A stretch of 64,000 nt of DNA from the IMG/VR virus record IMGVR_UViG_3300029845_000007. The stretch is one strand, 5' to 3'. Shown here piece by piece: positions 1 to 64,000 of the stretch; positions within the stretch are counted from its first letter, which is position 1, and every line of letters starts with the position of its first letter. Under the pieces are notes generated by a model. The model saw nothing but the letters and a program-made list of their open reading frames with translations. It did no database searches and had not been told where the DNA came from. The position numbers were made by a program, and so were the translations under genes. The stretch comes from a virus.

Positions 1-942
1 CTTAACAGAATTCATATTAGCTTTAGTCAAAGCATTAGGAGCAAAACTACTACTATAATCCTTTTCTAAACCAAAGTTATTATAGTTATCCTTTAATAAT
101 CTTGTCCTAGAACCAAGAGCTGATTTCTTTAATTCAGGATATTTCTTATATACCTTAGCTCTCACATCAGAACGACCGTGAAGTCCGGCTAATCTAAGAG
201 CATCACGAGCATCAGCTTTAGTAGGAATAGGATAACTACGACCACCACCTGCAAAGTCTTTAGACTTAACACTAGGATAAGGTTTCTTATCTGAACCGTA
301 ATCTTTCTTACGAGATAATCCTCCTAGCTTTTTCTTACCAGTTATTGTTCTCATATTTCTTTTCTTTTTAGTACCATCATCATTAAGACCATTTCTATCT
401 TTAAATGACTCTTGAGCATTAAACACTTTAGAAGGCTTAGCACCTTTCTGAACTAATTCAGCCGGACTATTACCATTAAGTATAGGTTGAGCACTGAATA
501 CTTTAAGTTGCTTAGGAGTAACTTGCACTACTTCACCACCTTCAGCTTCAACACCTGTCTTACCTGCATCAATAACAATACCTCCAGTATTGTGTTTACG
601 TCCTTTAAGAAGAAACGAATCTTTCTTAATAGGAATAGCTGTACCACCCTCGACAATATGTGCTTTCGTTCCTTTATGGGGGAAAGTTCGTACCTTCCCG
701 CCCTTAGATAAGTATTGGCTTAAGAACTGTGACCTCTCTTCTTCGGACATCATGTTCTCATTTTGAGCACTGGCTAAAGCCTGATTGTCTTGTAGGTTTT
801 GAAGACGCTCTTGTCTTAACCTTTCGGCTTGTTCAGCTTTCTTCTTCTTACGATTGCCTATGATACCGCTAACAATACTAGTACCAACAGAAATCGCAGT
901 ACCTATAAATGCTTTAGGTCTTTGTTCATTAATACGTTTCAT
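1..942 (-). CDS. Hypothetical virion-associated protein, truncated at its 3' end by the window edge. The N-terminus reads MKRINEQRPKAFIGTAISVGTSIVSGIIG (a TM-like segment) and is followed by Lys-rich low-complexity sequence.
   Basis: Manual translation of the minus strand. The ATG at 942..940 overlaps the TAA stop (944..942) of the upstream 1808-aa gene as TAATG. The frame stays open to position 1. It is absent from the ORF track because there is no stop inside the window. Confidence 0.5.
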   Translation of the reverse strand, partial: MKRINEQRPKAFIGTAISVGTSIVSGIIGNRKKKKAEQAERLRQERLQNLQDNQALASAQNENMMSEEERSQFLSQYLSKGGKVRTFPHKGTKAHIVEGGTAIPIKKDSFLLKGRKHNTGGIVIDAGKTGVEAEGGEVVQVTPKQLKVFSAQPILNGNSPAELVQKGAKPSKVFNAQESFKDRNGLNDDGTKKKRNMRTITGKKKLGGLSRKKDYGSDKKPYPSVKSKDFAGGGRSYPIPTKADARDALRLAGLHGRSDVRAKVYKKYPELKKSALGSRTRLLKDNYNNFGLEKDYSSSFAPNALTKANMNSVK

Positions 943-3900
943 TATTCTCTATATTTATTAACATAACATTCAATCTTCTTAATCTCTATCTTAGCTGTTC
1001 CGTCATTAATTACAAAACGCACACCTAGATATTTACCATTAATAAGATTGGATTTAAATGGTTCGTAATTCTTATCAACATCAACAGTCAATTTACCAGT
1101 AAGTCTATCTATTGGATAATTAGTAACTACTTCGTTTAGAACACTACGGAAATAATTATAATTCCATTTACCATGTTCATAATAAGGTTTAGCTGTATCG
1201 AAAGTATTACGTTCATTAACAGTAATATCTTCAAGTCTACTTATCGAAGTATTACTAAACAATAGTATCTTATTACCTGCAAAGTTAATGTCGTTAGCTT
1301 TATATAAGTCATAACTTATGTAGTTAAGTACTTTAATAGTATCGTATTCAAGATTGAATAATACATCGACTACCATAGTATTATTGTTGTCTCCTACATA
1401 GAAAGGATTCTTATTAGCAGCTATCTCAAAGTCTGTATATTTAAGATAACTCAAAGGCTTTACGAATCCTAATTGACCTATAATATTCTTCTTGTTGAAG
1501 GAACTAATATACAAATTAGTTTTTGTATTATAAAATCCTCTACATAAATAAGTATGTACACTTATCCAAGTATTAGTGACGAAATTGTAACTAAGGGTAA
1601 AGTCTGAAACATCTCCCATAAAGGAACAAATCAACCGATTATTCTCCTTATCCATTCCCATTAGTATTTGAGTATTACTAGTTAAATACTCATCTAATAT
1701 AGACTGTACTCCGTCACCTAAGTCATTTAAATTCTTCTCATCAAATCTATATAACCTCTTCTTGCTTCTGTCTAAGAATATATAGCCAGCTTCATTACAT
1801 ACGTATGCTTCAAAATCTTGTAGACCACCATATCCTTTTTCACTAGTAAATACCTCTTGATAATCAATATCAAAAGCATCAGGCATTAACATTTGAACAT
1901 CTTTGTCTTTAGTATAAAGCGTATTATCTCTATTAAAGATAAACATTGAATGTTCGCAATGAGCTATAAGATAAGTGCCAATACCAATAACGTTAATGAT
2001 ATCACCTTTATTTTCGCTAATTATCTTATAAGCATTAGGTCTAAATATTCGCCATTTATTCTCTACTGATTCATCACTAATAACATCGCTTCTACGAATA
2101 GTTTGACGGTATTCTGTAACAAAGTTACTATATAATAATTCATTATAATTAATAAATTTCTTACCTGCATAATCAAGATACATACTACTTATTTCAAATG
2201 TATCATTAATAGTAGTAGGCAATAGATGAATCATACGAACATTCTGAACGAAAGAATTATTATCAGTATGAATAGTATAGTATCTTTCATCAGGAGCTGT
2301 TTTAATAGTTTTAGCAAATAATGGATATAGCGAATAATAATTAAGAATTATTCTACTTATAGGAGTATTACCTACTCTTTCACTATCCCAATGTACTCTA
2401 GGGAAATTAGGATAAAGATTAGTATTATCCGTAGCCTTCTTAGGTATTGGGTCAGTAGTATCATAGTATACACCATTACGATTAAATGCATAAACACATG
2501 CTGTCATAAAGTAATAATTATAATTATAGATATAATCTTCATAACCATAATTATAAATATCTCCTGTTGGATTAACATACTTAATATAGCCAAGTGGAAT
2601 AAGGTCTTTATTCTCCGACATATATAAGTTATCACTTATATTAAGTAATAAACCATTTACATAACCTCTACCGTTTGTAGTATAGAATCCTAACTTTAAT
2701 GACTTATTCAAAACAAGATTAACAACAGCTTCTCTACCTGCATTATTATCATCTTTGCTATCAGCCATTATAATAGTAGAACTTTTAATAGCTCTAATAT
2801 CTCCAAATTCTTCTGAAGGATTAGATTGATTGAAATTAGCATCACTACTATAATAGTCAGTAAACATAGGACCTTTATAGGCATTGCCCATAGTATAACG
2901 ACTATCAGTAATAAAGATATTACCGGCACCTGACTTCTTTATAATATCAAATTCAGGATAATAGAAACGAATATTATTAACTTGTTCATTAAATGCAGTA
3001 TTAAAATCATCATCTCTACGTACAGGAACACCTTCACTAACTAATATAGGTTCTGTCTTTTCATAAGATATAAAATATCCTACGAACTCTTTTCTCATAG
3101 GTATGTTGTCAAATAAGAACTCTATCTGATGAATTCCTCTGTGACTAGGATTTCTAGTTCCTCTAAACATACGATTGCCATTATTGTTTTTATAAAGAGC
3201 AATACCATTAGAATTATATTTAGGAAATATATTACAGAATCTTACATTACTAATGCTATCAAATATATTAACTACATCGTGTGCATTATTAGTATTAATA
3301 TTACCATATTGACTTTTATAAGCATCAAATTTAGTCTTAATATCAGATATTAGAGTGTCTTCATTTATATCCATTGTTAATGAAGTATTACCTTCATTAG
3401 CTGTACCTAAACTAATAGTCTCTGAATAACTCATAGTATTAGGAATATTAATACCGTCAGTAATATTACCATTAGGATATACATAATGTACGAAGAAGTT
3501 ATATACGCATTGATTAATTGCATACTTAGCACTATCTGAATAAAATTCTGTATCTTCAGGTTTAGTTTCACTATCTAATATCTTAGGAGAAGCAAATCCA
3601 AAAGCATAACTAATATAACCTCCGTCAGGACCACTAACACGAAGTTCTTTATACTTATCATTATTATGCAGTTCAAGGAACTCACTACCACTAGAACGAA
3701 TACCACCTTCGCTTATTGCTAATACACCGTCTTTACCAAAAGTAGGAATATCAAGAAGTAAACCGTCATAATTACTAATTCCGTCAAGATTAAACTTCTT
3801 ATTCTTTTGGAAACAAATATATAAGTTACCTAATACTCCTTCATAGGCTTTAGTACTTTCAACACTTACTCTATCATAAATAGTATAATCTTCATTACCT

Positions 3901-6368
3901 GTGTAATCATAAGTAGAAACAGTCCTTAGATAATTTATAAATGGAATAACTATCATGAACTCTTTCTCGGCAGTTATAATAGTTTGATTCCCTTCTTCTA
4001 CTGTTTCTTTAATATAACCAACAGGATAAGCCTTTAAGTCAGTAAATGTTTTAGTAGAACTTAAATCTGCACTAAGACTACTTATAACATTAAAGTCAAC
4101 AGTATAACTTTCATCAATATTGAAATCGTCATCTGTTGGTTCTCTATCTACTTTCCATTTATATACTGTTTCATGTATTCCTTCAATTTCGTTAATTAAA
4201 TCTTGTGTAGATTTATTTTCATTGTTGAAATTAACAGATAGATTAGGAAATAATTCATCTATTGTATGTCTACTAGTTTCGCCTTCACTATTAATAATTA
4301 AAATAGCATCTTCTCTACGATGCCAATAACTATCGTCTAATCTACTATATTTAGTAGCAAACATAAACTTATTCTTAGATACATCATATGCAATTCTAAG
4401 TTTATCTCCTTCGGTTAATCCTCCTTCAGCTTGTGTCTTAACATCATTTATTGCTCCCGTAGGATTAATTGTTTCATATTCATCAATAGTATATATAGTT
4501 GAATTAGGAAACTTAGCTTTAATAATATCTAATACTCCTCCATAGTCCACATAAGCTGTTTGAAAAGAACGTCTAAATTTCATTCCTTTATCAACAGGAT
4601 TTCCAGTAGACATATCATATATTTTATAATAAAAGTCAATAGGATTATAACGGTCGTATTTTAATTTATATGTTTCTTCTCCAATAGTAACATTTCCTAA
4701 GTAAAACCACATAGGCTCGATAATTTCTCTAGTATCTATATTTAAGTCAAATTCTTCAATTGATACTACTTTAAAATCGTTACTAAAATCTCTTTGAATA
4801 TTAGGAGCACTATAAGGAGTGCTAGTAAACAAATCATTAGTACGTCCATATCTTACGTAAGGATGACTTACGAATCCTAAACTTACTATACTAGAATATT
4901 TATCAGGATATATCTCATCATAGTAAGTACTTCCGTATCTACTAAATTCTAGTATATACCAATCTTTATCATCAGGTTTAACAACTACGGCAGTAGCAGC
5001 TTCATATAGATTATCTGCATCTTGATAAGAAACATAGAACGGAGTAGTATGACTATCATAATTACTATCTTTATAGAAAGCTCTAATAAAGTCTTGGGAT
5101 GAAATCATTAAACAATAAATACCGTAACTATTCTTACCAATACGAGTAAGGAAGAACTTTCTAGTAACTTCTTTATATTCACTACCGTCACCATAAGCAC
5201 GTCCTTTAATAGTCACTACATATCCTTTATTAATATCAAACGTTCTAGGATTATTAACTATTGATGAAGTTGTAGCTCTAGCAACACTACGTTTCATTAT
5301 AGATTTATTTCTGATAAAATCTTTAACTCGAACTTGTATATTACTAGTATCAATAGAACTTACAAGACTATCAATGTTTTCTTCCTTATAGTTAGCTACA
5401 TACAATCTATTGTTATAGTTACATAAGGTTTTTACATTATATAGATTAAAGAAAGAACTAGTAATATCATCTAGACTAAATGTTTCGTTATAAACATCGT
5501 CTATCGTGATTCTACTAGTTTTAATATCTATATCAGAAGTATTATATACTTTAGTATCTCCCTTTTGAGTATTAATTATATAACCTATTTGATAAGCTGT
5601 ATAATTAAGACCTGAATTATCTATTTGTAACCCTAGTTCGATATTTAAGTTTACCTTTTCAGTATTTAGATTAGTATCTTCTTTAAAAGTAAAGTTTCCT
5701 ATCTTATAGTTAACAGGGAGATTACCGCTACTGTCGTCATAACCAAAACTATTATCTTCGATAGTAGTTTGATTTCCTTTATCCCATACTAATACAGGAG
5801 TTCCAATAGGAAACCAACCAGTATAATCGTTTCCTTCTTTATATCTAATAAAGAAATTATATATTCCTTTATAGATAGTGCTACCTGATACTAACTTGGA
5901 GTTATTAAGATTAGTCTTAGGGATATTAGGAACTAACGTATATTTAATATCGCTTCCACCTTCTAGGTAATTAGGTTTATTAAGATTAATTATCTTTAAT
6001 GGAACTTCTTCATCAGAATTAAGTTCAGTAATAGCAACAATTAATTCATTATTTACATTATAGGTATATGTACCTATAACTTTACCGCCTTGATAATTCC
6101 AATTAGTAGTAACTTCCGTAATAGCTTTAGTAGATTCTTTATATCTTCTAATCTTACTATTATTAGTAAAGATAACTATTTCATCAGAGCAAGAGATAAC
6201 ACCGACTATCTCTTCATTTTCACTTAATGTTATAATTGTCTCGATTGACTGTTCATTCTGAATAGAATTACCGTCACGAGAAACCATAGCATTAACAGCA
6301 TGGGTCATTGAACCATTCTTAATGGATTCATAACCTCCGTCTTTGTTTAACTCCTTAACTATTTCCAT
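942..6368 (-). CDS. Giant virion or tail protein (1808 aa) rich in N, Y and T, with beta-rich fibre or spike-like composition. Function unknown.
   Basis: Uninterrupted 5.4-kb ORF in the structural operon. It is translationally coupled to both neighbours. No recognisable catalytic motif was seen by eye. Confidence 0.8.
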   Translation of the reverse strand: MEIVKELNKDGGYESIKNGSMTHAVNAMVSRDGNSIQNEQSIETIITLSENEEIVGVISCSDEIVIFTNNSKIRRYKESTKAITEVTTNWNYQGGKVIGTYTYNVNNELIVAITELNSDEEVPLKIINLNKPNYLEGGSDIKYTLVPNIPKTNLNNSKLVSGSTIYKGIYNFFIRYKEGNDYTGWFPIGTPVLVWDKGNQTTIEDNSFGYDDSSGNLPVNYKIGNFTFKEDTNLNTEKVNLNIELGLQIDNSGLNYTAYQIGYIINTQKGDTKVYNTSDIDIKTSRITIDDVYNETFSLDDITSSFFNLYNVKTLCNYNNRLYVANYKEENIDSLVSSIDTSNIQVRVKDFIRNKSIMKRSVARATTSSIVNNPRTFDINKGYVVTIKGRAYGDGSEYKEVTRKFFLTRIGKNSYGIYCLMISSQDFIRAFYKDSNYDSHTTPFYVSYQDADNLYEAATAVVVKPDDKDWYILEFSRYGSTYYDEIYPDKYSSIVSLGFVSHPYVRYGRTNDLFTSTPYSAPNIQRDFSNDFKVVSIEEFDLNIDTREIIEPMWFYLGNVTIGEETYKLKYDRYNPIDFYYKIYDMSTGNPVDKGMKFRRSFQTAYVDYGGVLDIIKAKFPNSTIYTIDEYETINPTGAINDVKTQAEGGLTEGDKLRIAYDVSKNKFMFATKYSRLDDSYWHRREDAILIINSEGETSRHTIDELFPNLSVNFNNENKSTQDLINEIEGIHETVYKWKVDREPTDDDFNIDESYTVDFNVISSLSADLSSTKTFTDLKAYPVGYIKETVEEGNQTIITAEKEFMIVIPFINYLRTVSTYDYTGNEDYTIYDRVSVESTKAYEGVLGNLYICFQKNKKFNLDGISNYDGLLLDIPTFGKDGVLAISEGGIRSSGSEFLELHNNDKYKELRVSGPDGGYISYAFGFASPKILDSETKPEDTEFYSDSAKYAINQCVYNFFVHYVYPNGNITDGINIPNTMSYSETISLGTANEGNTSLTMDINEDTLISDIKTKFDAYKSQYGNINTNNAHDVVNIFDSISNVRFCNIFPKYNSNGIALYKNNNGNRMFRGTRNPSHRGIHQIEFLFDNIPMRKEFVGYFISYEKTEPILVSEGVPVRRDDDFNTAFNEQVNNIRFYYPEFDIIKKSGAGNIFITDSRYTMGNAYKGPMFTDYYSSDANFNQSNPSEEFGDIRAIKSSTIIMADSKDDNNAGREAVVNLVLNKSLKLGFYTTNGRGYVNGLLLNISDNLYMSENKDLIPLGYIKYVNPTGDIYNYGYEDYIYNYNYYFMTACVYAFNRNGVYYDTTDPIPKKATDNTNLYPNFPRVHWDSERVGNTPISRIILNYYSLYPLFAKTIKTAPDERYYTIHTDNNSFVQNVRMIHLLPTTINDTFEISSMYLDYAGKKFINYNELLYSNFVTEYRQTIRRSDVISDESVENKWRIFRPNAYKIISENKGDIINVIGIGTYLIAHCEHSMFIFNRDNTLYTKDKDVQMLMPDAFDIDYQEVFTSEKGYGGLQDFEAYVCNEAGYIFLDRSKKRLYRFDEKNLNDLGDGVQSILDEYLTSNTQILMGMDKENNRLICSFMGDVSDFTLSYNFVTNTWISVHTYLCRGFYNTKTNLYISSFNKKNIIGQLGFVKPLSYLKYTDFEIAANKNPFYVGDNNNTMVVDVLFNLEYDTIKVLNYISYDLYKANDINFAGNKILLFSNTSISRLEDITVNERNTFDTAKPYYEHGKWNYNYFRSVLNEVVTNYPIDRLTGKLTVDVDKNYEPFKSNLINGKYLGVRFVINDGTAKIEIKKIECYVNKYRE

Positions 6369-7036
6369 TAGTCTCTAGGTCTAAATGTTGCATTATAAAA
6401 GAACGACGCCCAACCTTTATAGGCATTAGCATCTTGATTTTCATTAATAACAGAAGCTCTTGCTCTGTCACGAGAATCTCTCCATAATAAATATGGATTA
6501 ACTGGCATAGCACCTTGTAGAGAATATACTTGATGTTTAAGTCCTCTACTTAGTAACTTCCACATACAAAACCATTCAAGAGCTTCGATAAGTTTTCCGT
6601 TATCAGGTATAACAGGAATATTACAATGAAAAGTATCACTATATACAGTCTTAACTGTAAGATAGGATACTTTAACAACATCTGTATCAAAGTTTAATTG
6701 AATAGCATTAGCATCACGAAGATAAACGTAATTACGTCCTTCATAGTTTTCAGAATCTATTTCAACAGTACGTTTACTTTCTCGCTCCCTAGCTTTCTCT
6801 CGGTCTTGAGCGAAGTATTCAGTAGTACCGGAAGAGCAACCACAGTTTCCTTTCTTTATGGGGGAAACCTCACACCCGTCTGCATACACTTTAAATGCGT
6901 TCATACAACATGGGAAATAAGCAACTCTATCAACAACTTCAATAGTAGTTTCTTTTTCTTCATATTGAAGAATACCCATTTCATTCATAGCATCTATACA
7001 CCAAGTACCAACTCTAGGTATATAATCGCTACTCAT
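6368..7036 (-). CDS. Hypothetical Cys-rich structural-module protein. Start chosen at the internal ATG 7036 because the longer ORF (to 7177) overlaps the upstream gene.
   Basis: ORF-track entry 6368..7177. The first ATG downstream of the upstream gene's stop (7053) is at 7036..7034. Confidence 0.45.
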   Translation of the reverse strand: MSSDYIPRVGTWCIDAMNEMGILQYEEKETTIEVVDRVAYFPCCMNAFKVYADGCEVSPIKKGNCGCSSGTTEYFAQDREKARERESKRTVEIDSENYEGRNYVYLRDANAIQLNFDTDVVKVSYLTVKTVYSDTFHCNIPVIPDNGKLIEALEWFCMWKLLSRGLKHQVYSLQGAMPVNPYLLWRDSRDRARASVINENQDANAYKGWASFFYNATFRPRD

Positions 7037-7052
7037 AATATTGAAATCATTA

Positions 7053-8030
7053 TCAAGTCTTGCGATAATAGTTTCTATTGAAGATAGGTTTTTGTTCATT
7101 GTTTCTAATATATTTTTGAGTATAACTTGGGTCAAACTTAGAAATAAGAGAGACGCGATTGTTAATATCAGTATCAAGATTTATTATATCTTCTACACTA
7201 TGACATTTTGCAAGTAGTTCAGCATTTGTAACATTCATGTGATTATTTATACCACAAAATTTAAATACTGTCCTATTCTTAACTGCACCGTCAATCATAA
7301 TAACTCTACAAGACCAATCCGAATTATTATAAGATATATATTTAACACCGTCATATTCCTCTCCTTTTGCAATAGCTTCAAGATGTTTCTTTTTATTATA
7401 AGGCGTAAGTCCTTTAATAATAAGTTCTTCTTTATTTCTTCTAGTTTCTACAAAGTTAATACGTTTTCTATGCTTAATAACTTTACCGTCAGCAGTAATA
7501 TGTGATTCAGTTCTTTTTACTCTTTCTATAATAAGGCAACCTATTTTCTTCTCAAACTTATAAATCTTTCCTCTCAATACTTGCCTTCCTATTTCTCCAA
7601 AGAACAGGTAACAATACTTTTTGTATTGTTCTCTTGTAATTAACTTACGCTTCTTTAATACATCTTGTCTTATCTCACAATCTTTTATCTTACGAAGCAC
7701 TCTAAAGTATTGCTTTAGATTACGGTAAAGATTGCCATATCTTAATTGTTTTACATCCGTAAACTTAACATACTTCTCATCTATGGCTTTCTCCATTTTT
7801 TGATTAGTATCTAACTCATCTGTATTCCATTCCCAGTAGTTATATACACATACATCAAATATGGCTTCAACAGCATTTCTATTTTGTTCAATAGAGTATT
7901 TAATTCGATAAAGCAAAGATTTATATCTGACTATATTGTGAGACACAAGGTCGTACTCCTCTTCACTTGTCTCTATAAAATGTGTATACATATTACGTAT
8001 GTCATATCTATCTATTGCATTTACTTTCAT
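7053..8030 (-). CDS. Hypothetical strongly basic (K/R-rich) protein of 325 aa. It is possibly nucleic-acid binding.
   Basis: ORF with a 4-nt overlap with the next gene. Lys/Arg-rich composition. No defined nuclease motif was recognised. Confidence 0.55.
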   Translation of the reverse strand: MKVNAIDRYDIRNMYTHFIETSEEEYDLVSHNIVRYKSLLYRIKYSIEQNRNAVEAIFDVCVYNYWEWNTDELDTNQKMEKAIDEKYVKFTDVKQLRYGNLYRNLKQYFRVLRKIKDCEIRQDVLKKRKLITREQYKKYCYLFFGEIGRQVLRGKIYKFEKKIGCLIIERVKRTESHITADGKVIKHRKRINFVETRRNKEELIIKGLTPYNKKKHLEAIAKGEEYDGVKYISYNNSDWSCRVIMIDGAVKNRTVFKFCGINNHMNVTNAELLAKCHSVEDIINLDTDINNRVSLISKFDPSYTQKYIRNNEQKPIFNRNYYRKT

Positions 8031-8719
8031 ACTTCTATCTGTTGTTGGTTTATATCATCTTTAACTGGAACTTCATTAGTTACTCTCTCAACATTAAGTA
8101 GATTACGTTTATAGATTACATCTTTAATACGTTCTACCATATCTTCAGGAATAATAAATTCATCATCATTATCAATACTTGATTCCATTTTTTCATTAGT
8201 TTCAATTGGAATTTCAGTAGGTATCTCAAATGGAGATTCAATGATAATATGACCTAATGGTTCAATAAGTGGATTACCATTACTATTAACATATAAATAA
8301 CCATTGATATAATCATAACTTAAACTGGTACACATTCCTGGAAGAGCTTTATAAAATTGAGCATTTGCTTCCTTAATAAATGGAATAGCCATATTATCAT
8401 ATCCAACAGTACGAACACTAACAAATGGTAAATTGTTATCAAGACGAACTGGTCTAGGAACTCTATTCTTACTTCTCTTAACTTTATACTTAGTACTAAC
8501 AAGAGTTTGGAATATATCTCCGTCAGGAACATTAATTAGACTTATCCTGTATCTTTGCATTAATATCTTATCGACATTAGCATGACGTTGATAAGTCTGA
8601 CGTATCTGTTCATTGAACGTATGAATAACTGCACTACGAATAGTACGTCTCGCAGTAAAGTTATTCGGCTGATGAATAGCATGAGCTATTTCAGATACAA
8701 TTTGATTTAACGAACTCAT
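8027..8719 (-). CDS. Hypothetical structural-module protein (230 aa).
   Basis: ORF preceded by a 350-bp non-coding region. Coupled stop/start with the downstream gene. Confidence 0.6.
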   Translation of the reverse strand: MSSLNQIVSEIAHAIHQPNNFTARRTIRSAVIHTFNEQIRQTYQRHANVDKILMQRYRISLINVPDGDIFQTLVSTKYKVKRSKNRVPRPVRLDNNLPFVSVRTVGYDNMAIPFIKEANAQFYKALPGMCTSLSYDYINGYLYVNSNGNPLIEPLGHIIIESPFEIPTEIPIETNEKMESSIDNDDEFIIPEDMVERIKDVIYKRNLLNVERVTNEVPVKDDINQQQIEV

Positions 8720-8987
8720 ATCACTATTATTTTGAATTAGTATTATAACAAATATAGTTATTATATTGGTATCGACAAGACTTTTACTAATAATTTTAAT
8801 TCAGCACTTCTATCTAGCTTGCTAGCTAGCTTACAGATATTCGCGTTGTAAACATTTTTATACAAGTGACACATTTTAAGACCCGTGGTGGCACGCAATA
8901 CTGTCGGATAATAGTAAGTTAAGAAAAGGTACTAAAGTCCTATGGTGAGCTTCTATGAAAGCGTAGGAAGGTGGGACATACTTTTTA

Positions 8988-9007
8988 TTCCCCCATAAAG
9001 GAGCGTG
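8988..9007 (+). repeat. Copy of the dispersed GC-rich element TTCCCCCATAAAGGAGCGTG, here intergenic.
   Basis: Exact match to the family consensus (see finding 1). Confidence 0.8.
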
Positions 9008-9067
9008 TATACTGAAAGAGCCGACTATCTCTAGTCGACTCTCACTTGTTAATCTTACTAATAGTAC

Positions 9068-9427
9068 TTACTTTGGATATTGATTAGGTTCATTATCTTC
9101 AACTTCTATAAACTTTCGATAGTCTATATTGAAGAACGCCAATATTGGCTTCATAATCCAGCTCCAAAATACGAAGCTAAGAATAATAGAATTAAGTACT
9201 ACCTTAACATCTCCTAGCTTTAATGAGAAGTATATTACTCCCATTATTAAAGCACATACTAGAGTTATTACTCTTTTATTCCAAGTACTTACTACTTTGT
9301 TTCCATTAAGTTTGTCAACTAATTTAATTACTAGATACGCTAGCACATTTACACAGATTACAAACGCAAAATTAAAACTAGTAGCCGTAGTACGTAGAAT
9401 CTCACTAAGTATATTCTCGAAGCCCAT
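9068..9427 (-). CDS. Multi-pass membrane protein (about 119 aa from the MGFENILSE start). Holin- or lysis-like candidate.
   Basis: Three to four hydrophobic helices in the translation. The ORF-track entry 9068..9454 was trimmed to the ATG at 9427. Confidence 0.45.
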   Translation of the reverse strand: MGFENILSEILRTTATSFNFAFVICVNVLAYLVIKLVDKLNGNKVVSTWNKRVITLVCALIMGVIYFSLKLGDVKVVLNSIILSFVFWSWIMKPILAFFNIDYRKFIEVEDNEPNQYPK

Positions 9428-9428
9428 A

Positions 9429-9602
9429 TTACAGCAAGAATAACAAAGTACCAAGAATAATAGTTAACAACACACCTCCTACTCTTATGTAGGTAACAAC
9501 TTTTGCAGGAAGAACGCTAGTAGCTTCTTTCCATACAAATGCTATAATAGTAATAGCTATTACAGCAACAAACAACACTTTCATTAAGATTCCCATAAGC
9601 AT
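9429..9602 (-). CDS. Small two-TM membrane protein (57 aa, MLMGILMKVLFVAVIAITIIAFVW...). Possible holin or antiholin partner.
   Basis: Manual translation. It lies just below the 60-aa ORF-track cutoff. Its TAA stop overlaps the ATG of the downstream membrane-protein gene. Confidence 0.3.
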   Translation of the reverse strand: MLMGILMKVLFVAVIAITIIAFVWKEATSVLPAKVVTYIRVGGVLLTIILGTLLFLL

Positions 9603-9704
9603 TAATTTTTATATTACACAACAAATATAAAACTTTATTTTAAAAAGAAAAGAGAGACTACTATTATTTAGTAATCTCTCTTTAGGAATATAACAGAACT
9701 TGTA

Positions 9705-10325
9705 TTACTTCAATTCGTTGAAATACTTCCAGAGTTTATCTTCTCCAAAATCAACGTCATCAAACCAAAAGTCGATAGCACTCTCGAATATCATATCGTC
9801 AAAGTTTCCTTTACCGAACCACTTCTCGAATAACTTACAGTAGTCGTGATATTGAGCATTAATAGCTACATATACATCAGCAACTTCTATATCTTCTTCT
9901 AGTTTATCTTTGAATTTATTACAAACTTCGTGAGCTTTTTGCATATCGTATTTTTCACCGATATATTTCTTACCGTCTTTGACATGGTACATCTCATCAA
10001 CAGTTTGCTTAGCTTCCTGTTTATTGAAGTGTTCATCACCATATTCATAACGTTCGTCTTCACCTACTCCGAGCATTCGCATAAGAAGCATACGTTCATC
10101 ATCATCATATCCTCTATGATGTTCATCGTAACCTCTATGTTCATCTCCTTCGTAGTTGTCGTAAGTCCTATATCCAATACGATTCATCATTCCTCTTCCA
10201 CGACCGCCACGACCGCTTCTTCCACGACCGCCACGAGCAAGGAAATCATTAATTCGTTCGTACATTCTATCTCTTCGAGAACGAGCACGAACATCATGGT
10301 CTGTCTCGTATGGTACTTCTCTCAT
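9705..10325 (-). CDS. RGG/Arg-Gly-rich and acidic low-complexity protein (206 aa). Possible packaged or nucleic-acid-binding protein.
   Basis: ORF. The N-terminus reads ARGGRGRSGRGGRGRG. The DNA shows the direct repeat cacgaccgccacga twice at 10190–10240. Confidence 0.6.
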   Translation of the reverse strand: MREVPYETDHDVRARSRRDRMYERINDFLARGGRGRSGRGGRGRGMMNRIGYRTYDNYEGDEHRGYDEHHRGYDDDERMLLMRMLGVGEDERYEYGDEHFNKQEAKQTVDEMYHVKDGKKYIGEKYDMQKAHEVCNKFKDKLEEDIEVADVYVAINAQYHDYCKLFEKWFGKGNFDDMIFESAIDFWFDDVDFGEDKLWKYFNELK

Positions 10326-10329
10326 AATA

Positions 10330-10701
10330 TTACTTAGTTAATAATTGTCTGAATGTTTCCAAATCAGACTGGTTGAACATAATTCCTTTATTAATAAAAG
10401 GAATAGAAATAGTTATGTTACCATTAGAAATGTTACCATTACCAAGAACAGGGATACTAAAATCAAAGTTAGGAATAGATTTGATTATTTCAATCTCTTC
10501 ATCAACAATACCTTCAATATCAATCTTACCGTCTTTAGCAATAGCGTTTATAAACTTATCAAAACTATCAATGTTATTAATAATTGCACGTTTAGCCAAA
10601 GGCTTAACTAACTTAATAGCCGGATTGGATTCGCCAAGAACATCAATCTGATTAACAATATAATCTTGCAGCTTTTGTTTTACTACACTTACTTCTATCA
10701 T
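10330..10701 (-). CDS. Hypothetical protein (123 aa).
   Basis: ORF with 1-nt coupled boundaries to both neighbours. Confidence 0.55.
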   Translation of the reverse strand: MIEVSVVKQKLQDYIVNQIDVLGESNPAIKLVKPLAKRAIINNIDSFDKFINAIAKDGKIDIEGIVDEEIEIIKSIPNFDFSIPVLGNGNISNGNITISIPFINKGIMFNQSDLETFRQLLTK

Positions 10702-11204
10702 TATTTCATAGTTTTAATAAATTCATCATAAGTCAAAGAAGGATTCTTTGCACTAGCTTCTTTAAAAGCATTAAACAATTGCATCTCTCTCTGAGACATT
10801 TCTATAATACTAGTTTTTAGATTCTTAACCAATTTCAGCTGACTATCAAGAAGAGCTTTACCTTCGGGACTTCCTTCCATTTTAGCTCTTACTAGATTAA
10901 GAACTTCTGTTTGAACCATAGCTTGAAGACTATTGTAGTTATTTACATACTCTTCATTATTAGCCAACATATTTCTCTGTTCAGTTGTAAGCGGTTCTAT
11001 CTCTGAATCAATCAAATCCCAAACACTAACTTGTGGTTGCTGTTGAGTAGGCAAAACTTGCTGACCATTAACAACTTGCTGTATCTGTTTTTGACGAGCG
11101 TCAATAATACGCTTTTGTTCTTCGAGATATTGAATCTGTTCGTTAAGATTACTCGAATTAAACAATGGGTCACCACTTAGTATAAATTGATTAACAGGTA
11201 ACAT
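10701..11204 (-). CDS. Coiled-coil, Gln-rich hypothetical protein (167 aa).
   Basis: ORF with heptad-like composition. Confidence 0.55.
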   Translation of the reverse strand: MLPVNQFILSGDPLFNSSNLNEQIQYLEEQKRIIDARQKQIQQVVNGQQVLPTQQQPQVSVWDLIDSEIEPLTTEQRNMLANNEEYVNNYNSLQAMVQTEVLNLVRAKMEGSPEGKALLDSQLKLVKNLKTSIIEMSQREMQLFNAFKEASAKNPSLTYDEFIKTMK

Positions 11205-11231
11205 AACTTATTCTTTAGTAGGTTTATAATA

Positions 11232-11897
11232 TTATGCAGAAGGAGTACTAGCCGGCTGAGTAAATCCGCACGGTAGACAACCATTGGCATTTCTACCAAC
11301 AAGACCAGTTGTAGTAGGCTCATTAGGTAGACAAGTAACACCATAGATAACATTACAAGTCTTTTTATCGACATAATTGATACCTGCGGTGAAAGCTCTC
11401 TCGATTTCGCACTGGATAAGTTTATCCTGATAAGGACGAATAGCAGCGCCAACAGCAACTTGAGTTTTAAGTTCTTCAATTTGAGTTTTTAAAGCATCGT
11501 AGTTGTCACGCTGTCCTTTATATAAGCTAAAGTCGGCATCAATCTGTGACTTATACAAACCAAACATTTCTCCGTCTATTACCTGACGGTCTTGGAAACG
11601 TTGGTTCTGTTGATTCAAAGCCCACTGATACAAACCACCTTGCAGAGCAAGAGTATCTTCGCAAGACTTAGCCCATGCTTGGAAAGCAGTAGGAGCAGTA
11701 CCATTTCCACCACCAACGCCAACTACATTAATGTTTGTAGAACCGTCTCCCATAAGACCTGCACCAGTTCCGAGAACACCAGTAGAACGACGATTACCAA
11801 ATAAAGCCCAAGCTCCAAGAGCAGTACCGATAATACCAAGCGTAAGACCTGCATTAGCTTTACCGTTAACATCACGGCGACCGTACATACCGTCCAT
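11232..11897 (-). CDS. Gly-rich protein with an N-terminal TM helix and a C-terminal Cys cluster (221 aa).
   Basis: ORF. Its GC-richer codon use (ggt/gct) suggests high expression. Overlapping ORFs in other frames were judged spurious. Confidence 0.6.
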   Translation of the reverse strand: MDGMYGRRDVNGKANAGLTLGIIGTALGAWALFGNRRSTGVLGTGAGLMGDGSTNINVVGVGGGNGTAPTAFQAWAKSCEDTLALQGGLYQWALNQQNQRFQDRQVIDGEMFGLYKSQIDADFSLYKGQRDNYDALKTQIEELKTQVAVGAAIRPYQDKLIQCEIERAFTAGINYVDKKTCNVIYGVTCLPNEPTTTGLVGRNANGCLPCGFTQPASTPSA

Positions 11898-12095
11898 CCC
11901 TGCACCATTATAGCCTTCAGGAACAACTTTAACTTTTTCAATTACTTACATAATAAATAAGGTTTAGATTAATAAATTAAGAATATCTTATAGTAGCTAC
12001 TATACACTCATAACAAAGAATACTATTATAAGTTCAGACATTAATCTATTTTAGCTATAAACAATAATTTTATGAAAAAAGTTAAGTATCTCGTG

Positions 12096-12132
12096 AACAA
12101 AATAAAAGCCCCACTTGTTATAGCAGGGCTTT
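12096..12132 (-). terminator. Rho-independent terminator for minus-strand transcripts. The transcript reads AAAGCCC-loop-GGGCTTT followed by UUUUAUUUUGUU.
   Basis: 7-bp GC stem at 12105–12111 and 12126–12132. The A-run at 12096–12104 on the plus strand gives a U-run on the minus-strand transcript. It lies directly downstream of gene 12156..12467. Confidence 0.5.
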
Positions 12133-12155
12133 ATAGAGTTAATGATACAATGGAA

Positions 12156-12467
12156 TCACTCCTTTATTGGGGATTCTTCAAGAGTACTTTCAGATACAGA
12201 TTGCCATTCAGAACTGGATAACAATTCATAAAGGGCTTTATCAGAATAAGTATCATAAGGATATTTAATAGTGATACTTTCATATCCTTCTTCATCAGTA
12301 GTTACTATCCTTTCTACCTTATTAGGAAATACTTCTTGGAAATGTTGACACTTCATAAGTGCTTTATCATTATCTCTGTTTTTACGTAGAACTAAATTAA
12401 GTTCTTCGATTTTAGCTGATTCTTCTTTACCTATATCAGCAATAGGAAATACAATGTAATCAATCAT
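12156..12467 (-). CDS. Hypothetical acidic protein (103 aa).
   Basis: ORF. Confidence 0.5.
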   Translation of the reverse strand: MIDYIVFPIADIGKEESAKIEELNLVLRKNRDNDKALMKCQHFQEVFPNKVERIVTTDEEGYESITIKYPYDTYSDKALYELLSSSEWQSVSESTLEESPIKE

Positions 12468-12542
12468 AACTTTAAATCTTTAAATATTAAACTTAGTGCA
12501 TATGTTAATACTAGAAATATACCAATTAGTATATAAACTAAT

Positions 12543-15500
12543 TTAAGTATCTTGTGAGGTGTTACTTTCATTTTCTGTATTAGAAATAAATATAGGATGA
12601 TTAATATCAATTATCTCATCTTTCTCCATTAAGTTTTTTAGGAAGTTAATTTCTAGTAACGAGATAGTTTTGGAATATAGAATTGTTTTATAGATTATTC
12701 CTTTCCAATATTTACCAAGTACTAATCCTAGATTATCTTCATTTTCACCTTTTATAATAGGATTACCATTATAACTTTCAGGAGTTAAATAAATAATCTT
12801 AGAATCATCTCGTTCTATCTGATTTAATTTACCGTAACTATAAACATAATTCTTACTATTATAACAATAATCTAAAATAAAACCATTTCCAATACTACTT
12901 TCATAGATTTTATTTCCTTTAAACATTACAGTAGAATTATCATTCTTAGCATCTAAATCAACTCTTTTTATAATAGCAGTAAAATCTGTAAATATAGGAA
13001 TATTCTTATTATCAGTAAAGTCAGATACTCCGTCATAAACCAGACCGTTCTCGTATTCAGGAAGAATTTCAATAGTAATATCACAATCAAAAACTAGTTC
13101 ACCTTCTATCATAGGAGTTATTGCAAATCCTATCCAAGAATTAGTAGTTAAATCTAATAATGCGTCTGTTGGAACAAACGATTTAGGTAATTTATGAATA
13201 CCATTGCCTAAATATACTATTGATTCTTTTGTTGCATTTTCCGTAGCTAAATATTTGTAAATAAGTTTACTATTTTCTTCAAGACCTTTAACAGTAACTC
13301 TAAAAGCAGGTATCTCTTTTATATTAGCTAACGCTCCGTCTTTCTTAACATAACTATATAATAAACCATTAGCCGCATGTTTAACATTAGTTATATGAAC
13401 AATAGTACTATTAATATCATAAATATAATCTATTGCATTAGAAGTTTCCCAAGTCTTATTAGCACCTAACACTACTGGATAACCATTATAACCCGACATA
13501 CCTTCATAACCAATATTGAAGTTCTCAAGAGGATTAACACTAGTACCAGTCTTTTGTAGTGATACTTGTTCATCAATATAGCCTCTTTTTGCATCAATAT
13601 TCTTTTTACCATAGTTATCCCAATAATAATTAGGTAACGTAACTTTAGGAGTTATACCAATATAAGTGTTTAACTCTTTAATCTTATCGTCTGTTGAGAT
13701 TTCATCGAAAAGCATGAAGTCGTAGAGAGACATTTGAGCGAAATAACTATTTGAATAACTAAGTTTACCTATTGACGGAGTTATTGAATTATCAACATCA
13801 CAAGTTGCTACAATATTATGGGTAATCTTTGATAAATTACTACCGATGATATTATTGTTTATAATACCGTCAATATAAGTATTACCGTTATTATTTTGAG
13901 AATAAGCGATTACATCACCTTGTGCGTAGATACCAAATGTTTTATCTCCGGAAGCAGGTCTTTGGTCATATATAAATCCATTTAAAGTACTCCAATTCAC
14001 TTTCATCAACACTTGCTTACCACCCTTAGACAAAGTAGGAATAGTAATAAAGTCGTCTATCCCATCTAAACAGTATGCTCCTTCGTATTCACCGATTTGT
14101 TCAATAACTAAATTAGACCAGTCAACATTGGGAGTTTGAGCAAAAAATCCGTGAATTTCTTTTATATTAGTTCTTGCAGGTAACTCATTTATTCCATTTA
14201 TAAGATTTATCCAACTTCCGCCAGTATAATTAAGAACCCCGTCCTTAGGTATTCCAGAAACTCTAACTTTATACGTAGGGGAAGGAGAATTAGTATAGCC
14301 TAACCAAAATCCATTATCATAATCAAAAGATTCATCAAGATATATCTTACTATCAGTTCTTACTATACCTTTAGTTCCGTAGTCTCGAAGAGTAGTAAAA
14401 TCAACTAAATAACCATTAGCTCCACTATTAAGTTTATAAGCCGAGTTATAAATAACACCATGATTACCATGACCGGATATATCAGGAATATGACCTAGAA
14501 TCTTGTAACTAGAATTAGGAGCATGTAATAGTCTAGGAGAAAGTATACAGTTAGGTTCGTTATCATCAAAAATCCAAGTCGCTGTACAAGTAAATACCAT
14601 TTGTCGTTCAACAACATGTGGAGTACTAGTTAAAGGATTTCCATTAAGTTTAGCATTACTAACAGTATAAATATCTTTAAGAAGATTACAATCATTAAAT
14701 AAACCTATTCTAGTAATACTAGAACCTAGTTTAATTTTGTCTCCCCAAGATATTTCATTATTATTCTCATCCTTGAATCTTAATAAAACAGGATATGGCT
14801 GTACAATATCTTCATATCTAACATATTCTTGAATAGTAATATTTATCTCTTTTGGAAATACTAAAGGTATTTCTAATCTATAATAATTACCACTTGAATC
14901 TTTAGTAGGAACATAAGATTTTCCGTCAATAACAACATTAGTTACTTCATCTGAATCTTTATAAGGAGGAACAATATCCAATATTAGATTACCTGTAATA
15001 GAAGTAGAATAAAATTGTCCATTTACTAGTTTCAATGTTGTACCGTCAGTTTCCCTAATATTTGCAGTAACTGAATATTTAGATACATTAGCTTTAATAT
15101 TAGGATTCCATTGAACATAATCACTATCTTGTTCAATAACTAAATTTATCTTTTGAGGAGACTTCTTAATACCATAGAAGATTACATCATAGATAAAATC
15201 TGTATTAGACTTTTCAATAGTGATATTATTAAAGGCAGTAGAAGAAACTTTGGATATTTTATAACCGTCAAGAACAGTAATACTAGTTTTAATATTACTT
15301 CCTATTGAAATATAATCTCCTACTTTTACTACATTTGAATCTTTATCTAAATAGACTATATTCTTAATATCTATATTACTCTTAATAACAGGTCTAAATT
15401 CAACCATGTCTTTATATAGAGTTCCTGCCTTATATTTCTTTAATTGACGTTCGATTAAGAACTTATTCATAGAATAAGGAAAGGACATAAGAAAATAGAT

Positions 15501-17528
15501 AGCTATATTACCGTATTTATCACTATTATCTCTTATAGTACCTAAATATAATTTATCACTATCTTTAGATGTTCCAATAATTAAATCTTTACCATTATAG
15601 TTATACTTAGATTGATAACTTATACCTCTAATAAAATCAGTATTAGCAATATTAGTATTGTTTTTATAATAACTCCAAGTATTTATAATATTAGGAGCAG
15701 TTAAATATTCAAAAATAAAAGCTCCGTGTTTAGTTGCATCTTCTGCACTCTCAGATTTAGAAGCAATAATTCCAATATTGTCAATACTTAGTATTTCTCT
15801 ATCTACAATGAAAGTATAATCTTTATAAATAGGCATATTGATAACTTTACCAAAATCATTTATTCCGTCAAGGCAGAGAGCACCTTTATTAGAAGGAATA
15901 ATTTCAATAGTTAATCCTATCCAATCAAGATTAATATCATCGAACCTAAAATAAAATCCTAAAGTAAAAGTGCTATCAACAGCTTCGCTTGCAGGAATAT
16001 CATATATCCCATCTTCTTTAAAAGAAATACTTTGTTCTTTATCTGAAGAAATATAACTATATACTATTTCCGTCTTTATTCCTTTTATTTTTACTTTAAA
16101 ACCATTTGTAGCTTTAAGTCTACTATGATAAACAATATAATAATTACTTAGTTTTCCTACAACTTTAATAGAGTTACCGTCTTTAATAATTCCCGTTTGA
16201 TCTTTATGAACTAACCAATAATCATTCTTAAATTCCTCCGTATATCTTCCAACACCACTCTCTCCTTTCCAACCAATATTGAACAACTGCAAGTCTCGGC
16301 TATTACCACTATAATCAATCAGCTTATCACCAAACTGTGCATGATTATCATTAGTAAGACCTTGCTTCTTCACATCGTAGTAAATATCAGGTTTAACATA
16401 CTTGTCCAAGTTGTAGTAGGCTATTACTTGATTAATCTCGTCAGTGGTCAATAGTCCTTTGGCAATAAATGTCCAGTACCAAGCAACTTGACTTGCTTCG
16501 GTTAATTGACTAATTCTTCCTACAACACTGAATTTAGCATCAAATATTGTTTGTAAACTATTAGTTGACTTAACATAATAATCTGCTTTATCTCCTAATA
16601 TGTTTTTTATATCAGATTTAGTATTATTAATTAATGACGCACTATAACCGTATATCCCAGTTTTACCGTAATTATAAACATCGCTTCTAACGTGTTCTCT
16701 GGAATTACTATTTTCTATATAATTAGTAGTTGCTATAGTATATGTAGAATTTAAATCTATCTGATGAATCATACTAACAACAGTAACCTCATCAGTAATA
16801 CCCATTTCTTCAACAGTATTCTGACTGACAATTATGTCGTTGACTCCGTCAGTAACGAAAGCACCTTCGTATTCAGGTAAAATTTCAATAGTAATATCAC
16901 AATCGAAATCAGTCTCATTTTCTATTCTAGGAGTTATTGTAAATCCTATCCAAGAATTATTAGAAATTGAATCAGTAGGAGCTAATGATTTAGGTAATTC
17001 ATGAATACCATTATCCAAATCTAATAAAGTTTGATAAACTGCATTTTCTGTTTTTATATATGAATATCTTATCTTACTATCTCCTTCCAAGCCACTTATT
17101 CTAATTTTAAAAGAAGGTATTTCTCTTTTATCTAATAATTGGTCGTTTTGCTTTACATAACTAAATATTAAACCATTATTCGCAACTAATATTTTAGTAA
17201 AATGTATCTTGTTATCATTTATATTATATATAGAATTATAAGTTGGTACTTTTTTCCAAGTTTTATTTATTCCGAATATAACAGGATAACCGTTATATCC
17301 ACTCATACCTTCGTATGCAGCATTTAGAATCTCTAAATCTCCACCTGCATTAGGAATCTTATTCTTAATAATATTCCTATCAGCATCAGTATTCTTTTTA
17401 CCGTAATTATCCCAAACTCCAATAAGTCTAGCTTTAAGCTCTGGTGGAAGATACGGTCTATCTCCACCAAGAGCATTATTCTTAAAAGGAATACCGATAC
17501 CTATACCTATACCAGTATTAGTACCCAT
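12543..17528 (-). CDS. Giant tail-fibre-like protein (1661 aa). It carries two full and two partial copies of a roughly 200-aa module with motif TIEILPEYEGA..DG.NDF.
   Basis: Uninterrupted ORF. The N-terminal copy (about aa 15–215) and the C-terminal copy (about aa 1230–1440) are clearly homologous in translation. Two shorter internal copies also occur. Confidence 0.85.
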   Translation of the reverse strand: MGTNTGIGIGIGIPFKNNALGGDRPYLPPELKARLIGVWDNYGKKNTDADRNIIKNKIPNAGGDLEILNAAYEGMSGYNGYPVIFGINKTWKKVPTYNSIYNINDNKIHFTKILVANNGLIFSYVKQNDQLLDKREIPSFKIRISGLEGDSKIRYSYIKTENAVYQTLLDLDNGIHELPKSLAPTDSISNNSWIGFTITPRIENETDFDCDITIEILPEYEGAFVTDGVNDIIVSQNTVEEMGITDEVTVVSMIHQIDLNSTYTIATTNYIENSNSREHVRSDVYNYGKTGIYGYSASLINNTKSDIKNILGDKADYYVKSTNSLQTIFDAKFSVVGRISQLTEASQVAWYWTFIAKGLLTTDEINQVIAYYNLDKYVKPDIYYDVKKQGLTNDNHAQFGDKLIDYSGNSRDLQLFNIGWKGESGVGRYTEEFKNDYWLVHKDQTGIIKDGNSIKVVGKLSNYYIVYHSRLKATNGFKVKIKGIKTEIVYSYISSDKEQSISFKEDGIYDIPASEAVDSTFTLGFYFRFDDINLDWIGLTIEIIPSNKGALCLDGINDFGKVINMPIYKDYTFIVDREILSIDNIGIIASKSESAEDATKHGAFIFEYLTAPNIINTWSYYKNNTNIANTDFIRGISYQSKYNYNGKDLIIGTSKDSDKLYLGTIRDNSDKYGNIAIYFLMSFPYSMNKFLIERQLKKYKAGTLYKDMVEFRPVIKSNIDIKNIVYLDKDSNVVKVGDYISIGSNIKTSITVLDGYKISKVSSTAFNNITIEKSNTDFIYDVIFYGIKKSPQKINLVIEQDSDYVQWNPNIKANVSKYSVTANIRETDGTTLKLVNGQFYSTSITGNLILDIVPPYKDSDEVTNVVIDGKSYVPTKDSSGNYYRLEIPLVFPKEINITIQEYVRYEDIVQPYPVLLRFKDENNNEISWGDKIKLGSSITRIGLFNDCNLLKDIYTVSNAKLNGNPLTSTPHVVERQMVFTCTATWIFDDNEPNCILSPRLLHAPNSSYKILGHIPDISGHGNHGVIYNSAYKLNSGANGYLVDFTTLRDYGTKGIVRTDSKIYLDESFDYDNGFWLGYTNSPSPTYKVRVSGIPKDGVLNYTGGSWINLINGINELPARTNIKEIHGFFAQTPNVDWSNLVIEQIGEYEGAYCLDGIDDFITIPTLSKGGKQVLMKVNWSTLNGFIYDQRPASGDKTFGIYAQGDVIAYSQNNNGNTYIDGIINNNIIGSNLSKITHNIVATCDVDNSITPSIGKLSYSNSYFAQMSLYDFMLFDEISTDDKIKELNTYIGITPKVTLPNYYWDNYGKKNIDAKRGYIDEQVSLQKTGTSVNPLENFNIGYEGMSGYNGYPVVLGANKTWETSNAIDYIYDINSTIVHITNVKHAANGLLYSYVKKDGALANIKEIPAFRVTVKGLEENSKLIYKYLATENATKESIVYLGNGIHKLPKSFVPTDALLDLTTNSWIGFAITPMIEGELVFDCDITIEILPEYENGLVYDGVSDFTDNKNIPIFTDFTAIIKRVDLDAKNDNSTVMFKGNKIYESSIGNGFILDYCYNSKNYVYSYGKLNQIERDDSKIIYLTPESYNGNPIIKGENEDNLGLVLGKYWKGIIYKTILYSKTISLLEINFLKNLMEKDEIIDINHPIFISNTENESNTSQDT

Positions 17529-17838
17529 ATTGTAATGTATCAGCTTGTGCGTTATTAACCTGTTTAACTAACTCAACATTCCAACCGGAATATAGAACAG
17601 TAGTAATAGGTTTGTCCATACCAGCAAGAACTACTTCAACTGTTATAGGGTCTTCGGTAACATTCTTTAATAAGAACGGTTCTTTACCACCCATTCCATT
17701 AGGAATAGAAAACTCTGCAACAGCTTCAACTTTACCCATTATAGATATTTGTAAACTATTAGCTGAATTAGCTCTGTTATAAATACGATTATCCATGATA
17801 ATTACTTTTAAATGATTATTAATTGGTCTTTGTAACAT
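17518..17838 (-). CDS. Small hypothetical virion protein (106 aa).
   Basis: ORF. Its ATG at 17838..17836 directly abuts a copy of the GC-rich element. Confidence 0.6.
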   Translation of the reverse strand: MLQRPINNHLKVIIMDNRIYNRANSANSLQISIMGKVEAVAEFSIPNGMGGKEPFLLKNVTEDPITVEVVLAGMDKPITTVLYSGWNVELVKQVNNAQADTLQYGY

Positions 17839-17889
17839 TCCCCCGTAAAGAGATGTGATTATTGTTAATACTCACTTCTTTATGGGGGA
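17839..17889. repeat. Inverted pair of the GC-rich element (TCCCCCGTAAAGAG ... CTTCTTTATGGGGGA). It can form a roughly 12-bp stem with a roughly 25-nt loop.
   Basis: Read directly from the sequence. It sits between the giant fibre gene and the 106-aa gene. Confidence 0.75.
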
Positions 17890-17940
17890 TGCTACAAGAA
17901 ACTAAATTTTGTTTAATTACACAATACTATTATTAACTTT

Positions 17941-20900
17941 TTAATCTGTCATTCCATTAGCCCAATCAGTAGGAATACTTTCAGAGTTACTAAGATTAGA
18001 CTTTTTCATTGCATAGAATACATTAGCTCTACTAGCAGCATCTAAAGTATTAAGCCAATTCCAAAATTCCGGAACACTACCAACAGTAGAAACAGCATTA
18101 TAGAATAGACCAGTCACATTAGTAAGTCTTTTATGTTTATCAACATTGAATAATGTAGAATTTATTTTTTTAGGACTTCTATCTGACCAATCTCCTACGG
18201 TTTGTCCACTAGCAAAAGCATAACTAATATTTCTAAGATTAACATTCTTATTAAATAAGTTTCCGTCTACTTGTTGTCTCATTGCAGATGTTGATTCAAA
18301 CTGTGCAGCTAAGAACATCGAAGATATGTCTTGTAACTGTATACAGTTTACATAAGAATCAATAGGTAAGTTAATATGTGCAGGAATAATACAAAAGTAG
18401 AACATATTAGATAATGATATTAACTTAGTTAACTTAGAGAACGTATCTGCCGAGTAGAACTCTCCGTCTTCTCTATTACTAACACTCCATTTATATGGGT
18501 TTAATAATGGCATACGATAGAATGTATAAGACAAATCAGTAGCATTACTAATAGGATAGAATAAATGTGGCGGAATACGTCCTCTTAGTCCATAATCAAG
18601 ATAATTATATCCAATTTTTCCATTAACTCTACCACTACCAAAGAACACTCCATTTACTTGCATATTATTGCCATTAGTGCAATAATAGAATAAGTCAGGA
18701 GAACATATATAGTTAAGTACTTTCTTATTAGCATTAGCATCAGAAGGTGGAGCAAAAGAACCAGCGTTATCTTTAAATCTATTAGGTATAACAGGAGAAC
18801 AATTAATACTTCCTGTACTAATTGCACTATAAAGAGCACTGTCTCTAACTATATCTTCTAATCCACTAAGACCATCAACACAATATTCATTCCAAGCAAG
18901 TTCATACTTATCGAAATCTTTATTCAAGATAACTCTATGAATATCTCTATTGTAGTTAAGCATAGTATGTTCGTCATCTAACCATTCTCTAGGGTCATAA
19001 TTTGGATTAAGAATATACTTAACTGGATTATACTTTTCATTAGGGACTATTATATCTCCGTAATTACTAGGAGTAAGATTACCATAATTCATAGTATAAC
19101 CTTGTGCTTCTGTACTTTGAAATCTTTCTAAACAATAAGACATATTAACTATTGTCTTTCTAGGAAGAGTTCGTTGTTTACTATAAGTAATCTCTACTGG
19201 CATTTCAGCACTTTCAATCCAATTACCTTCGCTATCTATACCATAATTCTCTGTAATATTCTGACTAGCTGCATCTACTTCATTCCAACCTTTATAGCTA
19301 ACATTAGAAGTTTGTTCCATATAGAATAGTCCATAAGGAATAAAACCTTTCTTAACGAAGCTAGTTTCTATTTCAGAGAAGCATTTATAAACATTAACTA
19401 GTTTACAATTAGAGAAGCCTTTACCAGTAAGCGAGTACTTACAATTCTTCATATCATAATATAGATATGATATATTAGTAAGATTATAATTAGTCTTAAA
19501 TGAATTAAGAGGAAGCTCAATTACACTATTTGCAGGAAGAATTAGTTTAGAGAAAAATCCAGGTATTTCAACAATAGCACTACAATTAGTAAATACATCG
19601 TATGGGAATACTTCATCTTCTTCTTTAATAAACTCTTTAGTAAAACCTTGAAAACATCCTAACGTAGACTGATTAATAGCTTGCTGTCCTGTTATATACT
19701 TCAATGAGTTCTTCAATCTACTAAACATTGAATTATGAATAGGAAATGTAATAGTAGAATTATCTCCAATAGAGAACGAATTATAGATACCGTATAAAGC
19801 AGTAGGAAATCTAAGATTAACCTTATTCTTAACAGTACCACCAAATATATTGTATAAAGAACCAGTAGAATTAACAAGTTCTTTAAATGAATTTTGTATA
19901 TATTTAAGTTTAGTATTCTTATAGAATAAAGGACAATACTTTACTCCATCTTCTACATCTTCATCTGTTATTTGATTAAAGTCTATATTAGAACCATTAA
20001 ACATACTGATTAAATATTCTAAATCTGGAAGATTAGCAAGAAGTGTTCCACAATTAGCACTAACAAGATGATTATTAATAGTACTATCGCTAGGACAACT
20101 ATTAATATTATCTACGAATTTAATAACTCCGCTACTAAGATTACTTAGTCTTTTAAGTTTAGAAGGAACATTTTCTTTAAATTTAGCTAAGAAATCAGGA
20201 CTTGTATATCTAGTACCACCAAACAAAAATATAGAATCCATATATTGTACATTAACAAGAGGACTAAATAACCCATTATGTTCAGTAGAACCATAATTAT
20301 AAGTACTAGTTAATATCTTAAAGTCTTGTGGTTGCAATCCCCAAAATAAAGAGTTAATATTAACTACTTTAGTACAATGATTAAACATATTTCTTCTAGG
20401 ACTATCTAACAAATCCCATTTAATATTCTTAGCACTAGCAAAACAACTACTAAGAGTAGTTACATTATCACATTTATATAAGAAATAATAAACATCATAT
20501 ATACTACAATTAGTTCCATTGAACATAGTACTACAATTAGTAGTACCAATAGTAAAATTAGTTCCTAAATCAATATTATTATTCCAAGAAGTTTTTCCTT
20601 CTGTTGTACCAGTATTCGGACCAAACCATTCTCCTTTATAATCAGGAGTAATACCTTCTACCTTTTCTTTAGGTTCGTGAATATAGAACTTAGAACATTG
20701 ATTGAATACACCATTACCATTAAGACTAATATGTCCAAATACTCTCTTTAAGTTAGAACAGCCAACAAAGAACGCAGAACCTACATTGAAAGGATGTTCC
20801 TTATTATTATTAAACTTAAAGTAATGTACACCTTTAGCGTTTTGAACACTGAATTGTAAGTCGATTAATTGACTTACATCAAATATCTTATTACCATTAT

Positions 20901-23900
20901 AAGTAGGAATTGCAGCATTACCGTATTGTATAGCTTCAACTTGACTATTAGTTATATTCAATGTCCTAAGTTTAGGAAGTTCAGACGCAGCTTGAATATC
21001 GTTAGCTGTATTAGTATTAGACATATTAAGTGTCTTAATATTAGGAGCACCTACAATATAAACAATAAGATTTCTGTTTGTACATGACGATATATTAATT
21101 GTTTCGACATTATTACAATTAGATACATTAAATGTAGTTAAGTTATCATTATTTGTACATATAATAGACTTTAAGTTAGGACATGAAGTAATCTTAATAG
21201 TATGTAAGTCTCCTAGATTACTAAGATTCAATTCAGTAATCTTATCACAAGAATCAATAGTAACTGTTTTTAATCTCCTACAACCGGAGAAATCTAATGA
21301 TTTCAAGAACGGTTGATTAACAAGACTAATACCTTCAATTGTTGAATTAGTAATATTCAAAGAAGAAAGAGAAGCATTAGGTAAAGATACAGAAGTTACA
21401 ACAGAACTAGATATATTCAAGTCTTTCAACTTAGTGTACTTCTCTATATTAACTGTAAATGTGCCTTGTCCAGCATTACCACTCCAAAATTTAGTATTAC
21501 TTAAATCAATATGTCGAACATCAGAAAAGTCTTCATCATTGACAAATATTGTTTCAAATGGAATAGGAGAATCACTAAGTGTATCAACAGATGATAAGTC
21601 TAGTTTAGAGAAACTAGGAAGTTTCATACTAGACATGAATCTTTGAAATCTCATTCCACCCAATCCTTCTATATCGTTAATTTGACGAGTATTATTAATA
21701 GTAATTTGTGTATTAAAAGAACTAATAGGAGATAATCTAATTTCAGTAGGTTTACCTTCTTCTAAGAAATATCTAGTATCAGTAGTATTACCAATGTTAA
21801 CTACAAATATAGCCGGACAATTGGAAGTAACAACCAGCTTAGGATTAGTTGCTTCTGCACCGCCTGCCGAAAACGTTCCTTTATTATTATAAGGTTGAAT
21901 ATTTGCAGCATTACTGTATTTAAACACTCCGTCAAAGAACCAAACGCGTTTCTTTAACCAGTCACGAACATATTCAATACGAGTACCATGTAAGAATTCT
22001 ATATTAGCATAAGACGCTTTACCACCAGCTTCACCAACATAAGCTGTAAGATACTTAACATTATAGTCATAATTAAATAATAACTCGCCACAATTAATTG
22101 TTTGAGCTGCGAAATAATTATCCACATAGTTATTAATATCTTTGCATATATTATCGTTATTTCTCCATAAGTCCCAAAGTCCTTCAAGAGAATTATCATA
22201 TACACCAGTATTAGCAAATACAGTATCTCTTAATACATCCCACATACGAGAACTATAAGTATCATATCCACCGTCAGCAGCATTCTTAGTAATAACTAAT
22301 GAATTAACATCATTCTTATCATTGTTACTAAATTTATCCAACCAAGCAGTTTTAGCAACAGATTCAAGAGCAACATTATCAAGTCCATTAGCCGTATCCA
22401 TATCATAGAATCTAATAAACCATTTCTTACTTCCATTAATATCATAACATACAATAGTCATATTCTTACCAAGAGAATCGACAAGTCCGTATTTTACACA
22501 TACTAATAAATAAGAAAAAGCATTTCTTATTGAGAACTTAGTATCAAGTTCAGCAGCAAGAGTAGACCAACTAGATTGTGCAGGATATTCACCTTCGGTT
22601 TCTTCATATCCTCCTACCGATTCATTCCAAATATACTTCTTAACTGTCGAAGTAGTCATTTGAGCAAAGATACTAAATAGTTCTTGTAGTACTCTCCAAA
22701 TATTATCATCAGTAACAGGAGCGGTTGGTTCTAACCAGTTACCACCGTTATATTTAAACTCACCTACATGCTTTATAATAGATAAGTCATCTTGCATAAA
22801 CAAAGCTAACGGTAATGTCTTATCACCGTCTACAATTATATTTGCATTTTCACCGAACTCATAAGAATAAACCTTACGTTGGTCTATGTTTCCAAACATT
22901 TCATCTTGAGCATAAGTATGATAAGAAGTAACAAAAGCAGGTAACTTATTATTTACATATTCTCCGGCTGTATTCTTTATCTTAGTAGTAAAGTCTTTCA
23001 TAAACCGGAAACCCATATTATAATAAGCTCCACGACCTAAGTTAAAACTATATATACCAAGCATAGTTTGAGTCTCTTCACCATCAAACTGAATAAGTAA
23101 TATAATAGGGAATCCTTCAAGTGTTTGCTTAATAGTTACCTTATCATGAACTGTCTTATCACGAGTATCTACTGGACGATGAGCTTCTAACTCTTCCATA
23201 GGTGGAGTTTTCTCGAATAAGAAATCCGAGTTATCATTAATCCATTTACCAATAGAAGCATTGTTAGCATGAGCACTATCTACAACATCAGCTTTAAGAG
23301 TAAACTGTCTTTCAGGAAACCAAGTCTCTTTAGGTTGGAATAACTCATAATCAAGGTTACTTCCGTCATCGGCTTTCAACATCTTATCAAATCTTATTTC
23401 CAAGTTCTTAATAAGATTGTTCATAGTAGAAGTACCTTGTTTAGAGACGGCAACATCAGTAGTATACTCAGAACTTGATTTACCGGAAGTTGGACTAAAG
23501 TAACTCATAGTACAACCAGTATACCAGTTATTATTCTGTCCACCTATTTCCTCAAATACAGCACGAGTAAAACCAGTATTAGCACAGTTAATCAACATAA
23601 TATCTACTGGAAGTACTTTAGTAGTATCGGAGATAAGACTATTAAAGTTAACGTTAGCATAAGTCTGATTAATATCGTCCCAAAGTGTTGAGTTTGGTTC
23701 AGAATCAGAAGTAGAGAAGAAGTTTCTTAACTTCATTCTGTTATATTCTGTAAAATCTACACTACCGTCAGCTAATAGAGTTGCTCTAGCTTTTGAGTTC
23801 ATTGCATTGATAACAATCTGTTTATCATTCGCAGGAACACGGAACAACTTAATATCATAGAAGTTAACATCAGCAAAATTCTGAATTTGTCCAGCATTAC

Positions 23901-25812
23901 TAATATCGCAACCTAGATATATCTTTGAACTAGTTCTCCAAGTAAAGTCATTCTTTATTTCACGAGCAGTACTAAGAATACCGTTAATAAAGATAGCAAC
24001 AACCATCTTTCCTGGATTCTTATTAACTATAAAATCAACAGTATTAATAACATCTTGTTGTATCTTACAACTCATAGTCTCTTTAATATTACCGTCAGTA
24101 TAAGACCAAGTAATATCTTCAAGACCTATCTTAATACCTTCCGAGAATTGCTCATCTGTATTGTAATCCCCTATAAAGAAGACTGTTCTATTTGAGAAAG
24201 GATGTCTATCTGACTTGAATGTACACGATATACCAAAGCCTTGTCTTGACCAGTTATTAAGAGTAGTAGTATCATCTTTAAATGGTTGTACATCAATTAC
24301 TCCATAAGCCTCTCCTGATATACGTAACATTAATTGTCCGTTCTTTGTTAAGAAGCCTGAAAGAACACCATTAGTATTATATACATTTAGTTCAGTTGTA
24401 GCACCACTAGGTTCAATAGCACCAGGAACTGTGAATGAAGGTTCATTACTTGTCCAAACTTTAGTAGTAGATACTTGTGGAAAACTTTCTTGGCGAATAT
24501 GCCAACTAGCATATCTACTATTATTAGGATTTTGGTCAGCAATAAGTACTTGAGAACTAGATACAACTTCACAAGCTAAAACAGTATCAGTAATAGGGTC
24601 ACCTTTTTCAGACCAACAACGAAGAGTTATATTCCAATTACCTAATACTTCTCCTTCAGTTGGAATAGCATAACTAAATACTTGTTGTTTACCACGCTGC
24701 ACATATTGGTTATTATTATAGTTTCCTTCATCAAAGTAACCTATATCTTTAATAATACCATTATGTTCTATTCTAACAGCATAATAGATAAGACTTACTC
24801 CTGCAAGATACGGAGTGAATGCAAATGATATATTACCGCTTTGAGAGAACTTAGTTCTTTCAACTCCTGAATCTACTTCTGCCTTACTAGTAATACCTTC
24901 TACAAGTATTACTAGGTTTACACCGTCTTCTACTACTACACGATTTGTTACCTTATCTGATTGAACAGTTTGTTCATTCATTGAAGTAAATGCTTGCGCC
25001 TGTATGGTATAAGAACTACCAGCAATAATACTTCCTAAATCCCATAAGTTAACATTGACTTGTCTAGGAGCAGTAGAAGTAGTTTTACCTAATTCAATAG
25101 TTTTACTAGCACCATTAGTTACATTAGTAACTACAAGATTAACATCTGAACCAATAATCTTACTAGTAATACTATAAGTAAAGAAGTAATCAATACCAAC
25201 AGTTGCAGTATTTCCTGATACAGAACTAGCAAGTTTAATACTTACTTCTACTATATTTAATAGATATGATTCAGCAGAGAATCCGTCTGTATCATTGGCT
25301 GTAATTACAACAGAGTGATTACTATTAGAAGAGAATCTGTCTAACTGCGGAATATTAAGAGTTCCAGGAGTATTAGTCCATGCTTCTTTACCTTCGATAA
25401 TTTTATTACCGTCAAGAGTAACAGTAATAAAATATCGCTTATTATTCTTAGAAGAAGTAATAAGATATTCTAGTTTAATATTAGTAGTTACAGTAGAATA
25501 AAGATAATTAGTATTACCTTCTTTTACTATATTACCATTAGTAAGTGTTATTTTATCTCCGGTAGCTCCTCCACCACCGCCACTTCCACCACCACCATGT
25601 TCGGCAAGCCAAGCAATATAACCACCATGTTTCTTCAATGCTTCATCGTGGCGAACAAGAACATCATTAAGACTTTCCGTAGTCTTACCTTCTTCTGCAA
25701 GGTCAGGGTCAATAAGACGAGGGTCATCGACCACAATTCCAGTAGCTTTACCTGAAGACGATATATCCCAAGTTCCAGTATCAGGATTATATCTTTTAAT
25801 ATCATCTGCCAT
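17941..25812 (-). CDS. Giant tail fibre or receptor-binding protein (2623 aa). It has an N-terminal GGGGSGGGGG linker, a LamG/concanavalin-like jelly-roll region and a BspA-type leucine-rich-repeat region.
   Basis: Uninterrupted 7.9-kb ORF. LRR periodicity (L..L.L..N/C..L) is visible across about 250 aa, encoded near 20.9–21.7 kb. A LamG-like segment (VVAIFINGIL...KIYLGC) lies near 23.8–24.1 kb. Confidence 0.85.
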   Translation of the reverse strand: MADDIKRYNPDTGTWDISSSGKATGIVVDDPRLIDPDLAEEGKTTESLNDVLVRHDEALKKHGGYIAWLAEHGGGGSGGGGGATGDKITLTNGNIVKEGNTNYLYSTVTTNIKLEYLITSSKNNKRYFITVTLDGNKIIEGKEAWTNTPGTLNIPQLDRFSSNSNHSVVITANDTDGFSAESYLLNIVEVSIKLASSVSGNTATVGIDYFFTYSITSKIIGSDVNLVVTNVTNGASKTIELGKTTSTAPRQVNVNLWDLGSIIAGSSYTIQAQAFTSMNEQTVQSDKVTNRVVVEDGVNLVILVEGITSKAEVDSGVERTKFSQSGNISFAFTPYLAGVSLIYYAVRIEHNGIIKDIGYFDEGNYNNNQYVQRGKQQVFSYAIPTEGEVLGNWNITLRCWSEKGDPITDTVLACEVVSSSQVLIADQNPNNSRYASWHIRQESFPQVSTTKVWTSNEPSFTVPGAIEPSGATTELNVYNTNGVLSGFLTKNGQLMLRISGEAYGVIDVQPFKDDTTTLNNWSRQGFGISCTFKSDRHPFSNRTVFFIGDYNTDEQFSEGIKIGLEDITWSYTDGNIKETMSCKIQQDVINTVDFIVNKNPGKMVVAIFINGILSTAREIKNDFTWRTSSKIYLGCDISNAGQIQNFADVNFYDIKLFRVPANDKQIVINAMNSKARATLLADGSVDFTEYNRMKLRNFFSTSDSEPNSTLWDDINQTYANVNFNSLISDTTKVLPVDIMLINCANTGFTRAVFEEIGGQNNNWYTGCTMSYFSPTSGKSSSEYTTDVAVSKQGTSTMNNLIKNLEIRFDKMLKADDGSNLDYELFQPKETWFPERQFTLKADVVDSAHANNASIGKWINDNSDFLFEKTPPMEELEAHRPVDTRDKTVHDKVTIKQTLEGFPIILLIQFDGEETQTMLGIYSFNLGRGAYYNMGFRFMKDFTTKIKNTAGEYVNNKLPAFVTSYHTYAQDEMFGNIDQRKVYSYEFGENANIIVDGDKTLPLALFMQDDLSIIKHVGEFKYNGGNWLEPTAPVTDDNIWRVLQELFSIFAQMTTSTVKKYIWNESVGGYEETEGEYPAQSSWSTLAAELDTKFSIRNAFSYLLVCVKYGLVDSLGKNMTIVCYDINGSKKWFIRFYDMDTANGLDNVALESVAKTAWLDKFSNNDKNDVNSLVITKNAADGGYDTYSSRMWDVLRDTVFANTGVYDNSLEGLWDLWRNNDNICKDINNYVDNYFAAQTINCGELLFNYDYNVKYLTAYVGEAGGKASYANIEFLHGTRIEYVRDWLKKRVWFFDGVFKYSNAANIQPYNNKGTFSAGGAEATNPKLVVTSNCPAIFVVNIGNTTDTRYFLEEGKPTEIRLSPISSFNTQITINNTRQINDIEGLGGMRFQRFMSSMKLPSFSKLDLSSVDTLSDSPIPFETIFVNDEDFSDVRHIDLSNTKFWSGNAGQGTFTVNIEKYTKLKDLNISSSVVTSVSLPNASLSSLNITNSTIEGISLVNQPFLKSLDFSGCRRLKTVTIDSCDKITELNLSNLGDLHTIKITSCPNLKSIICTNNDNLTTFNVSNCNNVETINISSCTNRNLIVYIVGAPNIKTLNMSNTNTANDIQAASELPKLRTLNITNSQVEAIQYGNAAIPTYNGNKIFDVSQLIDLQFSVQNAKGVHYFKFNNNKEHPFNVGSAFFVGCSNLKRVFGHISLNGNGVFNQCSKFYIHEPKEKVEGITPDYKGEWFGPNTGTTEGKTSWNNNIDLGTNFTIGTTNCSTMFNGTNCSIYDVYYFLYKCDNVTTLSSCFASAKNIKWDLLDSPRRNMFNHCTKVVNINSLFWGLQPQDFKILTSTYNYGSTEHNGLFSPLVNVQYMDSIFLFGGTRYTSPDFLAKFKENVPSKLKRLSNLSSGVIKFVDNINSCPSDSTINNHLVSANCGTLLANLPDLEYLISMFNGSNIDFNQITDEDVEDGVKYCPLFYKNTKLKYIQNSFKELVNSTGSLYNIFGGTVKNKVNLRFPTALYGIYNSFSIGDNSTITFPIHNSMFSRLKNSLKYITGQQAINQSTLGCFQGFTKEFIKEEDEVFPYDVFTNCSAIVEIPGFFSKLILPANSVIELPLNSFKTNYNLTNISYLYYDMKNCKYSLTGKGFSNCKLVNVYKCFSEIETSFVKKGFIPYGLFYMEQTSNVSYKGWNEVDAASQNITENYGIDSEGNWIESAEMPVEITYSKQRTLPRKTIVNMSYCLERFQSTEAQGYTMNYGNLTPSNYGDIIVPNEKYNPVKYILNPNYDPREWLDDEHTMLNYNRDIHRVILNKDFDKYELAWNEYCVDGLSGLEDIVRDSALYSAISTGSINCSPVIPNRFKDNAGSFAPPSDANANKKVLNYICSPDLFYYCTNGNNMQVNGVFFGSGRVNGKIGYNYLDYGLRGRIPPHLFYPISNATDLSYTFYRMPLLNPYKWSVSNREDGEFYSADTFSKLTKLISLSNMFYFCIIPAHINLPIDSYVNCIQLQDISSMFLAAQFESTSAMRQQVDGNLFNKNVNLRNISYAFASGQTVGDWSDRSPKKINSTLFNVDKHKRLTNVTGLFYNAVSTVGSVPEFWNWLNTLDAASRANVFYAMKKSNLSNSESIPTDWANGMTD

Positions 25813-25814
25813 AA

Positions 25815-28800
25815 TTATTCAATATTATAATTTGGAAATTTAATATTTATAATATCATTACCATTATTAGTTTCACCATTACCACCAACAACATTGTAAT
25901 TAGGATTAAGACCTTCTATGTTAACATTGTATTTACCTGAATTATTAAATACATTAGATAACTTTTTGACAGTAATCGTTGCTTGATAATAATAAGTAGA
26001 ATCATCAACCTCACCTTTATTAAGGAAATACTTAATATAAAAAGGATAACGTTGACCTGCATTTACTTTAGCTGTAACATCTGTCTTACTATTAATAGTA
26101 ATACTAGCTGGAAAGAAATACCTTAACCACGGAATATTAGGACTAGGTAGTTCTTTATTACTAGTATGTTTATATCCCGTAGCTTGACACATTAAATATA
26201 TAGGAGCTGTAATTTCCTCAACTAGTTGAAACGTACACAAATGTTTAAGCATATCGAAATTCGCATTATTCTTCCAAGATTTAGGGAAAGATTGCCCTTG
26301 TAAAGCTCCTTCGGCTGTTTCGGTATATAATTCATCTGAATTAAAATCTTTCTTTAGAACTTCCGCAGTGACCTGTATGATAGGCTTCATAGAGCTGTTT
26401 TCGTTCTCTAAAATGGGATAGCTGCAACTGTACGTATGTTTGTGTCCGCCAAGACATAAACGGTAATTATGGGTCTGTAAGAACTTTGAGAACCAATATG
26501 CATTAGCTTTAGTGGTATTAAAGTTCAAACGACTACCGCTTCGTTCTACGCTAGTATCTTCTTTACCGTCCCAATAGAATGAATTAATAAGATTTTGAGT
26601 AATAATAGTAAAAGGCATTTCATGACAATAAGCTATCTTAGCTTTAGCATTAATAGCTTTTGCATCATCTCTTTCACACCATTGTTTTATTAAGTCATAC
26701 ATTACTCCGGTAGTAGAAAGTCCATAAACACTTCGTTCAGTATTAGAACTTATCTCACTATTAACACATAAGAAATGAGTATGACCAACATCGAATGAGT
26801 ATAATGATTCAACGAATATTTCCTTTCCTTCAACAGTAAATACAGGAGGATTTTCTTCATCCATTTCATAACAATAGAAAAAACGAATGTTAGTAGCATT
26901 GATTTTAGAATCATCTCCACCGTCACCAAGAACATAGACATTAGCAGGAGTAAGGTCATTGTTACCAACAGTAACCATTTCTGCAATATCATATAAAGAT
27001 GCTCTACCAGCTTCGTAATCTAACCATTCATTAATACGATTACCATTCTGTGTCATATCACCAGTATTAATCATAAAGTAGCACATAGATATGTTACTAG
27101 TTTCATATCTATTAAAGTCCTTCTTTATTTGGTCAGCGACTATTCTCCACACATTATATTCATCCCAATTAAAACCTTGTTGGTCGGAAGTCTGAACAAA
27201 GTTAAGAGCATCATTTTCCATATTTTCACTCATAACTACAAACCTACGAACATCGCTCTTATAAGTTTCATCTCTACCTACGTAATATTCATAATAGACA
27301 TTCTTGTCTCTTGTATGAGTATCATACTGTTCTCCTAGATGAGTAAGTATTACCTTATGAGTAGTAAACGGAGTACCGTCAGTAGTTATGGCTCTAATAC
27401 GATTATAGTATTTACGAACACCAGTTTCATTCTTAAACGATTCTACTTTAGTCCATTCAGTATAACTATTATCACTACGGTATGCACGATACCATAAGTA
27501 TTCATCATAATAACCTACGGAAACCCAATTAAAACATCTACTAGCATCATCATTAGGTTCGTTACTTTCATTAATGGTATAACAAGCCTTACGTCCTAAA
27601 CTCATAGTGACTTTATTAGGTTTAGTACTATCTAATAAAGTCTTATTAAAGAATATATTCTTATTTTCAAAACTAGCTCTAGGAGTATAAGATTCTACCC
27701 TAGGAATAACATCGGCTTCTAGGTTAACAAAGTACATATCATTAGCGTTATTTCTAGCACTAAGAGCTTTAGTAGCTTGCTTAACATTATCCATAGTATA
27801 ATACTTAGTAAACAAATACTTACTACTAAGATAACCATAAGCAGTATTTTCAGCAGCATCAACTTTATCAGCATCACCAGCATTAGCTATTTGTAGTCCA
27901 ACCAAATCAATATAACCTTTAGATACCCTTATGGGGGAAGTCGCGTTATTATAAGGATTTGCAACTGAACTAGGTTCTGTTCCCCAAGTCAAGAAGAACT
28001 TAGCTTTCTTATTATCAAACTTAATAGGATTACCGTCACTAGCAATCCATTCCATATCATAGTTCTCAACTTTAATACGAGTAGTATTAATATTCATTAC
28101 GGAACATTGAGCGCCTCTAATTAAAAATGTCGAACCAGCTTTGATATTCCCCCATAAAGGGAGCGTCTCCCAGTCTCCTCCTTCTGTACCATACTGTAAT
28201 GATAATCCCTTTAGAGATATATCTTTACCTGTAAGATTACTAAGTTCAACGAAGTTATGAGAACATGGATTATAACTATATTCATCACTTGTAATACCAC
28301 CACAATATAATGAATTAATATATAACTTTTGTAGATATAATGTAGTTACATAAACCCAACCAGTTTCAAGGTCTTCTTGTTCACCAGTAGGTTCAGCTTG
28401 AGCTGTATCTAGTTCTTTCTTATATACTACTAATTGTCCATTGTTATTTACCTTAACTCGATATATTTGTCCGTTCGGTGCAACAAATCCAATAGTATCT
28501 AATTTGTCTAAAGCATCATAATCTATACTACCTCCACCTCCTGAACTACTACCAGTAAGATTAACAGGTTCTCCATTAATCTTAGTATACAGACGTTTTA
28601 CATCAGTAGCAATAAGAAGTTCGTAATCTACGAAGTCATTAAAATTATCTTGAATTTCTTTAAGTGTTCCATAATGACCACGAACAGCTTTAGTATTAGG
28701 TTCATATTGGTCTGTTTCAGGTTCGAGACTTTCACCAACAGCTGCAACACGAATAGCTAACTGTCCAGTATTTGGGTCAATAGGTTCGTATTCTTTTAGA

Positions 28801-29276
28801 ACCGACTTTGTAAAGGTATTACTAACATGACCAGGATTTATAATTAAGTCTCTCTGATGTACAATAGTATCAAGGTAGTTTTGTATAACTTGAATAGCTT
28901 GAATTATTGGAGCTAATTTCTCATCCTCTTCAAGAGCTGTTCCAAGACCAGAAGTATCTACCCAAAGAGCATTAATATTAGCTGGCGGAGTATCTTGAAT
29001 ATAAACTGTTTGTATAGGTTTATCTCCACCACCGGCTTGTTTAATAACCAAATGTTCGTTATCAATACCGCCATTAAACCAATATTCATTAATACTATTA
29101 TTATGTTTAATACCAATAGTAAGTCCAACACTACGTAATTCAGGAGTAAGAGTTTCAAGAGCTTCTTTAACACTGCTATAAGGTCCGTACTTAGCATCAA
29201 TATCAGGTAGAGGATTATAGTTATCATCTACACTGTTATTAATAATAGGTTGACCTATACTTATTCCTTTTCTCAT
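25815..29276 (-). CDS. Large tail protein (1153 aa) with an embedded calcineurin-like metallophosphoesterase-like domain.
   Basis: Motifs GDMTQNG (GDxxxxG), GNND (GNHD/E-like), GHTH and GGHKH (GHxH) lie within about aa 640–950, which is about nt 26426–27359. The N-terminus ends in a GGGGS linker. Confidence 0.8.
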   Translation of the reverse strand: MRKGISIGQPIINNSVDDNYNPLPDIDAKYGPYSSVKEALETLTPELRSVGLTIGIKHNNSINEYWFNGGIDNEHLVIKQAGGGDKPIQTVYIQDTPPANINALWVDTSGLGTALEEDEKLAPIIQAIQVIQNYLDTIVHQRDLIINPGHVSNTFTKSVLKEYEPIDPNTGQLAIRVAAVGESLEPETDQYEPNTKAVRGHYGTLKEIQDNFNDFVDYELLIATDVKRLYTKINGEPVNLTGSSSGGGGSIDYDALDKLDTIGFVAPNGQIYRVKVNNNGQLVVYKKELDTAQAEPTGEQEDLETGWVYVTTLYLQKLYINSLYCGGITSDEYSYNPCSHNFVELSNLTGKDISLKGLSLQYGTEGGDWETLPLWGNIKAGSTFLIRGAQCSVMNINTTRIKVENYDMEWIASDGNPIKFDNKKAKFFLTWGTEPSSVANPYNNATSPIRVSKGYIDLVGLQIANAGDADKVDAAENTAYGYLSSKYLFTKYYTMDNVKQATKALSARNNANDMYFVNLEADVIPRVESYTPRASFENKNIFFNKTLLDSTKPNKVTMSLGRKACYTINESNEPNDDASRCFNWVSVGYYDEYLWYRAYRSDNSYTEWTKVESFKNETGVRKYYNRIRAITTDGTPFTTHKVILTHLGEQYDTHTRDKNVYYEYYVGRDETYKSDVRRFVVMSENMENDALNFVQTSDQQGFNWDEYNVWRIVADQIKKDFNRYETSNISMCYFMINTGDMTQNGNRINEWLDYEAGRASLYDIAEMVTVGNNDLTPANVYVLGDGGDDSKINATNIRFFYCYEMDEENPPVFTVEGKEIFVESLYSFDVGHTHFLCVNSEISSNTERSVYGLSTTGVMYDLIKQWCERDDAKAINAKAKIAYCHEMPFTIITQNLINSFYWDGKEDTSVERSGSRLNFNTTKANAYWFSKFLQTHNYRLCLGGHKHTYSCSYPILENENSSMKPIIQVTAEVLKKDFNSDELYTETAEGALQGQSFPKSWKNNANFDMLKHLCTFQLVEEITAPIYLMCQATGYKHTSNKELPSPNIPWLRYFFPASITINSKTDVTAKVNAGQRYPFYIKYFLNKGEVDDSTYYYQATITVKKLSNVFNNSGKYNVNIEGLNPNYNVVGGNGETNNGNDIINIKFPNYNIE

Positions 29277-29277
29277 A

Positions 29278-30246
29278 TTACTTGTTTTTACAGGTTATAC
29301 GAATAGTATCATCAAATACAGAAGGAGAATATAAGAAGAATACTTTATAATGTATATCGTCAACAATACCACCAGGATTGTTAGTCTTATAAGCACCGTC
29401 TGAACCGTCCCAAAGAGTAGTAACAAGAGTAGTACCATATTCAGCTTTAACAAGCGTCATAAGTGTATCGGGTATAAGAAGATAATGAATCTTCTTTTCT
29501 TGATGAATAGTAAATGTATTATTCTTATCTCCTGTAATAGTTCTAGGAGTATTACCTTCTAGTGCCATAATATCACTAACAGACATATTTTGAAATGTCT
29601 GCGGTGCAATATCAGTATGTCCATAATACATAACATTCATTTTAGGAATAGACTTACATTCGACAATAAAGTCATTAGAATAATATGTTTCACCGTCTTC
29701 TCCTTCTATACTAGCTCTAAATATATAAACTTGTCCTACTTGAGCATTAAGTGTTAATTCATTAAACTTAGCCGGACTATCAATAGATAATCCTGAAGCT
29801 ATAATATTTTCTCTTTCGTTAATAACTCGATATATAGTAAGAGTATCTTTAGTTACATATTCTTTATTAGCGATAACAAATGTAGCTTCATTATATTTTA
29901 TCTGTTGAGCACCAGTAATTGACATAGGAATATTAAGTTCAAATGTCATAAATACAGGTTTCTCATCAGTAGTATATTCAGTACAATTCAAAGCTAAAGA
30001 AACATTAATATAATTAATGAGTAAATCTGCCTGTTTCCAATAACCTAATGTATAGGCGGCACAAGCAGATTGAAACATATTCCAACAATTAATGACTTGA
30101 CGATTGATACCTTTACAAGTAGAAGTACAATCTTTAATCATGTCTACTCCTAAGTCACTTAACTTAATAAGTAGTTTTTTATAAACACAATTATACTTAC
30201 TTGGAACATCAAGATAAGTATACATTCCATCTTCGTTCTTTCTCAT
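29278..30246 (-). CDS. Hypothetical structural protein (322 aa).
   Basis: ORF, coupled to neighbours. Confidence 0.65.
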   Translation of the reverse strand: MRKNEDGMYTYLDVPSKYNCVYKKLLIKLSDLGVDMIKDCTSTCKGINRQVINCWNMFQSACAAYTLGYWKQADLLINYINVSLALNCTEYTTDEKPVFMTFELNIPMSITGAQQIKYNEATFVIANKEYVTKDTLTIYRVINERENIIASGLSIDSPAKFNELTLNAQVGQVYIFRASIEGEDGETYYSNDFIVECKSIPKMNVMYYGHTDIAPQTFQNMSVSDIMALEGNTPRTITGDKNNTFTIHQEKKIHYLLIPDTLMTLVKAEYGTTLVTTLWDGSDGAYKTNNPGGIVDDIHYKVFFLYSPSVFDDTIRITCKNK

Positions 30247-30461
30247 TGCATTACTATTAATTCGTTATACATTGCAATTAGATTTTGTTGTTGTTCTTCA
30301 CTAAGTTTAGATTCTACATTAGACATATTACTAAGAATAACCATAGCATTATATCTACATATATCTTCATTAGTAAGAACGAATCCAATGTTGGAGAGAT
30401 GTACAACTTGTACACCTCTATCAACTAATTTGCTTTTTACATTATCGAAGTTTATGTCCAT
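30243..30461 (-). CDS. Small hypothetical protein (72 aa).
   Basis: ORF with ATGA-type overlaps on both sides. Confidence 0.45.
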   Translation of the reverse strand: MDINFDNVKSKLVDRGVQVVHLSNIGFVLTNEDICRYNAMVILSNMSNVESKLSEEQQQNLIAMYNELIVMQ

Positions 30462-31051
30462 TACTTTAATGTATTATTTGTTATATAAGTTATGTAAGAC
30501 TGAAACTTCAAGTTTATTTTATTATTAAAACTAGATATTTTATCTTCTTTACTAAGATTGTCATTAAACACTATCTCTATTATAGACTTCTCTACTGATG
30601 GCATCCAATCCTTTTTCATATTATCACTAGCCTTTACTCCATTAATCTTATATAAAGCTAAGCTAGAGAATACACTGTAAAACTCTGCATTAACTATATT
30701 ATGGATATTAGCAAGTATATTATCTTTATTAGTATGGATATGGTTATTAATAACAGTATTAGTAACGAACATTGTCAATCTCATTGCCGAAGCGAGCATA
30801 GAATCTTCTATTGCAGTCTTACATTTGTCCTTATCTTTATCTATGATATTCTTTGTAATATCAGTAATAAATGTCGAGACTTGTAATAATGATTTAGATA
30901 CTTCATCAAGAGTATCACTAGTAGAACTAACAAACTTTTCGCTTTCAGTCTTTTTCTTATTATCCAACCATTTGTATAATAGTAGGAAAATAGAAATTGT
31001 TATCAGGGAACTCAATCCTTGATTAAGAGCAGATTCGATAATTTCCTTCAT
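30461..31051 (-). CDS. Hypothetical protein with an N-terminal TM helix (196 aa).
   Basis: ORF. Confidence 0.55.
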   Translation of the reverse strand: MKEIIESALNQGLSSLITISIFLLLYKWLDNKKKTESEKFVSSTSDTLDEVSKSLLQVSTFITDITKNIIDKDKDKCKTAIEDSMLASAMRLTMFVTNTVINNHIHTNKDNILANIHNIVNAEFYSVFSSLALYKINGVKASDNMKKDWMPSVEKSIIEIVFNDNLSKEDKISSFNNKINLKFQSYITYITNNTLK

Positions 31052-31144
31052 CCCTATCTATGATTAAAGGGATTACTACTAATATTAAATACTAATAGCA
31101 ACCCCTTTATTAAACTATTACGAGTTATATTTACAATATCTTCT

Positions 31145-32038
31145 TTAAGCTCCTGCTGCTGCTGCTGCTGCTGCCGGAGTATTAACAGATGCAAATATTG
31201 TGTCAAGAGTAGCAATTTGTGCAGCTCCTGTCGGAATAGCTAGATGAATTATAGTCTTAACATTTTCGGTGCTACCACTACGAAGGTCACGGTGTGGATA
31301 GAAGGTCAGAGTATATACTGTCCAACCACCAGCATTAGAGAACTCTGGAAGAGTATATAACTTACGAGCATCGTTACTAGTAGAGTTGATACCTTCTGCA
31401 CCAATACAACGAATCTGTAACTCTTTAAGAGCAGCATCATCATTAATTGGTTTCATAGCCTTGGTAGTAGTAATAGTAGCTCCGAACATTGAATCACCTG
31501 CAATCAAGTTCCATGCTTCATAATCAATACCAGTTACAGTAATCTTAGCAGCAGCAACAGTAGCAGTAAATCCTTCATTCTTACCAAGAGATTTAAGTTG
31601 GTCGCCTAATTTCTTAGCAATAATAGCGGCAGTGTCACCTTCACGAGCACGCTCACTAGCCGACCACTTATAACGTTCGTTAAGAACAGTATGAGCTTTA
31701 GCCATAGTTAACGTATAGTCCTTTCCTACTACGGGGGTAGGAACAGTAACTTCCGCACTGAATTTAGTTCCGGCAGCGTAGACACTCTTAACATAAGAGA
31801 AACGTCTAGTATCAATGTCAGAGACAATGTTAGAGTATTTGCTATTATTAGCAAAAGCTCCGCCACCAACAAATAAGGTAAACATCGGAATTCTCTTAGT
31901 AAGAGCTTTAGAAATAATGTTTCCTTCATGGTCGTAAAGAGCAACAGCACCTTCGGTAATACCAGCTGCACCAACAGCAGCAAGAGTAGCCGGAGTAGTA
32001 GCTAATGCAACATTATCTGCAAATAACAGTCTTTCCAT
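31145..32038 (-). CDS. Ala- and Thr-rich virion protein (297 aa) ending in a poly-Ala tail. Possibly a head fibre or decoration protein.
   Basis: ORF with GC-rich codon use. The C-terminus reads PAAAAAAAGA, encoded by a (GCT/AGC)7 microsatellite. Confidence 0.7.
   Translation of the reverse strand: MERLLFADNVALATTPATLAAVGAAGITEGAVALYDHEGNIISKALTKRIPMFTLFVGGGAFANNSKYSNIVSDIDTRRFSYVKSVYAAGTKFSAEVTVPTPVVGKDYTLTMAKAHTVLNERYKWSASERAREGDTAAIIAKKLGDQLKSLGKNEGFTATVAAAKITVTGIDYEAWNLIAGDSMFGATITTTKAMKPINDDAALKELQIRCIGAEGINSTSNDARKLYTLPEFSNAGGWTVYTLTFYPHRDLRSGSTENVKTIIHLAIPTGAAQIATLDTIFASVNTPAAAAAAAGA
31150..31172. repeat. Trinucleotide microsatellite (CTG)7, which is (CAG)7 on the coding strand. It encodes the poly-Ala C-terminus.
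   Basis: Read directly from the sequence. Confidence 0.9.
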
Positions 32039-32039
32039 T

Positions 32040-32693
32040 TTATTCTAATTTAGATAATTCGTTTGAAACTTTCTCATAACTATTATTATTAGAGATAGCG
32101 TTAAAGGTATTAACAGCTCTCTTAATAACTTCTTTCATAGCAACATCTGATAGTTCGTTCGTAGTATCAGTTGCAATATTAATTAGAGTAGGATACTTAA
32201 TATAATTAACTAAGAACTTATCTATCTCAAACGTTGCTATAACTTCAATATTTGATTCAGTCTTATAACATATAGGACTTATAACAATAGATTTTGAATG
32301 ATAATCATTCATTGTTTCACTAACTAAGTCTAAGTCAATCAATCTGCAACGATAAGATTTATCCCCCTTAAAGGAGTAGACTGATGTATAGAACATCGGT
32401 GTAGCATAGTTATTTAATTCTATCTTATAACCTGTACCAAACATTATATCTCCTTGTTCAGCTTCTAGTTTAATACTAGTATGAAGGCTACTAAGTTCTG
32501 TTAATCTTATAACATTATCAGAGATACCATCGAGTTCACGATTACCCTTACGAGAGAAAACGTCTTTGACATATTCGATAGCCTCTAAATTAATTAGTCG
32601 GTCTAACTCTTCAGGAAGTATAGCTCGGACACTTTTCATACCCATTTGTTGGGCTAAAAGCATGAACTCGTTATGTACCTCTTTTACTTTCAT
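32040..32693 (-). CDS. Hypothetical structural protein (217 aa).
   Basis: ORF. Confidence 0.65.
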   Translation of the reverse strand: MKVKEVHNEFMLLAQQMGMKSVRAILPEELDRLINLEAIEYVKDVFSRKGNRELDGISDNVIRLTELSSLHTSIKLEAEQGDIMFGTGYKIELNNYATPMFYTSVYSFKGDKSYRCRLIDLDLVSETMNDYHSKSIVISPICYKTESNIEVIATFEIDKFLVNYIKYPTLINIATDTTNELSDVAMKEVIKRAVNTFNAISNNNSYEKVSNELSKLE

Positions 32694-32705
32694 AATAACC
32701 AGTTA

Positions 32706-33860
32706 TTATAATTTAAGTTTAGTTTCAAGTGCTTTTTTGTAGTCAGCATTTTCAGGATTACTGAAATAAGCTAATGCTTCTTTCATGTTGGCTCCAATGA
32801 ATCCGCCTTCAGGAGTTAAAACAGTTTGGTTAACTTCCGAACGAACTAGTTCTCCTCTAGCGATAGCTTCTTCAATAAACGCTTGAAGTTCAACTTGTGA
32901 ATTGTTAAACAGTTTGTTGAATTTCTCCGGCTCTTTAATTGCGAACTCATCAAGAATCTTTTCTTGAATTGTACGGTCAAGTAACAAGTTAGACAATACA
33001 TCTTGTTTGTTGCTTGCACAGTAGCATACAAAGATAGCTTTGAACTTAACATCATTATCAATAGCATCAAGATAATTACGTCTTGCTTTATTAGCCTGAA
33101 TACGACTACGTTTCAAACGATTAGCTTCACGTTGTTCATCTTTTATGTAGAACTTGATTCGAGAATCAAAACTAATAACAGATACGTCTTTAGCTACAAT
33201 CGGATATAATAAGCAATGACGATATGCAAGATAATCATCTACTTTAATAGGATGTCCATATTTATAACGAGTAGATTCAAGAGCATTAATCTTATTGACA
33301 TATCTAGCAATAGCATCTTTCAACTGTTTAGGATTAGACTTTTCGGCATTATCATATTCTTCTATGATAGCTGTTTCATCTATTTTATAATTCAGATAAT
33401 CTCTTTTCTTTCTCCATTGGAACGAACAGTTGAGTTTCTTTCCGTCACCGTCAACTGGAATAGATATACTATTAAACCAACGTTGAACTCTAGTAACATA
33501 CTCTTGTGCGTTAGGAGAACAGCCAATAAGAGAAGGCATATAAGCTGCCATTTCTTCATAGTTGCTAGTCAAGACTCTAGCTGAATTAATACTACCACCA
33601 ATACTATCATGACGTTCAGCAATGTATCTAGCATTAACTTGACGATAAACAGAATTAATAGTAATATCAGTAGCAAGAGCTATTACAATATATCTTTCTT
33701 CAAGAAAGTCTTTGTCTAAACCATCTTCTTCTTTAAGAATTTGTTCATAGGTTTGTTTAGGAGCTTCAGGAGTTTTAGTCTGCGGAATACTTGCAGACTG
33801 TGGATTTGGATTAGCTAGACTACTACCGAATGTACCGGTTTTTGGTGTTTGTCCTTCCAT
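32706..33860 (-). CDS. Hypothetical structural protein (384 aa).
   Basis: ORF. Confidence 0.7.
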   Translation of the reverse strand: MEGQTPKTGTFGSSLANPNPQSASIPQTKTPEAPKQTYEQILKEEDGLDKDFLEERYIVIALATDITINSVYRQVNARYIAERHDSIGGSINSARVLTSNYEEMAAYMPSLIGCSPNAQEYVTRVQRWFNSISIPVDGDGKKLNCSFQWRKKRDYLNYKIDETAIIEEYDNAEKSNPKQLKDAIARYVNKINALESTRYKYGHPIKVDDYLAYRHCLLYPIVAKDVSVISFDSRIKFYIKDEQREANRLKRSRIQANKARRNYLDAIDNDVKFKAIFVCYCASNKQDVLSNLLLDRTIQEKILDEFAIKEPEKFNKLFNNSQVELQAFIEEAIARGELVRSEVNQTVLTPEGGFIGANMKEALAYFSNPENADYKKALETKLKL

Positions 33861-33885
33861 TATAATTTAGTTTAATTGTTTAACT

Positions 33886-35361
33886 TTAGAGTACACACTC
33901 CAACATGAACATCTTCTCTTGTCTGTCAACTTGCAGACCACGAGACATTTTAACTTCATATTGAGATTTATCAATATCCGTAGATATAGAATTGCTAGGA
34001 ACAGAACCCCAAGACGGTGGAATAGGAGTAAGACCTTTCAATACACCAACAAGATAAGACTGACCTTTCATACGTACCATACGAACATTACGATTTCCGT
34101 TATATACAGAATTGTCAATGAACATCAGTTTGTGAGATGTCATAGGCAAGCCAGTACGAGGATGAATAAGACCATTAGCTTTTGCTGTTTCAGCAATAGG
34201 TGATTTATCCAAGAATGGAAGATGAACACAAGTAACTGTATGTCCGTCAATAGTCTTATATTTACGGAAGTATTTACCATAAGTAAGACCACCACCTTCT
34301 TCACCAATCATCTTTTCTCCAAGTGGAGTAATGAATCCTTCTGACTTAACATCTTCACGAATAGCCATGTCGAAATCTTCGATACCACCTTTACCTGCAT
34401 ACAGAGTAATCTCCATAGAACCAGTATCGGTATCTTTATCAACTACATCACCAATAGTTCTTTTTAACTTGCTAAGAGGCAAGTATTCACCATAAGTATC
34501 GTAGTTAGATTCTTCTAGGATTTCAAACATTCCGGCAGTTTCAGGAATAGGTTGGTCATTATCCCAATCCTTCATATCAATAGTACCATTAACAGTACGA
34601 TTGTAACGAGATGTCCATAAGTCAATCTCATTAGAGATACGCATCTGAACATCGAACTGACGCATTTCTTCATTAATCCAACGAGTATCAGTACCACCGC
34701 CTTTTGTCTTGAAAGCATAACTAACAATAACATTACTAATGTTACCTGCAATTTCCTTGCTATAACGTTTGAATCCTAACTGAGATTTCATAACACCAGG
34801 ACCCATAACATTAGTTTTGTTACCCTTAGAATAAGATTCAGGAATAGACGGAGCTAACATACACCAATACTTACCTTTCTCAAAGTTAGCTGGGTCAATA
34901 TAAGCACTCTTATCTGGATTCTTTAGCTGCAAAGAATACAGATGTCCACCATGATTACCTGCACCGTGGTCACGCATTACACGAACAGTTGTCTTACCAT
35001 CAGGAGCAAGCAAACCATACTGTTCAATAATAAGACCAGTAGCAAACTCGACTTTAATAGGTTTACCACCAATACCAGGAGTAGTATCACTAGTGTCAGC
35101 CCAAACAATGTAATCATTGAATCTTTGACGACCCATTGTCTTCCAAGTCCACTCAACAGTAGTAATGTCACGAACACCAGCAGCACCTTGTCCTTCAGTA
35201 AGGAAAGTTAGCGGGAATCGGTCATCTTCCATACCATAAGTGTAAGTTAAGAAGTTGTTGATTTCCTCCGGTTTTTGAATCATTAAGGCAGCAAGAGATT
35301 GTTCATTAGAATAACCTCTGTCATCATATCTACCTCTTTCGACTTCTCTTAATCTGTACAT
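33886..35361 (-). CDS. Candidate major capsid protein (491 aa).
   Basis: The size, high-expression codon bias (ggt/gct/cgt) and position downstream of the portal in the head block all fit a crAss-like MCP. The assignment rests on synteny and composition only. Confidence 0.5.
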   Translation of the reverse strand: MYRLREVERGRYDDRGYSNEQSLAALMIQKPEEINNFLTYTYGMEDDRFPLTFLTEGQGAAGVRDITTVEWTWKTMGRQRFNDYIVWADTSDTTPGIGGKPIKVEFATGLIIEQYGLLAPDGKTTVRVMRDHGAGNHGGHLYSLQLKNPDKSAYIDPANFEKGKYWCMLAPSIPESYSKGNKTNVMGPGVMKSQLGFKRYSKEIAGNISNVIVSYAFKTKGGGTDTRWINEEMRQFDVQMRISNEIDLWTSRYNRTVNGTIDMKDWDNDQPIPETAGMFEILEESNYDTYGEYLPLSKLKRTIGDVVDKDTDTGSMEITLYAGKGGIEDFDMAIREDVKSEGFITPLGEKMIGEEGGGLTYGKYFRKYKTIDGHTVTCVHLPFLDKSPIAETAKANGLIHPRTGLPMTSHKLMFIDNSVYNGNRNVRMVRMKGQSYLVGVLKGLTPIPPSWGSVPSNSISTDIDKSQYEVKMSRGLQVDRQEKMFMLECVL

Positions 35362-35377
35362 ATTAGTTTTAATTTAG

Positions 35378-36712
35378 TTAGTTCAAGACTAGTTGGTCAT
35401 TATCAACTGTCTTAGAATTATTACCTTTACTATTGATAATAACAGTCCTTTTACCAGTAGTTTGCGCTGCGGCAGTTCTAATAGATAGAACTTTTTGTTT
35501 ATTAACAGCCATACCAACAAGACTAGCATAATCGCCACCAGTAAACCTTAGAAATGCTTTAAGTAAATCATCCTGCATACGAGCATCAGAATCAACTTTA
35601 GCTTCGTCTAACATATAAGCTGTATTACCTTCACTATCAACAGGAGTAGACACATACTTCAAGAAGTCTTTGCGACTAAGCATTACTTTCTTTCCGTCTT
35701 TGTTACATTGGATTTGTTCAGGAATACTATAACCTAATAGTTCGCCTTTGCTAATAGTCTTTTCTACATTATCCCAATATGCTTTTTCTTCAGCAGCAGC
35801 AGCAGCTTCTTTAGCTTCTACTTGTGCTTTCTGTTCAGCAAGTCGAGATTCATATATGCTATCAACAGCTTCTTTAGATTCAACAGCAGTATCATAAAGA
35901 ATACCAGCGTTCTTACAATAGTCAATAAATTTGTTTACGTCTCCTTTCTTACCGCTAAGTTTCCATTCTTCACGAATGAAAGTAGCTTGTTGTTCTTCGT
36001 TATCTTTACTAACAGTAATCTGACTTCTATCAGGTATTTCTACGAAGTCATCAAGAGTACCATTAAGTTTAAGATGATTAATAACTTGTTCTACTTGAGG
36101 ATAAGTTTCAAATAAGTTATTAATAGCAGCAGTTTGAGCTTCTTTAACTCTACTCTGAACTACTGTTTCAACATAAGCAGCAATGCCTTCTTCATTATCA
36201 TCAAATACGATAGGATTACCGTTTTCATCTTTAAAGTCAGAACCGAAACGAGTTTGTAATTGGTTAAGAACACTTGGTTCAGAACCATTTTGAGCGATAA
36301 GTTCAGCAAGTTCAGTAGCAGTACGGAATACAGTTCCGTCAGCAGCAATAGCATTACCTTCAGCATCAATAGTATAATCTACACCGTCTACATTAATAGT
36401 ATCACCTTCTGATAACTTAACTTCCCCCATAGAGGAGTCTTGTTGCTGATTATCCACTTGACCTTGCTGACCTTGATTTCCAGTATTACCATTACCGTTA
36501 TTAGCATTAGTATCAGGATTAGTATCAGGATTACCATTACCATTACCTTGTTGACCTTGTTGATCTTGTTGTCCAGCACCTTGTTGTCCCTGTCCGGTAG
36601 TATTACCGTTATTACCAGAGCCAGCACCTTGACCTGCACTACCAACAGTAGATATATCATCTATTTTAGTAGTACTTAAATCGAGAGAATCATTATTATT
36701 AAAAGTTGGCAT
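35378..36712 (-). CDS. Head-associated protein (444 aa) with a long G/Q/N-rich low-complexity N-terminus. Scaffold or decoration candidate.
   Basis: ORF with GC-rich codon use. The N-terminal 90 aa are made of GNG and QQG repeats. Confidence 0.65.
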   Translation of the reverse strand: MPTFNNNDSLDLSTTKIDDISTVGSAGQGAGSGNNGNTTGQGQQGAGQQDQQGQQGNGNGNPDTNPDTNANNGNGNTGNQGQQGQVDNQQQDSSMGEVKLSEGDTINVDGVDYTIDAEGNAIAADGTVFRTATELAELIAQNGSEPSVLNQLQTRFGSDFKDENGNPIVFDDNEEGIAAYVETVVQSRVKEAQTAAINNLFETYPQVEQVINHLKLNGTLDDFVEIPDRSQITVSKDNEEQQATFIREEWKLSGKKGDVNKFIDYCKNAGILYDTAVESKEAVDSIYESRLAEQKAQVEAKEAAAAAEEKAYWDNVEKTISKGELLGYSIPEQIQCNKDGKKVMLSRKDFLKYVSTPVDSEGNTAYMLDEAKVDSDARMQDDLLKAFLRFTGGDYASLVGMAVNKQKVLSIRTAAAQTTGKRTVIINSKGNNSKTVDNDQLVLN

Positions 36713-37005
36713 AATAAATATGTTTTAATTATTACTTTCAAGTCAAATGTAGTCTAATAATATAAGAAATACAACTCTTGCTAGTTTGAATACCTTACTA
36801 TTAGGTTTAGAAAAGCCTGTATTTGAATTTAAGTAATATAAGAGTTAAATAGTATCAGCTAAAACGAACGTTCAACATAGGGCAAAAGAATAAGCCATTT
36901 TAAGGCTTGCTACGGCATTTTAATGCTTTATAATACAGTTCATCTCTTTAAGGGGGAAAATTCAATAGAAGTCAAAAAAATGCGGTCTACGTCAATCTTA
37001 CGGGT

Positions 37006-37034
37006 ACGAAAAACCCTACGGAGACATCCGTAGG
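37006..37034 (-). terminator. Rho-independent terminator for minus-strand transcripts downstream of the portal gene. The transcript forms CCCUACGG-loop-CCGUAGGG followed by UUUUUCG.
   Basis: Perfect 8-bp GC stem at 37013–37020 and 37027–37034. The A-run at 37008–37012 on the plus strand gives a U-run on the minus-strand transcript. Confidence 0.55.
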
Positions 37035-37083
37035 GCACGTCTGAATCATAGAGAAAGGTATATAGCTAATTATAACTTAGTGT

Positions 37084-39516
37084 TCACTTCTTACTAGAAC
37101 TACTACTAGACTTTGGTTTATCATATTTGTTCTTATTCTCTTTAGCTATCTTTAGTTGATTATCTCTATCTAATGCAGCATTAATCATATCCAAGTCTTT
37201 AGCTCGTTTCTTCTCATTTAGTTCAGCTTGTTTTAAAGATAGTTCGGCAGAGTTATCTTGTGGTACAGTTTGTGCAGGTTGATTAGCTAGAGCAGCCATT
37301 GCAGCTTCTGTATCCATTCCTTTAGCAAGAAGGTCATAATAACCTTTGATTTCGGCAAGTCTAGCATCTTGTTCTCCTTTTGCAGCTATCTGTTCAAGAG
37401 CAGCTTTATTCTTAGCATCTTCTAACTGTTGGTCTAGTTGACGAAGAGATTCTTCGTTTTTCTGACGAATTTCTTGATAACGATTAATAGCTAGTTTAAG
37501 ACTAGATATATTCCCTGAAGTAATAGCTGCGACAGCTGACATTAAATCTCCATTCTGACTAGCATTGAAAGCCCACTCTTTGAGTTGCTCGAACTTCTCT
37601 GTTTCTCTATCAGAGTTCTTAGCTTTAATCACATACTGTCCGAGAGTATGATTCTCTACATTAAGAGAAATATATTGCTTTCTATCTGACTTATCATAAT
37701 AAGAAGTATCTAACCCGTCAATCCAAGCTAGCTTAGAATTATTTAAGTCTACGATATATTCATCTTCACGAAACTTATCAAACATATAATTGGTAATAAC
37801 AGTTCCCATTGAACTACGAATAATTGCTTCTTCCGTAGTACCTTTACCAGCACTAGTAGCTATTTGTCCATAACGTTGTGGTGTCATATCTACCATTTCA
37901 CGTGCACTGACTTTAATAGATTCAATAAGATTAGATATTTCAGTAATATAACCAGAGATATTAGCATCGAGCATTTTAATAGATTGCGCTTTAGTGCTAT
38001 TAATATCTTCTGCATCATCGTATGGAAATATACCTTCAGCAGCTATATTATATATAGCTTCTTCCGCATCTTCTCCAAATAAAGACTTAGCTGCAACAAG
38101 AATAAACATCTTATTTTTAGCTATCATCATTTCTCTATGATAAGAGAATATATTGATTAGTATTTGGAAAGGAGTAAGTATCTCTACAATGGAGAACTTT
38201 CCCATTTGAGGAAGAACTTCTTGAAGTCCACAATATTGCAATCTAGCATCATCGTCTATTTGGAAAGGAATAGGTTTAGCACCACCTGGGTATATACCGA
38301 AACGTTGTCCTCCAATACGATAACCTTCATATATCTGCGGTTTATATACAACAGATATTTCAATATGACCTAGTTCAGGATTAAATTCAAAGTCATCAGG
38401 AACAATCATTTCATCAACTAAACCTACTTCGTTAATATACTTTAGTATCTTAACTTGCGCATATCCTCTCCAATTAACATGCCATACTTCTAACAATTCT
38501 CCGTTCTTTAATCTTAAATCATAACCTTCTGACGGAAATATCTCACCAGTATCTTCTTTATAGTTCTTACACTTTTCAGGAAAATAATAAGTATAAGAAT
38601 TAAGACTAAGAGTACGAGTAGCTCCAACAGTACTAGGATTATAATACTTAGTTATAAATTCTAGTTGTTCCTCTGTTAATTCATCAGAGAATTGGTCTAT
38701 TACCTGATTGTAACTCATTAACATTCTACGAGCTACAATATCATATTTAGATACCATTTGTTCTCCATTAGGAACAGGATACATATCAGTAGTAGGAACA
38801 TATTCTTTAATTAGTTTCTTACCACGAACAGTATGGAAACTATAAACTTCCCCCGTAGTGATATAGTTGAAATACTCAACCGGAATTATTGTCTCATTAT
38901 TAAGAACATCATCAATAACTTCTAATAGTTGCTGTGCTTGTGAACTTATCTCATCTATATAATTATCAATAAAGTTCTTTTCAAACTCTTCTGCATCACC
39001 TGCAAGTTGTGCTGGGTCAACATCTTGTGTTGGTTGTCCTTGAGCTTCTAGTTGAGCGTTTTCAGCTTGTTGCTGTTGTACTCTCTTTTGAACTTCTTGT
39101 TGAAACGCTATCATAGCTCTCTTAACTATATCTTCTCGAATAGCTGCATCACGAGCCATAATAATTTCAGGATTATTAGCACCAACAATAAATTCATGCT
39201 GAGACTTAACATATTCTGATAAATAACGACGAACTACATCATTAATAATATCAAGATTTCTTAGAGTAGCAGGAAACCTCTTAAAGTTCTCCTTAGTAGC
39301 ATTATAAGGATTAAGTGTCTTACGATAAAACTCGTCAGGCATTTCTCCATGAAGTATTTCAAGAAGTTGTTCAGTCTTAGTTCTATCATTACAAGCTAGT
39401 CCGGCAGCAATACAATAATCTATTGTTCTGCCTGCCCAATACTCATCCTTTTCAGAATTAGGGATACGCTGTTTAGGCATATCCCCAAGTCTAACATTTA
39501 GCTTTGCATCAATCAT
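37084..39516 (-). CDS. Candidate portal protein (810 aa) with a long C-terminal coiled-coil or barrel region and a Ser/Lys tail.
   Basis: The size and coiled-coil C-terminus fit large podovirus portals. It lies just downstream of the putative terminase. No diagnostic motif exists for portals. Confidence 0.45.
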   Translation of the reverse strand: MIDAKLNVRLGDMPKQRIPNSEKDEYWAGRTIDYCIAAGLACNDRTKTEQLLEILHGEMPDEFYRKTLNPYNATKENFKRFPATLRNLDIINDVVRRYLSEYVKSQHEFIVGANNPEIIMARDAAIREDIVKRAMIAFQQEVQKRVQQQQAENAQLEAQGQPTQDVDPAQLAGDAEEFEKNFIDNYIDEISSQAQQLLEVIDDVLNNETIIPVEYFNYITTGEVYSFHTVRGKKLIKEYVPTTDMYPVPNGEQMVSKYDIVARRMLMSYNQVIDQFSDELTEEQLEFITKYYNPSTVGATRTLSLNSYTYYFPEKCKNYKEDTGEIFPSEGYDLRLKNGELLEVWHVNWRGYAQVKILKYINEVGLVDEMIVPDDFEFNPELGHIEISVVYKPQIYEGYRIGGQRFGIYPGGAKPIPFQIDDDARLQYCGLQEVLPQMGKFSIVEILTPFQILINIFSYHREMMIAKNKMFILVAAKSLFGEDAEEAIYNIAAEGIFPYDDAEDINSTKAQSIKMLDANISGYITEISNLIESIKVSAREMVDMTPQRYGQIATSAGKGTTEEAIIRSSMGTVITNYMFDKFREDEYIVDLNNSKLAWIDGLDTSYYDKSDRKQYISLNVENHTLGQYVIKAKNSDRETEKFEQLKEWAFNASQNGDLMSAVAAITSGNISSLKLAINRYQEIRQKNEESLRQLDQQLEDAKNKAALEQIAAKGEQDARLAEIKGYYDLLAKGMDTEAAMAALANQPAQTVPQDNSAELSLKQAELNEKKRAKDLDMINAALDRDNQLKIAKENKNKYDKPKSSSSSSKK

Positions 39517-39779
39517 AATAATTCGCTTAGTTTAATAAGTATATTAATGTACCAATCAATAGCACCCGTAGCTATTACTATAATAAGCATTAACACGAAT
39601 CCTATCATTCCGCCAAGCAATGTAGCTAAAATATCTAAGAAATCAAACTTACCTCCCGACATTTTATCTTTAAACTCCATACCAACGGCAAGACCTGCCA
39701 CAAACATTATTCCTAGCAATCCACATGGAATTGCATAGAGGAAATGTTTTAACCTGTTACTTTCTGTTAACCAACTCAT
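39513..39779 (-). CDS. Small two-TM membrane protein (88 aa).
   Basis: ORF with hydrophobic helices. Coupled to neighbours. Confidence 0.5.
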   Translation of the reverse strand: MSWLTESNRLKHFLYAIPCGLLGIMFVAGLAVGMEFKDKMSGGKFDFLDILATLLGGMIGFVLMLIIVIATGAIDWYINILIKLSELL

Positions 39780-39781
39780 AA

Positions 39782-42079
39782 TTAATAACGTTTACGATTC
39801 CAAAAATTTTCTTTTTCTGTTTGAACTCTTTGTCTATGTTCAAGTTGCTTTTTAGCAAACTTATCATTAGCAGCCCATTCAATACCTCTAACAATCATTT
39901 CTGATACACGGTCAAAGTTACCAGTATTAGACCATTTCTTTAACTCTAGTACCGACTGATAATCATATATAGTATGAAGAACAAGCATGTCACGTCCGTC
40001 TTCAAACTTCCCTATGGGGGAATACAACATTTCCTTCAACATACGCAGACCGTCAAGTTTCACTGTCTCACTACTAATATCATAACCAATAGTATTAACC
40101 TTCTTACTATTAATATTAGTGTCCCAAAGATGAACAGGATGATAACCTAGATACTTAACAGCTTTCCACTTCTTAAAATTACTTACTGTTTCACCACGAT
40201 TGATTTCAACATTAGTTGTACCAAGACAATTATAAGTAACTGCAAAGTAATAACATATTCTGTCTGCCTTTTCTAGTTCATCAGGACGACCATAATACAC
40301 AGCACATAGTCTAGGACGATAACCATTATATATACAGGGATTCATCCATACTTTAATACTATTATGAGAATGTTTGTTAGTAAGCTCTTTTTTATCTTTA
40401 TCAATACCAACAGGGTCATAACTAATACTATATATTCCCGGAGGAGTACCTTTAGTCAACTGACCAGTTTTCTTATCTACATATTCAACTTTAATAGGAT
40501 TAAACCACTTACGAATACAACCTTCGGGGTCTTCATTAGAATGACGAGGAACATTCTTAATATAATCAAAGAAGTCTTTTCTATATACACCACCAGTTGC
40601 AGCAATACGTTCATTAGGAATAAACTCAAAGTTTTCAGAATCATATTCCACAAACTTACCGTCTATATAGAAGTTATACCTATTAGACATCTTTAGCTCT
40701 TGTTCCCATTCATCTAGTATCTCACTACTAAATATATTCTCACTTACAGAACTAAATGATTCACTAGGCATATTAGCATATTGTCCACAATAACTAATAA
40801 ACTTAGCAAATGATTTACTTTTAGCTTTTTCAATAGCACGTTCTTCTTCGGCTATCTGAAAACCTAAAACTATATCAGAATTACCGTCATCATCAAGAGA
40901 TGTAAGAGTAGCAATCTGATTATCATCACCAATCTTATAACCTTCAAGTCCCCAACAATAAGGTTTAAAATAACCACATACTTCCGGTCTACTATCTTTA
41001 TCCCATACATTTTCAAATGCCATAAAGTTTCTACCTCTAGGGTCATAGAAGTTCTGTTCAAATGTAACCCAACCAGCATTAGCTTTACCAGCAGTACCCC
41101 AAGCATTAAGAAAACCAGTAGTAACAGAACCTGTCTTTAGTGTAGGTTCAGTAACATCCATAAAATCATCAAAGTTTTCAAACTCTGACATTTCCTCACA
41201 CTTAATTTCTCCGGCATCTTTACCGACAGCGGCAGAAGGATTATTCTTAGTAGACACAGATATACAAGCACTATTCCAACTATTATCATCAATAATGGCT
41301 GTACTAGGGTCTTTATAACCTAAGATAAAATCACTAGCATCAATCTTAGCTATACCTCTTACAAATGGTGTATTAGATTCATAGAAGATAATCTGTTTCT
41401 TCATAAAGTCTGATAAACCACCTGACTGAACTAAGAACTTGTTATCACTAGCTGCATGAATAACAGCACGATTAGGAGTAAGATTAATAAAGTTTGCAGA
41501 ACCAATAGCTTCCATATAACTAAATCCACCACGACGAGTTTTATCATTTATAAGGAATAAACCATTATCTCGACAGAACTGTTTAATCAAGAAGTACCAC
41601 CATTGACAATCTATGAATCGTGGAAATCCTCTTATCTTACGTCCAGTAACTTTACCTTCTTCAACACGAAGTGTTTTAGTATCTAGTTTAAGAATACGTC
41701 CATAATTGATAAAGTTATAATGTTCACCAGTAATATAAACCTCTTCTATCTCACCAGTTCTAGTATCCATAAGACATGGAGCTTTAAAACCTACAAGTCT
41801 ACGAAGAGTTTCTTGTTTACGAAAGTTAGTATAAGGCATACTATCTACTGCAAACTTAGTATAAACCCCATCTTTCTCATAAGCAATAGCAGCAGGACGA
41901 AGAAGCTCTGTATTAACAAATCTCTTATTTTGGTCAATGTTCATTAAGAATCCTCCACTTTCTCCTATTAAGAAATGGTCAAATGGGTCTTTATATCCAA
42001 AGTCACTAGCATGTTTATACTTCTTTCCTTTATCTTCTTCCATGTAATACATGAAAAATGGATATTCAGACAATTGCAT
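39782..42079 (-). CDS. Large conserved protein (765 aa). Putative large terminase subunit, assigned by position upstream of the portal only.
   Basis: Uninterrupted ORF. No canonical Walker A motif (GKS/GKT) was seen by eye, so the assignment is weak. Confidence 0.35.
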   Translation of the reverse strand: MQLSEYPFFMYYMEEDKGKKYKHASDFGYKDPFDHFLIGESGGFLMNIDQNKRFVNTELLRPAAIAYEKDGVYTKFAVDSMPYTNFRKQETLRRLVGFKAPCLMDTRTGEIEEVYITGEHYNFINYGRILKLDTKTLRVEEGKVTGRKIRGFPRFIDCQWWYFLIKQFCRDNGLFLINDKTRRGGFSYMEAIGSANFINLTPNRAVIHAASDNKFLVQSGGLSDFMKKQIIFYESNTPFVRGIAKIDASDFILGYKDPSTAIIDDNSWNSACISVSTKNNPSAAVGKDAGEIKCEEMSEFENFDDFMDVTEPTLKTGSVTTGFLNAWGTAGKANAGWVTFEQNFYDPRGRNFMAFENVWDKDSRPEVCGYFKPYCWGLEGYKIGDDNQIATLTSLDDDGNSDIVLGFQIAEEERAIEKAKSKSFAKFISYCGQYANMPSESFSSVSENIFSSEILDEWEQELKMSNRYNFYIDGKFVEYDSENFEFIPNERIAATGGVYRKDFFDYIKNVPRHSNEDPEGCIRKWFNPIKVEYVDKKTGQLTKGTPPGIYSISYDPVGIDKDKKELTNKHSHNSIKVWMNPCIYNGYRPRLCAVYYGRPDELEKADRICYYFAVTYNCLGTTNVEINRGETVSNFKKWKAVKYLGYHPVHLWDTNINSKKVNTIGYDISSETVKLDGLRMLKEMLYSPIGKFEDGRDMLVLHTIYDYQSVLELKKWSNTGNFDRVSEMIVRGIEWAANDKFAKKQLEHRQRVQTEKENFWNRKRY

Positions 42080-42090
42080 AATCTATATAA

Positions 42091-42585
42091 TTATTTTAAT
42101 AATACGACAACAAGAATAGCTAGCACACTTGTACTAGCTATAAATCCATTACGTTGTTTTTTATATCTCTTAGACTTTTTATACTCCTTATTAAGATTAG
42201 TAATAGCTTCATTACCTATTAACGTTATCCTTCTTATTTCTTCACATTGCTTAGATATAACAGAATCCTGCAAGTAGCTATCTTGAACTTTTAATTCATA
42301 TAACTTCTTGTAGGATTCGTATTGGTTTTTGTACTCTTCTGAAAGTATTAACTTAGCATTGGCTATTCTTAATACTTCTTTATCTAAGCTCCGCTTCGCT
42401 CCGCTATCCCCCATAAAGGGGTGTGATTGCTGTAAACTATCTACCTTCGTCTCTAGTCTCTTGATTCTTAATTCTGACTGGTTTTGACACAAGATATATG
42501 AAGCGTTCGAGGATAGCAATACTATCAGTATCACTAATCGCTTTATTAAATTCTTTCTCATACTGATTAGTATTATTAAGAGCAT
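42091..42585 (-). CDS. Membrane-anchored protein, possibly spanin-like. The ORF is 164 aa, but the real start may be the internal Met at about 42420 inside a copy of the GC-rich element.
   Basis: ORF with an N-terminal TM segment and a C-terminal TM segment. It overlaps the next ORF in another frame. Confidence 0.35.
   Translation of the reverse strand: MLLIILISMRKNLIKRLVILIVLLSSNASYILCQNQSELRIKRLETKVDSLQQSHPFMGDSGAKRSLDKEVLRIANAKLILSEEYKNQYESYKKLYELKVQDSYLQDSVISKQCEEIRRITLIGNEAITNLNKEYKKSKRYKKQRNGFIASTSVLAILVVVLLK
42388..42433 (+). repeat. Extended copy (46 bp) of the GC-rich element: GCTCCGCTTCGCTCCGCT-ATCCCCCATAAAGGGGTGTGATTGCTGT.
   Basis: It is near-identical to the reverse complement of 53261..53300 and shares its 3' half with 49897..49925. 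Confidence 0.8.
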
Positions 42586-42772
42586 TGAGAATAGAATCTA
42601 TTACTAGTTGTAAACTATCTCTCTTTGTTTCTATTTCCTGATATATAGTATCAGGAACGATAAGTGGGACTTCTACACATTCCTTATTTGAAACAAAATG
42701 GGTGAATACTCTAATTCCAATAAATAGTATAATTACTACTAATAGTCCTATTCCAATGCTCTTTAGTTTCAT
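42437..42772 (-). CDS. Small N-terminally membrane-anchored protein (111 aa). Lysis-module candidate.
   Basis: ORF. TM helix at residues 5–25. Confidence 0.4.
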   Translation of the reverse strand: MKLKSIGIGLLVVIILFIGIRVFTHFVSNKECVEVPLIVPDTIYQEIETKRDSLQLVIDSILNALNNTNQYEKEFNKAISDTDSIAILERFIYLVSKPVRIKNQETRDEGR

Positions 42773-43392
42773 ATTATCAAATCTTTTTCTTCTAATAACG
42801 TATAACTGAATATATCTCCGTAAATAGGAATGGATAATTCAACTATATTCATAAGTTCTCTAAAATCAGTATCTCTTGCTAGAACTTGACAACCTGCCGA
42901 CCAACCGTCAACAACAACACTAGCTTCACCTGCCTTATGAATATTAATACCAAACATACCTTCTTCAATAGAAGATTCATCACAGTCCATATAAAAATCC
43001 TTGTTAGCATCACGGAATACTTTAACAGGTTTATGTTGAACTAGAGCAGCATACTGTCCTTTATGATAACCTTTCTTAAAACAACCACGATATTGACCAG
43101 GAACTAGAATTGCACAACCTTTAAAATTAACAGGTTTTTCAAGACTTTTAAATCCTGGGTCAGTAGTACAAGGATAAATAGGAGTATATCTTCTACTATT
43201 ACCTGTCCAATAATCAATTATAAAAGCATCGTTAAACTCATTATTATCACGTTCTTTAGCACGAACTCCAATAAGATTAAGATTATACTTTCCAGTAGAG
43301 AAATAAACATATCCTTTACTTTCCAATGTCTTTCGCCAATCAACTAGTCGACATTTATTTATTAACGCATCATTATATTTAAAACCACTCAT
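42769..43392 (-). CDS. Putative cell-wall-active enzyme with a YkuD / L,D-transpeptidase-like His...Ser-x-Gly-Cys signature (207 aa). Endolysin candidate.
   Basis: The segment GINIHKAGEASVVVDGWSAGCQV places a His 17 residues upstream of a SxGC motif. It is adjacent to small membrane proteins. Confidence 0.35.
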   Translation of the reverse strand: MSGFKYNDALINKCRLVDWRKTLESKGYVYFSTGKYNLNLIGVRAKERDNNEFNDAFIIDYWTGNSRRYTPIYPCTTDPGFKSLEKPVNFKGCAILVPGQYRGCFKKGYHKGQYAALVQHKPVKVFRDANKDFYMDCDESSIEEGMFGINIHKAGEASVVVDGWSAGCQVLARDTDFRELMNIVELSIPIYGDIFSYTLLEEKDLII

Positions 43393-43397
43393 AATTA

Positions 43398-44396
43398 TTA
43401 TACAAATAAATTCATTTGTTGTTTCTGACTTCCATTAACAGTTTGATAACGAATATTAAGCATAGTATCTATTTCAGGTTCTAACCTAGATATTTTATAC
43501 CATTTAGCTGTTTCTGTCCTACTTTCATCAATATGAAAACCGTCTTTAAATCTTTGAGGTCTACCATATTGGTTAAGTATAAATGGAACTTCAATATGAC
43601 AAAGAGCTAAACCTTTACATGGTAAACCAGTAATAAGATGAACCATTTTAGCATATAAGTTTAATTGTAAACTATATGTAGTTCCATTACAATTAGGAAG
43701 ACCACCAAAAGGTGGAAGAAGAACATCTTCAGGTTTATGTACCCATTCATCTGTTTCTTGAACAGGTCTAACACTCTTATCTTTCTTATAATAACCTGCC
43801 TGAAATCTAAGACCAGTACGATTAGTTTTCCAATCTAGTATAACGAATCCGTCCTCTCTTATAGGCAATATATCAATAGTACCACTAACTAAATACTTCG
43901 GAAGAAAAGCTCCTATCTCTGAATAAATCTTATAATCTCTTTCAGTATAGAACTTAAATACTTTATATATTTCTGGGTATTTGTTTTCGGTATGGTCAAT
44001 AAAAGCATCAACATCAAGAAGTTTAGTATGACTATCAACAACATCTAAATCAGCAACAGTAACCATTTGTTTACTCTCTTGCTTATTAAGATATTTAATA
44101 GCATTAAAGAACTTACTATTTTGACGAATACCTTCTTCAAAGCTATTATGATAAACATTACCCATATCACAAGCCTTGTCTCTTATCTTATCCCATTGAT
44201 TCTTTATATCTTTAATAGAAGTATTTTCTTCTTTAGCTTTATATTTAGCCCAATAATTAGAATCGAACTTAGGAACATAAGAATGAATAATTGTAGTAGC
44301 ACTAATATAAGAATTACCACAATTATCTGTATACTTATGAGTAGGTTCATCAAAGTATAACTTCGTTTGTTTATATTCAGATTTTACAGGTATCAT
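43398..44396 (-). CDS. PD-(D/E)xK nuclease of the RecB/Cas4/lambda-Exo family (332 aa).
   Basis: The segment GTIDILPIREDGFVILDWKT followed by YSLQLNLYAKM fits the D...D/E-x-K and QhxxY core motifs. Confidence 0.5.
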   Translation of the reverse strand: MIPVKSEYKQTKLYFDEPTHKYTDNCGNSYISATTIIHSYVPKFDSNYWAKYKAKEENTSIKDIKNQWDKIRDKACDMGNVYHNSFEEGIRQNSKFFNAIKYLNKQESKQMVTVADLDVVDSHTKLLDVDAFIDHTENKYPEIYKVFKFYTERDYKIYSEIGAFLPKYLVSGTIDILPIREDGFVILDWKTNRTGLRFQAGYYKKDKSVRPVQETDEWVHKPEDVLLPPFGGLPNCNGTTYSLQLNLYAKMVHLITGLPCKGLALCHIEVPFILNQYGRPQRFKDGFHIDESRTETAKWYKISRLEPEIDTMLNIRYQTVNGSQKQQMNLFV

Positions 44397-45112
44397 TTTG
44401 TACTCTCGTATTTCCCCCGTAAAGGAGCGTTGACAATTGTATCACTTACTAATCCTAGCTCTCTCTTTTGAGCCTCTACTTGAGCTTCCAAATCACTAGC
44501 ATCTTTTGCAGACATAGACATAGTAACAACCTTACCACCTCTAGCTTTCTTTTGCTCTATTTCAAGAGCAGCAGCTTGTTTAGCTTCACCTAAAGCTTTA
44601 ATTTGATTAGGAATGATATTAATAATACCATTTAGTTTTGTCACTAAATCAATAACTGGTAAAGCATCTTCGGCTTGTAAACCAGAGTTTAACTTATTAG
44701 TAAGTTGCTCACTAATAATATTTGCTGCACGAGAACTATTATGAACAGCTCTAAGAATACTTTCAAGAGCTTCTCCTGCAACACCCATTTTATCTTCATG
44801 ATATCTATCAATAAGACGAAGAATAAGAGCATCAGGATTCCAATCAGCAGGAAGACCATAATTAGTCTTTGCAGAAGCTAATGCTTCAGAACGACTATAT
44901 CCCATTTGATTAGGTGGAGATTTAGGGTCGGCTACATAAAAGATAACTCCGGCTTCTTTAATATACCGAAGTTTATCCTCACTATTATCACGAAGATATA
45001 ATTCTCTTACATCTTTATCCTGTATCTGATAAACGTTAGGAGCATAGGGATAACCTTGCTCATTAACACTAATCATACCACTTAAATCCAATGGGGAAAT
45101 CTTCGCAATCAT
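44393..45112 (-). CDS. Hypothetical protein (239 aa).
   Basis: ORF with a 4-nt overlap with the nuclease gene. Confidence 0.6.
   Translation of the reverse strand: MIAKISPLDLSGMISVNEQGYPYAPNVYQIQDKDVRELYLRDNSEDKLRYIKEAGVIFYVADPKSPPNQMGYSRSEALASAKTNYGLPADWNPDALILRLIDRYHEDKMGVAGEALESILRAVHNSSRAANIISEQLTNKLNSGLQAEDALPVIDLVTKLNGIINIIPNQIKALGEAKQAAALEIEQKKARGGKVVTMSMSAKDASDLEAQVEAQKRELGLVSDTIVNAPLRGKYESTK
44411..44440 (+). repeat. Copy of the GC-rich element (TTTCCCCCGTAAAGGAGCGTTGACAATTGT). It overlaps the 3' end of one gene and sits 15 nt upstream of the ATG of the next.
   Basis: Read directly from the sequence. Confidence 0.8.
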
Positions 45113-45614
45113 AACCTTCTCTATTTAATAGATTAATATAGTAATCAGAATCATTAACTGGTTTCATCTTACTAAAGAAATACATATATAGTTTATAACC
45201 ACGTTCATCTCTACCAAATTGTCTAAGTTTTCGTCCAGCTAGAACTTTATTAAGTCTAATTGTACGAGATATTATAGTAGTTCTACTTTTAAATCTACGA
45301 CGTTGAACAACCCTAGACAATATAAGACCTCTTCTAAACTCTTTGTATTCTTCAGGAGTAAGCTCTTGCCTTTTCTCTTTCATTAAAGCATGATGCTCCA
45401 TTGCATCAAGTTTACCTTCATTCGGAAAGAATGAACCGATACGAGGAATTGTAACTCTCCCCATAATCTTAATTCTATTGACTACTTGACTTTCAATATC
45501 ATCAACAATATCATTAATAATAAGAGCATCTTGGGGAGTGACACCTAATAGAGCAATAATATCAGCTCTATCAAGCATCAATTCTCTCTTCTCTTTTAAA
45601 TCAATAGACGGCAT
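45069..45614 (-). CDS. Possible IHF/HU-like DNA-binding protein (181 aa).
   Basis: The beta-arm-like segment GRVTIPRIGSFFP recalls the HU/IHF fold. crAss-like phages are known to carry an IHF-like gene in this module. The assignment is weak. Confidence 0.3.
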   Translation of the reverse strand: MPSIDLKEKRELMLDRADIIALLGVTPQDALIINDIVDDIESQVVNRIKIMGRVTIPRIGSFFPNEGKLDAMEHHALMKEKRQELTPEEYKEFRRGLILSRVVQRRRFKSRTTIISRTIRLNKVLAGRKLRQFGRDERGYKLYMYFFSKMKPVNDSDYYINLLNREGYDCEDFPIGFKWYD

Positions 45615-45617
45615 CTA

Positions 45618-46307
45618 TTATATTTGTAATAAGTTTGTAGCAACAATAAACTTTTGAGGTTTACCATTAGGAATAAGACCTTCAATAGTATTCTGTCCTT
45701 GAATATCAGAAAGACGAACAATCTTATAACCAACACAAACTACTGTTTCAGCAATAGTAGTAATCAATTTACCATTGTCACCTTTCTTTTCAATAGTCGC
45801 AGGACTTACCTCATTACCAAGTAAACTAATAACAGAACCAGTACTAACCTTACGGAATATCTCACCACGAGCAATACTTATATTTAAGTCTTGGTCACTA
45901 CGAATAAATTCAGCAAGATTATAAGGAGTAAGTTCATTGCTACGAGGATTACAATCTATACCCATAAATACGTCAGAAGGAGCGACATATAAGAAACGAT
46001 TAAGCAAAGCTCTATCGCCTTCTTTAACATCATCACTATAATTAGCTTTAACTAATATGAACTTAGTATTACCAGTACCTTTTAAGTCAGGATTAATAAT
46101 TTCACGAAGTTTAGCAGTCTGAATAATAGCAACAATACCAAAATGCTTGAAAGGAGTAATATTCTTAACTCTTTCAGAAACATATTGGAAATCAATTTCT
46201 GCCATGTGTTGAGGAACTAGGAAAGTCTCTCCTTTAGTTTTGTTCTCTAAGTGTAGCATAATTACTTTAATTAGATTATTAATATTATTAATTAAGTTGA
46301 CTAACAT
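45618..46307 (-). CDS. First gene of the minus-strand operon. Hypothetical protein (229 aa).
   Basis: ORF immediately downstream of the divergent control region. Confidence 0.55.
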   Translation of the reverse strand: MLVNLINNINNLIKVIMLHLENKTKGETFLVPQHMAEIDFQYVSERVKNITPFKHFGIVAIIQTAKLREIINPDLKGTGNTKFILVKANYSDDVKEGDRALLNRFLYVAPSDVFMGIDCNPRSNELTPYNLAEFIRSDQDLNISIARGEIFRKVSTGSVISLLGNEVSPATIEKKGDNGKLITTIAETVVCVGYKIVRLSDIQGQNTIEGLIPNGKPQKFIVATNLLQI

Positions 46308-46689
46308 TACTAACTGTAATATAACCGTCAGTCATTAATAGCACAAGTATACGAATAATATCTATATCATCAATATCTAACTAGTTAAAAAACCTTTAGA
46401 ATTGTATTCTCTGTATAATTCACATCCATTCACACTAGTTCACATTAGTATACACTCTAATACAAGTCCACTACTTAACTAAAATATCGACTAAATCTTA
46501 CCATTCTATTTTTACAATCCTAATGCTAAATCTTCGGACTCTTCGATAGAAGAGGAGAAAGGTAATACACAATAAGACACAATAGACAACTAATACTATA
46601 TAATATAAGTAAGACCAATTAAGGACTTAAAGGAATTAATTAGACTAATAGGACTAACTAATAAGATAATTCTTCTATAAGAAGAGTTA

Positions 46690-46870
46690 GACTACTAACA
46701 ACAATAGATATACAGAAGGGAATTAGAAATACTATTAGAACTAACTAATGTATATAGACTTAGAAATAGGACTGGAACTACTGTTAGAAATAGAATTAGG
46801 AATAGGACTAATAATGAACTTAGAAATAGGATTAGGACTATTAGAAGAAATAAACTTAGAGGTACTACTA
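46690..46870. repeat. Degenerate tandem array of TTAGAAATAGGAnTAGGACTA-like units (4–5 copies). Iteron-like.
   Basis: Read directly from the sequence. The ORF 46748..47008 is just the translation of this array. Confidence 0.75.
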
Positions 46871-46978
46871 TTAGTGCTGCCCCACAAAATAATATTTTTC
46901 ATGAGTATATTTTTATCGAGACGAAGCTCCTACCCTGATAGCCCCCTGCTCTCAAACCAATTCCAATACCCCCGTCAA

Positions 46979-47005
46979 GACCAAATGACTTTAAACATAT
47001 TGCTA
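46979..47005 (+). promoter_or_regulatory. First copy of the conserved 27-bp box (GA)CCAAATGACTtTAAACATATTGC. Candidate early promoter or operator.
   Basis: A near-identical sequence recurs at 47368 and 47404. Confidence 0.4.
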
Positions 47006-47007
47006 TA

Positions 47008-47187
47008 ATGTTTAATTTAATACTAATGTTTATGATATTCTTGATATTGTTATTGGTTGCAGTTGTTATGACTACTGCAACTTATCGTTCTGTTGTTAAT
47101 AAACAGAGACGTGATTGGAGAGAACATGGTCGTGCAGGCGAGACTTATGAACAATTTTGTTCACGTTATTATACTAGATACGTATGA
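47008..47187 (+). CDS. Small hydrophobic protein (59 aa, MFNLILMFMIFLILLLVAVVM...).
   Basis: Manual translation. It lies just below the ORF-track cutoff. Its stop overlaps the next small ORF as ATGA. Confidence 0.25.
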   Translation: MFNLILMFMIFLILLLVAVVMTTATYRSVVNKQRRDWREHGRAGETYEQFCSRYYTRYV

Positions 47188-47366
47188 GTACTCGTGATAA
47201 GATTAAAGTGGTACACTTGGCATTAAGTATGCTAGGTGTGCCAGTATTCATACATCTAAGTTACATTAAATTGTATGATAATCATGTGAATAGTTTCTTA
47301 ATACTATTGGTCGTACTAGTATTGATACCAGACATAAATAATATAGTAAAAGAACTATTGAACTAG
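47184..47366 (+). CDS. Small membrane protein (60 aa).
   Basis: ORF with a hydrophobic helix. Confidence 0.25.
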   Translation: MSTRDKIKVVHLALSMLGVPVFIHLSYIKLYDNHVNSFLILLVVLVLIPDINNIVKELLN

Positions 47367-47367
47367 T

Positions 47368-47437
47368 CAAACCAAATGACTATAAACATATTGCAGTTAC
47401 TATCAAACCAAATGACTATAAACATATTGCCATTGTG
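47368..47437 (+). promoter_or_regulatory. Tandem duplication (36-bp period, 2 copies) of CAAACCAAATGACTATAAACATATTGC. It lies 70–140 bp upstream of gene 47506. Candidate promoter or operator.
   Basis: Read directly from the sequence. Confidence 0.45.
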
Positions 47438-47505
47438 TGTGTGGTTAGGATGCACATTGGTTGAACAGTTGCTAACCGATTTATAACATTTAATTTATTT
47501 GTATT

Positions 47506-48180
47506 ATGGGAACAAGAGTTAATGATGCAGCTAGAAAAGCTGCTGAAGAAGCTGCTAAGAAAGCTGCCGAAGAAGCTAAAGCTAACGCTAGTAATGATGC
47601 TAGTAACGATGCTAGTAATGATGCACGTATCGTTGATTTGTCCGAGTATCACGGAAAAGACGCAGACGATATTACTCGTCTGTTGCTTGACCGTCCTGAT
47701 TTCGAGAATCACGATAGCTTGATGATTACTAATATCATTGATAATAGCAGTCGTTATGCAGGTGCTCTTACCATTGTTGTTAACCGTAACCTTCCACAGT
47801 TTGTGAAAGATGCTGCAAGTGGTGATTATGTCGAGTCTGTAACTCGTAATATCTTTACCACTCGTATTCAGCTATCTGCAATACTGAAAGGTCAAGGCGA
47901 ACCAATGCTTGCCAATGCTGTTATGACTGCACCGTTATCAGTGCTGCACGTTATCTTCAAGAAGGCACGTATTAGCGTGCTTGGACACGTGCTTGGAGCA
48001 GGTGAGATATTTGTAAATCCGTATGCCAGTAAAATGGCTAAGGAGGAACGTGTTAATGAACACGACCGTTACGAGTATTTCCCATACGAACTAAGTATGC
48101 GTAGTTTGTCCCTTGCGGACGAAATGCTCGTAGCCGACATGTTGGCTAAATACCAGCCTGATGCAGAGAGTGCTGCTTAA
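47506..48180 (+). CDS. GC-rich foreign-looking protein (224 aa) with an N-terminal Ala/Glu/Lys-rich helix and (NDAS)3 repeats. Function unknown.
   Basis: ORF whose codon usage and GC content (roughly 45–50%) differ sharply from the flanking DNA. A perfect 10-bp stem with a GAAA tetraloop hairpin follows the stop at 48191–48214. Confidence 0.65.
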   Translation: MGTRVNDAARKAAEEAAKKAAEEAKANASNDASNDASNDARIVDLSEYHGKDADDITRLLLDRPDFENHDSLMITNIIDNSSRYAGALTIVVNRNLPQFVKDAASGDYVESVTRNIFTTRIQLSAILKGQGEPMLANAVMTAPLSVLHVIFKKARISVLGHVLGAGEIFVNPYASKMAKEERVNEHDRYEYFPYELSMRSLSLADEMLVADMLAKYQPDAESAA

Positions 48181-48338
48181 CCAGTTACGTAGGAGAGAGA
48201 AATCTCTCCTACTAAACTAAGAATACACCATTCGGCACGTGTTCGACAATACTACCGACTTATGCTCGCCGTCCGGCAAAGCCTTCGGGCACAGCCGTCA
48301 GGCAAAGCCACTAAGGATTGGAAACGACACTAGTCACC

Positions 48339-48390
48339 TGATAAGCGAAATGCTACAACTGATAAGCGAATCCAACCAACTGATAAGCTA
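48339..48390 (+). repeat. Three direct repeats CTGATAAGCGAA / CTGATAAGCGAA / CTGATAAGCTA at 20–21 bp spacing. Iterons.
   Basis: Read directly from the sequence. The third copy overlaps the stop of the wHTH gene. Confidence 0.8.
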
Positions 48391-48903
48391 TTTGTCCGAA
48401 TACAGTCTCATGTAATCCGATACGAACTTGTTTCTATCTCCCATGAACATCATATTATGGTTTATGATATAGACATTGTTCTTATCATTAATAGCTTTAG
48501 CTATAAAGTTAGCATCGATTAGTTGACGGATACCGTCACTTATTCTCTGTTGACTAACAGACAATTCACCAGCAATCTTAGTTTGGTTAAGTACTATCCA
48601 GTTACAACCGAAACCTATATTCCTATATATGTAATTCAACATGGATAAACCATGGGTCTTTAAATATCTTAGGTTAGACATTCCATCGAAGTACAACTGC
48701 ATAAAGTTACCTGTATATCTAACTTTATCATCTTCGATTACAACAATTGTCTTACCTGTCTTATTAGCCCATTGTTTAAGCTCGTCAAGACTGTCGTCAG
48801 AACAATCTTTAGGATTAATATTAAAAGGAAATACAGTAGGTTTGATAAGATTGTCCACTGGTTGGACTTTAGCATTAGCTTTAGCATTTGTTTCTACTTT
48901 CAT
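48388..48903 (-). CDS. Winged-HTH DNA-binding protein (171 aa). Either a small Rep-like initiator (RepL-like) or an autoregulated repressor.
   Basis: The segment ELSVSQQRISDGIRQLIDANFI is HTH-like. Iterons lie at its 3' side and two palindromic operators in its promoter region. Confidence 0.6.
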   Translation of the reverse strand: MKVETNAKANAKVQPVDNLIKPTVFPFNINPKDCSDDSLDELKQWANKTGKTIVVIEDDKVRYTGNFMQLYFDGMSNLRYLKTHGLSMLNYIYRNIGFGCNWIVLNQTKIAGELSVSQQRISDGIRQLIDANFIAKAINDKNNVYIINHNMMFMGDRNKFVSDYMRLYSDK

Positions 48904-48945
48904 AATTGTTAATTTATAGTTAAAAACTCATTTTCGGCTTCTAAA

Positions 48946-49008
48946 TTACACAGATTTGCGTGTAAAAACAAGCATTACACCTAGTATTTTACACAGATTT
49001 GCGTGTAA
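48946..49008. promoter_or_regulatory. Two copies of the 20-bp palindromic operator TTACACagatttgcGTGTAA, 43 bp apart, with an extra ATTACAC half-site between them.
   Basis: Perfect 6-bp inverted half-sites with an 8-bp spacer. They lie 40–105 bp upstream of the wHTH gene start. Confidence 0.7.
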
Positions 49009-49059
49009 TTTGAAATTCGTAACTGACTGATAATGACCGATTTAACATAAAATTAACAC

Positions 49060-50330
49060 GCTATAACAAGATAGGGAATCTTGTAAAAAATAGATTTTTA
49101 TTTTGTATATGCAAATATAATACTATTTTTTTTATTAGCTCACCTATTCGATGACTATTGTCGTAGACAATAGGAAGAAGCTCATACAATAACAACAGTA
49201 GTATCAACAATAGTATTATCAACATCAGTAGTATGAATAGTATGAATAGTATTATCAACATCAATAGGAAGAAGACTATTACTAATATCAATAGCATCAA
49301 TAGTAGTATGAATAGTAAGATATAGAGATGATAGCGAAACTACATTCCCTTAACTCAATATAACTCCTCACACTTACTAAATTAAACCTCTTAATGTTTA
49401 CTTTTGAACCTATTCAAAATCCATATAGAGTATAAATCAAATTTATTCGATTGTACTATTATCGCTATGTTTCCGATACTATATTTCCGATACTCTATCG
49501 TCATTGTTACTATCGTCATTGTTATTATATTATATTATTATACTATCACATGTTATTACTATTACTATTAGGTTTTAATCTAATCTCACTATTGCCAATC
49601 TCACTATATACTATTAGTATTATATCTTGGTTGTATTGTATGAGGTCTAGTTCCTATTCTTACAGAATAGTTCACTAGTATATTAATACTATATATAACA
49701 TCTGATAACGAGAATACCAATAGATTGAATATAAGGCTATATAATAGACTGGATAGTATTATTACCAATAGATTGGATAATAGAATAAGTATAGTAATAT
49801 GTATAAATATGTATAGATATGTATTACTATTAATATCTAGATTACTATTTGGTTTGTTACTTAGCTGGTCTAGTCCCGCTCGCAAAGCTCGCTTTTCTCC
49901 CCCATAAAGGAGCGTGATTGCTGTTACATCTTCACCTTTTATTTACCATTTAACTTATATCATTATGAATACCGATATTTATTTCTTTATAATAACTGTA
50001 TTACTATTTGTTATTACTACTCTCTTACTGAATAACTATCTCATTGATAAGAAGTCTAATATTTTGTCTATGACAATATTTATTATAGCTGTTATGGCTA
50101 TCGTTATTATCTGTGTTGCAATATTTAATCTTTCTAGTATATGACTACTTATCAATTCCATATATTTCTATCTTTAATTGGAATAGTTATATGTCTGTTG
50201 TATTTGATGTTTAATTACCTTTCTTATAAGAAGGTTTTTATCGTCCGTTCTTTAGTTCAAACTATAATAACTTATATAATAGTTATTAGCTTTATTCGTT
50301 TACTATATCGTACTATATTATTATGATATA
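49060..50330. repeat. AT-rich repeat-dense region and probable replication origin. It contains the palindrome CTATTGTCgtaGACAATAG (49156–49175). Several short motifs each occur as two or three direct copies: agtagtatgaatagta, tattatcaacatca, tttccgatact, atcgtcattgtta and accaatagattgRata.
   Basis: Read directly from the sequence. It lies in the strand-switch region. The ORFs called here are low-complexity hydrophobic translations of AT-rich repeats. Confidence 0.6.
49897..49925 (+). repeat. Copy of the GC-rich element TCTCCCCCATAAAGGAGCGTGATTGCTGT. Its AAGGAG-N4-GTG provides the start of ORF 49914..50144.
   Basis: Read directly from the sequence. Confidence 0.8.
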
Positions 50331-50378
50331 GATTCATTACTTTTAAAATTAAATTCTTAATAATTAATACATGTATTT

Positions 50379-51278
50379 ATGAAAGCTGTTGTAAATGATA
50401 AAAATCATCTAACTTTTGTATCTCATCTTAATGGAGTTACTATTGTTGAATCTAGTGGTTTTATTATCGATTTAGATTATCAATGTCTTACTTCTATTTG
50501 TGAGATTTCTGATATTGGTAATAATTATAGTATTGCTGAATCTAATAGAATCTCTGAATTAGAGAAAACTATTTCTGAATTAGAAGCCGATGTTGCTAAT
50601 AAGTCTACTCAAATTAGTAAACTGTCTAGTGAATTAAATCTTCGTGCTAGAGTTATTAGTGAGAAGAACGAAGAGATTGAACAACTTAAATCTGATATTA
50701 TTAAGTTCCAAGCTGATATTGCTAATTTTCAGGCTTGTGCTGCTAATGTTTCTGATATTGAATATGAACTGAATAAATGTCGTGAAACAAATAATGCACT
50801 TACAGAAAAGTTAGAAAGTAAAACTTCTGATTTAGCTGAAAGAACTTATTGGTTCAGATATTATAGACGAGCATTTCGTGCTGTTAAGGAGTATCTTAAG
50901 CCTAATGAAAAATATGGTTTAGATTCAAGCGGTTATAATATTGTTAATAGTATTGATAGTAAATTTATAATATCATTTAAAGATACAAGTATTGCTAGTA
51001 AAGCATTTAATGAGTTAAGATATTCTATTTCTCCAAGAACTGTATTACTCAAGTATGAAAATGATATTGTTGAATATAATGTCGATGCTATGAATATCTA
51101 TTTTATTGAAGCTAATACTCCTACGGTTATTCGTAAGTTTAATGATGAAAACTTTAGTATTACTTGTTGCGATGTTTATACTGCCGAGATTACTAATGCT
51201 CTTCTTAATTGTGGTTTTCCTGCTAGTGATATTGTTTCTACTTATAAATCATATATAGCATTTAGTAATATCAATTAA
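50379..51278 (+). CDS. Early protein with a central coiled coil (299 aa).
   Basis: First long plus-strand ORF after the control region. Confidence 0.6.
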   Translation: MKAVVNDKNHLTFVSHLNGVTIVESSGFIIDLDYQCLTSICEISDIGNNYSIAESNRISELEKTISELEADVANKSTQISKLSSELNLRARVISEKNEEIEQLKSDIIKFQADIANFQACAANVSDIEYELNKCRETNNALTEKLESKTSDLAERTYWFRYYRRAFRAVKEYLKPNEKYGLDSSGYNIVNSIDSKFIISFKDTSIASKAFNELRYSISPRTVLLKYENDIVEYNVDAMNIYFIEANTPTVIRKFNDENFSITCCDVYTAEITNALLNCGFPASDIVSTYKSYIAFSNIN

Positions 51279-51520
51279 TAAAATTATCTGTATTGTTTGG
51301 TATTTCAATTATTTATTTCTATACTTGCATCCGTATTAAACGATTATGATTATGTACGAAGAACAAGGCATAGAATTTCCTATTTGTGGTTTGATAGACG
51401 ATATAGACTATCTTGACTGTGAAATGGCTAATAATTGGAATACTGGCAATACTCTAAGTGAGAATAATATAGACCTTGACTTAGATATAACTCATATTGA
51501 AAATTAATTAAATAATAGTT

Positions 51521-51904
51521 ATGGAAGAAAATAATAAAGTTGATGTTCTTAGTAAGAAACGTCCTACTGTCAATGAGTTAAAGACAGAAGTTATTCGTTT
51601 ACGCAAAGATTTGGATAAATCTAATGCTGGTCTTAATCATTACAAATATACTTATGAGAAAGTTTCTAGCGAACAAAAGAATCTTATTGATAAGTGTTCT
51701 AAACTTGTTACTAGTAATAACTTTTTAGAAGCTAATAACAAGACTCTTAAAAATAGCATTGCATCTCTTGAAATTAATTTAGCTAAAGCTAAGAAGGATT
51801 GTGAAGAACTTAAAGCTAAGAATCAGTATAATTCTTCTGCATTTGTTATTGCAGCTATTATTGCTCTTGGTGCTGTTATTACAATGATTTTACGTTTAGT
51901 ATAA
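51521..51904 (+). CDS. Coiled-coil protein with a C-terminal TM anchor (127 aa).
   Basis: ORF. The C-terminus reads AFVIAAIIALGAVITMILRLV. Confidence 0.55.
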   Translation: MEENNKVDVLSKKRPTVNELKTEVIRLRKDLDKSNAGLNHYKYTYEKVSSEQKNLIDKCSKLVTSNNFLEANNKTLKNSIASLEINLAKAKKDCEELKAKNQYNSSAFVIAAIIALGAVITMILRLV

Positions 51905-52018
51905 TTCCGATATATACTTAATTTAATTCATATCTGACAAAAGGGTTAAATAATGTCGGTTCACTCTATTAAGATTATTCAGGTCGTGAGACTAGAGTAA
52001 TATTAGTAGAGTTTTTTA

Positions 52019-52570
52019 TTGTATAATTTAAAACTTACTATAATGAAAGAGATTATTAAAGCAATTATTGCTGCTAGTATGGGTTCTGATATTATTGATA
52101 AAGCTAAGAAAGAATTTCATAAACGCTTTATTAATGGAGAACTTAATAAAGAACTTATTAAAGATATTGAATCTATTAATGTGAAATCATTAAATCAACT
52201 TCTTGAAGATATTCTTGACGGTGAATATTCTATTGAAGATAAGGTTAAAGCTGTTGAACAATGGGATAGCATTATACTTCCTTATATCAAATATATTAGT
52301 GATATGAGAGATAGTGCTAAAGAATCTTATGATAAACTTCTTGCTAAATATGAAGCTAGTAAAGCTCCGATTTATTCTGTATTCTATTGTTCTGAAAATC
52401 ATCTTGTATTCTTAGACAAGAATGATAAGCTAAGAAAGTCTTTTAATGGTAATGCTAAAACTCTTTACTCTGGTAATAGTAAAGATGAAGCTCGTAGAAT
52501 ATGTGAATCATTTCTTAAGGATTGTCCTGATTTTTATTGTGTAGATTATACAAAGATATACAATAAGTAA
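52019..52570 (+). CDS. Hypothetical early protein (183 aa).
   Basis: ORF. Confidence 0.6.
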   Translation: MYNLKLTIMKEIIKAIIAASMGSDIIDKAKKEFHKRFINGELNKELIKDIESINVKSLNQLLEDILDGEYSIEDKVKAVEQWDSIILPYIKYISDMRDSAKESYDKLLAKYEASKAPIYSVFYCSENHLVFLDKNDKLRKSFNGNAKTLYSGNSKDEARRICESFLKDCPDFYCVDYTKIYNK

Positions 52571-52935
52571 TTTGCCAATTTTGTTTGTCTGTTTTAGTTA
52601 AACTAAAATTAAATTTTGTCGTATTGTAGTTTTATATCTGTTGTTTGTGAAGATAGTAGATATAGGTTTTATGGAATTCTAATAGTACTGTTCGTGAGAA
52701 TCGTGCTATTTCTTATGATAGCTCTGATGATGACTAATCTAAGTTGAAACATTAACCAAATGGTTGAAGTAAGGGAAATCCTCTTCATAAAATGTCAGCT
52801 ATAAATACATAGTATTGTGTTTAACATACAAGTTGCATTTACTGTCGTGAGACAGAAAAACTTTATTTGTCTTTTAATTTTTACCCCTAATTAAATTACT
52901 GTCGTGAGATAGAATTAGGTGTCAATAGTTTAATG

Positions 52936-52964
52936 GTAGGAGAGGAAGCGTCCTCTCCTTTTTA
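52936..52964 (+). terminator. Rho-independent terminator AGGAGAGGA-agcg-TCCTCTCCT followed by TTTTT.
   Basis: Perfect 9-bp stem and T-run. It ends a 426-nt ORF-free region. Confidence 0.65.
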
Positions 52965-52996
52965 ATTGATTATTAACTAAAAACTAATATACCGAC

Positions 52997-53317
52997 ATGG
53001 ATAAGAAAGAATTTACTAAATTGTTTAAAGAGTTACAGAAGATACAACTTAGTCTATTGTATAGTACTAAACTCTCTAGTGACCTTTATACTAATTGCAA
53101 TCTTAATAATACTTCTTATATTAGTATGTATCTATTTGTTCTTGATATTAATAGAAATATTGATGAAACACATAGTTACAATCTTTATAGCAATGATAGT
53201 ATTGATAAGAATAGAGCTGTTGTAAATGAAATTAAGCAAAAGGTTAAACAATTCACAACTCCTTTAAGGGGGAATAAAGCGAAGCGAAGCGGAGCGTCAG
53301 ATACTCCAATTAAGTAA
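52997..53317 (+). CDS. Hypothetical protein (106 aa). Its C-terminal 15 aa are encoded by a copy of the GC-rich element, so the true stop may differ.
   Basis: ORF. The repeat copy lies at 53261..53300. Confidence 0.3.
   Translation: MDKKEFTKLFKELQKIQLSLLYSTKLSSDLYTNCNLNNTSYISMYLFVLDINRNIDETHSYNLYSNDSIDKNRAVVNEIKQKVKQFTTPLRGNKAKRSGASDTPIK
53261..53300 (-). repeat. Extended copy of the GC-rich element in reverse orientation: CCTTTAAGGGGGAATAAAGCGAAGCGAAGCGGAGCGTCAG.
   Basis: Reverse complement of the 42388..42433 copy. Confidence 0.8.
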
Positions 53318-53404
53318 TAACTAAATACTAAACGTAAATGATTAAGAAGAAAATTAAATTTGGAAAAAGTGAGAAAAGTTACAAATTAGTAGCTTTTACT
53401 CTTA

Positions 53405-53779
53405 ATGTACTTGAAAGTATTAGTGTTAAACTTGTTAGAATGGAAGAAAGGAGACGTATTCCTAGTTATGCCGAAATTAAACGAGTTTAAACAAGATAAT
53501 GGTAAGCTCATTGTCACGACTGGTAAATGTCTAGTCTGTGGTGATGAGCTTCTTGTGTTTGGTACAGATGATATTTATATCTGTCCTAAGTGTAAAGAAA
53601 TATTAGATGCTGATAATTGTCTAGTTCTTGAAACAATGTTTGTTGAAGATGATAGAATAGTTACTGCAAGAAATTGTATTGTTCCTAAAGAACAAATGCA
53701 TACTAATGTTCCTATTATTTGTATGCCTTCTGATGAGTTTAATAAGTTATACGAAATATATAAAACTAAAGCTAATTAA
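53405..53779 (+). CDS. Zinc-ribbon protein (CxxC...CxxC, 124 aa).
   Basis: ORF. The segment reads CLVCGDE...ICPKCKE. Confidence 0.5.
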   Translation: MYLKVLVLNLLEWKKGDVFLVMPKLNEFKQDNGKLIVTTGKCLVCGDELLVFGTDDIYICPKCKEILDADNCLVLETMFVEDDRIVTARNCIVPKEQMHTNVPIICMPSDEFNKLYEIYKTKAN

Positions 53780-54032
53780 TATGATTGTAGATTTAAAACA
53801 ATGTGTTAATCCTGATAGTACTTTTGATGTATATTTTGAAGGACTTAAAGCTGTTATTTCTCATGATTTATGTGTTAATACTTATTATTGTATTATCGTA
53901 GATGTTCATAGTGATAGATGTTGTGAAATTACTCCATTACCTAGAATTATGAATACTGATAAATATAAGATATTCCCCCGTAAAGGAATGTGTTGCGTAC
54001 AGTATAGTGTTAACCAAATAGTCAAACCTTAA
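53780..54032 (+). CDS. Small Cys-rich protein (84 aa).
   Basis: The ATG at 53780 directly follows the upstream stop. The ORF-track entry 53679..54032 is the same frame extended upstream. Confidence 0.35.
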
Positions 54033-54036
54033 TATT

Positions 54037-54402
54037 ATGGGATTAAGTTTCAAACTATCAGCGGTAAATGAGGAACAGAAAATTCCTCGTGAGAAAGTAA
54101 TAATGCAGATTGTTACTGGAACTATCGTTCTACATGATAACATGTATAAGTTTAAACCTAAAGATAGTGATGAATTTATTACGTTATCTGAACGTTCGTA
54201 CTCATGTAAAGGTTTTAAGACAATATATACTCGTGCATTAGATAATTATGGTAGACCTACTAAAATTGTTAGATGTACTGATGCTTATTGTGTTATGCCT
54301 AGCTGTTATATTCCATTTAAGATAGGATTACCTGTTAAGGGTTATATACTTAAATGTCGTGATAATATTGATAGATTCTTACTAAAATGCAATGAATTTT
54401 GA
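54037..54402 (+). CDS. Hypothetical protein (121 aa).
   Basis: ORF. Confidence 0.5.
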   Translation: MGLSFKLSAVNEEQKIPREKVIMQIVTGTIVLHDNMYKFKPKDSDEFITLSERSYSCKGFKTIYTRALDNYGRPTKIVRCTDAYCVMPSCYIPFKIGLPVKGYILKCRDNIDRFLLKCNEF

Positions 54403-54883
54403 AAAGTTTGATGATGCTAAGAAAGACGATAAAGTCTTAAATAGTTTTACTCGTGACCAAAAGATTGCTTATGAAAACCTAGTAGCTTTTATTGAGAAAG
54501 GTTATGTTGCAGGTGATTATAAACGTGCTCTTATTGGCTCGGCAGGTACAGGAAAAACATATATGATACGTGAAGTAATTAGACGATGCGGATTATCTAA
54601 ATCCGTTATTGGTCTTGCAGCTCCTACACATAAAGCTGCTCGTGTACTTCGTGCATCTACTGGATATTCTACGTCTACTGTGGCTAGTGATTTAGGTTTA
54701 AGACTTAATACTGATGTTACTGATTTTGATATTAATAATCCTCCTTTTGACCCATTAGCTGAAAAGAAGATTAAGCAATATAAGTTATATATTGTTGATG
54801 AAGCGTCTATGATTGGTATTAATCTTAAAACTCTTATAGAAAGAGAATGTGAACAGTTTGGTTGTATGCTTATTTATATGGGT
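54392..54883 (+). CDS. SF1 (RecD/Dda/Pif1-like) DNA helicase, exon 1. It carries Walker A GSAGTGKT and Walker B LYIVDEASM.
   Basis: The motifs are read directly. The exon ends in ...ATG GGT, whose last nucleotide U is the group I 5' splice site. Confidence 0.7.
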
Positions 54884-56049
54884 AAATAGTTATTGCCCAG
54901 TTTAAACTCTTCTAATTGCTGGAAACTCGTGAAGGTAATAGTACTACAACATAAGTTGAAAAACTAAGTGTGAATGTTAGAAAAACTATTATTATATGAC
55001 AATCAGCAGCGAAGTCTCTAAATTATGTTCATTTACATAATAAGAGAAACGTTCATCGACTATCCCGTAAGGGAGTACAATTCTATGGAATTGGAAACGG
55101 AGAGAGTTGTATATTTGCAATTTACTCCTTATATTTACATAAATTTTTAAAATGTAAATATTATGAGCAAAAAAGAAACTCCAAAAATGTATGGTTTAGA
55201 ACATAAGTTAAATTCTAAGTGTGTTTATATTCATTTTATTAAATCTATTAATATTCCTATTTATATAGGAGAAGGAAATGTACAAAGAGCTTTTGATTTT
55301 ACTAATAGAAATAATAAATGGAAAGAACTAGTTAGCAATCTTAATGATGTTCATGTTGAAATAGTTGCTATTGATATTAATAAAGAAGAATGTGTAGAAA
55401 TAGAAAAGCAGCTAATAAAACTATATAAAGAAAGAGGATTTGAACTTGTTAATTGTAATAATGGAGGTAGTTGTATAGGAACTTTTGGAGAAGATAATTA
55501 TTTTTATAATAAACATTTGTTTGGTAAAGACAATGGTAATTATGGAAATAAATATTCTAAAAATCCTTTATCCATTGAAGTTATTCAGTTAGATATATTT
55601 GGAAATATTATTAAGAAGTGGAGTTCTGCACAAGAAGCAGAAGAAATAGGTGGATATATTGCTAGTTGTATTAATAGTTGTTGTAATGGTAAACGTCAAC
55701 TACACAATAATTATCAATGGATATTTGCTTATAATTATAATCCTAATAAATCTTATGAATATATTCCTAAAGGAACTTCTATGAGAATTTATTTAGCTAT
55801 TGGTATAAGAGATAATAAATCTTATATTCATGGTATATATAATTCTAGTAATGAACTTACTAATGAAGGATTTAATCCTAAACTAGTTCAACAAGTTGTT
55901 ACTGGTTATAAAAAGTCTCATAAAGGTTTTGCTTTTGTTGATTTCTTTAGATTAACTAAAGACCAACAAGAAAAATATAAAGAACAAGTTATTGCAAAAT
56001 TATATAGCTAAGATATAGTCAGACTATTATAGAAATATAGTAGGTTATG
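54884..56049 (+). mobile_element. Group I self-splicing intron (1166 nt) interrupting the helicase gene. It carries a GIY-YIG homing endonuclease ORF.
   Basis: Splicing at 54883|56050 rebuilds helicase motif III as GDNYQLQPV. The P1 helix pairs exon TGGGU with intron GCCCA (intron nt 12–16) through a U.G wobble at the splice site. The P10 helix pairs 3' exon GAUAAC with intron GUUAUU immediately 5' of the guide sequence. The intron ends in G (omega G at 56049). Confidence 0.7.
55163..56011 (+). CDS. GIY-YIG homing endonuclease with a C-terminal NUMOD3-like DNA-binding motif (282 aa).
   Basis: The segment CVYIHF...PIYIGEG has the conserved Arg and Glu downstream. SAQEAEEIGGYIASCINSCCNGKRQLHNNYQWIF matches a NUMOD3 motif. 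Asn/Lys-rich, T4 Seg/I-Tev-like composition. Confidence 0.75.
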   Translation: MSKKETPKMYGLEHKLNSKCVYIHFIKSINIPIYIGEGNVQRAFDFTNRNNKWKELVSNLNDVHVEIVAIDINKEECVEIEKQLIKLYKERGFELVNCNNGGSCIGTFGEDNYFYNKHLFGKDNGNYGNKYSKNPLSIEVIQLDIFGNIIKKWSSAQEAEEIGGYIASCINSCCNGKRQLHNNYQWIFAYNYNPNKSYEYIPKGTSMRIYLAIGIRDNKSYIHGIYNSSNELTNEGFNPKLVQQVVTGYKKSHKGFAFVDFFRLTKDQQEKYKEQVIAKLYS

Positions 56050-57015
56050 GATAACTATCAACTTCAACCAGTTAAAGAATCTCGTTCACGTTGTTTTGAT
56101 AATGTTAAGTTTTATACTCTTAGACAGATTGTTAGACAAGAAGAAGATAATCCTGTTAGTGAGTTATTAAAGATACTAAGAAAAGATATTGATAATAGGA
56201 GTTGGAAATTCCTAGAATATATCAATAAAAACAGATATGCTTTCGATTCAACTCAAACTAAAGGATATTATACTTGTGGTGCATACGAGTTTCAATCTCT
56301 TGTAATAGACGGATTTTATAATGAAGAGTTTACTAGAGATGTTGATACTTGTCGATTAATAACTTATACTAATAAATCTGTATCTGAATGGAATAAATTT
56401 ATTCGTAACAATATCATCGAAGGTAGTGATAAAGCAATTCTAACTCGTAATGATTTAGTAATGTCTTATAATACTTTTGTTGATGAGTTTAAAGATACTA
56501 TTATTGTAAATTCTGAAGATTATATAATACATGATATTAAGAATTTTACTAATAAAGATGAAATCTTTGGATTCAATGTTACGTTCATTCAAGTTAATGG
56601 TGGTAATAGAACTAAACCTTTATTTGTAGTAGACCATTCTAATTTAAATAATGTTATGCTTTATTATAAGTTAGGTGAAACTTATATTCAAAATGCAATT
56701 AATGCAGAGAAATATAATAGAAGTAAGCGTTGGAAGGAATACTATGACTTTAGAGAGAGGAACTTGTTACTAGTTAACTTATTAGATAGGTCTACTGGTA
56801 AGATTAAGTTTAGTCGTGACTTAGATTATGGATTTGCTCTTACAGCTAATAAAGCTCAAGGAAGTACTTATTTTGATGTATATGTAGATATAAATGATAT
56901 TGTATTTGATATGCGTACTGGTAATCCGTGGGGAAATATAGATGAAACTCTTCGTAGATTATATACTGCTTGTAGTAGATGCAAAAATCGTTTATATTTG
57001 TGTTACGGTAAATAA
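56050..57015 (+). CDS. SF1 DNA helicase, exon 2. It carries motif III (G)DNYQLQPV, motif V ALTANKAQGSTY and motif VI YTACSRCKNRL.
   Basis: The motifs are read directly. It is in frame with exon 1 after intron removal, giving a 486-aa product. Confidence 0.7.
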   Translation, partial: DNYQLQPVKESRSRCFDNVKFYTLRQIVRQEEDNPVSELLKILRKDIDNRSWKFLEYINKNRYAFDSTQTKGYYTCGAYEFQSLVIDGFYNEEFTRDVDTCRLITYTNKSVSEWNKFIRNNIIEGSDKAILTRNDLVMSYNTFVDEFKDTIIVNSEDYIIHDIKNFTNKDEIFGFNVTFIQVNGGNRTKPLFVVDHSNLNNVMLYYKLGETYIQNAINAEKYNRSKRWKEYYDFRERNLLLVNLLDRSTGKIKFSRDLDYGFALTANKAQGSTYFDVYVDINDIVFDMRTGNPWGNIDETLRRLYTACSRCKNRLYLCYGK

Positions 57016-57028
57016 AAAGTATAAGTAT

Positions 57029-59299
57029 ATGAGTTCTATGTGTTATGATGTCGAAGTAACTAGAAATTACTTCTCGGTAGTATTTGTTGATTTACGTAGT
57101 TATCTTAAAACATTTTCTGATTGTGTTGATAATGAGGGAAAAGCTATTCCTATTATTGATAAACTTAGTGTTACAGAGATAAAGAAACGTTTAGAAACAA
57201 TACCTAAGAAACGTTTTGTTTTATATGAAGATGATGATAGTGATTTATTTAATCTATTATATTGGTTAATACAGAAGGCAGATTACTTCGGTTATAATAA
57301 TCGTAAGTACGACCGCTTAATGTTAAGTGCATTATTAATGTATTATAATCAATTTGATAAACCTAGTAAACTTATTACATTTCTATATGAAACATCACAG
57401 AGAGTTATTCGTAATTCTAATAATGATACTCTTTGGACTGATAACTTCACTTCTCTTATACTGCGTAATAACGTGGCATTTCGAGACTTGGATTTATTCC
57501 AAATATTTAGGCTAGACCATTTTCATAAAAGTCTCAAACAGACTTCTATTAATATTAAATGGTATAATCTGAAAGAGTATACTATGCCACCTATTGGTGA
57601 CTTAGATAGACATTATTACCATGAGCGACTTCCCGAAGCTAAAAGCATGACAGATAGAGAACTTAATATCCATTATCGTAATGTGTTTGAAAGATTTATA
57701 CCTAAAGAATATCTTCAAGAAATGGCTGATTATAATGACAATGATGTTTATATTGTTGCCGAACTAATTAGAATGAATCAAGAAGAAGTTCTTCTAAGGT
57801 ATCGTATTAGTGAAGAATATAAGGTAGATGTATTCTCTGCAAGTAGAAGTACGATAGCTGATAAAGTTATTGTTAAGCTATATAGTAAGTTTACTGGTCT
57901 GCATCCTAAAGCCTTCATTGATACTAAGACAATACGTAGGAAAATCGTAGTTTCCGAAATTTTGTCAGATAAAATCGCATTTTCCACGCCTGAATTGAAC
58001 GATATTTTGTCAGACATACGTTCGCTAACCCTACGTGGGGAAAAGAGCGAATTTGACAGGGAATTTACCTTCATGGGCACGTCATACACTATCGCAACAG
58101 GAGGTTTACACTCAAACGAGATTCCGAACATTTATCGTAGTTCTGCTGATTATTCAGGTGCTACTGATATTACTATTGGTAATCCTTATGATAGTAATGG
58201 CAATATTGGAGTTAGTACTTCTGATATATATATTTGTGATTTTGATATTAATTCAATGTATCCTAATATTATTAGAAGTCTTAAAGTATGTCAGAAACAT
58301 CTACTTCCTAAGGCATGGTTTCGTATAGCTGATACTATTGTCGATGAACGACTAGAACATAAACATTTATCCAAAGATAAATCTCTTGATAGTAAAGAGA
58401 GAGATAAACATGCTACTGCTGCTGCTTGTCTAAAGATTGTAGCAAATGCTGGTATATTTGGTAAAATGGGTAGTGAACAATCTTTCTTGTGTGATAAGAA
58501 AGCAATGTATCAAGTTACTATTAATGGGCAATTATTTCTACTAATGTTAATAGAGAAACTTGAACTTGCAGGCATTCATATAATAAGTGCTAATACTGAC
58601 GGTATTGTTTCTATAATACCAAAAAATAAGTTTGAATTATATTGTAATATTTGTCACGAATGGGAGAAAGTAGTTGGATTGACAGGTGAATTTACTCCAT
58701 ATACTAAGTATGTTACAGAAGGAGTAAATAGTTATCTTACTGTAAAACCTAATAATGGTAGAAAATTCAAAGGTAGAATGAATCCTAAGATGTTCTTAGA
58801 GGATTTATCTAAAGGATATAATTCTCCTATTGTAGCTAAATGTGTTACTGAATACTTTATTAACGGTACTCCTGTTATGGAAACTCTTCGTAATGCTAAA
58901 TCTATTCTTGATTTCTGTCGTACTCAAAATGTTAATCATAAGTATAGACTAGAGTTTACTCACGTTGTAGACGGAAAGATAAGAACAGATGTGGTGCAGA
59001 GGAATACAAGGTTTTACATCTCCTCTACGGGGGGAACCCTCATGAAGGTTGAGAGTATAGGCTGGAACGATAATGGTGAAGAACAAGTTAAAAAGAGTTC
59101 TTTATGTGCAGGTCAACGTGTTTCTATATGTAATACTGTTGATGATACTGATATATCTGAACTAAATGTTAATTACTTATATTATTATAATGAAGCTATG
59201 GCTATTATTGAACCAATAGAGCAAAGTCGTAATAATAAAGGTAAAGGTAAACGTTTAGTTAAGAAATACTATGGAATGAGAAATACTTTGTTTGATTGA
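57029..59299 (+). CDS. Family B DNA polymerase with an N-terminal 3'-5' exonuclease domain.
   Basis: Exo I motif CYDVEVT, Y-GG motif SYTIATGG, motif A DFDINSMYPNI, motif B KIVANAGIFGKMG and motif C ISANTDGI. The start was chosen at the ATG at 57029 (MSSMCYDVEV). The longer ORF-track start at 56942 would overlap helicase exon 2. Confidence 0.75.
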   Translation: MSSMCYDVEVTRNYFSVVFVDLRSYLKTFSDCVDNEGKAIPIIDKLSVTEIKKRLETIPKKRFVLYEDDDSDLFNLLYWLIQKADYFGYNNRKYDRLMLSALLMYYNQFDKPSKLITFLYETSQRVIRNSNNDTLWTDNFTSLILRNNVAFRDLDLFQIFRLDHFHKSLKQTSINIKWYNLKEYTMPPIGDLDRHYYHERLPEAKSMTDRELNIHYRNVFERFIPKEYLQEMADYNDNDVYIVAELIRMNQEEVLLRYRISEEYKVDVFSASRSTIADKVIVKLYSKFTGLHPKAFIDTKTIRRKIVVSEILSDKIAFSTPELNDILSDIRSLTLRGEKSEFDREFTFMGTSYTIATGGLHSNEIPNIYRSSADYSGATDITIGNPYDSNGNIGVSTSDIYICDFDINSMYPNIIRSLKVCQKHLLPKAWFRIADTIVDERLEHKHLSKDKSLDSKERDKHATAAACLKIVANAGIFGKMGSEQSFLCDKKAMYQVTINGQLFLLMLIEKLELAGIHIISANTDGIVSIIPKNKFELYCNICHEWEKVVGLTGEFTPYTKYVTEGVNSYLTVKPNNGRKFKGRMNPKMFLEDLSKGYNSPIVAKCVTEYFINGTPVMETLRNAKSILDFCRTQNVNHKYRLEFTHVVDGKIRTDVVQRNTRFYISSTGGTLMKVESIGWNDNGEEQVKKSSLCAGQRVSICNTVDDTDISELNVNYLYYYNEAMAIIEPIEQSRNNKGKGKRLVKKYYGMRNTLFD

Positions 59300-59537
59300 T
59301 AAAATGGATATAGAAAAGATATGTATAGCTAATCTTGGAAAAGAGATTATGTATGGTAGACTTAAAGGAATGATAGTAGGTTATGATACTATATTAAAAT
59401 ATTTAATCATTTCTTTTACTAATAACTATGGTTGGAACTTTTTAATAGATAATAGTGTTATTCTATTAAATAGTCCTCTTAATCATAGTTATGTTCTTAT
59501 TAATCCTGAATATTATAAAGGACAACTTGTCTTATGA
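59292..59537 (+). CDS. Small hypothetical protein (81 aa).
   Basis: ORF coupled to neighbours by ATGA overlaps. Confidence 0.35.
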   Translation: MIDKMDIEKICIANLGKEIMYGRLKGMIVGYDTILKYLIISFTNNYGWNFLIDNSVILLNSPLNHSYVLINPEYYKGQLVL

Positions 59538-61000
59538 ATGATGTAACTGATATTTATAATGAAGCTGCTAATAAATGGTCTGATAACAAAGGTGTGGGTA
59601 GTGTTATTCTATCCGAACCACTAAGTGTAATGAACTTTGTTACAATGGTGTTAGATAAAATGGTAGCTAAAACTCCTGATTTAACGTCTCTTATTATAAC
59701 AGAGACAATGGAAGATAGAGCTAACATTACTTATTATCTTGACAACACTTCTGAACTAAAGGACATTCATAAACAATTAATTACTGATAAGAAATGTCTT
59801 ATACTTACTCGTGAATATGTAGAGCGTTCTCCATATAAACCTAGTCCTAGTAGTCATAAAGATGTTCTTATTACTATTAATGTTAAGAAGTTCCGAAAGA
59901 TTGCAGAGAAGTATAATGGTAATTACTTTAAGTTTAAACTACTTGCTACTAATGCTATTGATAGTGTTGCTGATAATGCTGTACTTATGTATAAGTATGC
60001 ACCTAAAGTATATGAAATTAATTATGCTCACTTAATCAATCGTTCTATTCATTCCCCCATAAAGGAGTACCAAAAAGGTGTTGTCCTAACTGATGCTGAT
60101 AGAATCTATTACGATAGATGTAGCCAATATATTAATGAAAGTGTTACTATATTTGGTAGTTTCGATAAGTTAGAAGAATGTCGTACTGGTAATCCTAGAC
60201 TAAATATTGCAGCTGAAACTTGTAGATTGCAAGTAGCGGAAAGTAATGGTTGGTCAGCTAAAATGGATATGACTGATGCTATGTGTCGTAAGATAGATGA
60301 ACTATATAATCCTAGTTCTTTAATTGAGAGAGTTAATCAAACTTATAACATTATCAGAGAAAGAACTAAGATAGTAACTGATAATATTGTTAAGTTAGAT
60401 GCTATACTTGATATAGTTAAGGAAAATATAGGCAAGAGAATACTAATTATTTCAAAGAATGGAGTATTTGCCAGTAAAGTAACAGAATATCTAAATGCTA
60501 ATATAAAGTATGAGGGTAAATCTATTATGACTAATGGTGAGATATTCCAAACTGGAATAAGTATATTACAGTATGATTATTGCGGAAACTATCATAACGA
60601 TATGGAAGGAATACAGGCTTATGACAAAAACGGAAAACCTAAAGTATATAAATCAGGAGCTAAAGTCGGACAGCCTGTAATCATAAAAGCTCAAGCCCAA
60701 AGAACGCGAAATTTGGAACTGTTTAATGACGACTATATGAAAGTATTGTCGGCAAATAATTCTATTGATACGAGCTTTAAAGGAGTTGTAGACGTTGTAA
60801 TTTTCACGTCACCTCTTTGTAGCTCCATACGAGACTTAAAATATCGAATACCTAATCTATCTTTTAGTTCTGTACCTAACATTATATATAAGATATATTG
60901 TCGAGGTACGAACGAAGAGAAGAAGTTAATAGAGACGAAAGGAGGAAAAGACTATGAAATAGTTAAAGATAGTGAAATTGATTTCATAATAGGAGAATAA
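59534..61000 (+). CDS. Replication-module protein of unknown function (488 aa).
   Basis: ORF. No clear catalytic motif was identified by eye. Confidence 0.6.
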   Translation: MNDVTDIYNEAANKWSDNKGVGSVILSEPLSVMNFVTMVLDKMVAKTPDLTSLIITETMEDRANITYYLDNTSELKDIHKQLITDKKCLILTREYVERSPYKPSPSSHKDVLITINVKKFRKIAEKYNGNYFKFKLLATNAIDSVADNAVLMYKYAPKVYEINYAHLINRSIHSPIKEYQKGVVLTDADRIYYDRCSQYINESVTIFGSFDKLEECRTGNPRLNIAAETCRLQVAESNGWSAKMDMTDAMCRKIDELYNPSSLIERVNQTYNIIRERTKIVTDNIVKLDAILDIVKENIGKRILIISKNGVFASKVTEYLNANIKYEGKSIMTNGEIFQTGISILQYDYCGNYHNDMEGIQAYDKNGKPKVYKSGAKVGQPVIIKAQAQRTRNLELFNDDYMKVLSANNSIDTSFKGVVDVVIFTSPLCSSIRDLKYRIPNLSFSSVPNIIYKIYCRGTNEEKKLIETKGGKDYEIVKDSEIDFIIGE

Positions 61001-61073
61001 TCGATGCTAGTCTTTGGAGTTAACAGAGAAATTAGTATCTTTGTAGAGTAATCAATAAGCGACCTTTGAAATA

Positions 61074-61988
61074 ATGGAAGAAGTAAAGACAGAGAATGAG
61101 AGAACTCTAGCTAAGACAGAACCAAAAGCAAAACCGAATAATAATAGTATGGTTATGGCTTCTGCTCTTAATACCCTAGACATTTACAATCCCGATGATA
61201 GGAGTAAGTTAGAGTTGTATCTGAAATCAGTAATGTCTAGTGATAAGTGCGGTATTAAGACTATTCAAGACGGTCTTGCAATATATAGCCGTGCTAAAGA
61301 GTTAGGTTTACCGTTTACTAGTTGTATTGAACATCTAGGAGTTATTAATGGTAAAACTACATTAGACGTTCACTTAATCAAAGCATTATTATTGAAGGCA
61401 GCTATAACATGGGAGTGCACAAAAGATTATATAGCTCTGTATGAATATACAGACGGTAATAATGTTTATATAGATAGTAAGATACCTGACTATTGTAGGC
61501 GATTCAAAAGCAAGAGAGAAGCTGATGAATTTAATGCTAGTGCTGATAATGACGAAATTGGTATTTATCCAGTTAGAAATTATCAAGATTATAACGGTAC
61601 AATCTACAAGGAATATCAGTTGAATAATAAGTTTGGTGTTGCAGCTAATCAACAACAAGCTAAAGATATTGCAGCGAAAGGATTAGTTCCAATATTCCGA
61701 ATACCTAATGTTCCTTGTGATTATATTACTGAATATAAACTTACTCGTATAGTAGATAATAGAGTTATTACTAGTATTGGTCATTTTAGTTATAGCGACG
61801 CTGTAACTGCTGGACTTGCTAGTAAAGATACTTATACTAAGTATATGAGAACACTTATCGGTCATAGAGCTTTTACGCTTGCAGCTCGTGATATAGCGGC
61901 TGATGTCATACTTGGTTGTATGGAAACAACAGAAGCTAAGATAGTGAACAATATGAGTATTGATGATGCTGATATTGTAGAGATTTGA
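61074..61988 (+). CDS. Hypothetical protein (304 aa). Possibly a RecT/Red-beta-like single-strand annealing protein, on weak evidence.
   Basis: Its size, its position next to the polymerase and the segment DGLAIYSRAKELGLP recall RecT. This is not a secure call. Confidence 0.25.
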   Translation: MEEVKTENERTLAKTEPKAKPNNNSMVMASALNTLDIYNPDDRSKLELYLKSVMSSDKCGIKTIQDGLAIYSRAKELGLPFTSCIEHLGVINGKTTLDVHLIKALLLKAAITWECTKDYIALYEYTDGNNVYIDSKIPDYCRRFKSKREADEFNASADNDEIGIYPVRNYQDYNGTIYKEYQLNNKFGVAANQQQAKDIAAKGLVPIFRIPNVPCDYITEYKLTRIVDNRVITSIGHFSYSDAVTAGLASKDTYTKYMRTLIGHRAFTLAARDIAADVILGCMETTEAKIVNNMSIDDADIVEI

Positions 61989-62110
61989 TAGTAATAGAAG
62001 TCTAACTATTACTAATCAATAGATACGAAATAAGACAAAACTTTACGCTAACAATGAGCTATATGCTCACTTTTAATAATTAATTATTAATCATTTAAAA
62101 TTTTACAATT

Positions 62111-62866
62111 ATGGGACTTCAATTTGGATTTTCCGCAGTACAGAGTGGTAAGAGAGTAATGCAATCTAGTAACGAACCTACATTGACAGCTAACAGCACT
62201 AAAGCTAAGTTTAGTCTTACAGGTGCAGTTACTCGTATCATGGGTCTTGTTCCTGGCGATACAGTTCAGTTTATTAGTAATGTTGCTGATATTGATGCAG
62301 CTATTGCTGAACGTGATGCTGAAGTTGTTGCATGGTGCGAAGCTAACAATGTTGAATTTGGTACAGAAGCTGCTCGTGCTGCACTCATCCAAACCTTTAG
62401 CGAATATGGTATCTGTAAAGGTGTACCTTTGTTCGAGAAAGACGGTAAAGTTAAACTTGTTGGTGTTCGTATGACAGCTGAACAAAAAGCTGCTGCTTTT
62501 GAACTGAACAAAGAGAAGATTGCAGAGGAACTTGGCAAGTCAGTAGAAGAAATCACTATTGATGATTATTCTCCTGTTACTCGTGCTTACTCTGGTGCAC
62601 GTACTTCTACTTCTTCCAATCTTAATGGTGTTGGTTTGCCGTTAACTTTCTCTGATTCCAGTATGTGGAATGAATTGAAAGAGAATCTCGGTGAAGATGC
62701 AGAGAAAATCAACCGTGTATTCGAGGTTAAACTTAACGAACCTTTCTCTGTTGCTGTTGAAACTGGTAGAGTTATCGGTGACGAAAAAGAAACTGTTGAA
62801 GTTAGTGCTTACAAGATTGTCTTCCAGTCTGATGAAGAACCTTCTGTTCGTCAGTCAGCTAAATAA
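62111..62866 (+). CDS. Abundant-looking acidic protein (251 aa) with GC-rich, high-expression codon usage. An SSB-like role is possible but unproven.
   Basis: ORF. Strong preference for gct, gtt, cgt and ggt codons, unlike the neighbours. It is followed by a strong terminator. Confidence 0.65.
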   Translation: MGLQFGFSAVQSGKRVMQSSNEPTLTANSTKAKFSLTGAVTRIMGLVPGDTVQFISNVADIDAAIAERDAEVVAWCEANNVEFGTEAARAALIQTFSEYGICKGVPLFEKDGKVKLVGVRMTAEQKAAAFELNKEKIAEELGKSVEEITIDDYSPVTRAYSGARTSTSSNLNGVGLPLTFSDSSMWNELKENLGEDAEKINRVFEVKLNEPFSVAVETGRVIGDEKETVEVSAYKIVFQSDEEPSVRQSAK

Positions 62867-62894
62867 GACTTCTTCCAGTAATAGCTAGATTATA

Positions 62895-62931
62895 AAGAGC
62901 TAAATTCTTAATTGAATTTAGCTCTTTTTTA
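62895..62931 (+). terminator. Strong rho-independent terminator AAGAGCTAAATTC-ttaatt-GAATTTAGCTCTT followed by TTTTTT.
   Basis: Perfect 13-bp stem with a T-run. Confidence 0.75.
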
Positions 62932-63037
62932 TTGGCTATAATTTTGAAATTTATTATATTTGGAAACTTTGCAATAAACAATAGCAAGCCTGTACAACTT
63001 GTTATTGCTAGTATTAATCTTTATAAAAACAATTTTT

Positions 63038-64000
63038 ATGAGTACTCAAAAAGAAGGAACTGCCAAAGTAGATGAATCAGTAGTAAATCAACCAGCTAAT
63101 AGTGCTGCAACTACTGCTCCTAAAAAGCGTCGTAGAGGTATTAGTAATGAAACAAGAACTACTTCTCGTAAGAAGTTCTCTCACAAAGATGCTATTAATA
63201 ATCTTTGGTTATTTGTTGGTCATCTCCATGCTCGTGTTGCTTGGGTAACTATGAAGGAAGAAAGCAATATGCGTCCTGCATTTGCAGGAAAAGCTGTTCC
63301 ACAGCTTATCATTGAAGCTACTTCTCTTCATACCAATCCTATTGATGTTCGTGTTGCAAGTAAGACATTCTGGGCTTATGAAAGTAATGTTGACTATATT
63401 CCTGGCGGTGCTAAAGAGAAGTTTATTAATATGGACTTTGCTTGGATAAAACACTTCCTTGATGTAGTTGTATTCAAAGGTCGTGAAATGACTGGTGAAG
63501 AATCTGAAATGCTTGAACTTGGTTATGTTGATTATGACGATAATGGTCAGTATGAACCAGTTGAAGTAGAAGATGTTATCAAGGCTTGGGGAGTTCTGTT
63601 TGACAATGTAGTTAAACTTGTTGAAACAGGTGGTGAGAATGGTAAGTCTGCATTACTTGATAAAGTAGGCAACCAAAGACAGTTTTGGTTCAGACTTAAT
63701 CGTTACTACAAGAACAAAGGTGATTGGGCTTTCTCCGGTCAAGGTTCAGAAGAAGGCGACTTAGTATTTCCGAACATTGTCGGACAAGGTATCTTTGAAG
63801 AAAAGTTCATGTTAGATGCTACTCATTTCAAAGAACCTAGTCTTATGTTTGATATTACTAAGGAACGTATTGCTCCTATGGACGGTGTTCAATCAAAACA
63901 AAAGAAAGCTCCTAATCTTGCAGCTGCCCCAGGTATTGGTGGTATTGCAATGGGTGCAGGAATTGTTCAACCTAGTATGGGTGGTATGCCAAACTTTGGT
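63038..64000 (+). CDS. Abundant-looking protein, truncated at its 3' end by the window edge (at least 321 aa). High-expression codon bias.
   Basis: Manual translation from the ATG at 63038 (MSTQKEGTAKVDESV...) stays open to the window end. It is absent from the ORF track because there is no stop in the window. Confidence 0.55.
   Translation, partial: MSTQKEGTAKVDESVVNQPANSAATTAPKKRRRGISNETRTTSRKKFSHKDAINNLWLFVGHLHARVAWVTMKEESNMRPAFAGKAVPQLIIEATSLHTNPIDVRVASKTFWAYESNVDYIPGGAKEKFINMDFAWIKHFLDVVVFKGREMTGEESEMLELGYVDYDDNGQYEPVEVEDVIKAWGVLFDNVVKLVETGGENGKSALLDKVGNQRQFWFRLNRYYKNKGDWAFSGQGSEEGDLVFPNIVGQGIFEEKFMLDATHFKEPSLMFDITKERIAPMDGVQSKQKKAPNLAAAPGIGGIAMGAGIVQPSMGGMPNFG

Follow-up and report, generated by a model that had tools for sequence, protein, structure and literature searches.

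A phage-specific DNA word forms an evenly spaced series on each strand of crAss-like phage genomes

The window analysed here, a stretch of 64,000 nt from IMG/VR record IMGVR_UViG_3300029845_000007, is Jahgtovirus DNA (crAss-like, Intestiviridae). Among the proteins encoded by the phage are RecT, a PD-(D/E)XK nuclease, a RecD/Dda-like helicase of SF1 and a Gam-like protein, together with DNA ligase, HNH endonucleases and a DnaG-type primase; no T7-type polymerase is annotated among these phages. Scattered through the window is an asymmetric, GC-rich DNA word of ~16–18 nt, T-T-CCCCC-R-TA-R-AGG-A-G. The pattern TTCCCCCRTARAGGAG, with up to two mismatches, matched 15 times, against 0.00 matches in 100 dinucleotide-preserving shuffles. 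A weight-matrix scan gave a clean split into two classes, 20 strong copies (at least 14 bits) and 3 weak ones (10–13 bits), where 0 were expected, and the same matrix found 0.1 copies in the shuffled related genome cr107_1. The preliminary description of a dispersed element far in excess of chance is thus borne out by both counts. The strong copies, followed by the three weak ones, are:

669–684, − strand: motif copy (30 bits), sense, in a − strand ORF running off the window start; FPHKG
1611–1626, + strand: degenerate copy (17.7 bits, TCTCCC), antisense in a 1808-aa ORF
6851–6866, − strand: motif copy, sense, tail ring protein 1 gene; SPIKKG
8988–9003, + strand: motif copy (32.6 bits), intergenic, adjoining a GC-rich hairpin
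12159–12174, − strand: motif copy spanning the last codons of ORF 12156–12467; SPIKE, then stop
17838–17853, + strand: left arm of an intergenic inverted pair; its complement abuts an ATG at 17838
17875–17890, − strand: right arm of this pair, hairpin-capable
27924–27939, − strand: weaker copy (17 bits), sense, 1153-aa ORF
28147–28162, + strand: motif copy, antisense; shares the 1153-aa ORF with the preceding copy, to which it is inverted at a distance of 212 nt; PLWGN
32361–32376, + strand: motif copy, antisense, ORF 32040–32693; SFKGD
36422–36437, + strand: motif copy, antisense, gene after the portal gene; SSMGE
36943–36958, − strand: copy (21 bits) in the intergenic gap that separates the portal gene from the gene after it
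40007–40022, − strand: copy (20 bits), sense, large terminase gene
42388–42421, + strand: GCTYC pentamer repeats (42388–42405), then a motif copy (42406–42421) whose complement contains the annotated ATG (42414–42412) of the downstream − strand gene
44412–44427, + strand: antisense copy (33 bits), 15 nt upstream of the ATG (44396) of the PD-(D/E)XK nuclease gene
49875–49924, + strand: intergenic; GCTCGC direct repeats, a motif copy (49897–49912), then GTGATTGCTGT
53259–53296, − strand: motif copy (53259–53274) with CGCTN pentamer repeats (53278–53296) ahead of it on the same strand; antisense, 3′ end of ORF 52997–53317
53973–53988, + strand: motif copy, sense, small ORF; FPRKG
59020–59035, − strand: motif copy, antisense, family B DNA polymerase gene; SSTGG
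60052–60067, + strand: motif copy, sense, SNF2-like helicase gene; SPIKEY
38848–38863, + strand: weak copy (13.4 bits)
24166–24181, + strand: weak copy (11.2 bits), possibly a chance match
31724–31739, − strand: weak copy (10.3 bits)

The coordinates given in the preliminary description were recovered within a few bases, except for the site at 55060, which holds only CTATCCCGTAAGGGAG and scores below 9 bits. The copies at 1611–1626 (+) and 12159–12174 (−) had been omitted from it. Its account of longer shared segments was confirmed, with a common 5′ extension GCTCCGCTTCGCT at 42388 and 53278–53296 and a common 3′ extension, GTGATTGCTGT, at 42423 and 49914, as were the ATG-abutting inverted pair at 17838–17890 and the copy 15 nt ahead of an ATG. 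In that pair, the + strand has G–T pairs and the gene strand has A–C mismatches. Two of the poorer copies have stronger orthologues in cr107_1 and crAss002, full-strength for 1611–1626 and of 18 bits for 31724–31739.

The copies encode five different peptides (FPHKG, SPIKKG, SPIKEY, FPRKG and PLWGN) in two orientations and several frames. Use of all three reading frames, as first claimed, was a slight overstatement, because the motif's own TAA or TAG closes one sense frame. Between crAss002 and cr107_1, the fixed motif positions diverge at 5 of 351 sites (1.4%) and the flanks at 7.3%, and the core persists even at a flank identity of only 70–80%. Of the 15 coding copies that could be mapped, 7 coincide with a Rudgehvirus copy of like orientation (0.02 expected per site by chance), and many copies keep identical position and orientation in three genera; the helicase copy, for example, aligns column for column with its counterparts in Rudgehvirus and p-crAssphage. 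The position at 36422–36437 is kept down to lineages of 65% capsid identity, within hypervariable coding sequence. In the primase gene the position is kept and the motif is offset from the reading frame by one base (PLRGN versus ILYGGS), and here, as with the five peptides, a conserved-peptide reading fails. Turnover is also visible: the copy at 36943–36958 is present or absent in sister lineages via clustered substitutions, and that at 40007–40022 is missing from a more distant lineage. The preliminary description had proposed a check of relatives for insertion or deletion polymorphism; all differences between related genomes at the copies are substitutions, never insertions or deletions. Since gain and loss occur by substitution, the word is not recently mobile. 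The signal is DNA and not a peptide, as first proposed, and the word is maintained by nucleotide-level selection wherever the coding sequence can accommodate it.

Complete relatives carry 30–34 copies per genome with a near-equal strand split, and the genus-specific variants of the word have a common core, CCCC(C/T)-R-TA-R-A-R-G. The bacterial genomes scanned gave scattered single matches only, and the word is not present there as a repeat; viral matches fell mostly in 90–97 kb contigs, often two or three per stretch. The copies are instances of one genome-wide DNA signal that is specific to the phage. Like the preliminary description, which knew of no such element in crAss-like phages, we did not find it in the literature searched.

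The most informative property of the word, and a new finding, is that each strand carries its own, independent series of evenly spaced copies, about one per 5.5–6 kb. In four genomes, with strand counts of 17/17, 14/17, 15/15 and 18/14, the minimum same-strand gaps were 2006, 2007, 2424 and 1909 nt and the coefficient of variation of the gaps was 0.45–0.47; the observed minimum gap or coefficient was reached in 0 of 20,000 random placements. Copies on opposite strands may be separated by as little as 40–800 bp, all 30 close adjacent pairs in the four genomes (8/8, 7/7, 8/8 and 7/7) are inverted, and the two series are mutually independent at 1–2 kb. Compared with a process that merely enforces a minimum distance, the additional regularity is marginal in two of the four genomes (P = 0.056 and 0.17), and crAss002 has a 13.8-kb stretch without a + strand copy; coverage is therefore not strict. 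The unrelated dispersed motifs of crAss001 and cr127_1 have the same layout. Copy orientation is unrelated to gene direction, sense and antisense copies being equal in number, and two thirds of the copies lie inside genes, many of them midway in very long ones. Intergenic sequence is nonetheless enriched (9 of 29 copies, vs 7.3%), and copies also occur near stop codons. The per-strand series had been overlooked in the preliminary description.

A similar combination of traits is known from the uptake sequences (USS/DUS) of Pasteurellaceae and Neisseriaceae, which are short asymmetric words that are massively over-represented without genomic orientation bias, are about two thirds intragenic in a few tolerated frames at poorly conserved residues, show a non-coding excess, include some inverted pairs and are significantly evenly spaced (PMC1939737, PMC2817400). 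They are absent from recently acquired genes (PMC1939737, PMC2817400), and here the swapped tail-fibre module carries no motif copy. However, USS belong to competent bacteria, whose uptake machinery reads either orientation, whereas this word is found in phages only and its regularity is per strand, which implies a directional reader.

The best explanation, which we put forward tentatively, is that the word is a directional coverage signal, with priming as the favoured mechanism. The layout fits a site that is recognised in one orientation only, by a machine tracking along the DNA of the whole genome in either direction. Such a machine would come upon a copy in the right orientation after a few kb at most; another one close by on the same strand would add nothing, so none would evolve. 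Given the high information content of the word, its absence from bacteria and its lineage-specific variants, the reader is probably phage-encoded and co-evolving with it. A phage-specific recognition or binding element, one of the possibilities raised at the outset, is still the right general class.

As the single most likely mechanism we suggest, with low confidence, promoter-like priming in replication. During replication or recombination of phage DNA, the word would serve strand-specific RNA synthesis as a loading or start site of promoter-like character, yielding primers or short transcripts on whichever strand is the lagging template, and would not drive mRNA transcription. Specificity would be set by the variable C-rich 5′ half, with melting and initiation taking place in the conserved TA-R-A / GGAG 3′ half. 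In its architecture the word appears to resemble promoters of single-subunit RNA polymerases: T7-type promoters are likewise about 20 bp long, asymmetric and highly conserved, with specificity in a variable half and a conserved start half rich in TA and purines. CCCCCA-TAAAGG aligns with T3 CCCTCACTAAAGG (P about 0.01 vs shuffles; 11 of 13 core positions match), and the cr127_1 element starts with TATAAT. The element at 49875–49924, which heads the + strand (replication) gene block and adjoins a 1-kb AT-rich repeat region, and the convergent pairs upstream of both p-crAssphage repL genes may also favour priming. On the other side, DnaG-type primases normally require only about 3 nt. The T3 resemblance is weak, and T3 promoters, which have no minimum spacing (down to 342 nt apart), all point with the genes; moreover, the phages lack an annotated polymerase of this type. 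The crAss virion RNA polymerase does transcribe single-stranded templates, but early transcripts of the phi14:2 virion polymerase have no common upstream motif, and that enzyme is believed to be kept inhibited until it is packaged (10.1101/2020.03.07.982082). The layout is equally compatible with any directional coverage signal, including nuclease control and polar roadblocks.

Nuclease control would make the word a Chi-like self tag, which we regard as unlikely. A helicase–nuclease, phage-encoded or from the host, would recognise the word on one strand, and on entering phage DNA at an end or break would switch from degradation to recombination; phage DNA would therefore be spared or repaired, and untagged host or competing-phage DNA destroyed. 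Copies in both orientations everywhere, evenly spaced per strand and without ties to gene direction, are what a Chi-like, directional site recognised on single strands by a DNA-tracking enzyme would need, and the density of the word, about one copy per 6 kb in each orientation, is close to that of E. coli Chi sites in the correct orientation. The absence of the word as a bacterial repeat, the lineage-specific variants, as kin discrimination would predict, and the set of genes from RecT to the Gam-like protein are also in line with such a tag. However, known Chi sites are 5–8 nt long, belong to the host and are skewed with replication direction, whereas this word is 16–28 nt, phage-lineage-specific and unskewed. 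We know of no Chi-recognising phage enzyme, the phage's Gam-type end protector would make Chi less necessary, and the layout is the sole specific observation in support of a tag.

A dispersed operator or roadblock is, in our view, rather unlikely. A monomeric phage DNA-binding protein would occupy the asymmetric word genome-wide and block RNA polymerase in an orientation-dependent manner, silencing stray antisense transcription along with sense transcription, for instance in a carrier or plasmid-like state of crAss phages. The models are P1 C1, whose dispersed asymmetric operators can be likened to this word, and the cluster A mycobacteriophage repressor; the sites of these systems are 13–17 bp long. 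An asymmetric 16–18 bp site in ~30 copies per genome with lineage-specific variants, the intergenic enrichment and the copies near stop codons would all suit an operator. Cluster A stoperators offer a precedent, with more than 20 asymmetric 13-mers across the phage genome that block transcription orientation-dependently and are read by a monomeric phage protein of lineage-dependent specificity (PMC9283540), and a phage–plasmid lifestyle has been proposed for p-crAssphage (PMC10983915). Yet stoperators are oriented with transcription and lie in promoters or short intergenic gaps (PMC9283540), whereas this word is oriented independently of genes and mostly lies deep within them. No repressor candidate was found, and even spacing on each strand is not what simple operator binding would lead one to expect.

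Conventional phage-specific mRNA promoters or terminators, serving either the crAss RNA polymerase or host polymerase with a phage factor, are improbable. In length, information content and asymmetry the word is promoter-like, the + strand block has a sense copy 53 nt ahead of its first ORF, and inverted pairs occupy terminator-like positions at operon ends. Nevertheless, half of the copies oppose the genes, most are intragenic, divergent and convergent junctions show no consistent arrangement, and single copies have no local secondary structure; the gene promoter of the preliminary description is not upheld. The middle promoters known from crAss phages resemble those of sigma-70, lie between genes and face in the sense direction (10.1101/2020.03.07.982082).

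Phage nickase recognition sites can be considered quite improbable. Packaged DNA of T5, phiKMV-like phages and phage tf carries localized single-strand interruptions. As in tf, LUZ24 and PaP3, where a consensus at fixed positions is common, with variation, to related phages and may co-evolve with its enzyme (PMC3517423), the word keeps its positions; its layout is strand-specific, and the phage has DNA ligase and HNH endonucleases. But described nick sites all lie on one strand (PMC3517423), whereas here the strands are equal, and opposite-strand copies 37–130 nt apart would risk double-strand breaks.

Very improbable are a miniature mobile repeat inserting in frame, a conserved peptide or a translation-initiation cassette: a GC-rich repeat, intragenic and in both orientations in an AT-rich genome, and AAGGAG followed by GTG at 49897 and 42406, had suggested them, but they are contradicted by the orthologous positions across genera, turnover by substitution and the five peptides with a frame shift at one site. 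The cassette was rejected because 32 of 33 genes in the window start without a Shine–Dalgarno sequence; half of the copies are antisense, and GTGATTGCTGT follows 2 of the 20.

The window comes from a crAss-like phage that falls in Jahgtovirus, a genus of the Intestiviridae. It is ~94–97% identical in parts to the uncultured phage cr107_1 and ~88% identical overall to Bacteroides phage crAss002, and its orientation is reversed relative to both records; its genes lie on the minus strand up to ~46.3 kb and on the plus strand from ~46.7 kb. Dispersed over both strands is an asymmetric GC-rich word of 16–28 nt (~30 bits), TT-CCCCC-R-TA-R-AGG-AG. Searching the window for TTCCCCCRTARAGGAG with up to two mismatches gave 15 matches against 0.00 in 100 dinucleotide-preserving shuffles, which bears out the preliminary description's claim of a word that recurs where it should hardly do so. 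The logo built from 29 cr107_1 copies is informative at T, T, CCCCC, R, T, A, R, A, G, G, A and G, followed by a weak y and r. A weight-matrix scan of the window found 20 copies of at least 14 bits and 3 weak ones, compared with 0.1 when the genome of the related cr107_1 was shuffled; the matrices derive from the same genomes that were scanned, and the scores still fall into two clean classes. All the coordinates first reported were found again, with 55060 reduced to a faint resemblance, and that list was incomplete by two copies (1611 and 12159). Its account of the extensions on the 5' and 3' sides, of the copies adjacent to start codons and of the inverted pair (17838–17890) was confirmed.

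The new finding is the layout: the copies are evenly spaced on each strand separately. Four genomes illustrate it, and since the three Jahgtovirus genomes (the window included) are not independent, the independent support is that of three genera plus two additional families.

Strand layout of the word in four genomes (copies per strand; minimum same-strand gap; coefficient of variation, CV, of same-strand gaps; inverted pairs among adjacent copies <1 kb apart)
cr107_1: 17 plus and 17 minus; 2006 nt; 0.47; 8 of 8
crAss002: 14 plus and 17 minus; 2007 nt; 0.47; 7 of 7
Rudgehvirus: 15 plus and 15 minus; 2424 nt; 0.47; 8 of 8
crAssphage: 18 plus and 14 minus; 1909 nt; 0.45; 7 of 7

Same-strand gaps average 5.5–6.1 kb in these genomes, and none of 20,000 random placements reached the observed minimum gap or CV. 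The case for spacing more regular than a minimum distance alone would impose is no more than moderate: compared with a pure minimum-distance process, the CV gives P = 0.056 (cr107_1), 0.031 (crAss002), 0.17 (Rudgehvirus) and 0.006 (crAssphage). The window by itself follows the rule too, with no same-strand gap below 2006 nt and inversion in each of its five close pairs. Convergent and divergent pairs are about equally numerous. Gaps measured without regard to strand are far less regular (CV 0.67–0.76), and rotating one strand's series against the other reproduced the observed number of cross-strand neighbours within 1–2 kb, so that each series is placed independently of the other. Only pairs <150 nt apart are in excess (Rudgehvirus P = 0.0014), and these are located in intergenic DNA, which best tolerates copies on both strands. 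The word is about as often sense as antisense, and orientation is unrelated to gene direction. Coding sequence holds 20 of 29 copies; the 9 that are intergenic or at gene boundaries exceed the 7.3% expected (p = 1.5e-4), and the median distance to a stop codon is 197 nt for the copies versus 444 nt for random positions (P = 0.007).

Inside genes, the word reads SPIKE, FPHKG or FPRKG in the sense orientation and PLWG or PLRG, SFMG, SSMG or SSTG, or LLYGG in the antisense orientation. In the primase gene, its position is kept but the word is one base off frame, giving PLRGN in Jahgtovirus and ILYGGS in crAssphage, a shift that peptide constraint is unable to produce. The multiple peptides, the two orientations and this frame-shifted copy uphold the earlier proposal of a DNA-level signal as opposed to a protein motif. 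Across 27 orthologous copies in crAss002 and cr107_1, 5 of the 351 bases at fixed positions have changed (1.4%), while the flanks diverge by 7.0–7.6% (about 7.3%). The 14 nt directly 3' of the core diverge by 13.5%, about twice this background, which reflects either copies lying in unconstrained protein segments or a mutation- or recombination-prone neighbourhood. In 55 related loci selected for similar capsids, the fixed bases persist alongside flanks of only 70–83% identity, and variation is limited to the R positions and the 3' edge. Polymorphism pooled over these loci looks unselected at first view, an impression created by the R positions, where change is tolerated, and by two sites occupied in some lineages and empty in others. 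To judge from these substitution patterns, selection preserves the word at the nucleotide level; a word of ~30 bits is beyond chance, and each copy must therefore have been made and kept by selection.

Related forms recur in other genera, with ~30 copies of TTGnTGTAAnCT-CCCCTGTARAGGAG in Rudgehvirus jaberico and ~32 copies of GGGTaGAC-CCCCCGTRGAGG-ATGGAA in prototypical crAssphage. Local protein alignment allowed 15 Jahgtovirus coding copies to be mapped into Rudgehvirus, and for 7 of them a co-oriented copy was found at the mapped place, mostly within 5 nt (chance 0.02 per site). In the SNF2-like helicase gene, the word occupies identical alignment columns in three genera, in a poorly conserved stretch. 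The copy in the gene after the portal gene is kept as AGCTCCCCCGTAGAAGAG, surrounded by hypervariable low-complexity coding sequence, in lineages as distant as 65% capsid protein identity. These alignments argue that the word is old and fixed in position.

The same strand layout was found with other words in two further families. Phage crAss001 (Steigviridae) carries 27 exact copies of CTCCAGAAG in 100 kb versus 0.9 expected, with a minimum same-strand gap of 1537 nt, a CV of 0.61 (P = 0.003) and inversion of all four close pairs. In cr127_1 (Crevaviridae), an unrelated ~40-nt element, TATAATGGCCACAAGGGCGAGAGGTGTTCCGAAAT, is present in 10 copies, five per strand (minimum same-strand gap 7.8 kb; CV 0.34, P = 0.006; close pairs inverted in 3 of 3). 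The strand layout is thus general in the order Crassvirales. A dispersed motif, CCAGAGTAA, was also seen in cr1_1, where it includes a hairpin at 30864/30905.

The layout is the signature of a directional signal required at intervals on each strand, although all our inference is from sequence alone. A second copy is never found nearby on the same strand, so such a copy would bring no benefit; opposite-strand copies are free to adjoin, and thus the two orientations would serve different needs. The reader of the signal would travel the full length of the genome in either direction, independently of gene transcription; eligible candidates are replication forks, helicase-nucleases that process DNA ends and polymerases that a polar roadblock can stop. 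The restriction of the word to phages and its genus-level variants around a common core point to a phage-encoded reader that co-evolves with it. As a tentative choice, we favour a promoter-like start site for priming in replication or recombination, for which several observations can be listed, none of them strong. The word combines a variable C-rich half with a conserved TA-R-A / GGAG half and matches the T3 promoter core at 11 of 13 positions (P about 0.01); the cr127_1 element starts with TATAAT. Moreover, window copy 49897 adjoins a 1-kb AT-rich repeat region heading the replication genes, convergent pairs lie upstream of both crAssphage repL genes, and the crAss virion polymerase favours single-stranded templates (10.1101/2020.03.07.982082).

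A wider reading, which we consider doubtful, is that all Crassvirales share an unrecognised genome-wide, strand-specific tagging system, in which family-specific words (CCCCC-R-TA-R-AGGAG in Intestiviridae, CTCCAGAAG in crAss001 and the 40-nt element in cr127_1) would form two independent even series served by a directional, fast-evolving phage reader. Such a system could, for example, programme by sequence the priming of discontinuous DNA synthesis, possibly via the giant RNAi-type polymerase, or act as a phage-private Chi that distinguishes own DNA from that of the host or of rival phages.

Four alternatives to priming were weighed against known systems, and since the word fails at least one defining feature of every family tested, it is filed under none. 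A Chi-like self tag would be a directional word needed in both orientations; Chi itself, however, is a host word of 5–8 nt with a replication skew, whereas ours is 16–28 nt long, phage-lineage-specific and equal in strand counts. The closest analogue in distribution is the bacterial uptake signal (USS/DUS), which likewise occurs equally on both strands, in coding and non-coding DNA, with even spacing. USS show no orientation bias, are mostly intragenic at tolerated residues with a non-coding excess, form occasional inverted pairs, are evenly spaced and are missing from recently acquired genes (PMC1939737, PMC2817400). They belong, however, to naturally competent bacteria and are read in either orientation, while the bacterial matches listed for the word are single and scattered.

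Dispersed operators or roadblock sites are the second alternative. Stoperators and other dispersed asymmetric operators are the closest phage systems, with >20 asymmetric sites of 13–17 bp genome-wide. Stoperator orientation correlates with the direction of transcription (PMC9283540), whereas that of the word is unrelated to genes, and stoperators lie in promoters or short intergenic spaces, unlike the word, for which only 9 of 29 copies are in comparable positions (though enriched). Pfam scans of neighbouring ORFs yielded no candidate for a cognate repressor. As for ordinary promoters or terminators, T7-type promoters resemble the word in being conserved asymmetric elements of ~20 bp in many copies, but their copies are all gene-directed and upstream of genes (as in the T3 control), in contrast to the even sense and antisense copies and largely coding location found here. 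No single-subunit RNA polymerase is annotated in cr107_1 or crAss002, just the giant two-barrel polymerase, and a scan for a sigma-70-like promoter consensus stayed at shuffle level. Nick sites are the fourth alternative; the localized nick sites of T5, phiKMV and tf all fall on one strand (PMC3517423), whereas the strand counts of the word are 17/17, 15/15 and 18/14.

The remaining readings were rejected. Pairing of inverted copies over long range is opposed by complementarity that stops at the core in pairs 80–800 nt apart and by opposite-strand distances at 1–2 kb that are as expected for independent placement. A REP/BIME-type palindrome or RNA hairpin is likewise discounted: flanking positions pair just as often as their base frequencies predict, folding energies are close to those of controls, and neither Rfam nor a tRNA scan gave a match in the window. 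A Shine-Dalgarno translation-initiation cassette, suggested in the preliminary description, does not hold, given that half of the copies are antisense, that AAGGAG-N-GTGATTGCTGT (AAGGAG-N-GTG) occurs on only 2 copies and that 32 of 33 window gene starts lack a Shine-Dalgarno-like sequence within 20 nt upstream; the last fits the largely Shine-Dalgarno-independent initiation of Bacteroidota. Nor did the suggested miniature mobile repeat inserting in frame (MITE or Rickettsia-type element) survive, as no clean insertion was seen and all differences between genomes are equal-length substitutions: sites with and without a copy differ by several clustered changes (e.g. TTTCCCCCTTAAAGAG versus TTACCCTATCGAATGG, flanks 80% identical). 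A host repeat is dismissed by a scan of 185,579 bacterial and archaeal species genomes, which gave at least 120 matching stretches, 120 of them with one match each and those among the matches listed scattered over unrelated taxa; matches in viral contigs were mostly in contigs of 90–97 kb, often two or three per stretch. Recombination breakpoints did not convincingly coincide with copies when identity was profiled against cr107_1 and crAss002. What stands of the initial proposals is the general class of a phage-specific recognition or binding element, and searches by name, topic and sequence strings found no description of the word in open-access papers and preprints.

To our knowledge, crAss-like phages are the most abundant human gut viruses, and their cis-acting signals and replication are almost uncharted. 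The word offers a tractable experimental handle, with ~30 defined sites per genome and two cultured systems, crAss002 and crAss001. Should its reader prove to be the replisome or the giant virion polymerase, the word would show how crAss phages programme replication or transcription; if it were a self tag, it would represent a new form of self versus non-self discrimination between phages. The word can also serve as a practical marker to recognise and sub-type Intestiviridae contigs.

Genes around 6368–8719 were searched with Pfam. The gene at 8027–8719, among those called IHF-like in older records, matched crAss tail ring protein 2, and that at 6368–7099 (tail-tubular in older annotation) matched ring protein 1; neither is thus likely to encode the DNA-binding protein that reads the word. 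The IHF-annotated gene at 7053–8030 had no Pfam match.

Three or four tandem pentamers of the GCTYC or CGCTN type stand before some copies, on the same strand as the copy:

window 42388–42405, pentamer array
window 53278–53296, pentamer array
window 49875–49892, pentamer array
sequence L127, 28040–28200, pentamer array
sequence L127, 6040–6060, pentamer array

Such arrays were seen in Jahgtovirus as well as crAssphage, most of them between genes or at gene ends, and the pentamer is similar to the GCTCC start of the motif variant of deeper lineages.

Other features of the window were recorded alongside. Directly upstream of copy 49897 and the first ORF of the plus-strand block, ~1 kb of AT-rich non-coding DNA (48900–49890) is dense in direct repeats, with TTACACAGATTTGCGTGTAA found both near 48948 and near 48990 and a degenerate tandem array at 49187–49320; this region is a candidate origin or early control region. 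A 30-nt tandem repeat in three copies (46758–46876) lies within a small plus-strand ORF (46748–47008). A helicase gene is interrupted:

window 54392–57015, split SF1 (RecD/Dda-like) helicase gene, with an AAA_30 part (54392–54889) and a UvrD_C_2 part (56047–57015)

Its two parts are separated by an ORF with an I-HmuI/NUMOD-like homing-endonuclease domain (55163–56011), and the segment at 54.9–56.05 kb, missing in cr107_1 and crAss002, looks like an intron or homing-endonuclease insertion. At the DNA level, the module at 9900–17300 is nearly without homology to cr107_1 or crAss002 and is thus probably a swapped tail-fibre or receptor-binding cassette. It includes a 1661-aa ORF (12543–17528), which contains no strong copy of the word, and an internal 147-nt duplication at 13001 and 16817.

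Follow-up and report, generated by a model that had tools for sequence, protein, structure and literature searches.

What role is played by the ~4 kb of repeat-rich DNA from which two opposite sets of phage genes depart? The DNA analysed here (IMG/VR record IMGVR_UViG_3300029845_000007; 64,000 nt, hereafter the window) is, judging from its sequence, a Jahgtovirus-like crassvirus, a crAss-like gut phage, and shares ~86–89% identity with crAss002 and cr107_1. An earlier note had placed a probable replication origin and early-promoter hub at positions 46308–50378, between leftward and rightward genes. The divergent arrangement was borne out: all gene-like ORFs of at least 80 aa to the left of 46307 lie on the minus strand, those from 50379 on lie on the plus strand, and this architecture is kept in ~50 related crassvirus contigs. 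Read in this comparative way, the 4-kb stretch is a conserved junction at which two opposite gene arms start, and it is a mix of real small genes, strongly conserved DNA or RNA signals, variable repeats and, in this phage, an insertable replication-initiator gene of plasmid type (RepL) with binding sites of its own. Comparison of the ~50 contigs yielded a conserved set (three 28-bp boxes, a leader with its hairpin, three CTGATAAGC repeats and one palindrome with a CAATAG cluster) and a hypervariable one (a tandem array at 46.7 kb and 13-bp repeats). A function as replication origin and early-transcription hub is plausible, unproven, and for the origin the evidence is circumstantial: the junction, the constrained noncoding repeats and a RepL protein with cognate sites speak for it, whereas the array first taken for iterons, the supposed lack of genes, the GC skew and the DnaA boxes lend it no support.

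The ORFs of this region had been dismissed as translations of repeats or tiny hydrophobic peptides, a view contradicted by a 224-aa gene, a 171-aa RepL gene and three small coding ORFs. Two of the latter encode small membrane proteins (p59, 47008–47187, and p60, 47184–47366, both on the plus strand) conserved across lineages at 73–100% (tblastn), and the third, p61 (50141–50326, plus strand), is a small hydrophobic ORF conserved at 55–100%. All three are real genes because their substitutions are biased to the third codon position (118/124/313, 229/133/481 and 54/19/90 at positions 1/2/3, respectively). Together with p61, a candidate small hydrophobic ORF conserved in some lineages (49965–50144, plus strand) opens the long rightward arm (49965–50326); it showed no third-position bias (15/13/10, from only four usable homologues). 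The 224-aa gene (47506–48180, plus strand), equivalent to crAss002 gp80, is present in all relatives with 82–96% identity. A protein search retrieved 1676 homologues of its product and no Pfam domain, Pfam, PHROGs and NCBIfam yielded no significant match to a family, and the AF2 model was unusable (pLDDT 43).

A near-invariant leader (47429–47505, plus strand) containing a hairpin with covariation precedes the 224-aa gene. In the main hairpin (47442–47478), positions 47442–47448 pair with 47472–47478 and enclose an invariant 23-nt loop; a second stem may form between 47434–47440 and 47450–47456, which would make an H-type pseudoknot, that is, two interleaved stems, accompanied by an outer stem (47429–47432/47458–47461). 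Across 18 distinct leader sequences, 99.4% of the cells were paired, as against 28–45% when the partners were slid by 1–3 columns. Three pairs had changed on both sides (GGTTAG/CTAACC to AGTCGG/CCGACT), and the other stem exhibited one-sided changes only, with the pair always kept. A coding cause of this conservation was considered and excluded, since the second haplotype has an in-frame TAG in the overlapping ORF. Downstream of the 224-aa gene, the end of a short rightward operon is probably marked by a GNRA hairpin (48189–48212, plus strand) whose 10-bp stem is capped by a GAAA tetraloop and keeps its pairing in three compensatory haplotypes (GTAGGAGAGA/TCTCTCCTAC, GTAGGAGAGG/CCTCTCCTAC and GTAGTGGAGA/TCTCCACTAC). 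An Rfam search with the leader and the noncoding stretches gave no match.

The repeated box described in the earlier note, with three copies of which the last two form a 36-bp tandem, was confirmed. The motif CCAAATGACT(A/T)TAAACATATTGC occurs on the plus strand at 46981, 47372 and 47408, within 28-mers starting at 46976, 47367 and 47403; the p60 stop codon is followed directly by boxes 2 and 3 (47367–47430, plus strand), which are identical over their 28 bp and lie 36 bp apart. Shuffled sequence contained 0 matches, and no further copy was found within the 64 kb with up to 3 mismatches allowed. The exact 23-mer was retrieved in 53 IMG/VR stretches, always at the junction and in 1–3 exact copies per genome, and the 36-bp pair was seen 42 times. 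Box 1 (46976–47003) terminates a conserved C-rich block (46901–47003, plus strand) made of two conserved segments around an 18-nt spacer, which is fixed in length and occurs in ~6 sequence haplotypes. If a C variant is counted as a box, the block is found in 38/39 lineages and box 1 in nearly all of them, with variable small ORFs inserted directly after it; the p59 start overlaps the stop codon of an ORF crossing box 1 (TAATG). RNAalifold detected no consensus structure on either strand of the block. The boxes differ from the Bacteroides TTTG/TAnnTTTG promoter, and sigma-70-like sites did not exceed shuffles; in the crass-like phage phi14:2, no common motif has been found upstream of the early transcripts.

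To the left of these elements, the intergenic block preceding the first leftward gene (45618–46307, minus strand) is well conserved over ~400 nt (46308–46715) in an alignment of 14 lineages. It contains three 10-bp TTCACAnnnn repeats (46419–46448; detected by TRF with period 10 at 46429–46449), a hairpin CTCTTC-gata-GAAGAG (46539–46554) with a compensatory change to CTATTC..GAATAG in other lineage sequences, a second hairpin TCTTCT-ata-AGAAGA (46671–46685) replaced by a different one at the same place in other lineages, and a conserved GACTACTAACAACAATAG (46690–46707). Next to it lies a purine-rich array of TTAGAA/TAGGA units (46716–46876). The earlier note had described it as a 180-bp TTAGAAATAGGAnT array (46690–46870) and counted it as iterons marking an origin. 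A tandem array does exist, but it is degenerate (TRF: 46720–46835, period 12, 9.6 copies, only 59% matches; a second row at 46784–46860 has period 36). Its 12-mer, allowing ≤2 mismatches, ranges from 0 to 8 copies among 39 unique relatives, its sequence is unalignable between lineages, and the ATG of the minus-strand ORF overlapping it is not conserved. In these comparisons the array behaves VNTR-like, hypervariable between lineages, and is the least conserved part of the region; its reading as origin iterons is not supported. Conservation of the repeats in relatives, which the earlier note had proposed as a check, was found for the boxes, the iterons described below and the palindrome, but not for this array, hypervariable or absent in relatives.

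A better-conserved set of iterons lies downstream of the short operon. Beyond three 13-bp GC-rich repeats GCCGTCnGGCAAA (48268–48309; TRF), present in 0 to ~6 copies among lineages, a conserved block (48322–48390, plus strand) contains three CTGATAAGC at 48338, 48359 and 48380, exactly 21 bp apart, the third overlapping the RepL stop codon. These are the only three copies in 64 kb, and 2 or 3 copies are found, with conserved spacers, in 24/24 genomes spanning the interval, including those without RepL; hence RepL is not the protein that binds them. Between the iterons and a near-invariant palindrome block (49141–49186) is a variable slot with at least 6 content types among lineages, of which the block forms the right border. 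The perfect palindrome CTATTGTCgtaGACAATAG (49155–49173; CTATTGTC-gta-GACAATAG) is present in exactly one copy in each of the 24/24 genomes. It is followed by AT-rich repeats of 9–27 bp (49187–49320, plus strand) with the palindrome half-site CAATAG, which occurs 6 times within ~150 nt, more densely than anywhere else in the window (mean 0.5 per 300 nt). TRF reported tandem repeats with periods 9/12/15/18/27 at 49191–49309; copy number varies within the haplotype group, and there is also a second family of haplotypes. Further AT-rich direct repeats (49465–49830) comprise 14- and 15-bp tandems at 49465–49528 and 10/22-bp repeats at 49784–49824 (TRF); nowhere in the window is the DNA duplex less stable, and of the five 100-nt segments with the lowest stability in the 64 kb, three begin at 50263, 49737 and 49525. 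The AT-rich direct repeats and perfect palindrome noticed initially were thus upheld. A GC-rich element, CCCGCTCGCAAAGCTCGCTTTTCTCCCCCATAAAGGAG (49866–49912, plus strand), corresponds to one arm of an inverted repeat of which other crassviruses have both; its one copy in the window does not fold there, in contrast with the L006-type genomes, where both arms form a ~30-bp hairpin (z = −7.2) adjoining RepL.

In the window, the slot is occupied by a cassette with boundaries at 48386 and 49140–49148 (blastn). Its 171-aa gene (48388–48903, minus strand) matches the Pfam RepL family (PF05732) with 30 bits, above the cut-off of 20.3. This minus-strand gene had been overlooked in the first reading, as had the CTGATAAGC iterons, the two 20-bp sites described below, the 13-bp repeats and the leader and GNRA hairpins. 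Among its 45 nearest representative homologues, 26 also match RepL, and MarR-type families are few (MarR_2 3, HTH_24 3, MarR 1). The AF2 core (residues 83–147) is a winged helix, for which Foldseek retrieved only generic winged helices, with the best scores for CodY and MarR repressors. Many plasmid homologues are annotated as MarR, and the homologues on small 4–10 kb plasmids include genes named RepL. The protein could be a repressor only, given these Foldseek matches and plasmid annotations. The upstream half of the cassette (48904–49148, minus strand) carries two 20-bp sites, a very AT-rich stretch and a conserved Bacteroides-type −7 box TATATTTG (49112–49119, minus strand), TAnnTTTG having just one other match on that strand of the region. 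The sites are identical copies of TTACACAGATTTGCGTGTAA (TTACAC-N8-GTGTAA; 48946–48965 and 48989–49008), 43 bp apart. In another lineage, whose protein is 73% identical, both have changed to TTATAC-N8-GTATAA, so their symmetry is kept. This co-variation with the protein suggests that they are its cognate sites. Between lineages, the noncoding part of the cassette is 70% identical and the gene 72–74%. The cassette is absent from crAss002, cr107_1 and ~20 other relatives, and in the closest relative (L005) the RepL gene has a TGG-to-TGA nonsense change; it is therefore dispensable and cannot be the essential phage origin.

Similar arrangements are found in other crassviruses. The 171-aa RepL is 32% identical to gp43 ('RepL') of Carjivirus communis and 29% to its gp88, also a RepL, which is the first plus-strand arm gene at that phage's own junction; two 34-nt repeats with a spacing of 43 bp lie ahead of it, the same layout as in the window. 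In C. communis, each of the two RepL genes is preceded by GC-rich inverted repeats similar to the CCCGCTCGCAAAGCTCGCTTTTCTCCCCCATAAAGGAG type, and the cr11_1 RepL homologue likewise has repeated and inverted sites upstream. Three crassvirus genera have RepL genes at their arm junctions, and in C. communis an origin has been predicted adjoining RepL (PMC10983915).

Nucleotide composition was less informative. The cumulative G−C curve has a broad trough at ~46.5–50.5 kb with its minimum at 50172, so the GC-skew check proposed in the earlier note did point to the junction, but the skew tracks gene orientation exactly, including local reversals at plus-strand genes and at RepL, and as an argument for an origin it is fully confounded by it. 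The GC-skew inversion has been read as two replichores, the replication mode being unknown (PMC10136315). DnaA boxes are not enriched in the region: only two were found, with one mismatch each and both inside a repeat.

We consider the locus to be a conserved divergent control junction of a Jahgtovirus-type crassvirus with four functional layers (operon, core, slot and RepL cargo), a reading to which we assign a probability of roughly 0.5. It joins the observed anatomy, conservation, covariation, family match and cassette boundaries to binding events, promoter activity and origin firing that we infer. The first layer would be a short rightward operon (46976–48212) comprising box 1, the two membrane-protein genes, boxes 2 and 3, the leader, the 224-aa gene and the GNRA hairpin. 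In it, the 28-bp boxes may be where a sequence-specific factor or polymerase acts to initiate or control rightward transcription, and the leader hairpin, possibly a pseudoknot, may act on RNA or on extruded DNA. As second layer, a noncoding core would unite the three CTGATAAGC iterons two helical turns apart, the palindrome, the CAATAG cluster and the most easily melted DNA; among candidates for the phage's own replication origin or a master regulatory site, this iteron-palindrome core ranks first. The slot from iterons to palindrome would be the third layer, its cargo differing between lineages, and the fourth, here, the cargo itself, a self-contained RepL-type cassette. Its winged-helix dimer would bind the two 20-bp sites upstream of its own gene and downstream of the host-type −7 box, resulting in autoregulation. 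Plasmid RepL proteins and C. communis offer an analogy for a further role: RepL may fire an accessory, plasmid-like origin in the neighbouring AT-rich DNA.

It is possible, if rather doubtful, that the region is instead purely a transcriptional control region with an accessory ('moron') slot, where boxes, iterons and palindrome are promoters, operators or terminators, the RepL-like protein is a MarR-like autorepressor devoid of any replication role, and the phage origin is elsewhere or not sequence-defined. Each conserved element does sit at an operon boundary, several lineages have the iteron block immediately before a slot ORF start, and the paired palindromes between −7 box and gene are operator-like; the repressor-like structural matches, the MarR-annotated plasmid homologues, the dispensable cassette and a skew explained by gene orientation fit as well. 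Against this stand the above-threshold Pfam match, the predominance of RepL over MarR types among the nearest homologues, the RepL-named genes on small plasmids and the recurrence at junctions of three genera; moreover, phased iterons, a palindrome with its half-site cluster and the least stable duplex together exceed what promoters need. Less probable is that the noncoding stretches 46308–46975 and 49150–49960 are templates for abundant early ncRNAs, the repeats being RNA features. In phi14:2, two long intergenic regions near early genes are transcribed above most genes from the earliest time point, and the window offers ~800 nt without conserved ORF from the palindrome to the next gene as well as a strong strand asymmetry (purine-rich array, then C-rich block). 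However, the C-rich block lacks conserved secondary structure on either strand, Rfam gave no match, and the arrays are hypervariable or replaced between lineages. Such transcripts would be compatible with the four-layer junction.

Very improbable, in our opinion, is a packaging start (pac) site or physical genome ends, with boxes and iterons as small-terminase binding sites. Repeat arrays are typical of pac regions, which counts in its favour, as do the headful packaging from a pac site predicted for crAss002 and the assemblies broken inside the region (in window coordinates, the cr107_1 record starts at ~49296, L003 at ~48254 and L004 at ~47503). Nevertheless, where a circular assembly is opened is arbitrary, and assemblies are also interrupted by repeats or strain variation; a direct terminal repeat was not seen, a scan of ORFs within and next to the region (43398–51278) returned no match to a terminase family, and the boxes are oriented with the rightward genes, at operon starts. 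An equally slim chance attaches to the repeats as a whole being functionless products of chance or slippage in AT-rich noncoding DNA. For the conserved elements this explanation is refuted by the absence of boxes from shuffles and by the near-invariance, amid diverged or replaced flanking DNA, of the boxes, the leader, the RepL sites and the blocks containing the iterons and the palindrome. It still holds for the variable arrays: copy number and sequence change freely in the 46.7-kb array, in the 13-bp repeats and in some of the 49.2-kb repeats.

A megablast search with positions 46000–50700 matched only two phages, Bacteroides phage crAss002 (86%) and the uncultured phage cr107_1 (88.7%), both members of the genus Jahgtovirus (Intestiviridae, Crassvirales). 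Genes are on the minus strand left of 46307 and on the plus strand from 50379 on, where they include replication functions. Given this opposite gene orientation, the region in between (46308–50378) can be placed at the point where the two arms of a crass-like phage genome diverge, and an earlier note based on the sequence alone was right about its location and general nature. Using the window proteins in tblastn searches, we found an identical order of elements in all contigs bearing a repeated 28-bp box: a leftward gene encoding 229 aa, 0.7–1 kb of non-coding DNA, box 1, two small genes, boxes 2 and 3, a 224-aa gene, 1.4–2.2 kb of mostly non-coding DNA and, finally, small ORFs and a 299-aa gene. 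As a whole, the region represents the conserved control junction between the divergent arms in this phage genus.

The ORFs of the junction had been dismissed in the earlier note as translations of repeats or tiny peptides, which is contradicted by the 224-aa gene (47506–48180), a RepL-like gene and three small genes. The 224-aa gene was present in all relatives and a protein search retrieved 1676 homologues of its product. This protein had no family match in Pfam, PHROGs or NCBIfam, no PDB relative and no recognisable DNA-binding or initiator domain, and its AF2 model was unusable (pLDDT 43). The three small plus-strand ORFs, those of the membrane-protein genes p59 (47008–47187) and p60 (47184–47366) and that of p61 (50141–50326), showed a third-position substitution bias (118/124/313, 229/133/481 and 54/19/90 substitutions at codon positions 1/2/3), which indicates that they are real genes. 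No such bias was detected in another small ORF, at 49965–50144 (15/13/10, with four usable homologues). A tRNA scan found no tRNA, and a search against Rfam 15 (45500–51000, E-values up to 1) gave no relevant match, just two chance snoRNA hits located away from the elements described here. In the conserved region upstream of the leftward genes, we also observed three 10-bp TTCACAnnnn repeats one helical turn apart (46419–46448) and two hairpins: a small one (46539–46554) that shows a compensatory change between lineages, and another (46671–46685), the position of which is occupied by an unrelated hairpin in other lineages.

The repeated box pointed out in the earlier note is real. Its 23-nt copies, on the plus strand at 46981, 47372 and 47408, are part of 28-mers starting at 46976, 47367 and 47403. 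Shuffled sequences contained no box match, and no fourth copy occurs within the 64 kb even at three mismatches. The exact 23-nt box was found in 53 IMG/VR stretches from ~48 contigs, mostly of 90–97 kb, and in every contig its copies were confined to a single cluster of ~1 kb. Counting a C variant, box 1 was present in 38 of the 39 unique lineages. Before it lies a C-rich block in which two conserved parts surround a spacer that is always 18 nt long but varies in sequence; no consensus RNA structure was found for this block on either strand. Directly behind box 1, different small ORFs are inserted in some lineages. The interval from the p60 stop to the start of the 224-aa gene, which comprises boxes 2 and 3 and a 76-nt leader, varied hardly at all across 35 unique sequences, and less than the coding DNA on its flanks. 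A box search in 185,579 bacterial genomes yielded only a crassvirus contig and a match in Nitrincola. The former (QAMT01000020.1, 16.5 kb, from a MAG labelled Phascolarctobacterium sp., a Firmicute; locus L071) carries three boxes with the typical crassvirus spacing and is most likely a misbinned phage fragment. The latter is an exact 23-nt box inside a relA/spoT-type gene (frame KPNDYKHIA) of the gammaproteobacterium Nitrincola tibetensis (locus L070, 6289–6311); with ~0.07 such chance matches expected in the collection, we took it as a chance match.

All the boxes point rightward, at the heads of gene groups, and could be sites for a phage-specific polymerase or factor. The 28-bp boxes that lie 36 bp apart are out of helical phase. 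We found no full match to the Bacteroides primary-sigma promoter (TTTG / TAnnTTTG) in 45500–51000, and the boxes lack the -7 motif; sigma-70-type sites were uninformative, with 24 occurrences versus 28 ± 5.6 in shuffles. In phage phi14:2, the injected virion polymerase transcribes the early genes, no motif was found in common upstream of them, and two long intergenic regions show high transcription. Another reading is that the three 28-bp boxes might be promoters of the virion RNA polymerase that Intestiviridae inject, and the first such motif to be recognised. The promoters of the virion RNA polymerase of coliphage N4 are small hairpins with a 3-nt loop. The window resembles N4 in having a few identical elements at the head of the first-transcribed genes, in a phage that injects its own RNA polymerase, and in the succession of one box and a DNA/RNA hairpin. 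However, the window box is not palindromic and contains no inverted repeat, unlike the N4-type motif with its 5–7 bp stem and 3-nt loop, and the only hairpin, with a loop of 23 nt, follows box 3 only. A coding explanation for the boxes and the leader was rejected because the second haplotype of the leader hairpin puts an in-frame TAG into the ORF running through boxes 2 and 3. This ORF (47376–47486), which contains MTINIL twice in frame and is broken by TAG in half of the lineages, is probably non-coding. Another ORF, through box 1 (46901–47008), reads QDQMTLNILL followed by a stop that overlaps the p59 start as TAATG.

The leader hairpin is located 12 nt downstream of box 3 and consists of a 7-bp stem (47442–47448 paired with 47472–47478) closing an invariant loop. 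Its stem occurs as two haplotypes, GGTTAG/CTAACC and AGTCGG/CCGACT, which amount to three compensatory pairs; these changes represent one linked haplotype switch and, therefore, count as few events. A second stem (47434–47440/47450–47456), with one-sided changes only and pairing always kept, would make the leader an H-type pseudoknot of two interleaved stems. Paired cells represented 99.4% in the leader, versus 28–45% when the partners were slid by 1–3 columns. The leader hairpin had no Rfam match. Another hairpin lies 3' of the 224-aa gene (48189–48212), with a 10-bp stem, a GAAA loop and three haplotypes, all of them paired.

Beyond the 224-aa gene, three CTGATAAGC repeats overlooked in the earlier note are found at 48338–48388, exactly 21 bp apart, and thus form a set of direct repeats in helical phase. 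They end a 70-bp block that was kept, spacers included, in 24 of the 24 genomes spanning the interval. Since these phased iterons are kept in genomes without RepL, RepL is probably not the initiator that binds them. The perfect palindrome at 49155–49173, already recognised in the earlier note, belongs to a nearly invariant block present in exactly one copy per genome. To its right, six CAATAG half-sites occur in ~150 nt, the densest such cluster in the 64 kb (mean, 0.5 per 300 nt). The AT-rich direct repeats also exist, as short-period arrays at 49191–49309, 49465–49528 and 49784–49824; those right of the palindrome fall into two haplotype families, with copy number varying within each of them. 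The array at 46.7 kb that had been taken for iterons is present but degenerate, with a period of 12 at 59% matches and a period of 36. Lineages have between 0 and 8 recognisable units of it, and their arrays defy alignment with one another, so that the supposed iteron array is in fact the least constrained element of the region. A coding explanation for this array was also discarded, as its minus-strand start codon is not conserved and there is no alignment between lineages. Three 13-bp GC-rich repeats at 48268–48309, likewise unreported before, vary from 0 to about 6 copies across lineages.

Homology between lineages ends right after the third CTGATAAGC and returns at the palindrome block. 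The slot thus delimited contains at least six types of DNA: two short ones without ORF, three with related ORFs of 59–76 aa, and one with the RepL cassette. The ORF-less types contain (TA)n runs. The related ORFs (in the contigs L001, L023, L018 and their relatives) begin with M(K/E/D)I..(I/V)I(N/D)(I/V) and contain (I/V)TY.D; they include gp79 of crAss002, and in cr107_1 the copy bears the annotation PH-domain-like. The RepL cassette of the window (48386–49148, 760 bp) comprises a minus-strand gene (48388–48903, 171 aa) and its upstream part, and was found neither in crAss002 nor in cr107_1, at both the DNA and protein levels. In a second lineage (contigs L006–L015), the same cassette, at 74% identity, closes the rightward arm at a distance of ~28 kb from the boxes, next to proteins unrelated to those flanking it in the window. 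The 240-nt upstream part is 70% identical between lineages, versus 72–74% for the coding part. This upstream part harbours two identical 20-mers, TTACACAGATTTGCGTGTAA, at 48946 and 48989, which the earlier note had also missed. Both switch symmetrically, from TTACAC..GTGTAA (N8) to TTATAC..GTATAA, in the lineage with a 73%-identical protein, so they are repeated sites that adjoin the gene and co-vary with its product. Such a symmetric change is the pattern that would be expected of the sites of a dimeric DNA-binding protein co-evolving with it. RepL travels as a single unit, a discrete cassette, with its own co-evolving sites. The gene is further preceded by one conserved -7 box of the Bacteroides type, TATATTTG (minus strand, 49112–49119). 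In the closest relative, L005 (92–94% nucleotide identity), codon 45 of RepL is TGA instead of TGG (4133–4135, equivalent to 48769–48771 of the window), which may have arisen by nonsense mutation or by sequencing error, or be a stop that is recoded; with a start at an internal Met, a winged-helix protein of 104 aa could still be made. The lack of RepL in most relatives, together with this TGG-to-TGA change, indicates that RepL is dispensable.

The affiliation of this protein was supported by a match to the Pfam family RepL (PF05732) over residues 58–159 (30 bits for a cut-off of 20.3, E = 4.4e-7), also precomputed for 7 of 13 close homologues. A profile search in 1.84 billion representative proteins gave 387 hits; among the nearest 45, which we examined, 26 matched RepL and only a few MarR-type families. 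The AF2 model had a pLDDT of 58.7 overall and of 65–88 in residues 83–147, where it predicts a winged helix with the pattern H-strand-H-H-strand-strand. Foldseek searches with this model retrieved winged-helix proteins only; CodY and MarR ranked first, and staphylococcal Rep initiators came further down. These being generic winged helices, the fold does not separate an initiator from a repressor. A sequence search against the PDB gave no significant hit. In plasmids, tblastn produced weak hits in 4–10 kb Bacillus and Priestia plasmids, annotated as MarR, HTH or RepL. The window protein thus shares with the RepL of small plasmids (PF05732) a family-level match, a small winged-helix protein and homologues on such replicons; however, there is no plasmid context here, and identities are of 25–30% with weak E-values. 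The best phage matches outside the genus were the RepL-annotated gp43 (32%) and gp88 (29% over 79 residues) of C. communis. RepL can also be likened to the lytic replicon of phage P1, with its RepL and oriL, a comparison drawn in part from a preprint (Schmidtke et al. 2024, PMC10983915).

A series of features favours the putative origin that the earlier note postulated in this region, namely the GC-skew trough, the unstable duplex, the phased iterons, the palindrome with its half-sites and the RepL-type gene. The retention of the iterons without RepL and the dispensability of RepL are neutral or weigh against it. The cumulative GC skew had its minimum at 50172, in a flat trough extending from 46.5 to 50.5 kb and, therefore, at the region itself; however, the curve tracks gene orientation in detail, so the two causes are inseparable and the skew is uninformative alone. 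In a review, the skew inversion was read as reflecting two replichores and the replication mode was called unknown (PMC10136315). By duplex stability, the 100-nt segments starting at 49525, 49737 and 50263 are among the five weakest of the 64 kb; they are 1.1–1.9 kb away from the iterons, and promoters typically have DNA of this kind too. DnaA boxes were not enriched: two occur in the region, each with one mismatch and both inside a repeat unit, for a total of 23 in the window. Iteron-type origins with Rep autoregulation are found in theta plasmids and phage lambda. As in these systems, the window has repeats phased at two helical turns, inverted-repeat sites before the putative initiator gene and AT-rich DNA nearby, whereas it differs from them in having only three iterons, retained without RepL, and in lacking an enrichment of DnaA boxes.

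In the model that we find best supported, a short rightward operon would be controlled by the three identical boxes and the structured leader, and the conserved iteron-palindrome core would be the best candidate for the phage origin or a master regulatory site. This core would enclose a cargo slot, occupied here by a portable RepL-type cassette predicted to at least regulate itself through its two palindromic sites, and which may add a plasmid-like origin. A bolder reading is that the RepL gene, the 240 nt upstream and the AT-rich DNA together constitute a portable, self-contained plasmid-type replicon that moves between the two arm junctions of crassvirus genomes and, where present, lets the phage persist as an episome; we regard it as rather unlikely, with about one chance in five. 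If true, such a portable replicon would account genetically for how crAss-like phages persist over long periods without lysogeny. RepL-linked origins have been proposed for one species only, in the same preprint (PMC10983915). In this species, C. communis, RepL genes are the first and last of the rightward arm, an origin predicted by Ori-Finder adjoins the first one, and a phage-plasmid lifestyle was proposed (PMC10983915).

The junction of C. communis resembles that of the window in its affiliation to the Intestiviridae, its two-arm layout, its GC-skew switch and the presence of a RepL-family gene. This gene, gp88, opens the rightward arm where the two arms diverge; just before its start are two 34-nt direct repeats 43 bp apart, the same spacing as that of the window 20-mers. 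By contrast, the RepL gene of the window is encoded by the opposite strand and occupies a variable cargo slot 1.4 kb into the rightward arm, and the putative binding-site sequences are unrelated in the two phages. The RepL homologue of cr11_1 also has repeated and inverted sites upstream, with sequences unrelated to those of the window. Near gp88, a perfect 17-nt GC-rich inverted repeat encloses AT-rich repeats, whereas the window has only one arm of the GC-rich element. More closely related are the L006-type RepL, with 73% protein identity and a shared unit of gene plus ~240 nt upstream containing two palindromic sites, and, at the protein level, gp43 of C. communis. These two genes differ from the window RepL in being last in the rightward arm, co-oriented with it and adjacent to a complete GC-rich hairpin; the window copy of the L006-type cassette is at the divergent junction and inverted.

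GC-rich inverted repeats precede gp42/gp43 in C. communis and adjoin the L006-type RepL (fold z-score -7.2). We observed a family of such elements, with the core CTCCCC(R/C)(A/T)nRAGGA and GCGAGC-type flanks, at RepL genes or arm junctions in three Intestiviridae genera; its members are located at 3662–3757 in L006, 1111–1241 in L069 and 2243–2379 in L073 (loci used for comparison) and at 49866–49912 in the window. In the L006 lineage, the element occurs at the divergent junction as one arm and at the convergent junction as a pair. For the arm at 49866–49912 no second arm was found in the window, and it does not fold.

For the genus of crAss002, which has a cultured member, these results provide a parts list that separates invariant elements (boxes, leader hairpin, iteron block and palindrome) from variable ones. 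A natural comparison is offered by close relatives in which the cassette is present, absent or altered by a nonsense codon, and short defined fragments are now available for origin, promoter and protein-binding tests.

Among the first 15 related loci, about 7 have a contig or record end no more than a few kb from the junction or from the RepL cassette (the start of the cr107_1 record and the contig ends of L003, L004, L009, L012, L014 and L015), which exceeds what random breaks in 95-kb genomes would give. This clustering could derive from repeats, strain heterogeneity or real ends, and crAss002 has been reported to be headful and circularly permuted. We set aside the clustering of assembly breakpoints as evidence for genome ends, since it is uninterpretable without reads.

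Finally, to the right of the junction, a RecD/Pif1-like helicase gene looks split (54392–57015), with an AAA_30/AAA_19 N-terminal part at 54392–54889 and a UvrD_C_2 C-terminal part at 56047–57015. Between them lies an ORF of 282 aa (55163–56011) with a weak I-HmuI NUMOD-like match, which suggests an insertion of the homing-endonuclease or intron type.

Follow-up and report, generated by a model that had tools for sequence, protein, structure and literature searches.

The closest described counterparts of the locus reported here are the RepL genes of p-crAssphage (Carjivirus communis), which have been annotated since 2014 and have been discussed as what would underlie a phage-plasmid lifestyle (PMC10983915, PMC10136315). 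They are the main genomic argument for that lifestyle, and the phage-plasmid reading of p-crAssphage draws on P1 (PMC10983915). RepL in crAss-like phages is thus already published, and the gene described below adds a further RepL of a known sort rather than one unexpected in this group, as an initial annotation of this DNA had supposed. KP06_gp43 of p-crAssphage is annotated as 'putative plasmid replication initiation protein RepL'; gp06 and gp08 of the same phage gave no Pfam RepL match. A second group consists of the RepL proteins (PF05732) of small Firmicute plasmids, of the pSN2 type and from small Bacillus and Priestia plasmids, which have about 160–230 aa and a single winged helix. On some Bacillus plasmids of 4–10 kb, a RepL-like protein is the only recognisable DNA-binding gene product. 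The third group comprises the iteron initiators (Rep_3/RepA of pPS10, F, and R6K) and the RepL/oriL lytic replicon of P1.

We compared these systems with a locus in a window of 64,000 nucleotides, the whole stretch of DNA that was analysed. The window shares about 86% identity with crAss002 and cr107_1, and on this identity we assign the source phage to the crAss002-like gut phages (Jahgtovirus, subfamily Churivirinae). In its divergent strand-switch region lie two unrelated modules, module A at 47506–48390 and module B at 48391–49147. The sequence features listed by the initial annotation are all present, with coordinates off by 1–2 nt. They are non-random when window counts are set against chance expectation, and their conservation in relatives gives independent backing. 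Given the observed anatomy, homology, conservation, co-variation, and presence/absence pattern, the best explanation of the locus as a whole is a core SSB/array module next to a self-contained accessory RepL cassette, and we put the probability of this reading at roughly 0.6.

The gene of module B encodes a 171-aa protein (48388..48903, minus strand); its stop codon overlaps the last CTGATAAGC box of module A, the TAG using the conserved CTA after that box. Pfam RepL (PF05732) matched the protein with 30.0 bits against a cut-off of 20.3 (E 4.4e-7; residues 58–159 on profile positions 29–127 of 164), and most close homologs carry precomputed PF05732 matches. The Pfam match covers the wHTH core only. 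Homology to KP06_gp43 extends over the wHTH core and the C-terminus, with 32% identity in tblastn (E 1e-8) and a probability of 97.7% in hhalign (E 1.4e-12). The winged-HTH assignment first made from the letters alone therefore holds, and by these profile matches the protein is a member of the RepL plasmid-replication family of winged-helix proteins. The AF2 model has moderate overall confidence (pLDDT 58.7) and places a wHTH core at residues 83–147 (helices 83–95, 107–113, and 118–130; strands 102–104, 134–136, and 144–147) with a pLDDT of 65–88. Among the three families proposed for comparison, only RepL was above threshold. There was no Rep_3 match at E ≤ 1 and only one winged-helix domain, unlike the Rep_3/RepA iteron initiators, and Pfam MarR reached 16 bits against a required 24.6, a fold resemblance that is real but generic to wHTH proteins. 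A partition module had also been considered, and this idea did not survive: the cassette is a single gene with no adjacent partition NTPase gene, and the similarity to TubR, the sole match in a PDB sequence search, is marginal (E 0.8). In PHROGs, no family was found for this protein or for the SSB-like protein of module A, and an NCBIfam search gave only sub-threshold MarR/ArsR and TolA low-complexity matches.

For the most part, structural comparison with Foldseek returned transcriptional repressors such as CodY and MarR; Rep and TubR proteins came lower (TubR at rank 17). This raises the alternative that the protein is purely a MarR/CodY-like repressor, part of a regulatory or immunity-type switch without a replication role, and that the RepL name reflects nothing beyond a shared winged helix. 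Consistent with this are the best structural neighbours, the marginal Pfam MarR and NCBIfam MarR/ArsR matches, an operator-on-promoter layout that is classic repressor architecture, and the frequent annotation of related Bacillus plasmid proteins as MarR. However, RepL alone passes its curated Pfam cut-off, and exact operators are limited genome-wide to the two before the gene itself; a repressor whose sole target is its own gene would be hard to understand without a second activity. Also, about 245 bp of AT-rich DNA with several motifs travel with the gene, which exceeds what a promoter needs. We thus regard a pure repressor as rather unlikely, and we infer that the RepL-family protein binds DNA. 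That it acts as an initiator is a tentative proposal, somewhat short of an even chance.

The control region of the gene (48904..49147, minus strand) has a GC content of 26% and aligns with the regions upstream of 56–73%-identical RepL genes in Carjivirus-type genomes. It contains two copies of a perfect 20-bp palindrome (TTACACAGATTTGCGTGTAA) of the form TTACAC-N8-GTGTAA, a proximal one at 48946–48965 and a distal one at 48989–49008, 43 bp apart as initially described. The window has no further match, 0.28 being the number expected by chance, and complete IMG/VR genomes likewise have only two exact copies each. Paired palindromes occurred in 13 of the 13 loci examined, at about –50/–62 and –92/–105, and in these loci the arms co-vary, with TTACAC/GTGTAA replaced by TTATAC/GTATAA on both sides together. 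The palindromes flank (C/T)TTG and TAATTTAG/TAAATTTG boxes. In the window, a –33-like TGCTTG (48969–48974) lies between the two palindromes, and a –7-like box (TAATTTAG) is at 48941–48948 on the minus strand. Conserved motifs further upstream include a CTGATTATCAG-like palindrome, GTTAATTT.TAGTTAA, and an AT-rich tract. The palindromes thus sit on the promoter, travel with the RepL gene, and co-vary with it, in keeping with the autoregulatory operator that had been suggested. These data point to the palindromes as putative cognate operators of RepL, with autoregulation possibly combined with an origin function. We consider autoregulation itself to be probable. A RepL dimer would bind the two 20-bp palindromes, which are four helical turns apart, and as the –33-like and –7-like elements enclose the proximal site, this binding would shut off transcription of the gene. 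By analogy with autoregulated plasmid initiators and with small plasmids that have RepL only, binding may also nucleate replication at the adjacent AT-rich DNA. Carriers of the cassette would thereby gain an extra start site that does not depend on the phage.

The cassette differs from each of the described systems. In other crAss genomes, about 92–99 kb in size, the gp43 slot holds RepL genes with 56–73% identity, which too have paired palindromes; there the ortholog closes the replication block and is convergent with the giant RNAP gene. By contrast, RepL in the window is inverted, lies in the divergent switch region, and is convergent with the SSB gene. It also belongs to a different subfamily from gp43 and is carried by a minority of genomes, and the region upstream of gp43 itself has no TTAYAC-N8-GTRTAA sites. 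The 171-aa protein is 28–30% identical to proteins on non-mobilizable plasmids of 4–18 kb and resembles the Firmicute RepL proteins in size and in having a single winged helix. However, this similarity is distant and the host phylum differs, since the window comes from a phage of Bacteroidota; a replication role for this branch is putative. No Bacteroides plasmid or GTDB genome relative turned up; the scan of 185k bacterial and archaeal species for RepL relatives was pattern-limited and gave none. With pPS10, F, R6K, and P1 the cassette may share, by analogy, the logic of a small wHTH protein (here putatively) acting on an inverted repeat that overlaps the promoter of its gene, close to AT-rich DNA. 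Unlike these, it has no Rep_3 match, one winged-helix domain, no direct-repeat iterons linked to the gene, and no partition or addiction genes.

Module A begins with a gene for a 224-aa SSB-like protein with a putative OB fold (47506..48180, plus strand), a homolog of crAss002 gp80 and p-crAssphage gp02. It matches p-crAssphage KP06_gp02 ('putative ssb') and cr110_1 ('single stranded DNA-binding protein') with an hhalign probability of 81.8% and a Foldseek E of 2.8e-11, and like this gene, gp02 has elevated GC and is among the first plus-strand genes beside the strand switch. By contrast with these SSB proteins, the 224-aa protein is highly diverged in sequence and has no Pfam SSB match, and single-stranded DNA binding is putative. 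No match was found in a PDB sequence search. An N-terminal segment rich in Ala, Lys, and Glu and ASND repeats differ in length among homologs. Upstream, a 28-nt motif (TCAAACCAAATGACTATAAACATATTGC) occurs in three plus-strand copies, at 46976–47003 (86% match), 47367–47394, and 47403–47430, with none expected by chance. The copies precede small plus-strand ORFs and the SSB-like gene, and in locus L045 an SSB homolog with 52% identity likewise has the motif upstream in duplicate. We consider these copies to be candidate phage promoters. A sigma-70 promoter scan did no better than with shuffled sequences, the model used not being one for Bacteroides or phage RNAP promoters. Expression of the SSB-like gene, driven by the duplicated motif, would probably be high.

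Directly after the SSB stop codon is a perfect 10-bp stem capped by a GAAA loop (GTAGGAGAGA-GAAA-TCTCTCCTAC) at 48189–48212 on the plus strand. This is the GNRA-capped hairpin that had been placed at 48191–48214. Among 33 loci, three of the stem pairs have compensatory double changes and none is broken, which suggests that the pairing is maintained by selection. The tail that follows (ACTAAACTAAG) has no T-run or U-tract, and a scan for intrinsic terminators did not report the hairpin, although terminators of Bacteroides and of phage RNAP may differ from the model used. The hairpin is likely to be a terminator or an RNA-stability hairpin.

Next to the hairpin is a conserved, GC-rich (48%), non-coding array (48213..48390) composed of three repeat families. 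A unit of about 24 nt (48242–48265) has one to three copies in relatives, and a 13-nt tandem repeat (GCCGTCCGGCAAAGCC / GCCTTCGGGCACAGCC / GCCGTCAGGCAAAGCC; 48268–48309) has zero to six. Three CTGATAAGC boxes, at 48338, 48359, and 48380, follow one another at exactly 21 bp; the 64 kb contain no other copy, and 0.7 would be expected by chance. The direct repeats and iterons of the initial annotation are thus real, with a 21-bp phase. A 58-aa ORF across the array (48239..48415) is not accepted as a gene, since its frame is disrupted in relatives by 13-nt indels. We also rejected crAss002 gp79 (59 aa) as a homolog of this ORF: gp79 is past the point where homology breaks and belongs to the variable slot. 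In the p-crAssphage gp02–gp06 region, the repeats differ from the iterons of the window.

We consider the array to be a candidate protein-binding array, possibly an origin. It may serve as a platform to which a conserved factor of the phage or the host binds, and most plausibly would be part of the phage replication origin or an early control region. An origin function is possible, at a little less than even odds. A pac site or an array of transcription-factor sites would be an equally good reading. A packaging or recombination signal such as pac would fit the prediction that crAss002 packages by the headful mechanism from a pac site (PMC8042965), and the hypervariable slot starts exactly at the array edge, as expected near a cut or recombination site. 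However, the terminase gene is far from the array, and short phased repeats beside an SSB gene in a divergent switch suit origins at least equally, which leaves this explanation improbable. Slightly less probable still is that 48189–48390 forms a structured ncRNA or a functional 3' UTR of the SSB mRNA rather than an array bound at the DNA level. This stretch has the highest GC in an AT-rich genome, lies directly 3' of a gene that is probably highly expressed, and contains a hairpin with real co-variation. Against an RNA, no co-varying pair was found outside the hairpin, and a fixed fold could not accommodate copy numbers that vary from 0 to 6 for the 13-nt unit and from 1 to 3 for the 24-nt unit; spacing by exactly 21 bp, as in the boxes, is what sites on the DNA face typically show. 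There was also no Rfam match, either at gathering thresholds over the whole window or at E ≤ 1 over 46.3–50.4 kb, and ARAGORN found no relevant tRNA.

The GC content of 47506–48390 is 44.5% compared with 31.9% for the window, which makes it the highest stretch of the window (z = 3.8 in 900-nt windows), and the GC3 of the 224-aa ORF is 0.338 compared with 0.08–0.26 for most other genes. The elevated GC was correctly noted, and it had been taken as a sign of horizontal acquisition. Comparison with relatives argues otherwise. Module A, with the 224-aa gene, the hairpin, and the repeat array, was present in 36 of 36 related loci including crAss002, where conservation of boxes 1 and 2 is partly imposed, as the boxes served as the search pattern for these loci. 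In the loci of distant homologs the order of SSB gene, hairpin, and short repeats is the same and the repeat sequences differ. High GC is found throughout the family, including in p-crAssphage gp02, and because it is a trait of the gene family, 47506–48390 is not foreign by composition. By these comparisons module A is ancestral DNA, a conserved core module of Jahgtovirus phages and not a foreign insertion, and it would be core phage equipment in which an SSB-like, putative OB-fold gene is followed by a hairpin and then a repeat array.

The segment that varies between genomes is, on this alignment evidence, the AT-rich RepL cassette and not the GC-rich DNA. Homology to crAss002 and cr107_1 ends at 48390 and returns at 49148. 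The cassette (48391..49147, minus strand) has the last CTGATAAGCTA as its left edge and a conserved inverted repeat (CTATTGTC-GTA-GACAATAG; 49155–49173) as its right edge. At least six alternative contents of 195–757 bp occupy this slot. RepL was present in four of 30 classifiable loci and is absent from crAss002. The cassette is thus polymorphic among relatives, as expected of an insertion, while its composition is phage-like (26–34% GC). Module B is best described, from its gene content and alignments, as a self-contained RepL cassette with its own operators and about 245 bp of control DNA in a hypervariable slot. It may have been imported by recombination, the source being the place that the gp43-type ortholog has in Carjivirus-like phages, where it ends the replication block. 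Because crAss002 replicates without RepL and the cassette is dispensable, RepL cannot be the main initiator.

These data bear directly on the model of the initial annotation, in which an acquired GC-rich island carries a Rep/iteron/operator module and the wHTH protein binds CTGATAAGC. The iterons do abut the 3' end of the gene, GC is elevated, and a CTGATAA-containing palindrome is also found upstream of RepL genes. CTGATAA as a link between the boxes and this palindrome is uninformative, as this is a common heptamer that the window contains 31 times. All relatives have the GC-rich gene, the hairpin, and the iterons, and about 87% of them have no wHTH gene, whereas RepL loci of the Carjivirus type have the palindromes without a CTGATAAGC array; elevated GC is conserved across the SSB family. 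Because the boxes are conserved in the approximately 87% of relatives that lack the RepL gene, they do not appear to be RepL sites or part of the RepL module. Of the proposed grammar, the wHTH RepL and its palindromes stand and the boxes fall away. The island model is largely refuted by these comparative data, and we give it very little chance of being correct.

What looked like a GC-rich island is thus ancestral core DNA, and the misleading signal is corrected. The SSB gene, hairpin, and phased-repeat array provide a conserved candidate phage origin, and the RepL module brings a defined, co-varying pair of candidate 20-bp operators. Because the RepL module is optional in the crAss002 genus, which has a cultured member, near-isogenic genomes with and without RepL exist in nature. 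One far-reaching idea, which we consider a long shot, is that the 757-bp cassette is an autonomous mini-replicon (initiator, operators with ori, and AT-rich unwinding tract) that hops between crAss lineages; a crAss002-like phage with the cassette could then persist at low copy as an episome or start replication from a second origin. The SSB-hairpin-iteron array would then be the primary phage origin, and its edge a recombination hot spot for swaps of accessory modules. If this were true, the RepL polymorphism in a cultivable genus would directly test the disputed phage-plasmid/carrier-state hypothesis. The locus bears on the replication of crAss-like phages and on their persistence over years without lysogeny.

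The phage is a crAss-like member of the Jahgtovirus genus (Intestiviridae, Churivirinae). Between 46.3 and 50.4 kb, it is ~86-87% identical to the Bacteroides phage crAss002 (MN917146) and to cr107_1 (MT774377), with only about half of this stretch aligned. The long minus-strand gene block ends at 46307 and the plus-strand block begins at ~50379 and, therefore, both the GC-rich part of the locus (47506-48390) and the cassette that follows it (48391-49147) are within the divergent strand-switch region. This region is dense in repeats. Tandem repeats that are AT-rich and 9-36 nt long (among them AGTATGAAT and CAACAATAGTAT) occur on both flanks (46720-46876 and 49187-49320) and yield spurious low-complexity ORFs such as 49061..49300 on the minus strand; their copy number varies among relatives, and in one of these (L036) they encode MNSMNS... 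A 28-nt motif, TCAAACCAAATGACTATAAACATATTGC, occurs three times (46976-47003, 47367-47394, and 47403-47430), on the plus strand only and only 5' of small plus-strand ORFs and of the SSB-like gene. It is duplicated at the same position in a distant locus (L045, 331-400), although the SSB there is just 52% identical. The motif is a candidate promoter for a phage (virion?) RNA polymerase.

An initial annotation had described a horizontally acquired, GC-rich island. The features that it listed all exist and were well described, with coordinates 1-2 bases off, and its interpretation is partly right. The GC content of 47506-48390 is 44.5% versus 31.9% for the window, making it the top 900-nt stretch (z = 3.8), and the 224-aa ORF has a GC3 of 0.338 versus 0.08-0.26 in most genes. 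The 224-aa protein has no sequence match in Pfam, PHROG, NCBIfam, or PDB. The family to which it belongs is small, comprises 1676 clusters at 90% identity and 42 representatives at 50%, and occurs on contigs of crAss size. A 23-sequence alignment yielded a confident AlphaFold model (pLDDT 80.7), which Foldseek against viral models matched to crAss proteins (E 1e-12 to 1e-6), including the cr110_1 "single stranded DNA-binding protein" (E 2.8e-11); many phage SSBs rank below the crAss proteins. Profile comparison with the p-crAssphage "putative ssb", KP06_gp02, gave 81.8% probability, and gp02 is located where the 224-aa gene is, as one of the first genes on the plus strand and beside the strand switch. 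The SSB assignment that these model-based matches suggest for the crAss002 protein, gp80, is new here. The genes of this family have high GC (0.44 for crAss002 gp80, 0.47 for a 52%-identical homolog, and 0.42 for p-crAssphage gp02 versus 0.30 locally). GC is thus raised family-wide, which argues that it reflects amino-acid composition, and probably expression level also, rather than recent transfer. The low-complexity N-terminal part (residues ~11-40, 47537-47624) is made of 12-nt tandem repeats encoding AAEE/KKAA and ASND units, is predicted by AF2 to be disordered, and differs in length among homologs (223 to 244 aa).

Alignment with crAss002 and cr107_1 showed near-identity across the 224-aa gene, the hairpin, the GC-rich spacer, and three CTGATAAGC boxes. 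Homology ends directly after the last CTGATAAGCTA (48390) and returns at ~49148. We scanned IMG/VR with a pattern made from boxes 1-2, which yielded 34 further loci. All that reach far enough upstream have the 224-aa gene (84-96% amino-acid identity), and the scanned loci also carry the hairpin and repeat array. By contrast, what lies 3' of the third box is hypervariable: a slot between 48390 and a conserved inverted repeat on its right, CTATTGTC-GTA-GACAATAG (49155-49173), holds no fewer than six fillings, unrelated to each other and 195-757 bp long. Among 30 classifiable loci, the slot contains the 171-aa gene in four (the window, L008, L015, and L031), a 59-aa gene (gp79) in eight including crAss002, a 71-aa gene in five, and no ORF in 13. 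Diverged versions of the 171-aa gene (82-87% identity) occupy the same slot in further metagenome contigs. Because the GC-rich part is conserved and the slot is variable, it is the GC-rich part that is ancestral and the AT-rich wHTH cassette that is mobile, and the proposed foreign origin of the GC-rich DNA does not hold.

Slot variants are seen at 48391-49147 in the window, at 1977-2439 in crAss002 (L001), and downstream of the boxes in L016, L017, L030, and L036. In cr107_1, the gp79-type 59-aa gene carries the annotation 'PH domain, transcription activator', and the 71-aa gene looks unrelated to it but has a similar N-terminal pattern. Several variants (crAss002 at ~2240-2440, L016, and L036) contain a (TA)n run of ~12 units followed by a GC-rich, palindromic stretch of alternating purines and pyrimidines (GCGCGCGTAC...ACGTGCGTGTACGCGTGCGTA...GTACACGTGCGC), DNA that is prone to form cruciforms or Z-DNA. 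In the window, the cassette stands in place of this segment.

The hairpin, GTAGGAGAGA-GAAA-TCTCTCCTAC (48189-48212), is 3' of the SSB stop codon and has no T-tract 3' of it. It occurs in three sequence variants, and the 10-bp stem is perfect in each of them; at three pairs, both partners have changed in a compensatory manner in 7-12 of 33 sequences, and none of these pairs is disrupted. In the same 33 sequences, no co-variation was found in the remaining 175 bp, which form the array. The array contains a ~24-nt unit, TTCGACAATACTCTCGACTTATGC (48242-48265), present in 1-3 copies in different genomes, and a tandemly repeated 13-nt unit (ATCCGGCAAAGCT-like, 48268-48309) present in 0-6 copies. This variable copy number and the lack of co-variation disfavor a rigid RNA fold. 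The copy number also rules out a 58-aa ORF across the array. It varies among otherwise ~90%-identical genomes, is VNTR-like, and could serve as a strain marker. The CTGATAAGC boxes occur just three times in 64 kb (48338, 48359, and 48380), spaced by exactly 21 bp, and hold this phase in relatives, where conservation is partly imposed by the use of boxes 1-2 as search key. Distant SSB homologs have a similar layout with different repeats: the hairpin is followed by ATAAGCC twice in L045 (1081-1270) and by CAAATGATGGT three times in L047 (30% SSB identity, 1400-1560). L047 also holds CACCTGATAAG, which matches the context of the first box in the window. In p-crAssphage (BK010471; L048, 1713-2374), gp02 is followed, after two small genes, by 660 bp of non-coding DNA with repeated ATAACCTCTAGTTATATC-like units and an asymmetric purine-rich/pyrimidine-rich tract; this DNA may be the counterpart of the array. 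We interpret the array as a putative DNA-level binding platform. Short phased repeats that adjoin an SSB gene where the coding strand changes are most naturally read as a putative origin or an early control region. A pac site is a serious alternative, since packaging from such a site has been predicted for crAss002 (PMC8042965).

The 171-aa ORF (48388..48903, minus strand) passed the Pfam RepL gathering score (30 bits versus 20.3). Its C-terminal half is matched by p-crAssphage gp43, "putative plasmid replication initiation protein RepL" (tblastn E 1e-8, hhalign 97.7% probability), and it is 28-30% identical to proteins annotated RepL/MarR on Bacillus/Priestia plasmids of 4-18 kb, in some of which the RepL-like gene is the sole recognisable DNA-binding gene. 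Overall confidence in the AF2 model is moderate (pLDDT 58.7), but residues 83-147 form a canonical winged helix, and its Foldseek neighbours are winged helices of CodY, MarR, ArsR, TubR, and plasmid Rep proteins (E 3e-3 to 4e-2). The closest relatives outside Jahgtovirus (56-73% identity) come from crAss genomes of 92-99 kb, where every one of them closes the replication block and is convergent with the gene for the giant RNA polymerase, a location that corresponds to that of gp43. GC3 is 0.34 in the Jahgtovirus-slot gene (48388-48903) versus 0.07-0.21 in Carjivirus-type homologs (L037-L044, L039), which suggests that codon usage has shifted since transfer or that the donor was a different lineage.

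The window has just two copies of the palindrome TTACACAGATTTGCGTGTAA, at 48946 and 48989. Two such 20-bp sites were present in 13 of 13 loci examined, at ~-50/-62 and -92/-105 from the ATG and 42-43 bp apart. The arms are lineage-dependent (TTACAC...GTGTAA or TTATAC...GTATAA) and change jointly on both sides, at both sites, and in both genomic contexts, with one hybrid site; the distal site is flipped as a unit in three lineages. These palindromes provide our strongest new result. The proximal site has a (C/T)TTG on one side and a TAATTTAG/TAAATTTG box on the other, which resemble the -33 (TTTG) and -7 (TAnnTTTG) elements of Bacteroides. Alignment between the window and Carjivirus-type loci extends through all ~245 bp upstream of the gene, a region that also holds an AT-rich tract and additional palindromic motifs. 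In the simplest mechanism, the winged-helix protein would act as a dimer to repress the promoter of its own gene. These data support the proposed Rep-like wHTH protein with autoregulatory operators. The CTGATAAGC boxes are not its iterons, because loci without the gene retain them and they are absent from RepL loci elsewhere. The exact palindrome is confined to the two cassette sites in three complete IMG/VR genomes. A regulator that targets only itself usually has a second job. With its own gene as sole target and a family link to plasmid initiators, an auxiliary initiator function is a plausible hypothesis for the RepL-type protein. The cassette cannot be essential for lytic replication in Jahgtovirus because crAss002 lacks it.

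A RepL-like gene had been considered unexpected in a crAss phage, but two repL genes were already annotated in p-crAssphage (PMC10136315). These genes are the basis of a phage-plasmid model in a preprint that also reports repL in 19 further Crassvirales (PMC10983915). What is new here is that the cassette is optional in the crAss002 genus, together with its insertion site and a defined, co-varying putative operator pair. The main value of these findings is a natural system with and without RepL, whose operator sites can be tested, in a genus already represented in culture.

Follow-up and report, generated by a model that had tools for sequence, protein, structure and literature searches.

A probable mobile IA-type group I intron in motif III of a Dda-like helicase gene of a Jahgtovirus-like phage

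Why should a phage helicase be encoded in two open reading frames, 54392-54889 (165 aa) and 56047-57015 (322 aa), and what is the DNA that lies between them? The window, i.e., the whole stretch of DNA analysed here, comprises 64,000 nucleotides of IMG/VR virus record IMGVR_UViG_3300029845_000007 and belongs to a Jahgtovirus-like crAss phage, a crAss-like phage of the gut. Its closest relatives, cr107_1 and the cultivable crAss002, are placed by record taxonomy in the genus Jahgtovirus, family Intestiviridae, and these Intestiviridae-type relatives we take to be the alpha group of crAss-like phages. A first reading, made from the letters and without database searches (hereafter the sequence-only reading), had proposed that the two frames are the N- and C-terminal halves of one SF1 helicase gene, split by a mobile group I intron. 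Our analysis leads to a similar answer: 54884-56049 is very probably a mobile IA-type group I intron in motif III of the phage's Dda-like SF1B helicase gene.

The limits of the insertion are sharp. Whole-window BLAST against cr107_1 places 54884-56049 (1166 nt) between the adjoining cr107_1 bases 88077 and 88076, and the segment is without counterpart in both closest relatives. The boundary allows no shift, even by one base, and the intron-less helicase alleles of cr107_1 and crAss002 read ...TATATGGGT|GATAAT... around the insertion site. The locus is arranged as follows.

54392 to 54883, plus strand: helicase exon 1, aa 1-164, with Walker A GSAGTGKT and a 3' end reading ...LIYMG
54884 to 56049, plus strand: group I intron, IA type, 1166 nt, missing from cr107_1 and crAss002
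56050 to 57015, plus strand: helicase exon 2, aa 165-485 plus stop, opening with the motif III residues DNYQLQPV

Joining 54883 to 56050 yields a 1458-nt open reading frame (485 aa), with ...LIYMG|DNYQLQPV across the junction, and restores helicase motif III, GDxxQLxPV, as had been proposed, with the split point between the G and the D of the motif; Walker A is also present. The joined frame is equal in length to the helicase genes of cr107_1 (L001 3001-4458) and crAss002 (L002 3001-4458), which are uninterrupted, and aligns with each without gaps; a comparison with intron-less alleles in related phages was among the checks that the sequence-only reading had named. In the PHROG 325 profile, the match of the first half stops at position 609 and that of the second half starts at 609, while the joined protein aligns without a break over the junction with the solved SF1B helicases 8jx6 (residues 16-481) and Dda 3upu (37-304). 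Pfam finds AAA_30 and AAA_19 in exon 1 and UvrD_C_2 in exon 2. By these comparisons, the two frames make up a single SF1B (Dda-like) helicase. An intein was considered as well and was rejected, given the stop that the helicase frame of exon 1 meets two codons inside the insertion (AAA TAG) and the presence of a ribozyme core.

The elements of that core are listed here in order of position.

54907 to 54912, plus strand: P3 5' strand CUCUUC, pairing with 55099-55104; cells 100% paired, both-side changes in 5/6 pairs
54917 to 55052, plus strand: P4-P5-P6 domain, with P4 UGCUGG (54917-54922) pairing with UCAGCA (55003-55008) and P6/P6a/P6b at 55009-55052
55058 to 55062, plus strand: P7 5' strand GACUA, in a pseudoknot with UAGUC (56016-56020); invariant in 11/11 sequences
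55063 to 55093, plus strand: P7.1 (55063-55066/55071-55074) and P7.2 (55078-55083/55088-55093)
55099 to 55104, plus strand: P3 3' strand GGAGAG, from the RF00028 match and covariation
55105 to 55121, plus strand: P8 5' strand AGUUGUAUAUUUGCAAU, 8/9 tested pairs co-varying
55991 to 56009, plus strand: P8 3' strand AUUGCAAAAUUAUAUAGCU, overlapping the end of the endonuclease ORF (final codons and stop)
56010 to 56020, plus strand: J8/7 plus P7 3' strand AAGAUAUAGUC, from the RF00028 match and covariation
56024 to 56043, plus strand: P9 hairpin CUAUUAUA-GAAA-UAUAGUAG, 7/8 pairs co-varying

With cmscan, RF00028 matches in two pieces, 54907-55104 at model positions 50-157 (48.4 bits, E 7e-11; P3-P7/P3') and 56010-56040 at model positions 221-251 (19.2 bits; J8/7-P7'-P9). 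At the gathering threshold of 50 bits there is no Rfam match in the whole native window, the best RF00028 piece being that of 48.4 bits; both the missing match and the division into two pieces arise because an 849-nt ORF in P8 splits the ribozyme. Among 20 scanned loci with ORF-less phage introns, picked for the same P4/P6 core, 19 give end-to-end RF00028 matches, 23 in all, at 55-107 bits. The sequence-only reading would have given way to a below-threshold score combined with the lack of a P3-P7 core, and the core is present.

For the secondary structure, 14 further introns were examined; one lies in a PolB gene, and the other 13 interrupt the helicase of further crAss-like phages at the site seen in the window. 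Covariation was counted over 11 related introns from which the ORF loop had been cut out by hand. Paired cells make up 92.1% of this alignment, against 37-44% with the partners slid out of register, and compensatory (both-side) changes occur in 51 of the 94 pairs, against 8-18, although the in-register count is favoured over the slid controls because the alignment is hand-built and the structure derives partly from the window sequence. None of 500 shuffles attained what was observed on any one of five measures. The resulting architecture has P1, P10, P3-P9 and P7.1/P7.2, with an extended P5 arm between the two P4 strands, and P2 is absent. Together with the two RF00028 matches, this covariation-backed structure bears out the group I assignment of the first reading. 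By homology, the P7 helix would contain the guanosine-binding site. P7.1 and P7.2, both of which co-vary, are inserted with respect to the Rfam consensus. In the Michel-Westhof classification, additional hairpins at this place, between P7 and P3', are the mark of subgroup IA, and on that basis the predicted structure is assigned to subgroup IA (IA2-like).

At the predicted splice sites there are short pairings with the exons.

54879 to 54899, plus strand: P1 hairpin, exon UGGGU (54879-54883) with guide GCCCA (54895-54899), its loop holding the P10 guide GUUAUU
56049, plus strand: terminal guanosine (omega G), a G in 14/15 related introns

The last base of exon 1 is T54883, and as U it faces G54895 in a U·G wobble at the 5' splice site; the wobble is kept in 12/12 related introns while the adjoining P1 pairs co-vary. 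In P10, GUUAUU (54889-54894) pairs at six of six positions with GAUAAC (56050-56055), the first six bases of exon 2. The P1 and P10 guides co-vary with both exons over 12 related introns, and a further set adds two more variants. At least seven combinations of P10 guide and exon 2 are found: GUUAUU/GAUAAC, ACUAUU/GAUAGU, UGAAUU/GAUUCA, AUCAUU/GAUGAU, GCGUU/GACGC, AGAAUU/GAUUCU and GCAUU/GAUGC. Since the U·G never varies, and guide and exon shift in step, these pairings are not due to chance. The sequence-only reading had named the last exon nucleotide (U), P1 (intron nt 12-16), P10 (intron nt 6-11) and a final G, and had held that the splice sites can be fixed to the nucleotide; every one of these coordinates and pairings was verified on the sequence.

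Between the two strands of P8 lies the ORF that the intron carries.

55133 to 55159, plus strand: conserved hairpin AUUUACAU ... AUGUAAAU, stopping 3 nt before the endonuclease AUG, with two compensatory pair changes in one related intron (L126)
55163 to 56011, plus strand: predicted homing endonuclease ORF, 282 aa, with GIY-YIG at about aa 18-100, a low-confidence linker at aa 99-132 and C-terminal candidate I-HmuI/NUMOD1-like modules

A 282-aa ORF had been proposed to occupy the intron's 3' portion. The ORF is there at 55163-56011 but its position is better described as the loop of P8: its last ~19 nt, stop codon included, form the P8 3' strand, and 38 nt of ribozyme (J8/7, P7', P9 and the terminal G) follow the stop codon. 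Because the ORF 3' end is embedded in P8, endonuclease translation and splicing could be coupled, and the hairpin upstream of the AUG may control endonuclease expression.

The GIY-YIG assignment of the first reading is upheld, by evidence other than a plain Pfam match. Pfam GIY-YIG (PF01541) scores 15.7 bits (E 0.018) with the window protein, below the cut-off of 22.6, and matches 3 of 35 family members at E ≤ 0.1; a search of PDB sequences with the family profile gave no match even at E ≤ 10. Profile-profile comparison by hhalign with a canonical, Pfam-positive GIY-YIG intron endonuclease gives a probability of 92% (E 5.6e-7) and puts the residues invariant in 35 homologues, Y22, Y34, G36, R42, E81 and N97 (VY22xH, Y34-I-G36), onto the motifs of that enzyme. 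The predicted fold of the 282-aa protein agrees with the I-TevI catalytic domain (GIY-YIG alpha/beta fold). On these sequence and fold comparisons, the putative endonuclease is a divergent GIY-YIG subfamily. NUMOD3, also claimed at first, is not borne out: at E ≤ 0.1, PF07460 does not match the window protein and matches one of the 35 homologues weakly (E 0.048). The candidate modules may be of the I-HmuI-type NUMOD-like and NUMOD1 families (PF22083, PF07453).

The distribution of the intron speaks to its mobility. It sits at the identical codon boundary in helicases as low as ~33% identity; L128-L131 carry it, as do nine helicases at a greater distance (L124-L127, L132-L136). This endonuclease family was tied to the SF1B motif III site in 16 of 16 loci checked. 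Between the window and L128-L130, identity reaches 96-97% in the intron but only ~89% in the flanking helicase exons, a difference that fits horizontal spread. Recent mobility is indicated, since the intron is more conserved than the exons and close relatives differ in carriage at the same site (absent from cr107_1 and crAss002), in line with the mobile element first proposed. This bears on the alternative that survives best, namely that the intron splices but its ORF has lost the homing role and is, for example, maturase-like or purely DNA-binding. The weak GIY-YIG signal, below the Pfam threshold and rarely matched within the family, would suit such a protein. However, none of the 35 homologues departs from the catalytic Tyr, Arg, Glu and Asn, the fold agrees with that of I-TevI, and the signs of recent mobility also speak for a homing enzyme, so we regard a non-homing ORF as unlikely.

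Decay of the intron itself is very unlikely. In that case splicing would have been lost and the helicase would be a pseudogene or dispensable, which could be argued from the Rfam score slightly under threshold, from splicing being read here from sequence alone and from the relative L127, whose intron apparently ends in A rather than G. Because of L127, not all intron copies need be active. The window copy, however, retains every core helix, the U·G and the terminal G, and the compensatory changes across lineages indicate continued selection on pairing. Both exons are open, with 94.5% nucleotide identity to the intact cr107_1 helicase gene, and the endonuclease ORF has a dN/dS of 0.23-0.32, which indicates purifying selection.

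The split nrdA of Aeromonas phage Aeh1 is a precedent for a gene in pieces. It is hardly credible that a free-standing homing endonuclease gene has likewise divided this helicase into two polypeptides that reassemble without splicing: gene callers on related contigs do report the halves as separate genes and the second half has an in-frame ATG at 56047, one codon ahead of exon 2, but this ATG is not conserved (L124 ends ...UUCG|GAU and L126 ...UACG|GAU, and their C-terminal halves are called from >100 nt downstream), the complete ribozyme core around the ORF shows compensatory changes, guides that co-vary with both exons would be purposeless without splicing, and the split falls inside motif III.

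For a mobile group I intron, the mechanism would follow that of its family. The helicase pre-mRNA would fold to form the ribozyme, and an external guanosine held at P7 would attack after U54883, positioned by the U·G pair of P1. With exon 2 aligned by P10, the free 3'-OH of exon 1 would then attack after G56049, giving ligated exons and an mRNA for the 485-aa helicase. In a mixed infection, the GIY-YIG endonuclease encoded in the P8 loop would cut an intron-less helicase allele near the insertion site, and repair off the intron-containing genome would copy the intron, with some flanking exon, into the cut allele, the step known as homing. Enzymes of the GIY-YIG kind typically cut at some distance from the insertion site and leave 2-nt 3' overhangs.

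The intron and its predicted DNA-cutting enzyme are a known kind of genetic parasite in an essential helicase gene, ordinary and well-formed, and our understanding of group I introns is unchanged by it. Gene callers, as well as deposited crAss-like genomes, give helicases of this sort as two genes and an unnamed ORF; with the junction fixed, the window helicase can be annotated as one 485-aa protein. Intron-plus and intron-less alleles circulate together in near-identical phages, a natural means of tracing co-infection and recombination among the most abundant human gut viruses. The divergent, predicted GIY-YIG enzyme, with its natural target defined, is a candidate for characterisation.

Group I introns in crAss-like phages are already known, and the window intron adds one. 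Yutin et al. [quoted passage not shown] Those introns and ours share the group I type and endonuclease ORFs in core replication or structural genes, whereas ours lies in the SF1 helicase of a crAss002/cr107_1 relative, so that crAss002-related Intestiviridae-type phages carry mobile introns in a group earlier described as free of them (PMC7886860). In the literature searched, we found no description of the helicase motif III site.

Another likeness is the intron in motif A of the DNA polymerase B gene on the human-gut phage scaffold MT838267 (L003), with 86% identity in the ribozyme core (172 nt); it too has a GIY-YIG ORF in P8 and the same J8/7-P7'-P9 tail. With Rfam, an E-value scan over the entire L003 locus gave no match despite this identity, and the long input may cost sensitivity. 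The gene differs, as do the guides (GCGUCG for P1, GACGAU for P10), and the endonuclease, 27% identical to that of the window, passes Pfam GIY-YIG. Closely similar cores at helicase motif III and PolB motif A, with retuned guides and distantly related endonucleases, suggest that ribozyme and endonuclease may be exchanged independently. We offer tentatively the wider idea that the ribozyme scaffold acts in gut Bacteroides phages as a mobile chassis that can be reused, with ribozyme and endonuclease swapped and new conserved motifs colonised; if it is true, the window endonuclease family would represent a GIY-YIG lineage, so far uncharacterised, whose target specificity is new.

A further parallel is the td intron of phage T4 with its endonuclease I-TevI. 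Both are IA-type group I introns with P7.1/P7.2 (td being IA2) and a GIY-YIG homing endonuclease, both interrupt a conserved motif of a DNA-metabolism gene, and in both the ORF is looped from a peripheral helix with its end overlapping a ribozyme pairing. The host gene is thymidylate synthase in td and an SF1B helicase in the window, which is from a Bacteroides phage; the td ORF is located in the P6 region and the window ORF in P8, and the window intron is without P2. The predicted window enzyme differs from I-TevI in a catalytic domain too divergent for the Pfam threshold and in a DNA-binding part that appears I-HmuI/NUMOD1-like, where I-TevI has a zinc finger plus helix-turn-helix.

The Dda-like helicase gene of this Jahgtovirus-like crAss phage is interrupted by a group I intron, arranged as follows:

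54392-54883 (+), first helicase exon
54884-56049 (+), intron, 1166 nt
54907-55104 (+), first match to RF00028, the Rfam group I intron model
55163-56011 (+), 282-aa endonuclease ORF within the intron
56010-56040 (+), second RF00028 match
56050-57015 (+), second helicase exon

With 54392-57015 as query, the Jahgtovirus crAss-like phages cr107_1 and Bacteroides phage crAss002 matched at 94.6% and 89% nucleotide identity, with query coverage of 55-56% in both because their 'Dda-like helicase' is one unbroken CDS of 1458 nt. By BLAST, the whole window was colinear with the complete cr107_1 genome along most of its length and the intron was a clean insertion between neighbouring cr107_1 bases, the boundary of which cannot slide because the bases on its two sides differ. 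Segments with no or weak cr107_1 match were 9890-10690, 11448-12203, 12631-15373, 48391-49147, 50535-50974 and 59328-59533, the rest being otherwise colinear. Both ORFs which the sequence-only reading had taken for halves of one SF1 helicase (54392-54889 and 56047-57015) are present in the sequence, and joining 54883 to 56050 does restore the gene, giving exactly 1458 nt and 485 aa without gaps against either intron-less allele. Motif III is reconstituted as claimed (LIYMG|DNYQLQPV; GDNYQLPPV in cr107_1 and GDAHQLQPV in crAss002), and that the halves belong together was borne out by PHROG 325 (Dda-like helicase), where the first half ends and the second begins at profile position 609. The joined protein aligned unbroken with the solved SF1B helicase 8jx6 from residue 16 to 481, and its alignment with T4 Dda (3upu) crosses the junction.

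At its curated threshold Rfam gave no match in the whole window. A permissive Rfam scan limited to 54700-56200 recovered RF00028 in two pieces, the first (48.4 bits, E 7e-11) covering model positions 50-157, i.e., P3, P4, P5, P6, P7 and P3', and the second (19.2 bits) covering positions 221-251, i.e., J8/7, P7' and P9. The 282-aa ORF sits exactly between them in the P8 loop, and this separation explains the sub-threshold score. The 33 nt inserted between P7 and P3' form two hairpins, P7.1 and P7.2, that are diagnostic of subgroup IA, while P2 is absent because P3 starts only 7 nt after P1. The minimum-energy fold of an ORF-deleted construct contained P1, P3, P4, P5, P6, P7.1, P7.2, P8 and P9, and the P1 and P10 pairings and terminal G described from the sequence are each literally there. 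As every core element is intact, the window copy is unlikely to be a dead intron, a reading favoured by one relative, L127, that appears to end in A, not G. In this same-site intron (ENA ERZ28637838 scaffold_204, 2208-3442) P1 (UCGGU/GCCGA) is intact and all 6 bp of P10 (UGAAUU/GAUUCA) pair perfectly, and its frame-preserving 3' junction, ...UAUUACA|GAUUCA, makes A the last intron base. This could reflect a copy that is no longer active, a fault in the assembly or an atypical 3' splice site.

The endonuclease had 37 homologues in a metagenomic protein collection, and at all 16 loci fetched through it a family member lay between two halves of the same helicase, an arrangement that persists in helicases sharing just 33-50% identity with that of the window. 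Splice junctions derived for 13 of these loci (L124, L126-L128, L131-L136 and L153-L155) all fell between the same G and D codons. Eleven related introns were aligned with the ORF loop removed, treating P7 and P10 as pseudoknots. Standard pairs filled 92.1% of cells against 37-44% when 3' partners were slid by 1-3 columns, and both sides changed in 51 of 94 pairs against 8-18, a large margin despite the in-register count being favoured because the window sequence helped to define the structure and the constructs were made by hand. None of 500 shuffles equalled the observed values on any of five measures. P3 was 100% paired with compensatory changes in 5/6 pairs, P8 (8/9) and P9 (7/8) co-varied strongly, and P4 and P7 were invariant. 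In ungapped tabulation the splice-site U·G was present in all sequences, P1 exon/guide variants were UGGGU/GCCCA, UCGGU/GCCGA, GUGGGU/GCUCAC and CGACGU/GCGUCG, and P10 showed at least seven distinct guide/exon-2 combinations, the guides tracking the exons. A helicase encoded in pieces without splicing is therefore unlikely, since relatives do not conserve the in-frame ATG of 56047 (the junction reads ...CG|GAU in L124 and L126) and guide-exon covariation would be purposeless without splicing.

Phage introns lacking the ORF, chosen by shared P4...P6 sequence, matched RF00028 end to end (23 matches, 55-107 bits) at 19 of 20 loci scanned. The core pattern AATTGCTGGAAAC(40-70 nt)GACAATCAGCAGC was exact in more than 120 viral contigs among the matches listed (L004-L123, IMG/VR). 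Several full RF00028 introns lie close together at some loci, with three within 1.6 kb in L023 (139-1720) and two each in L058, L080, L082 and L099.

The intron ORF had been read as a GIY-YIG/NUMOD3 homing endonuclease. Pfam matches in the window protein were weak for GIY-YIG (E 0.018, under the cut-off) and for the I-HmuI NUMOD-like domain (E 9.5e-4); across the family these were found in 3/35 and 30/35 members. NUMOD3 was rejected, with no Pfam match in the window protein and one in 35 family members. Residues Y22, H24, Y34, G36, G38, R42, E81 and N97 are invariant and, as read from the family alignment, this is the GIY-YIG catalytic pattern. In hhalign the protein matched the endonuclease of a PolB intron, itself Pfam-positive for GIY-YIG (6.9e-10), with 92% probability (E 5.6e-7) across catalytic and DNA-binding parts. 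The pattern and this match uphold the GIY-YIG identity, and dN/dS was 0.23-0.32 between four alleles. The ORF thus encodes a divergent, functional-looking homing endonuclease of the GIY-YIG type, whose DNA-binding modules are probably I-HmuI/NUMOD1-like. The GenBank phage collection held no close homologue, best matches being 32-36% identical.

An 8-bp hairpin, AUUUACAU/AUGUAAAU (55133-55159), ends 3 nt upstream of the endonuclease start codon, is preserved in L126 by two compensatory changes (AUUUGUAU/AUACAAAU), and may be a translational control element. The 5' strand of P8 (55110-55117) contains TATATTTG, which fits TAnnTTTG, the -7 promoter motif of Bacteroides. The endonuclease might therefore be transcribed from a promoter of its own within the intron, although in an AT-rich genome the fit could easily be chance.

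Comparison with relatives speaks for a mobile element. Cr107_1 is intron-less despite helicase exons that share 94.5% identity with those of the window, whereas L128-L130 carry an intron 96-97% identical but exons only about 89% identical. Against cr107_1, exon 2 has seven mismatches in its first 30 nt (56050-56079), then none in the next 150 nt, and the intron-plus L128 and L131 also show a mosaic over this stretch. The patch looks like a footprint of recombination/co-conversion or of the target site.

The N-terminal half of the helicase reaches 515 aa in L124 and L125 (Logan contigs SRR22514078_1556 and SRR22514072_3098) and matches LAGLIDADG/Hom_end in Pfam (681-2228). By tblastn, residues 1-56 of the window helicase map to 681-848 and residues 35-194 to 1854-2303, which places an intein-like insert at or beside Walker A, in the same gene as the motif III intron.

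The PolB intron (GenBank MT838267.1, unannotated, 1638-2699) interrupts family B DNA polymerase motif A (DxxSxYPS) at HADV|SSYYPS. Its core is 86% identical to the window's, its guide sequences are its own, and its canonical GIY-YIG endonuclease is only about 27% identical; the same ribozyme scaffold is therefore found at another target with another endonuclease. In 'Rudgehvirus jaberico' (NC_091965.1, 1006-3345; Intestiviridae, cultured on Bacteroides cellulosilyticus) the annotation shows a helicase as a pair of 'DNA helicase' CDSs around a 'GIY endonuclease'. This gene, downstream of PolB, differs from the window's, but RF00028 flanks the endonuclease ORF in the same two-piece signature (43.5 bits at 2143-2340; 19.1 bits at 2946-2991), and a cultivable phage probably carries here an intron that its annotation lacks. 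No description of an intron at SF1 helicase motif III in Jahgtovirus-like phages was found in the literature searched. Group I introns with endonucleases are an established feature of crAss-like phages (Yutin et al. 2021, PMC7886860), and the window intron is therefore a well-resolved further example, unsurprising to a specialist, with value for annotation and for marking recombination.
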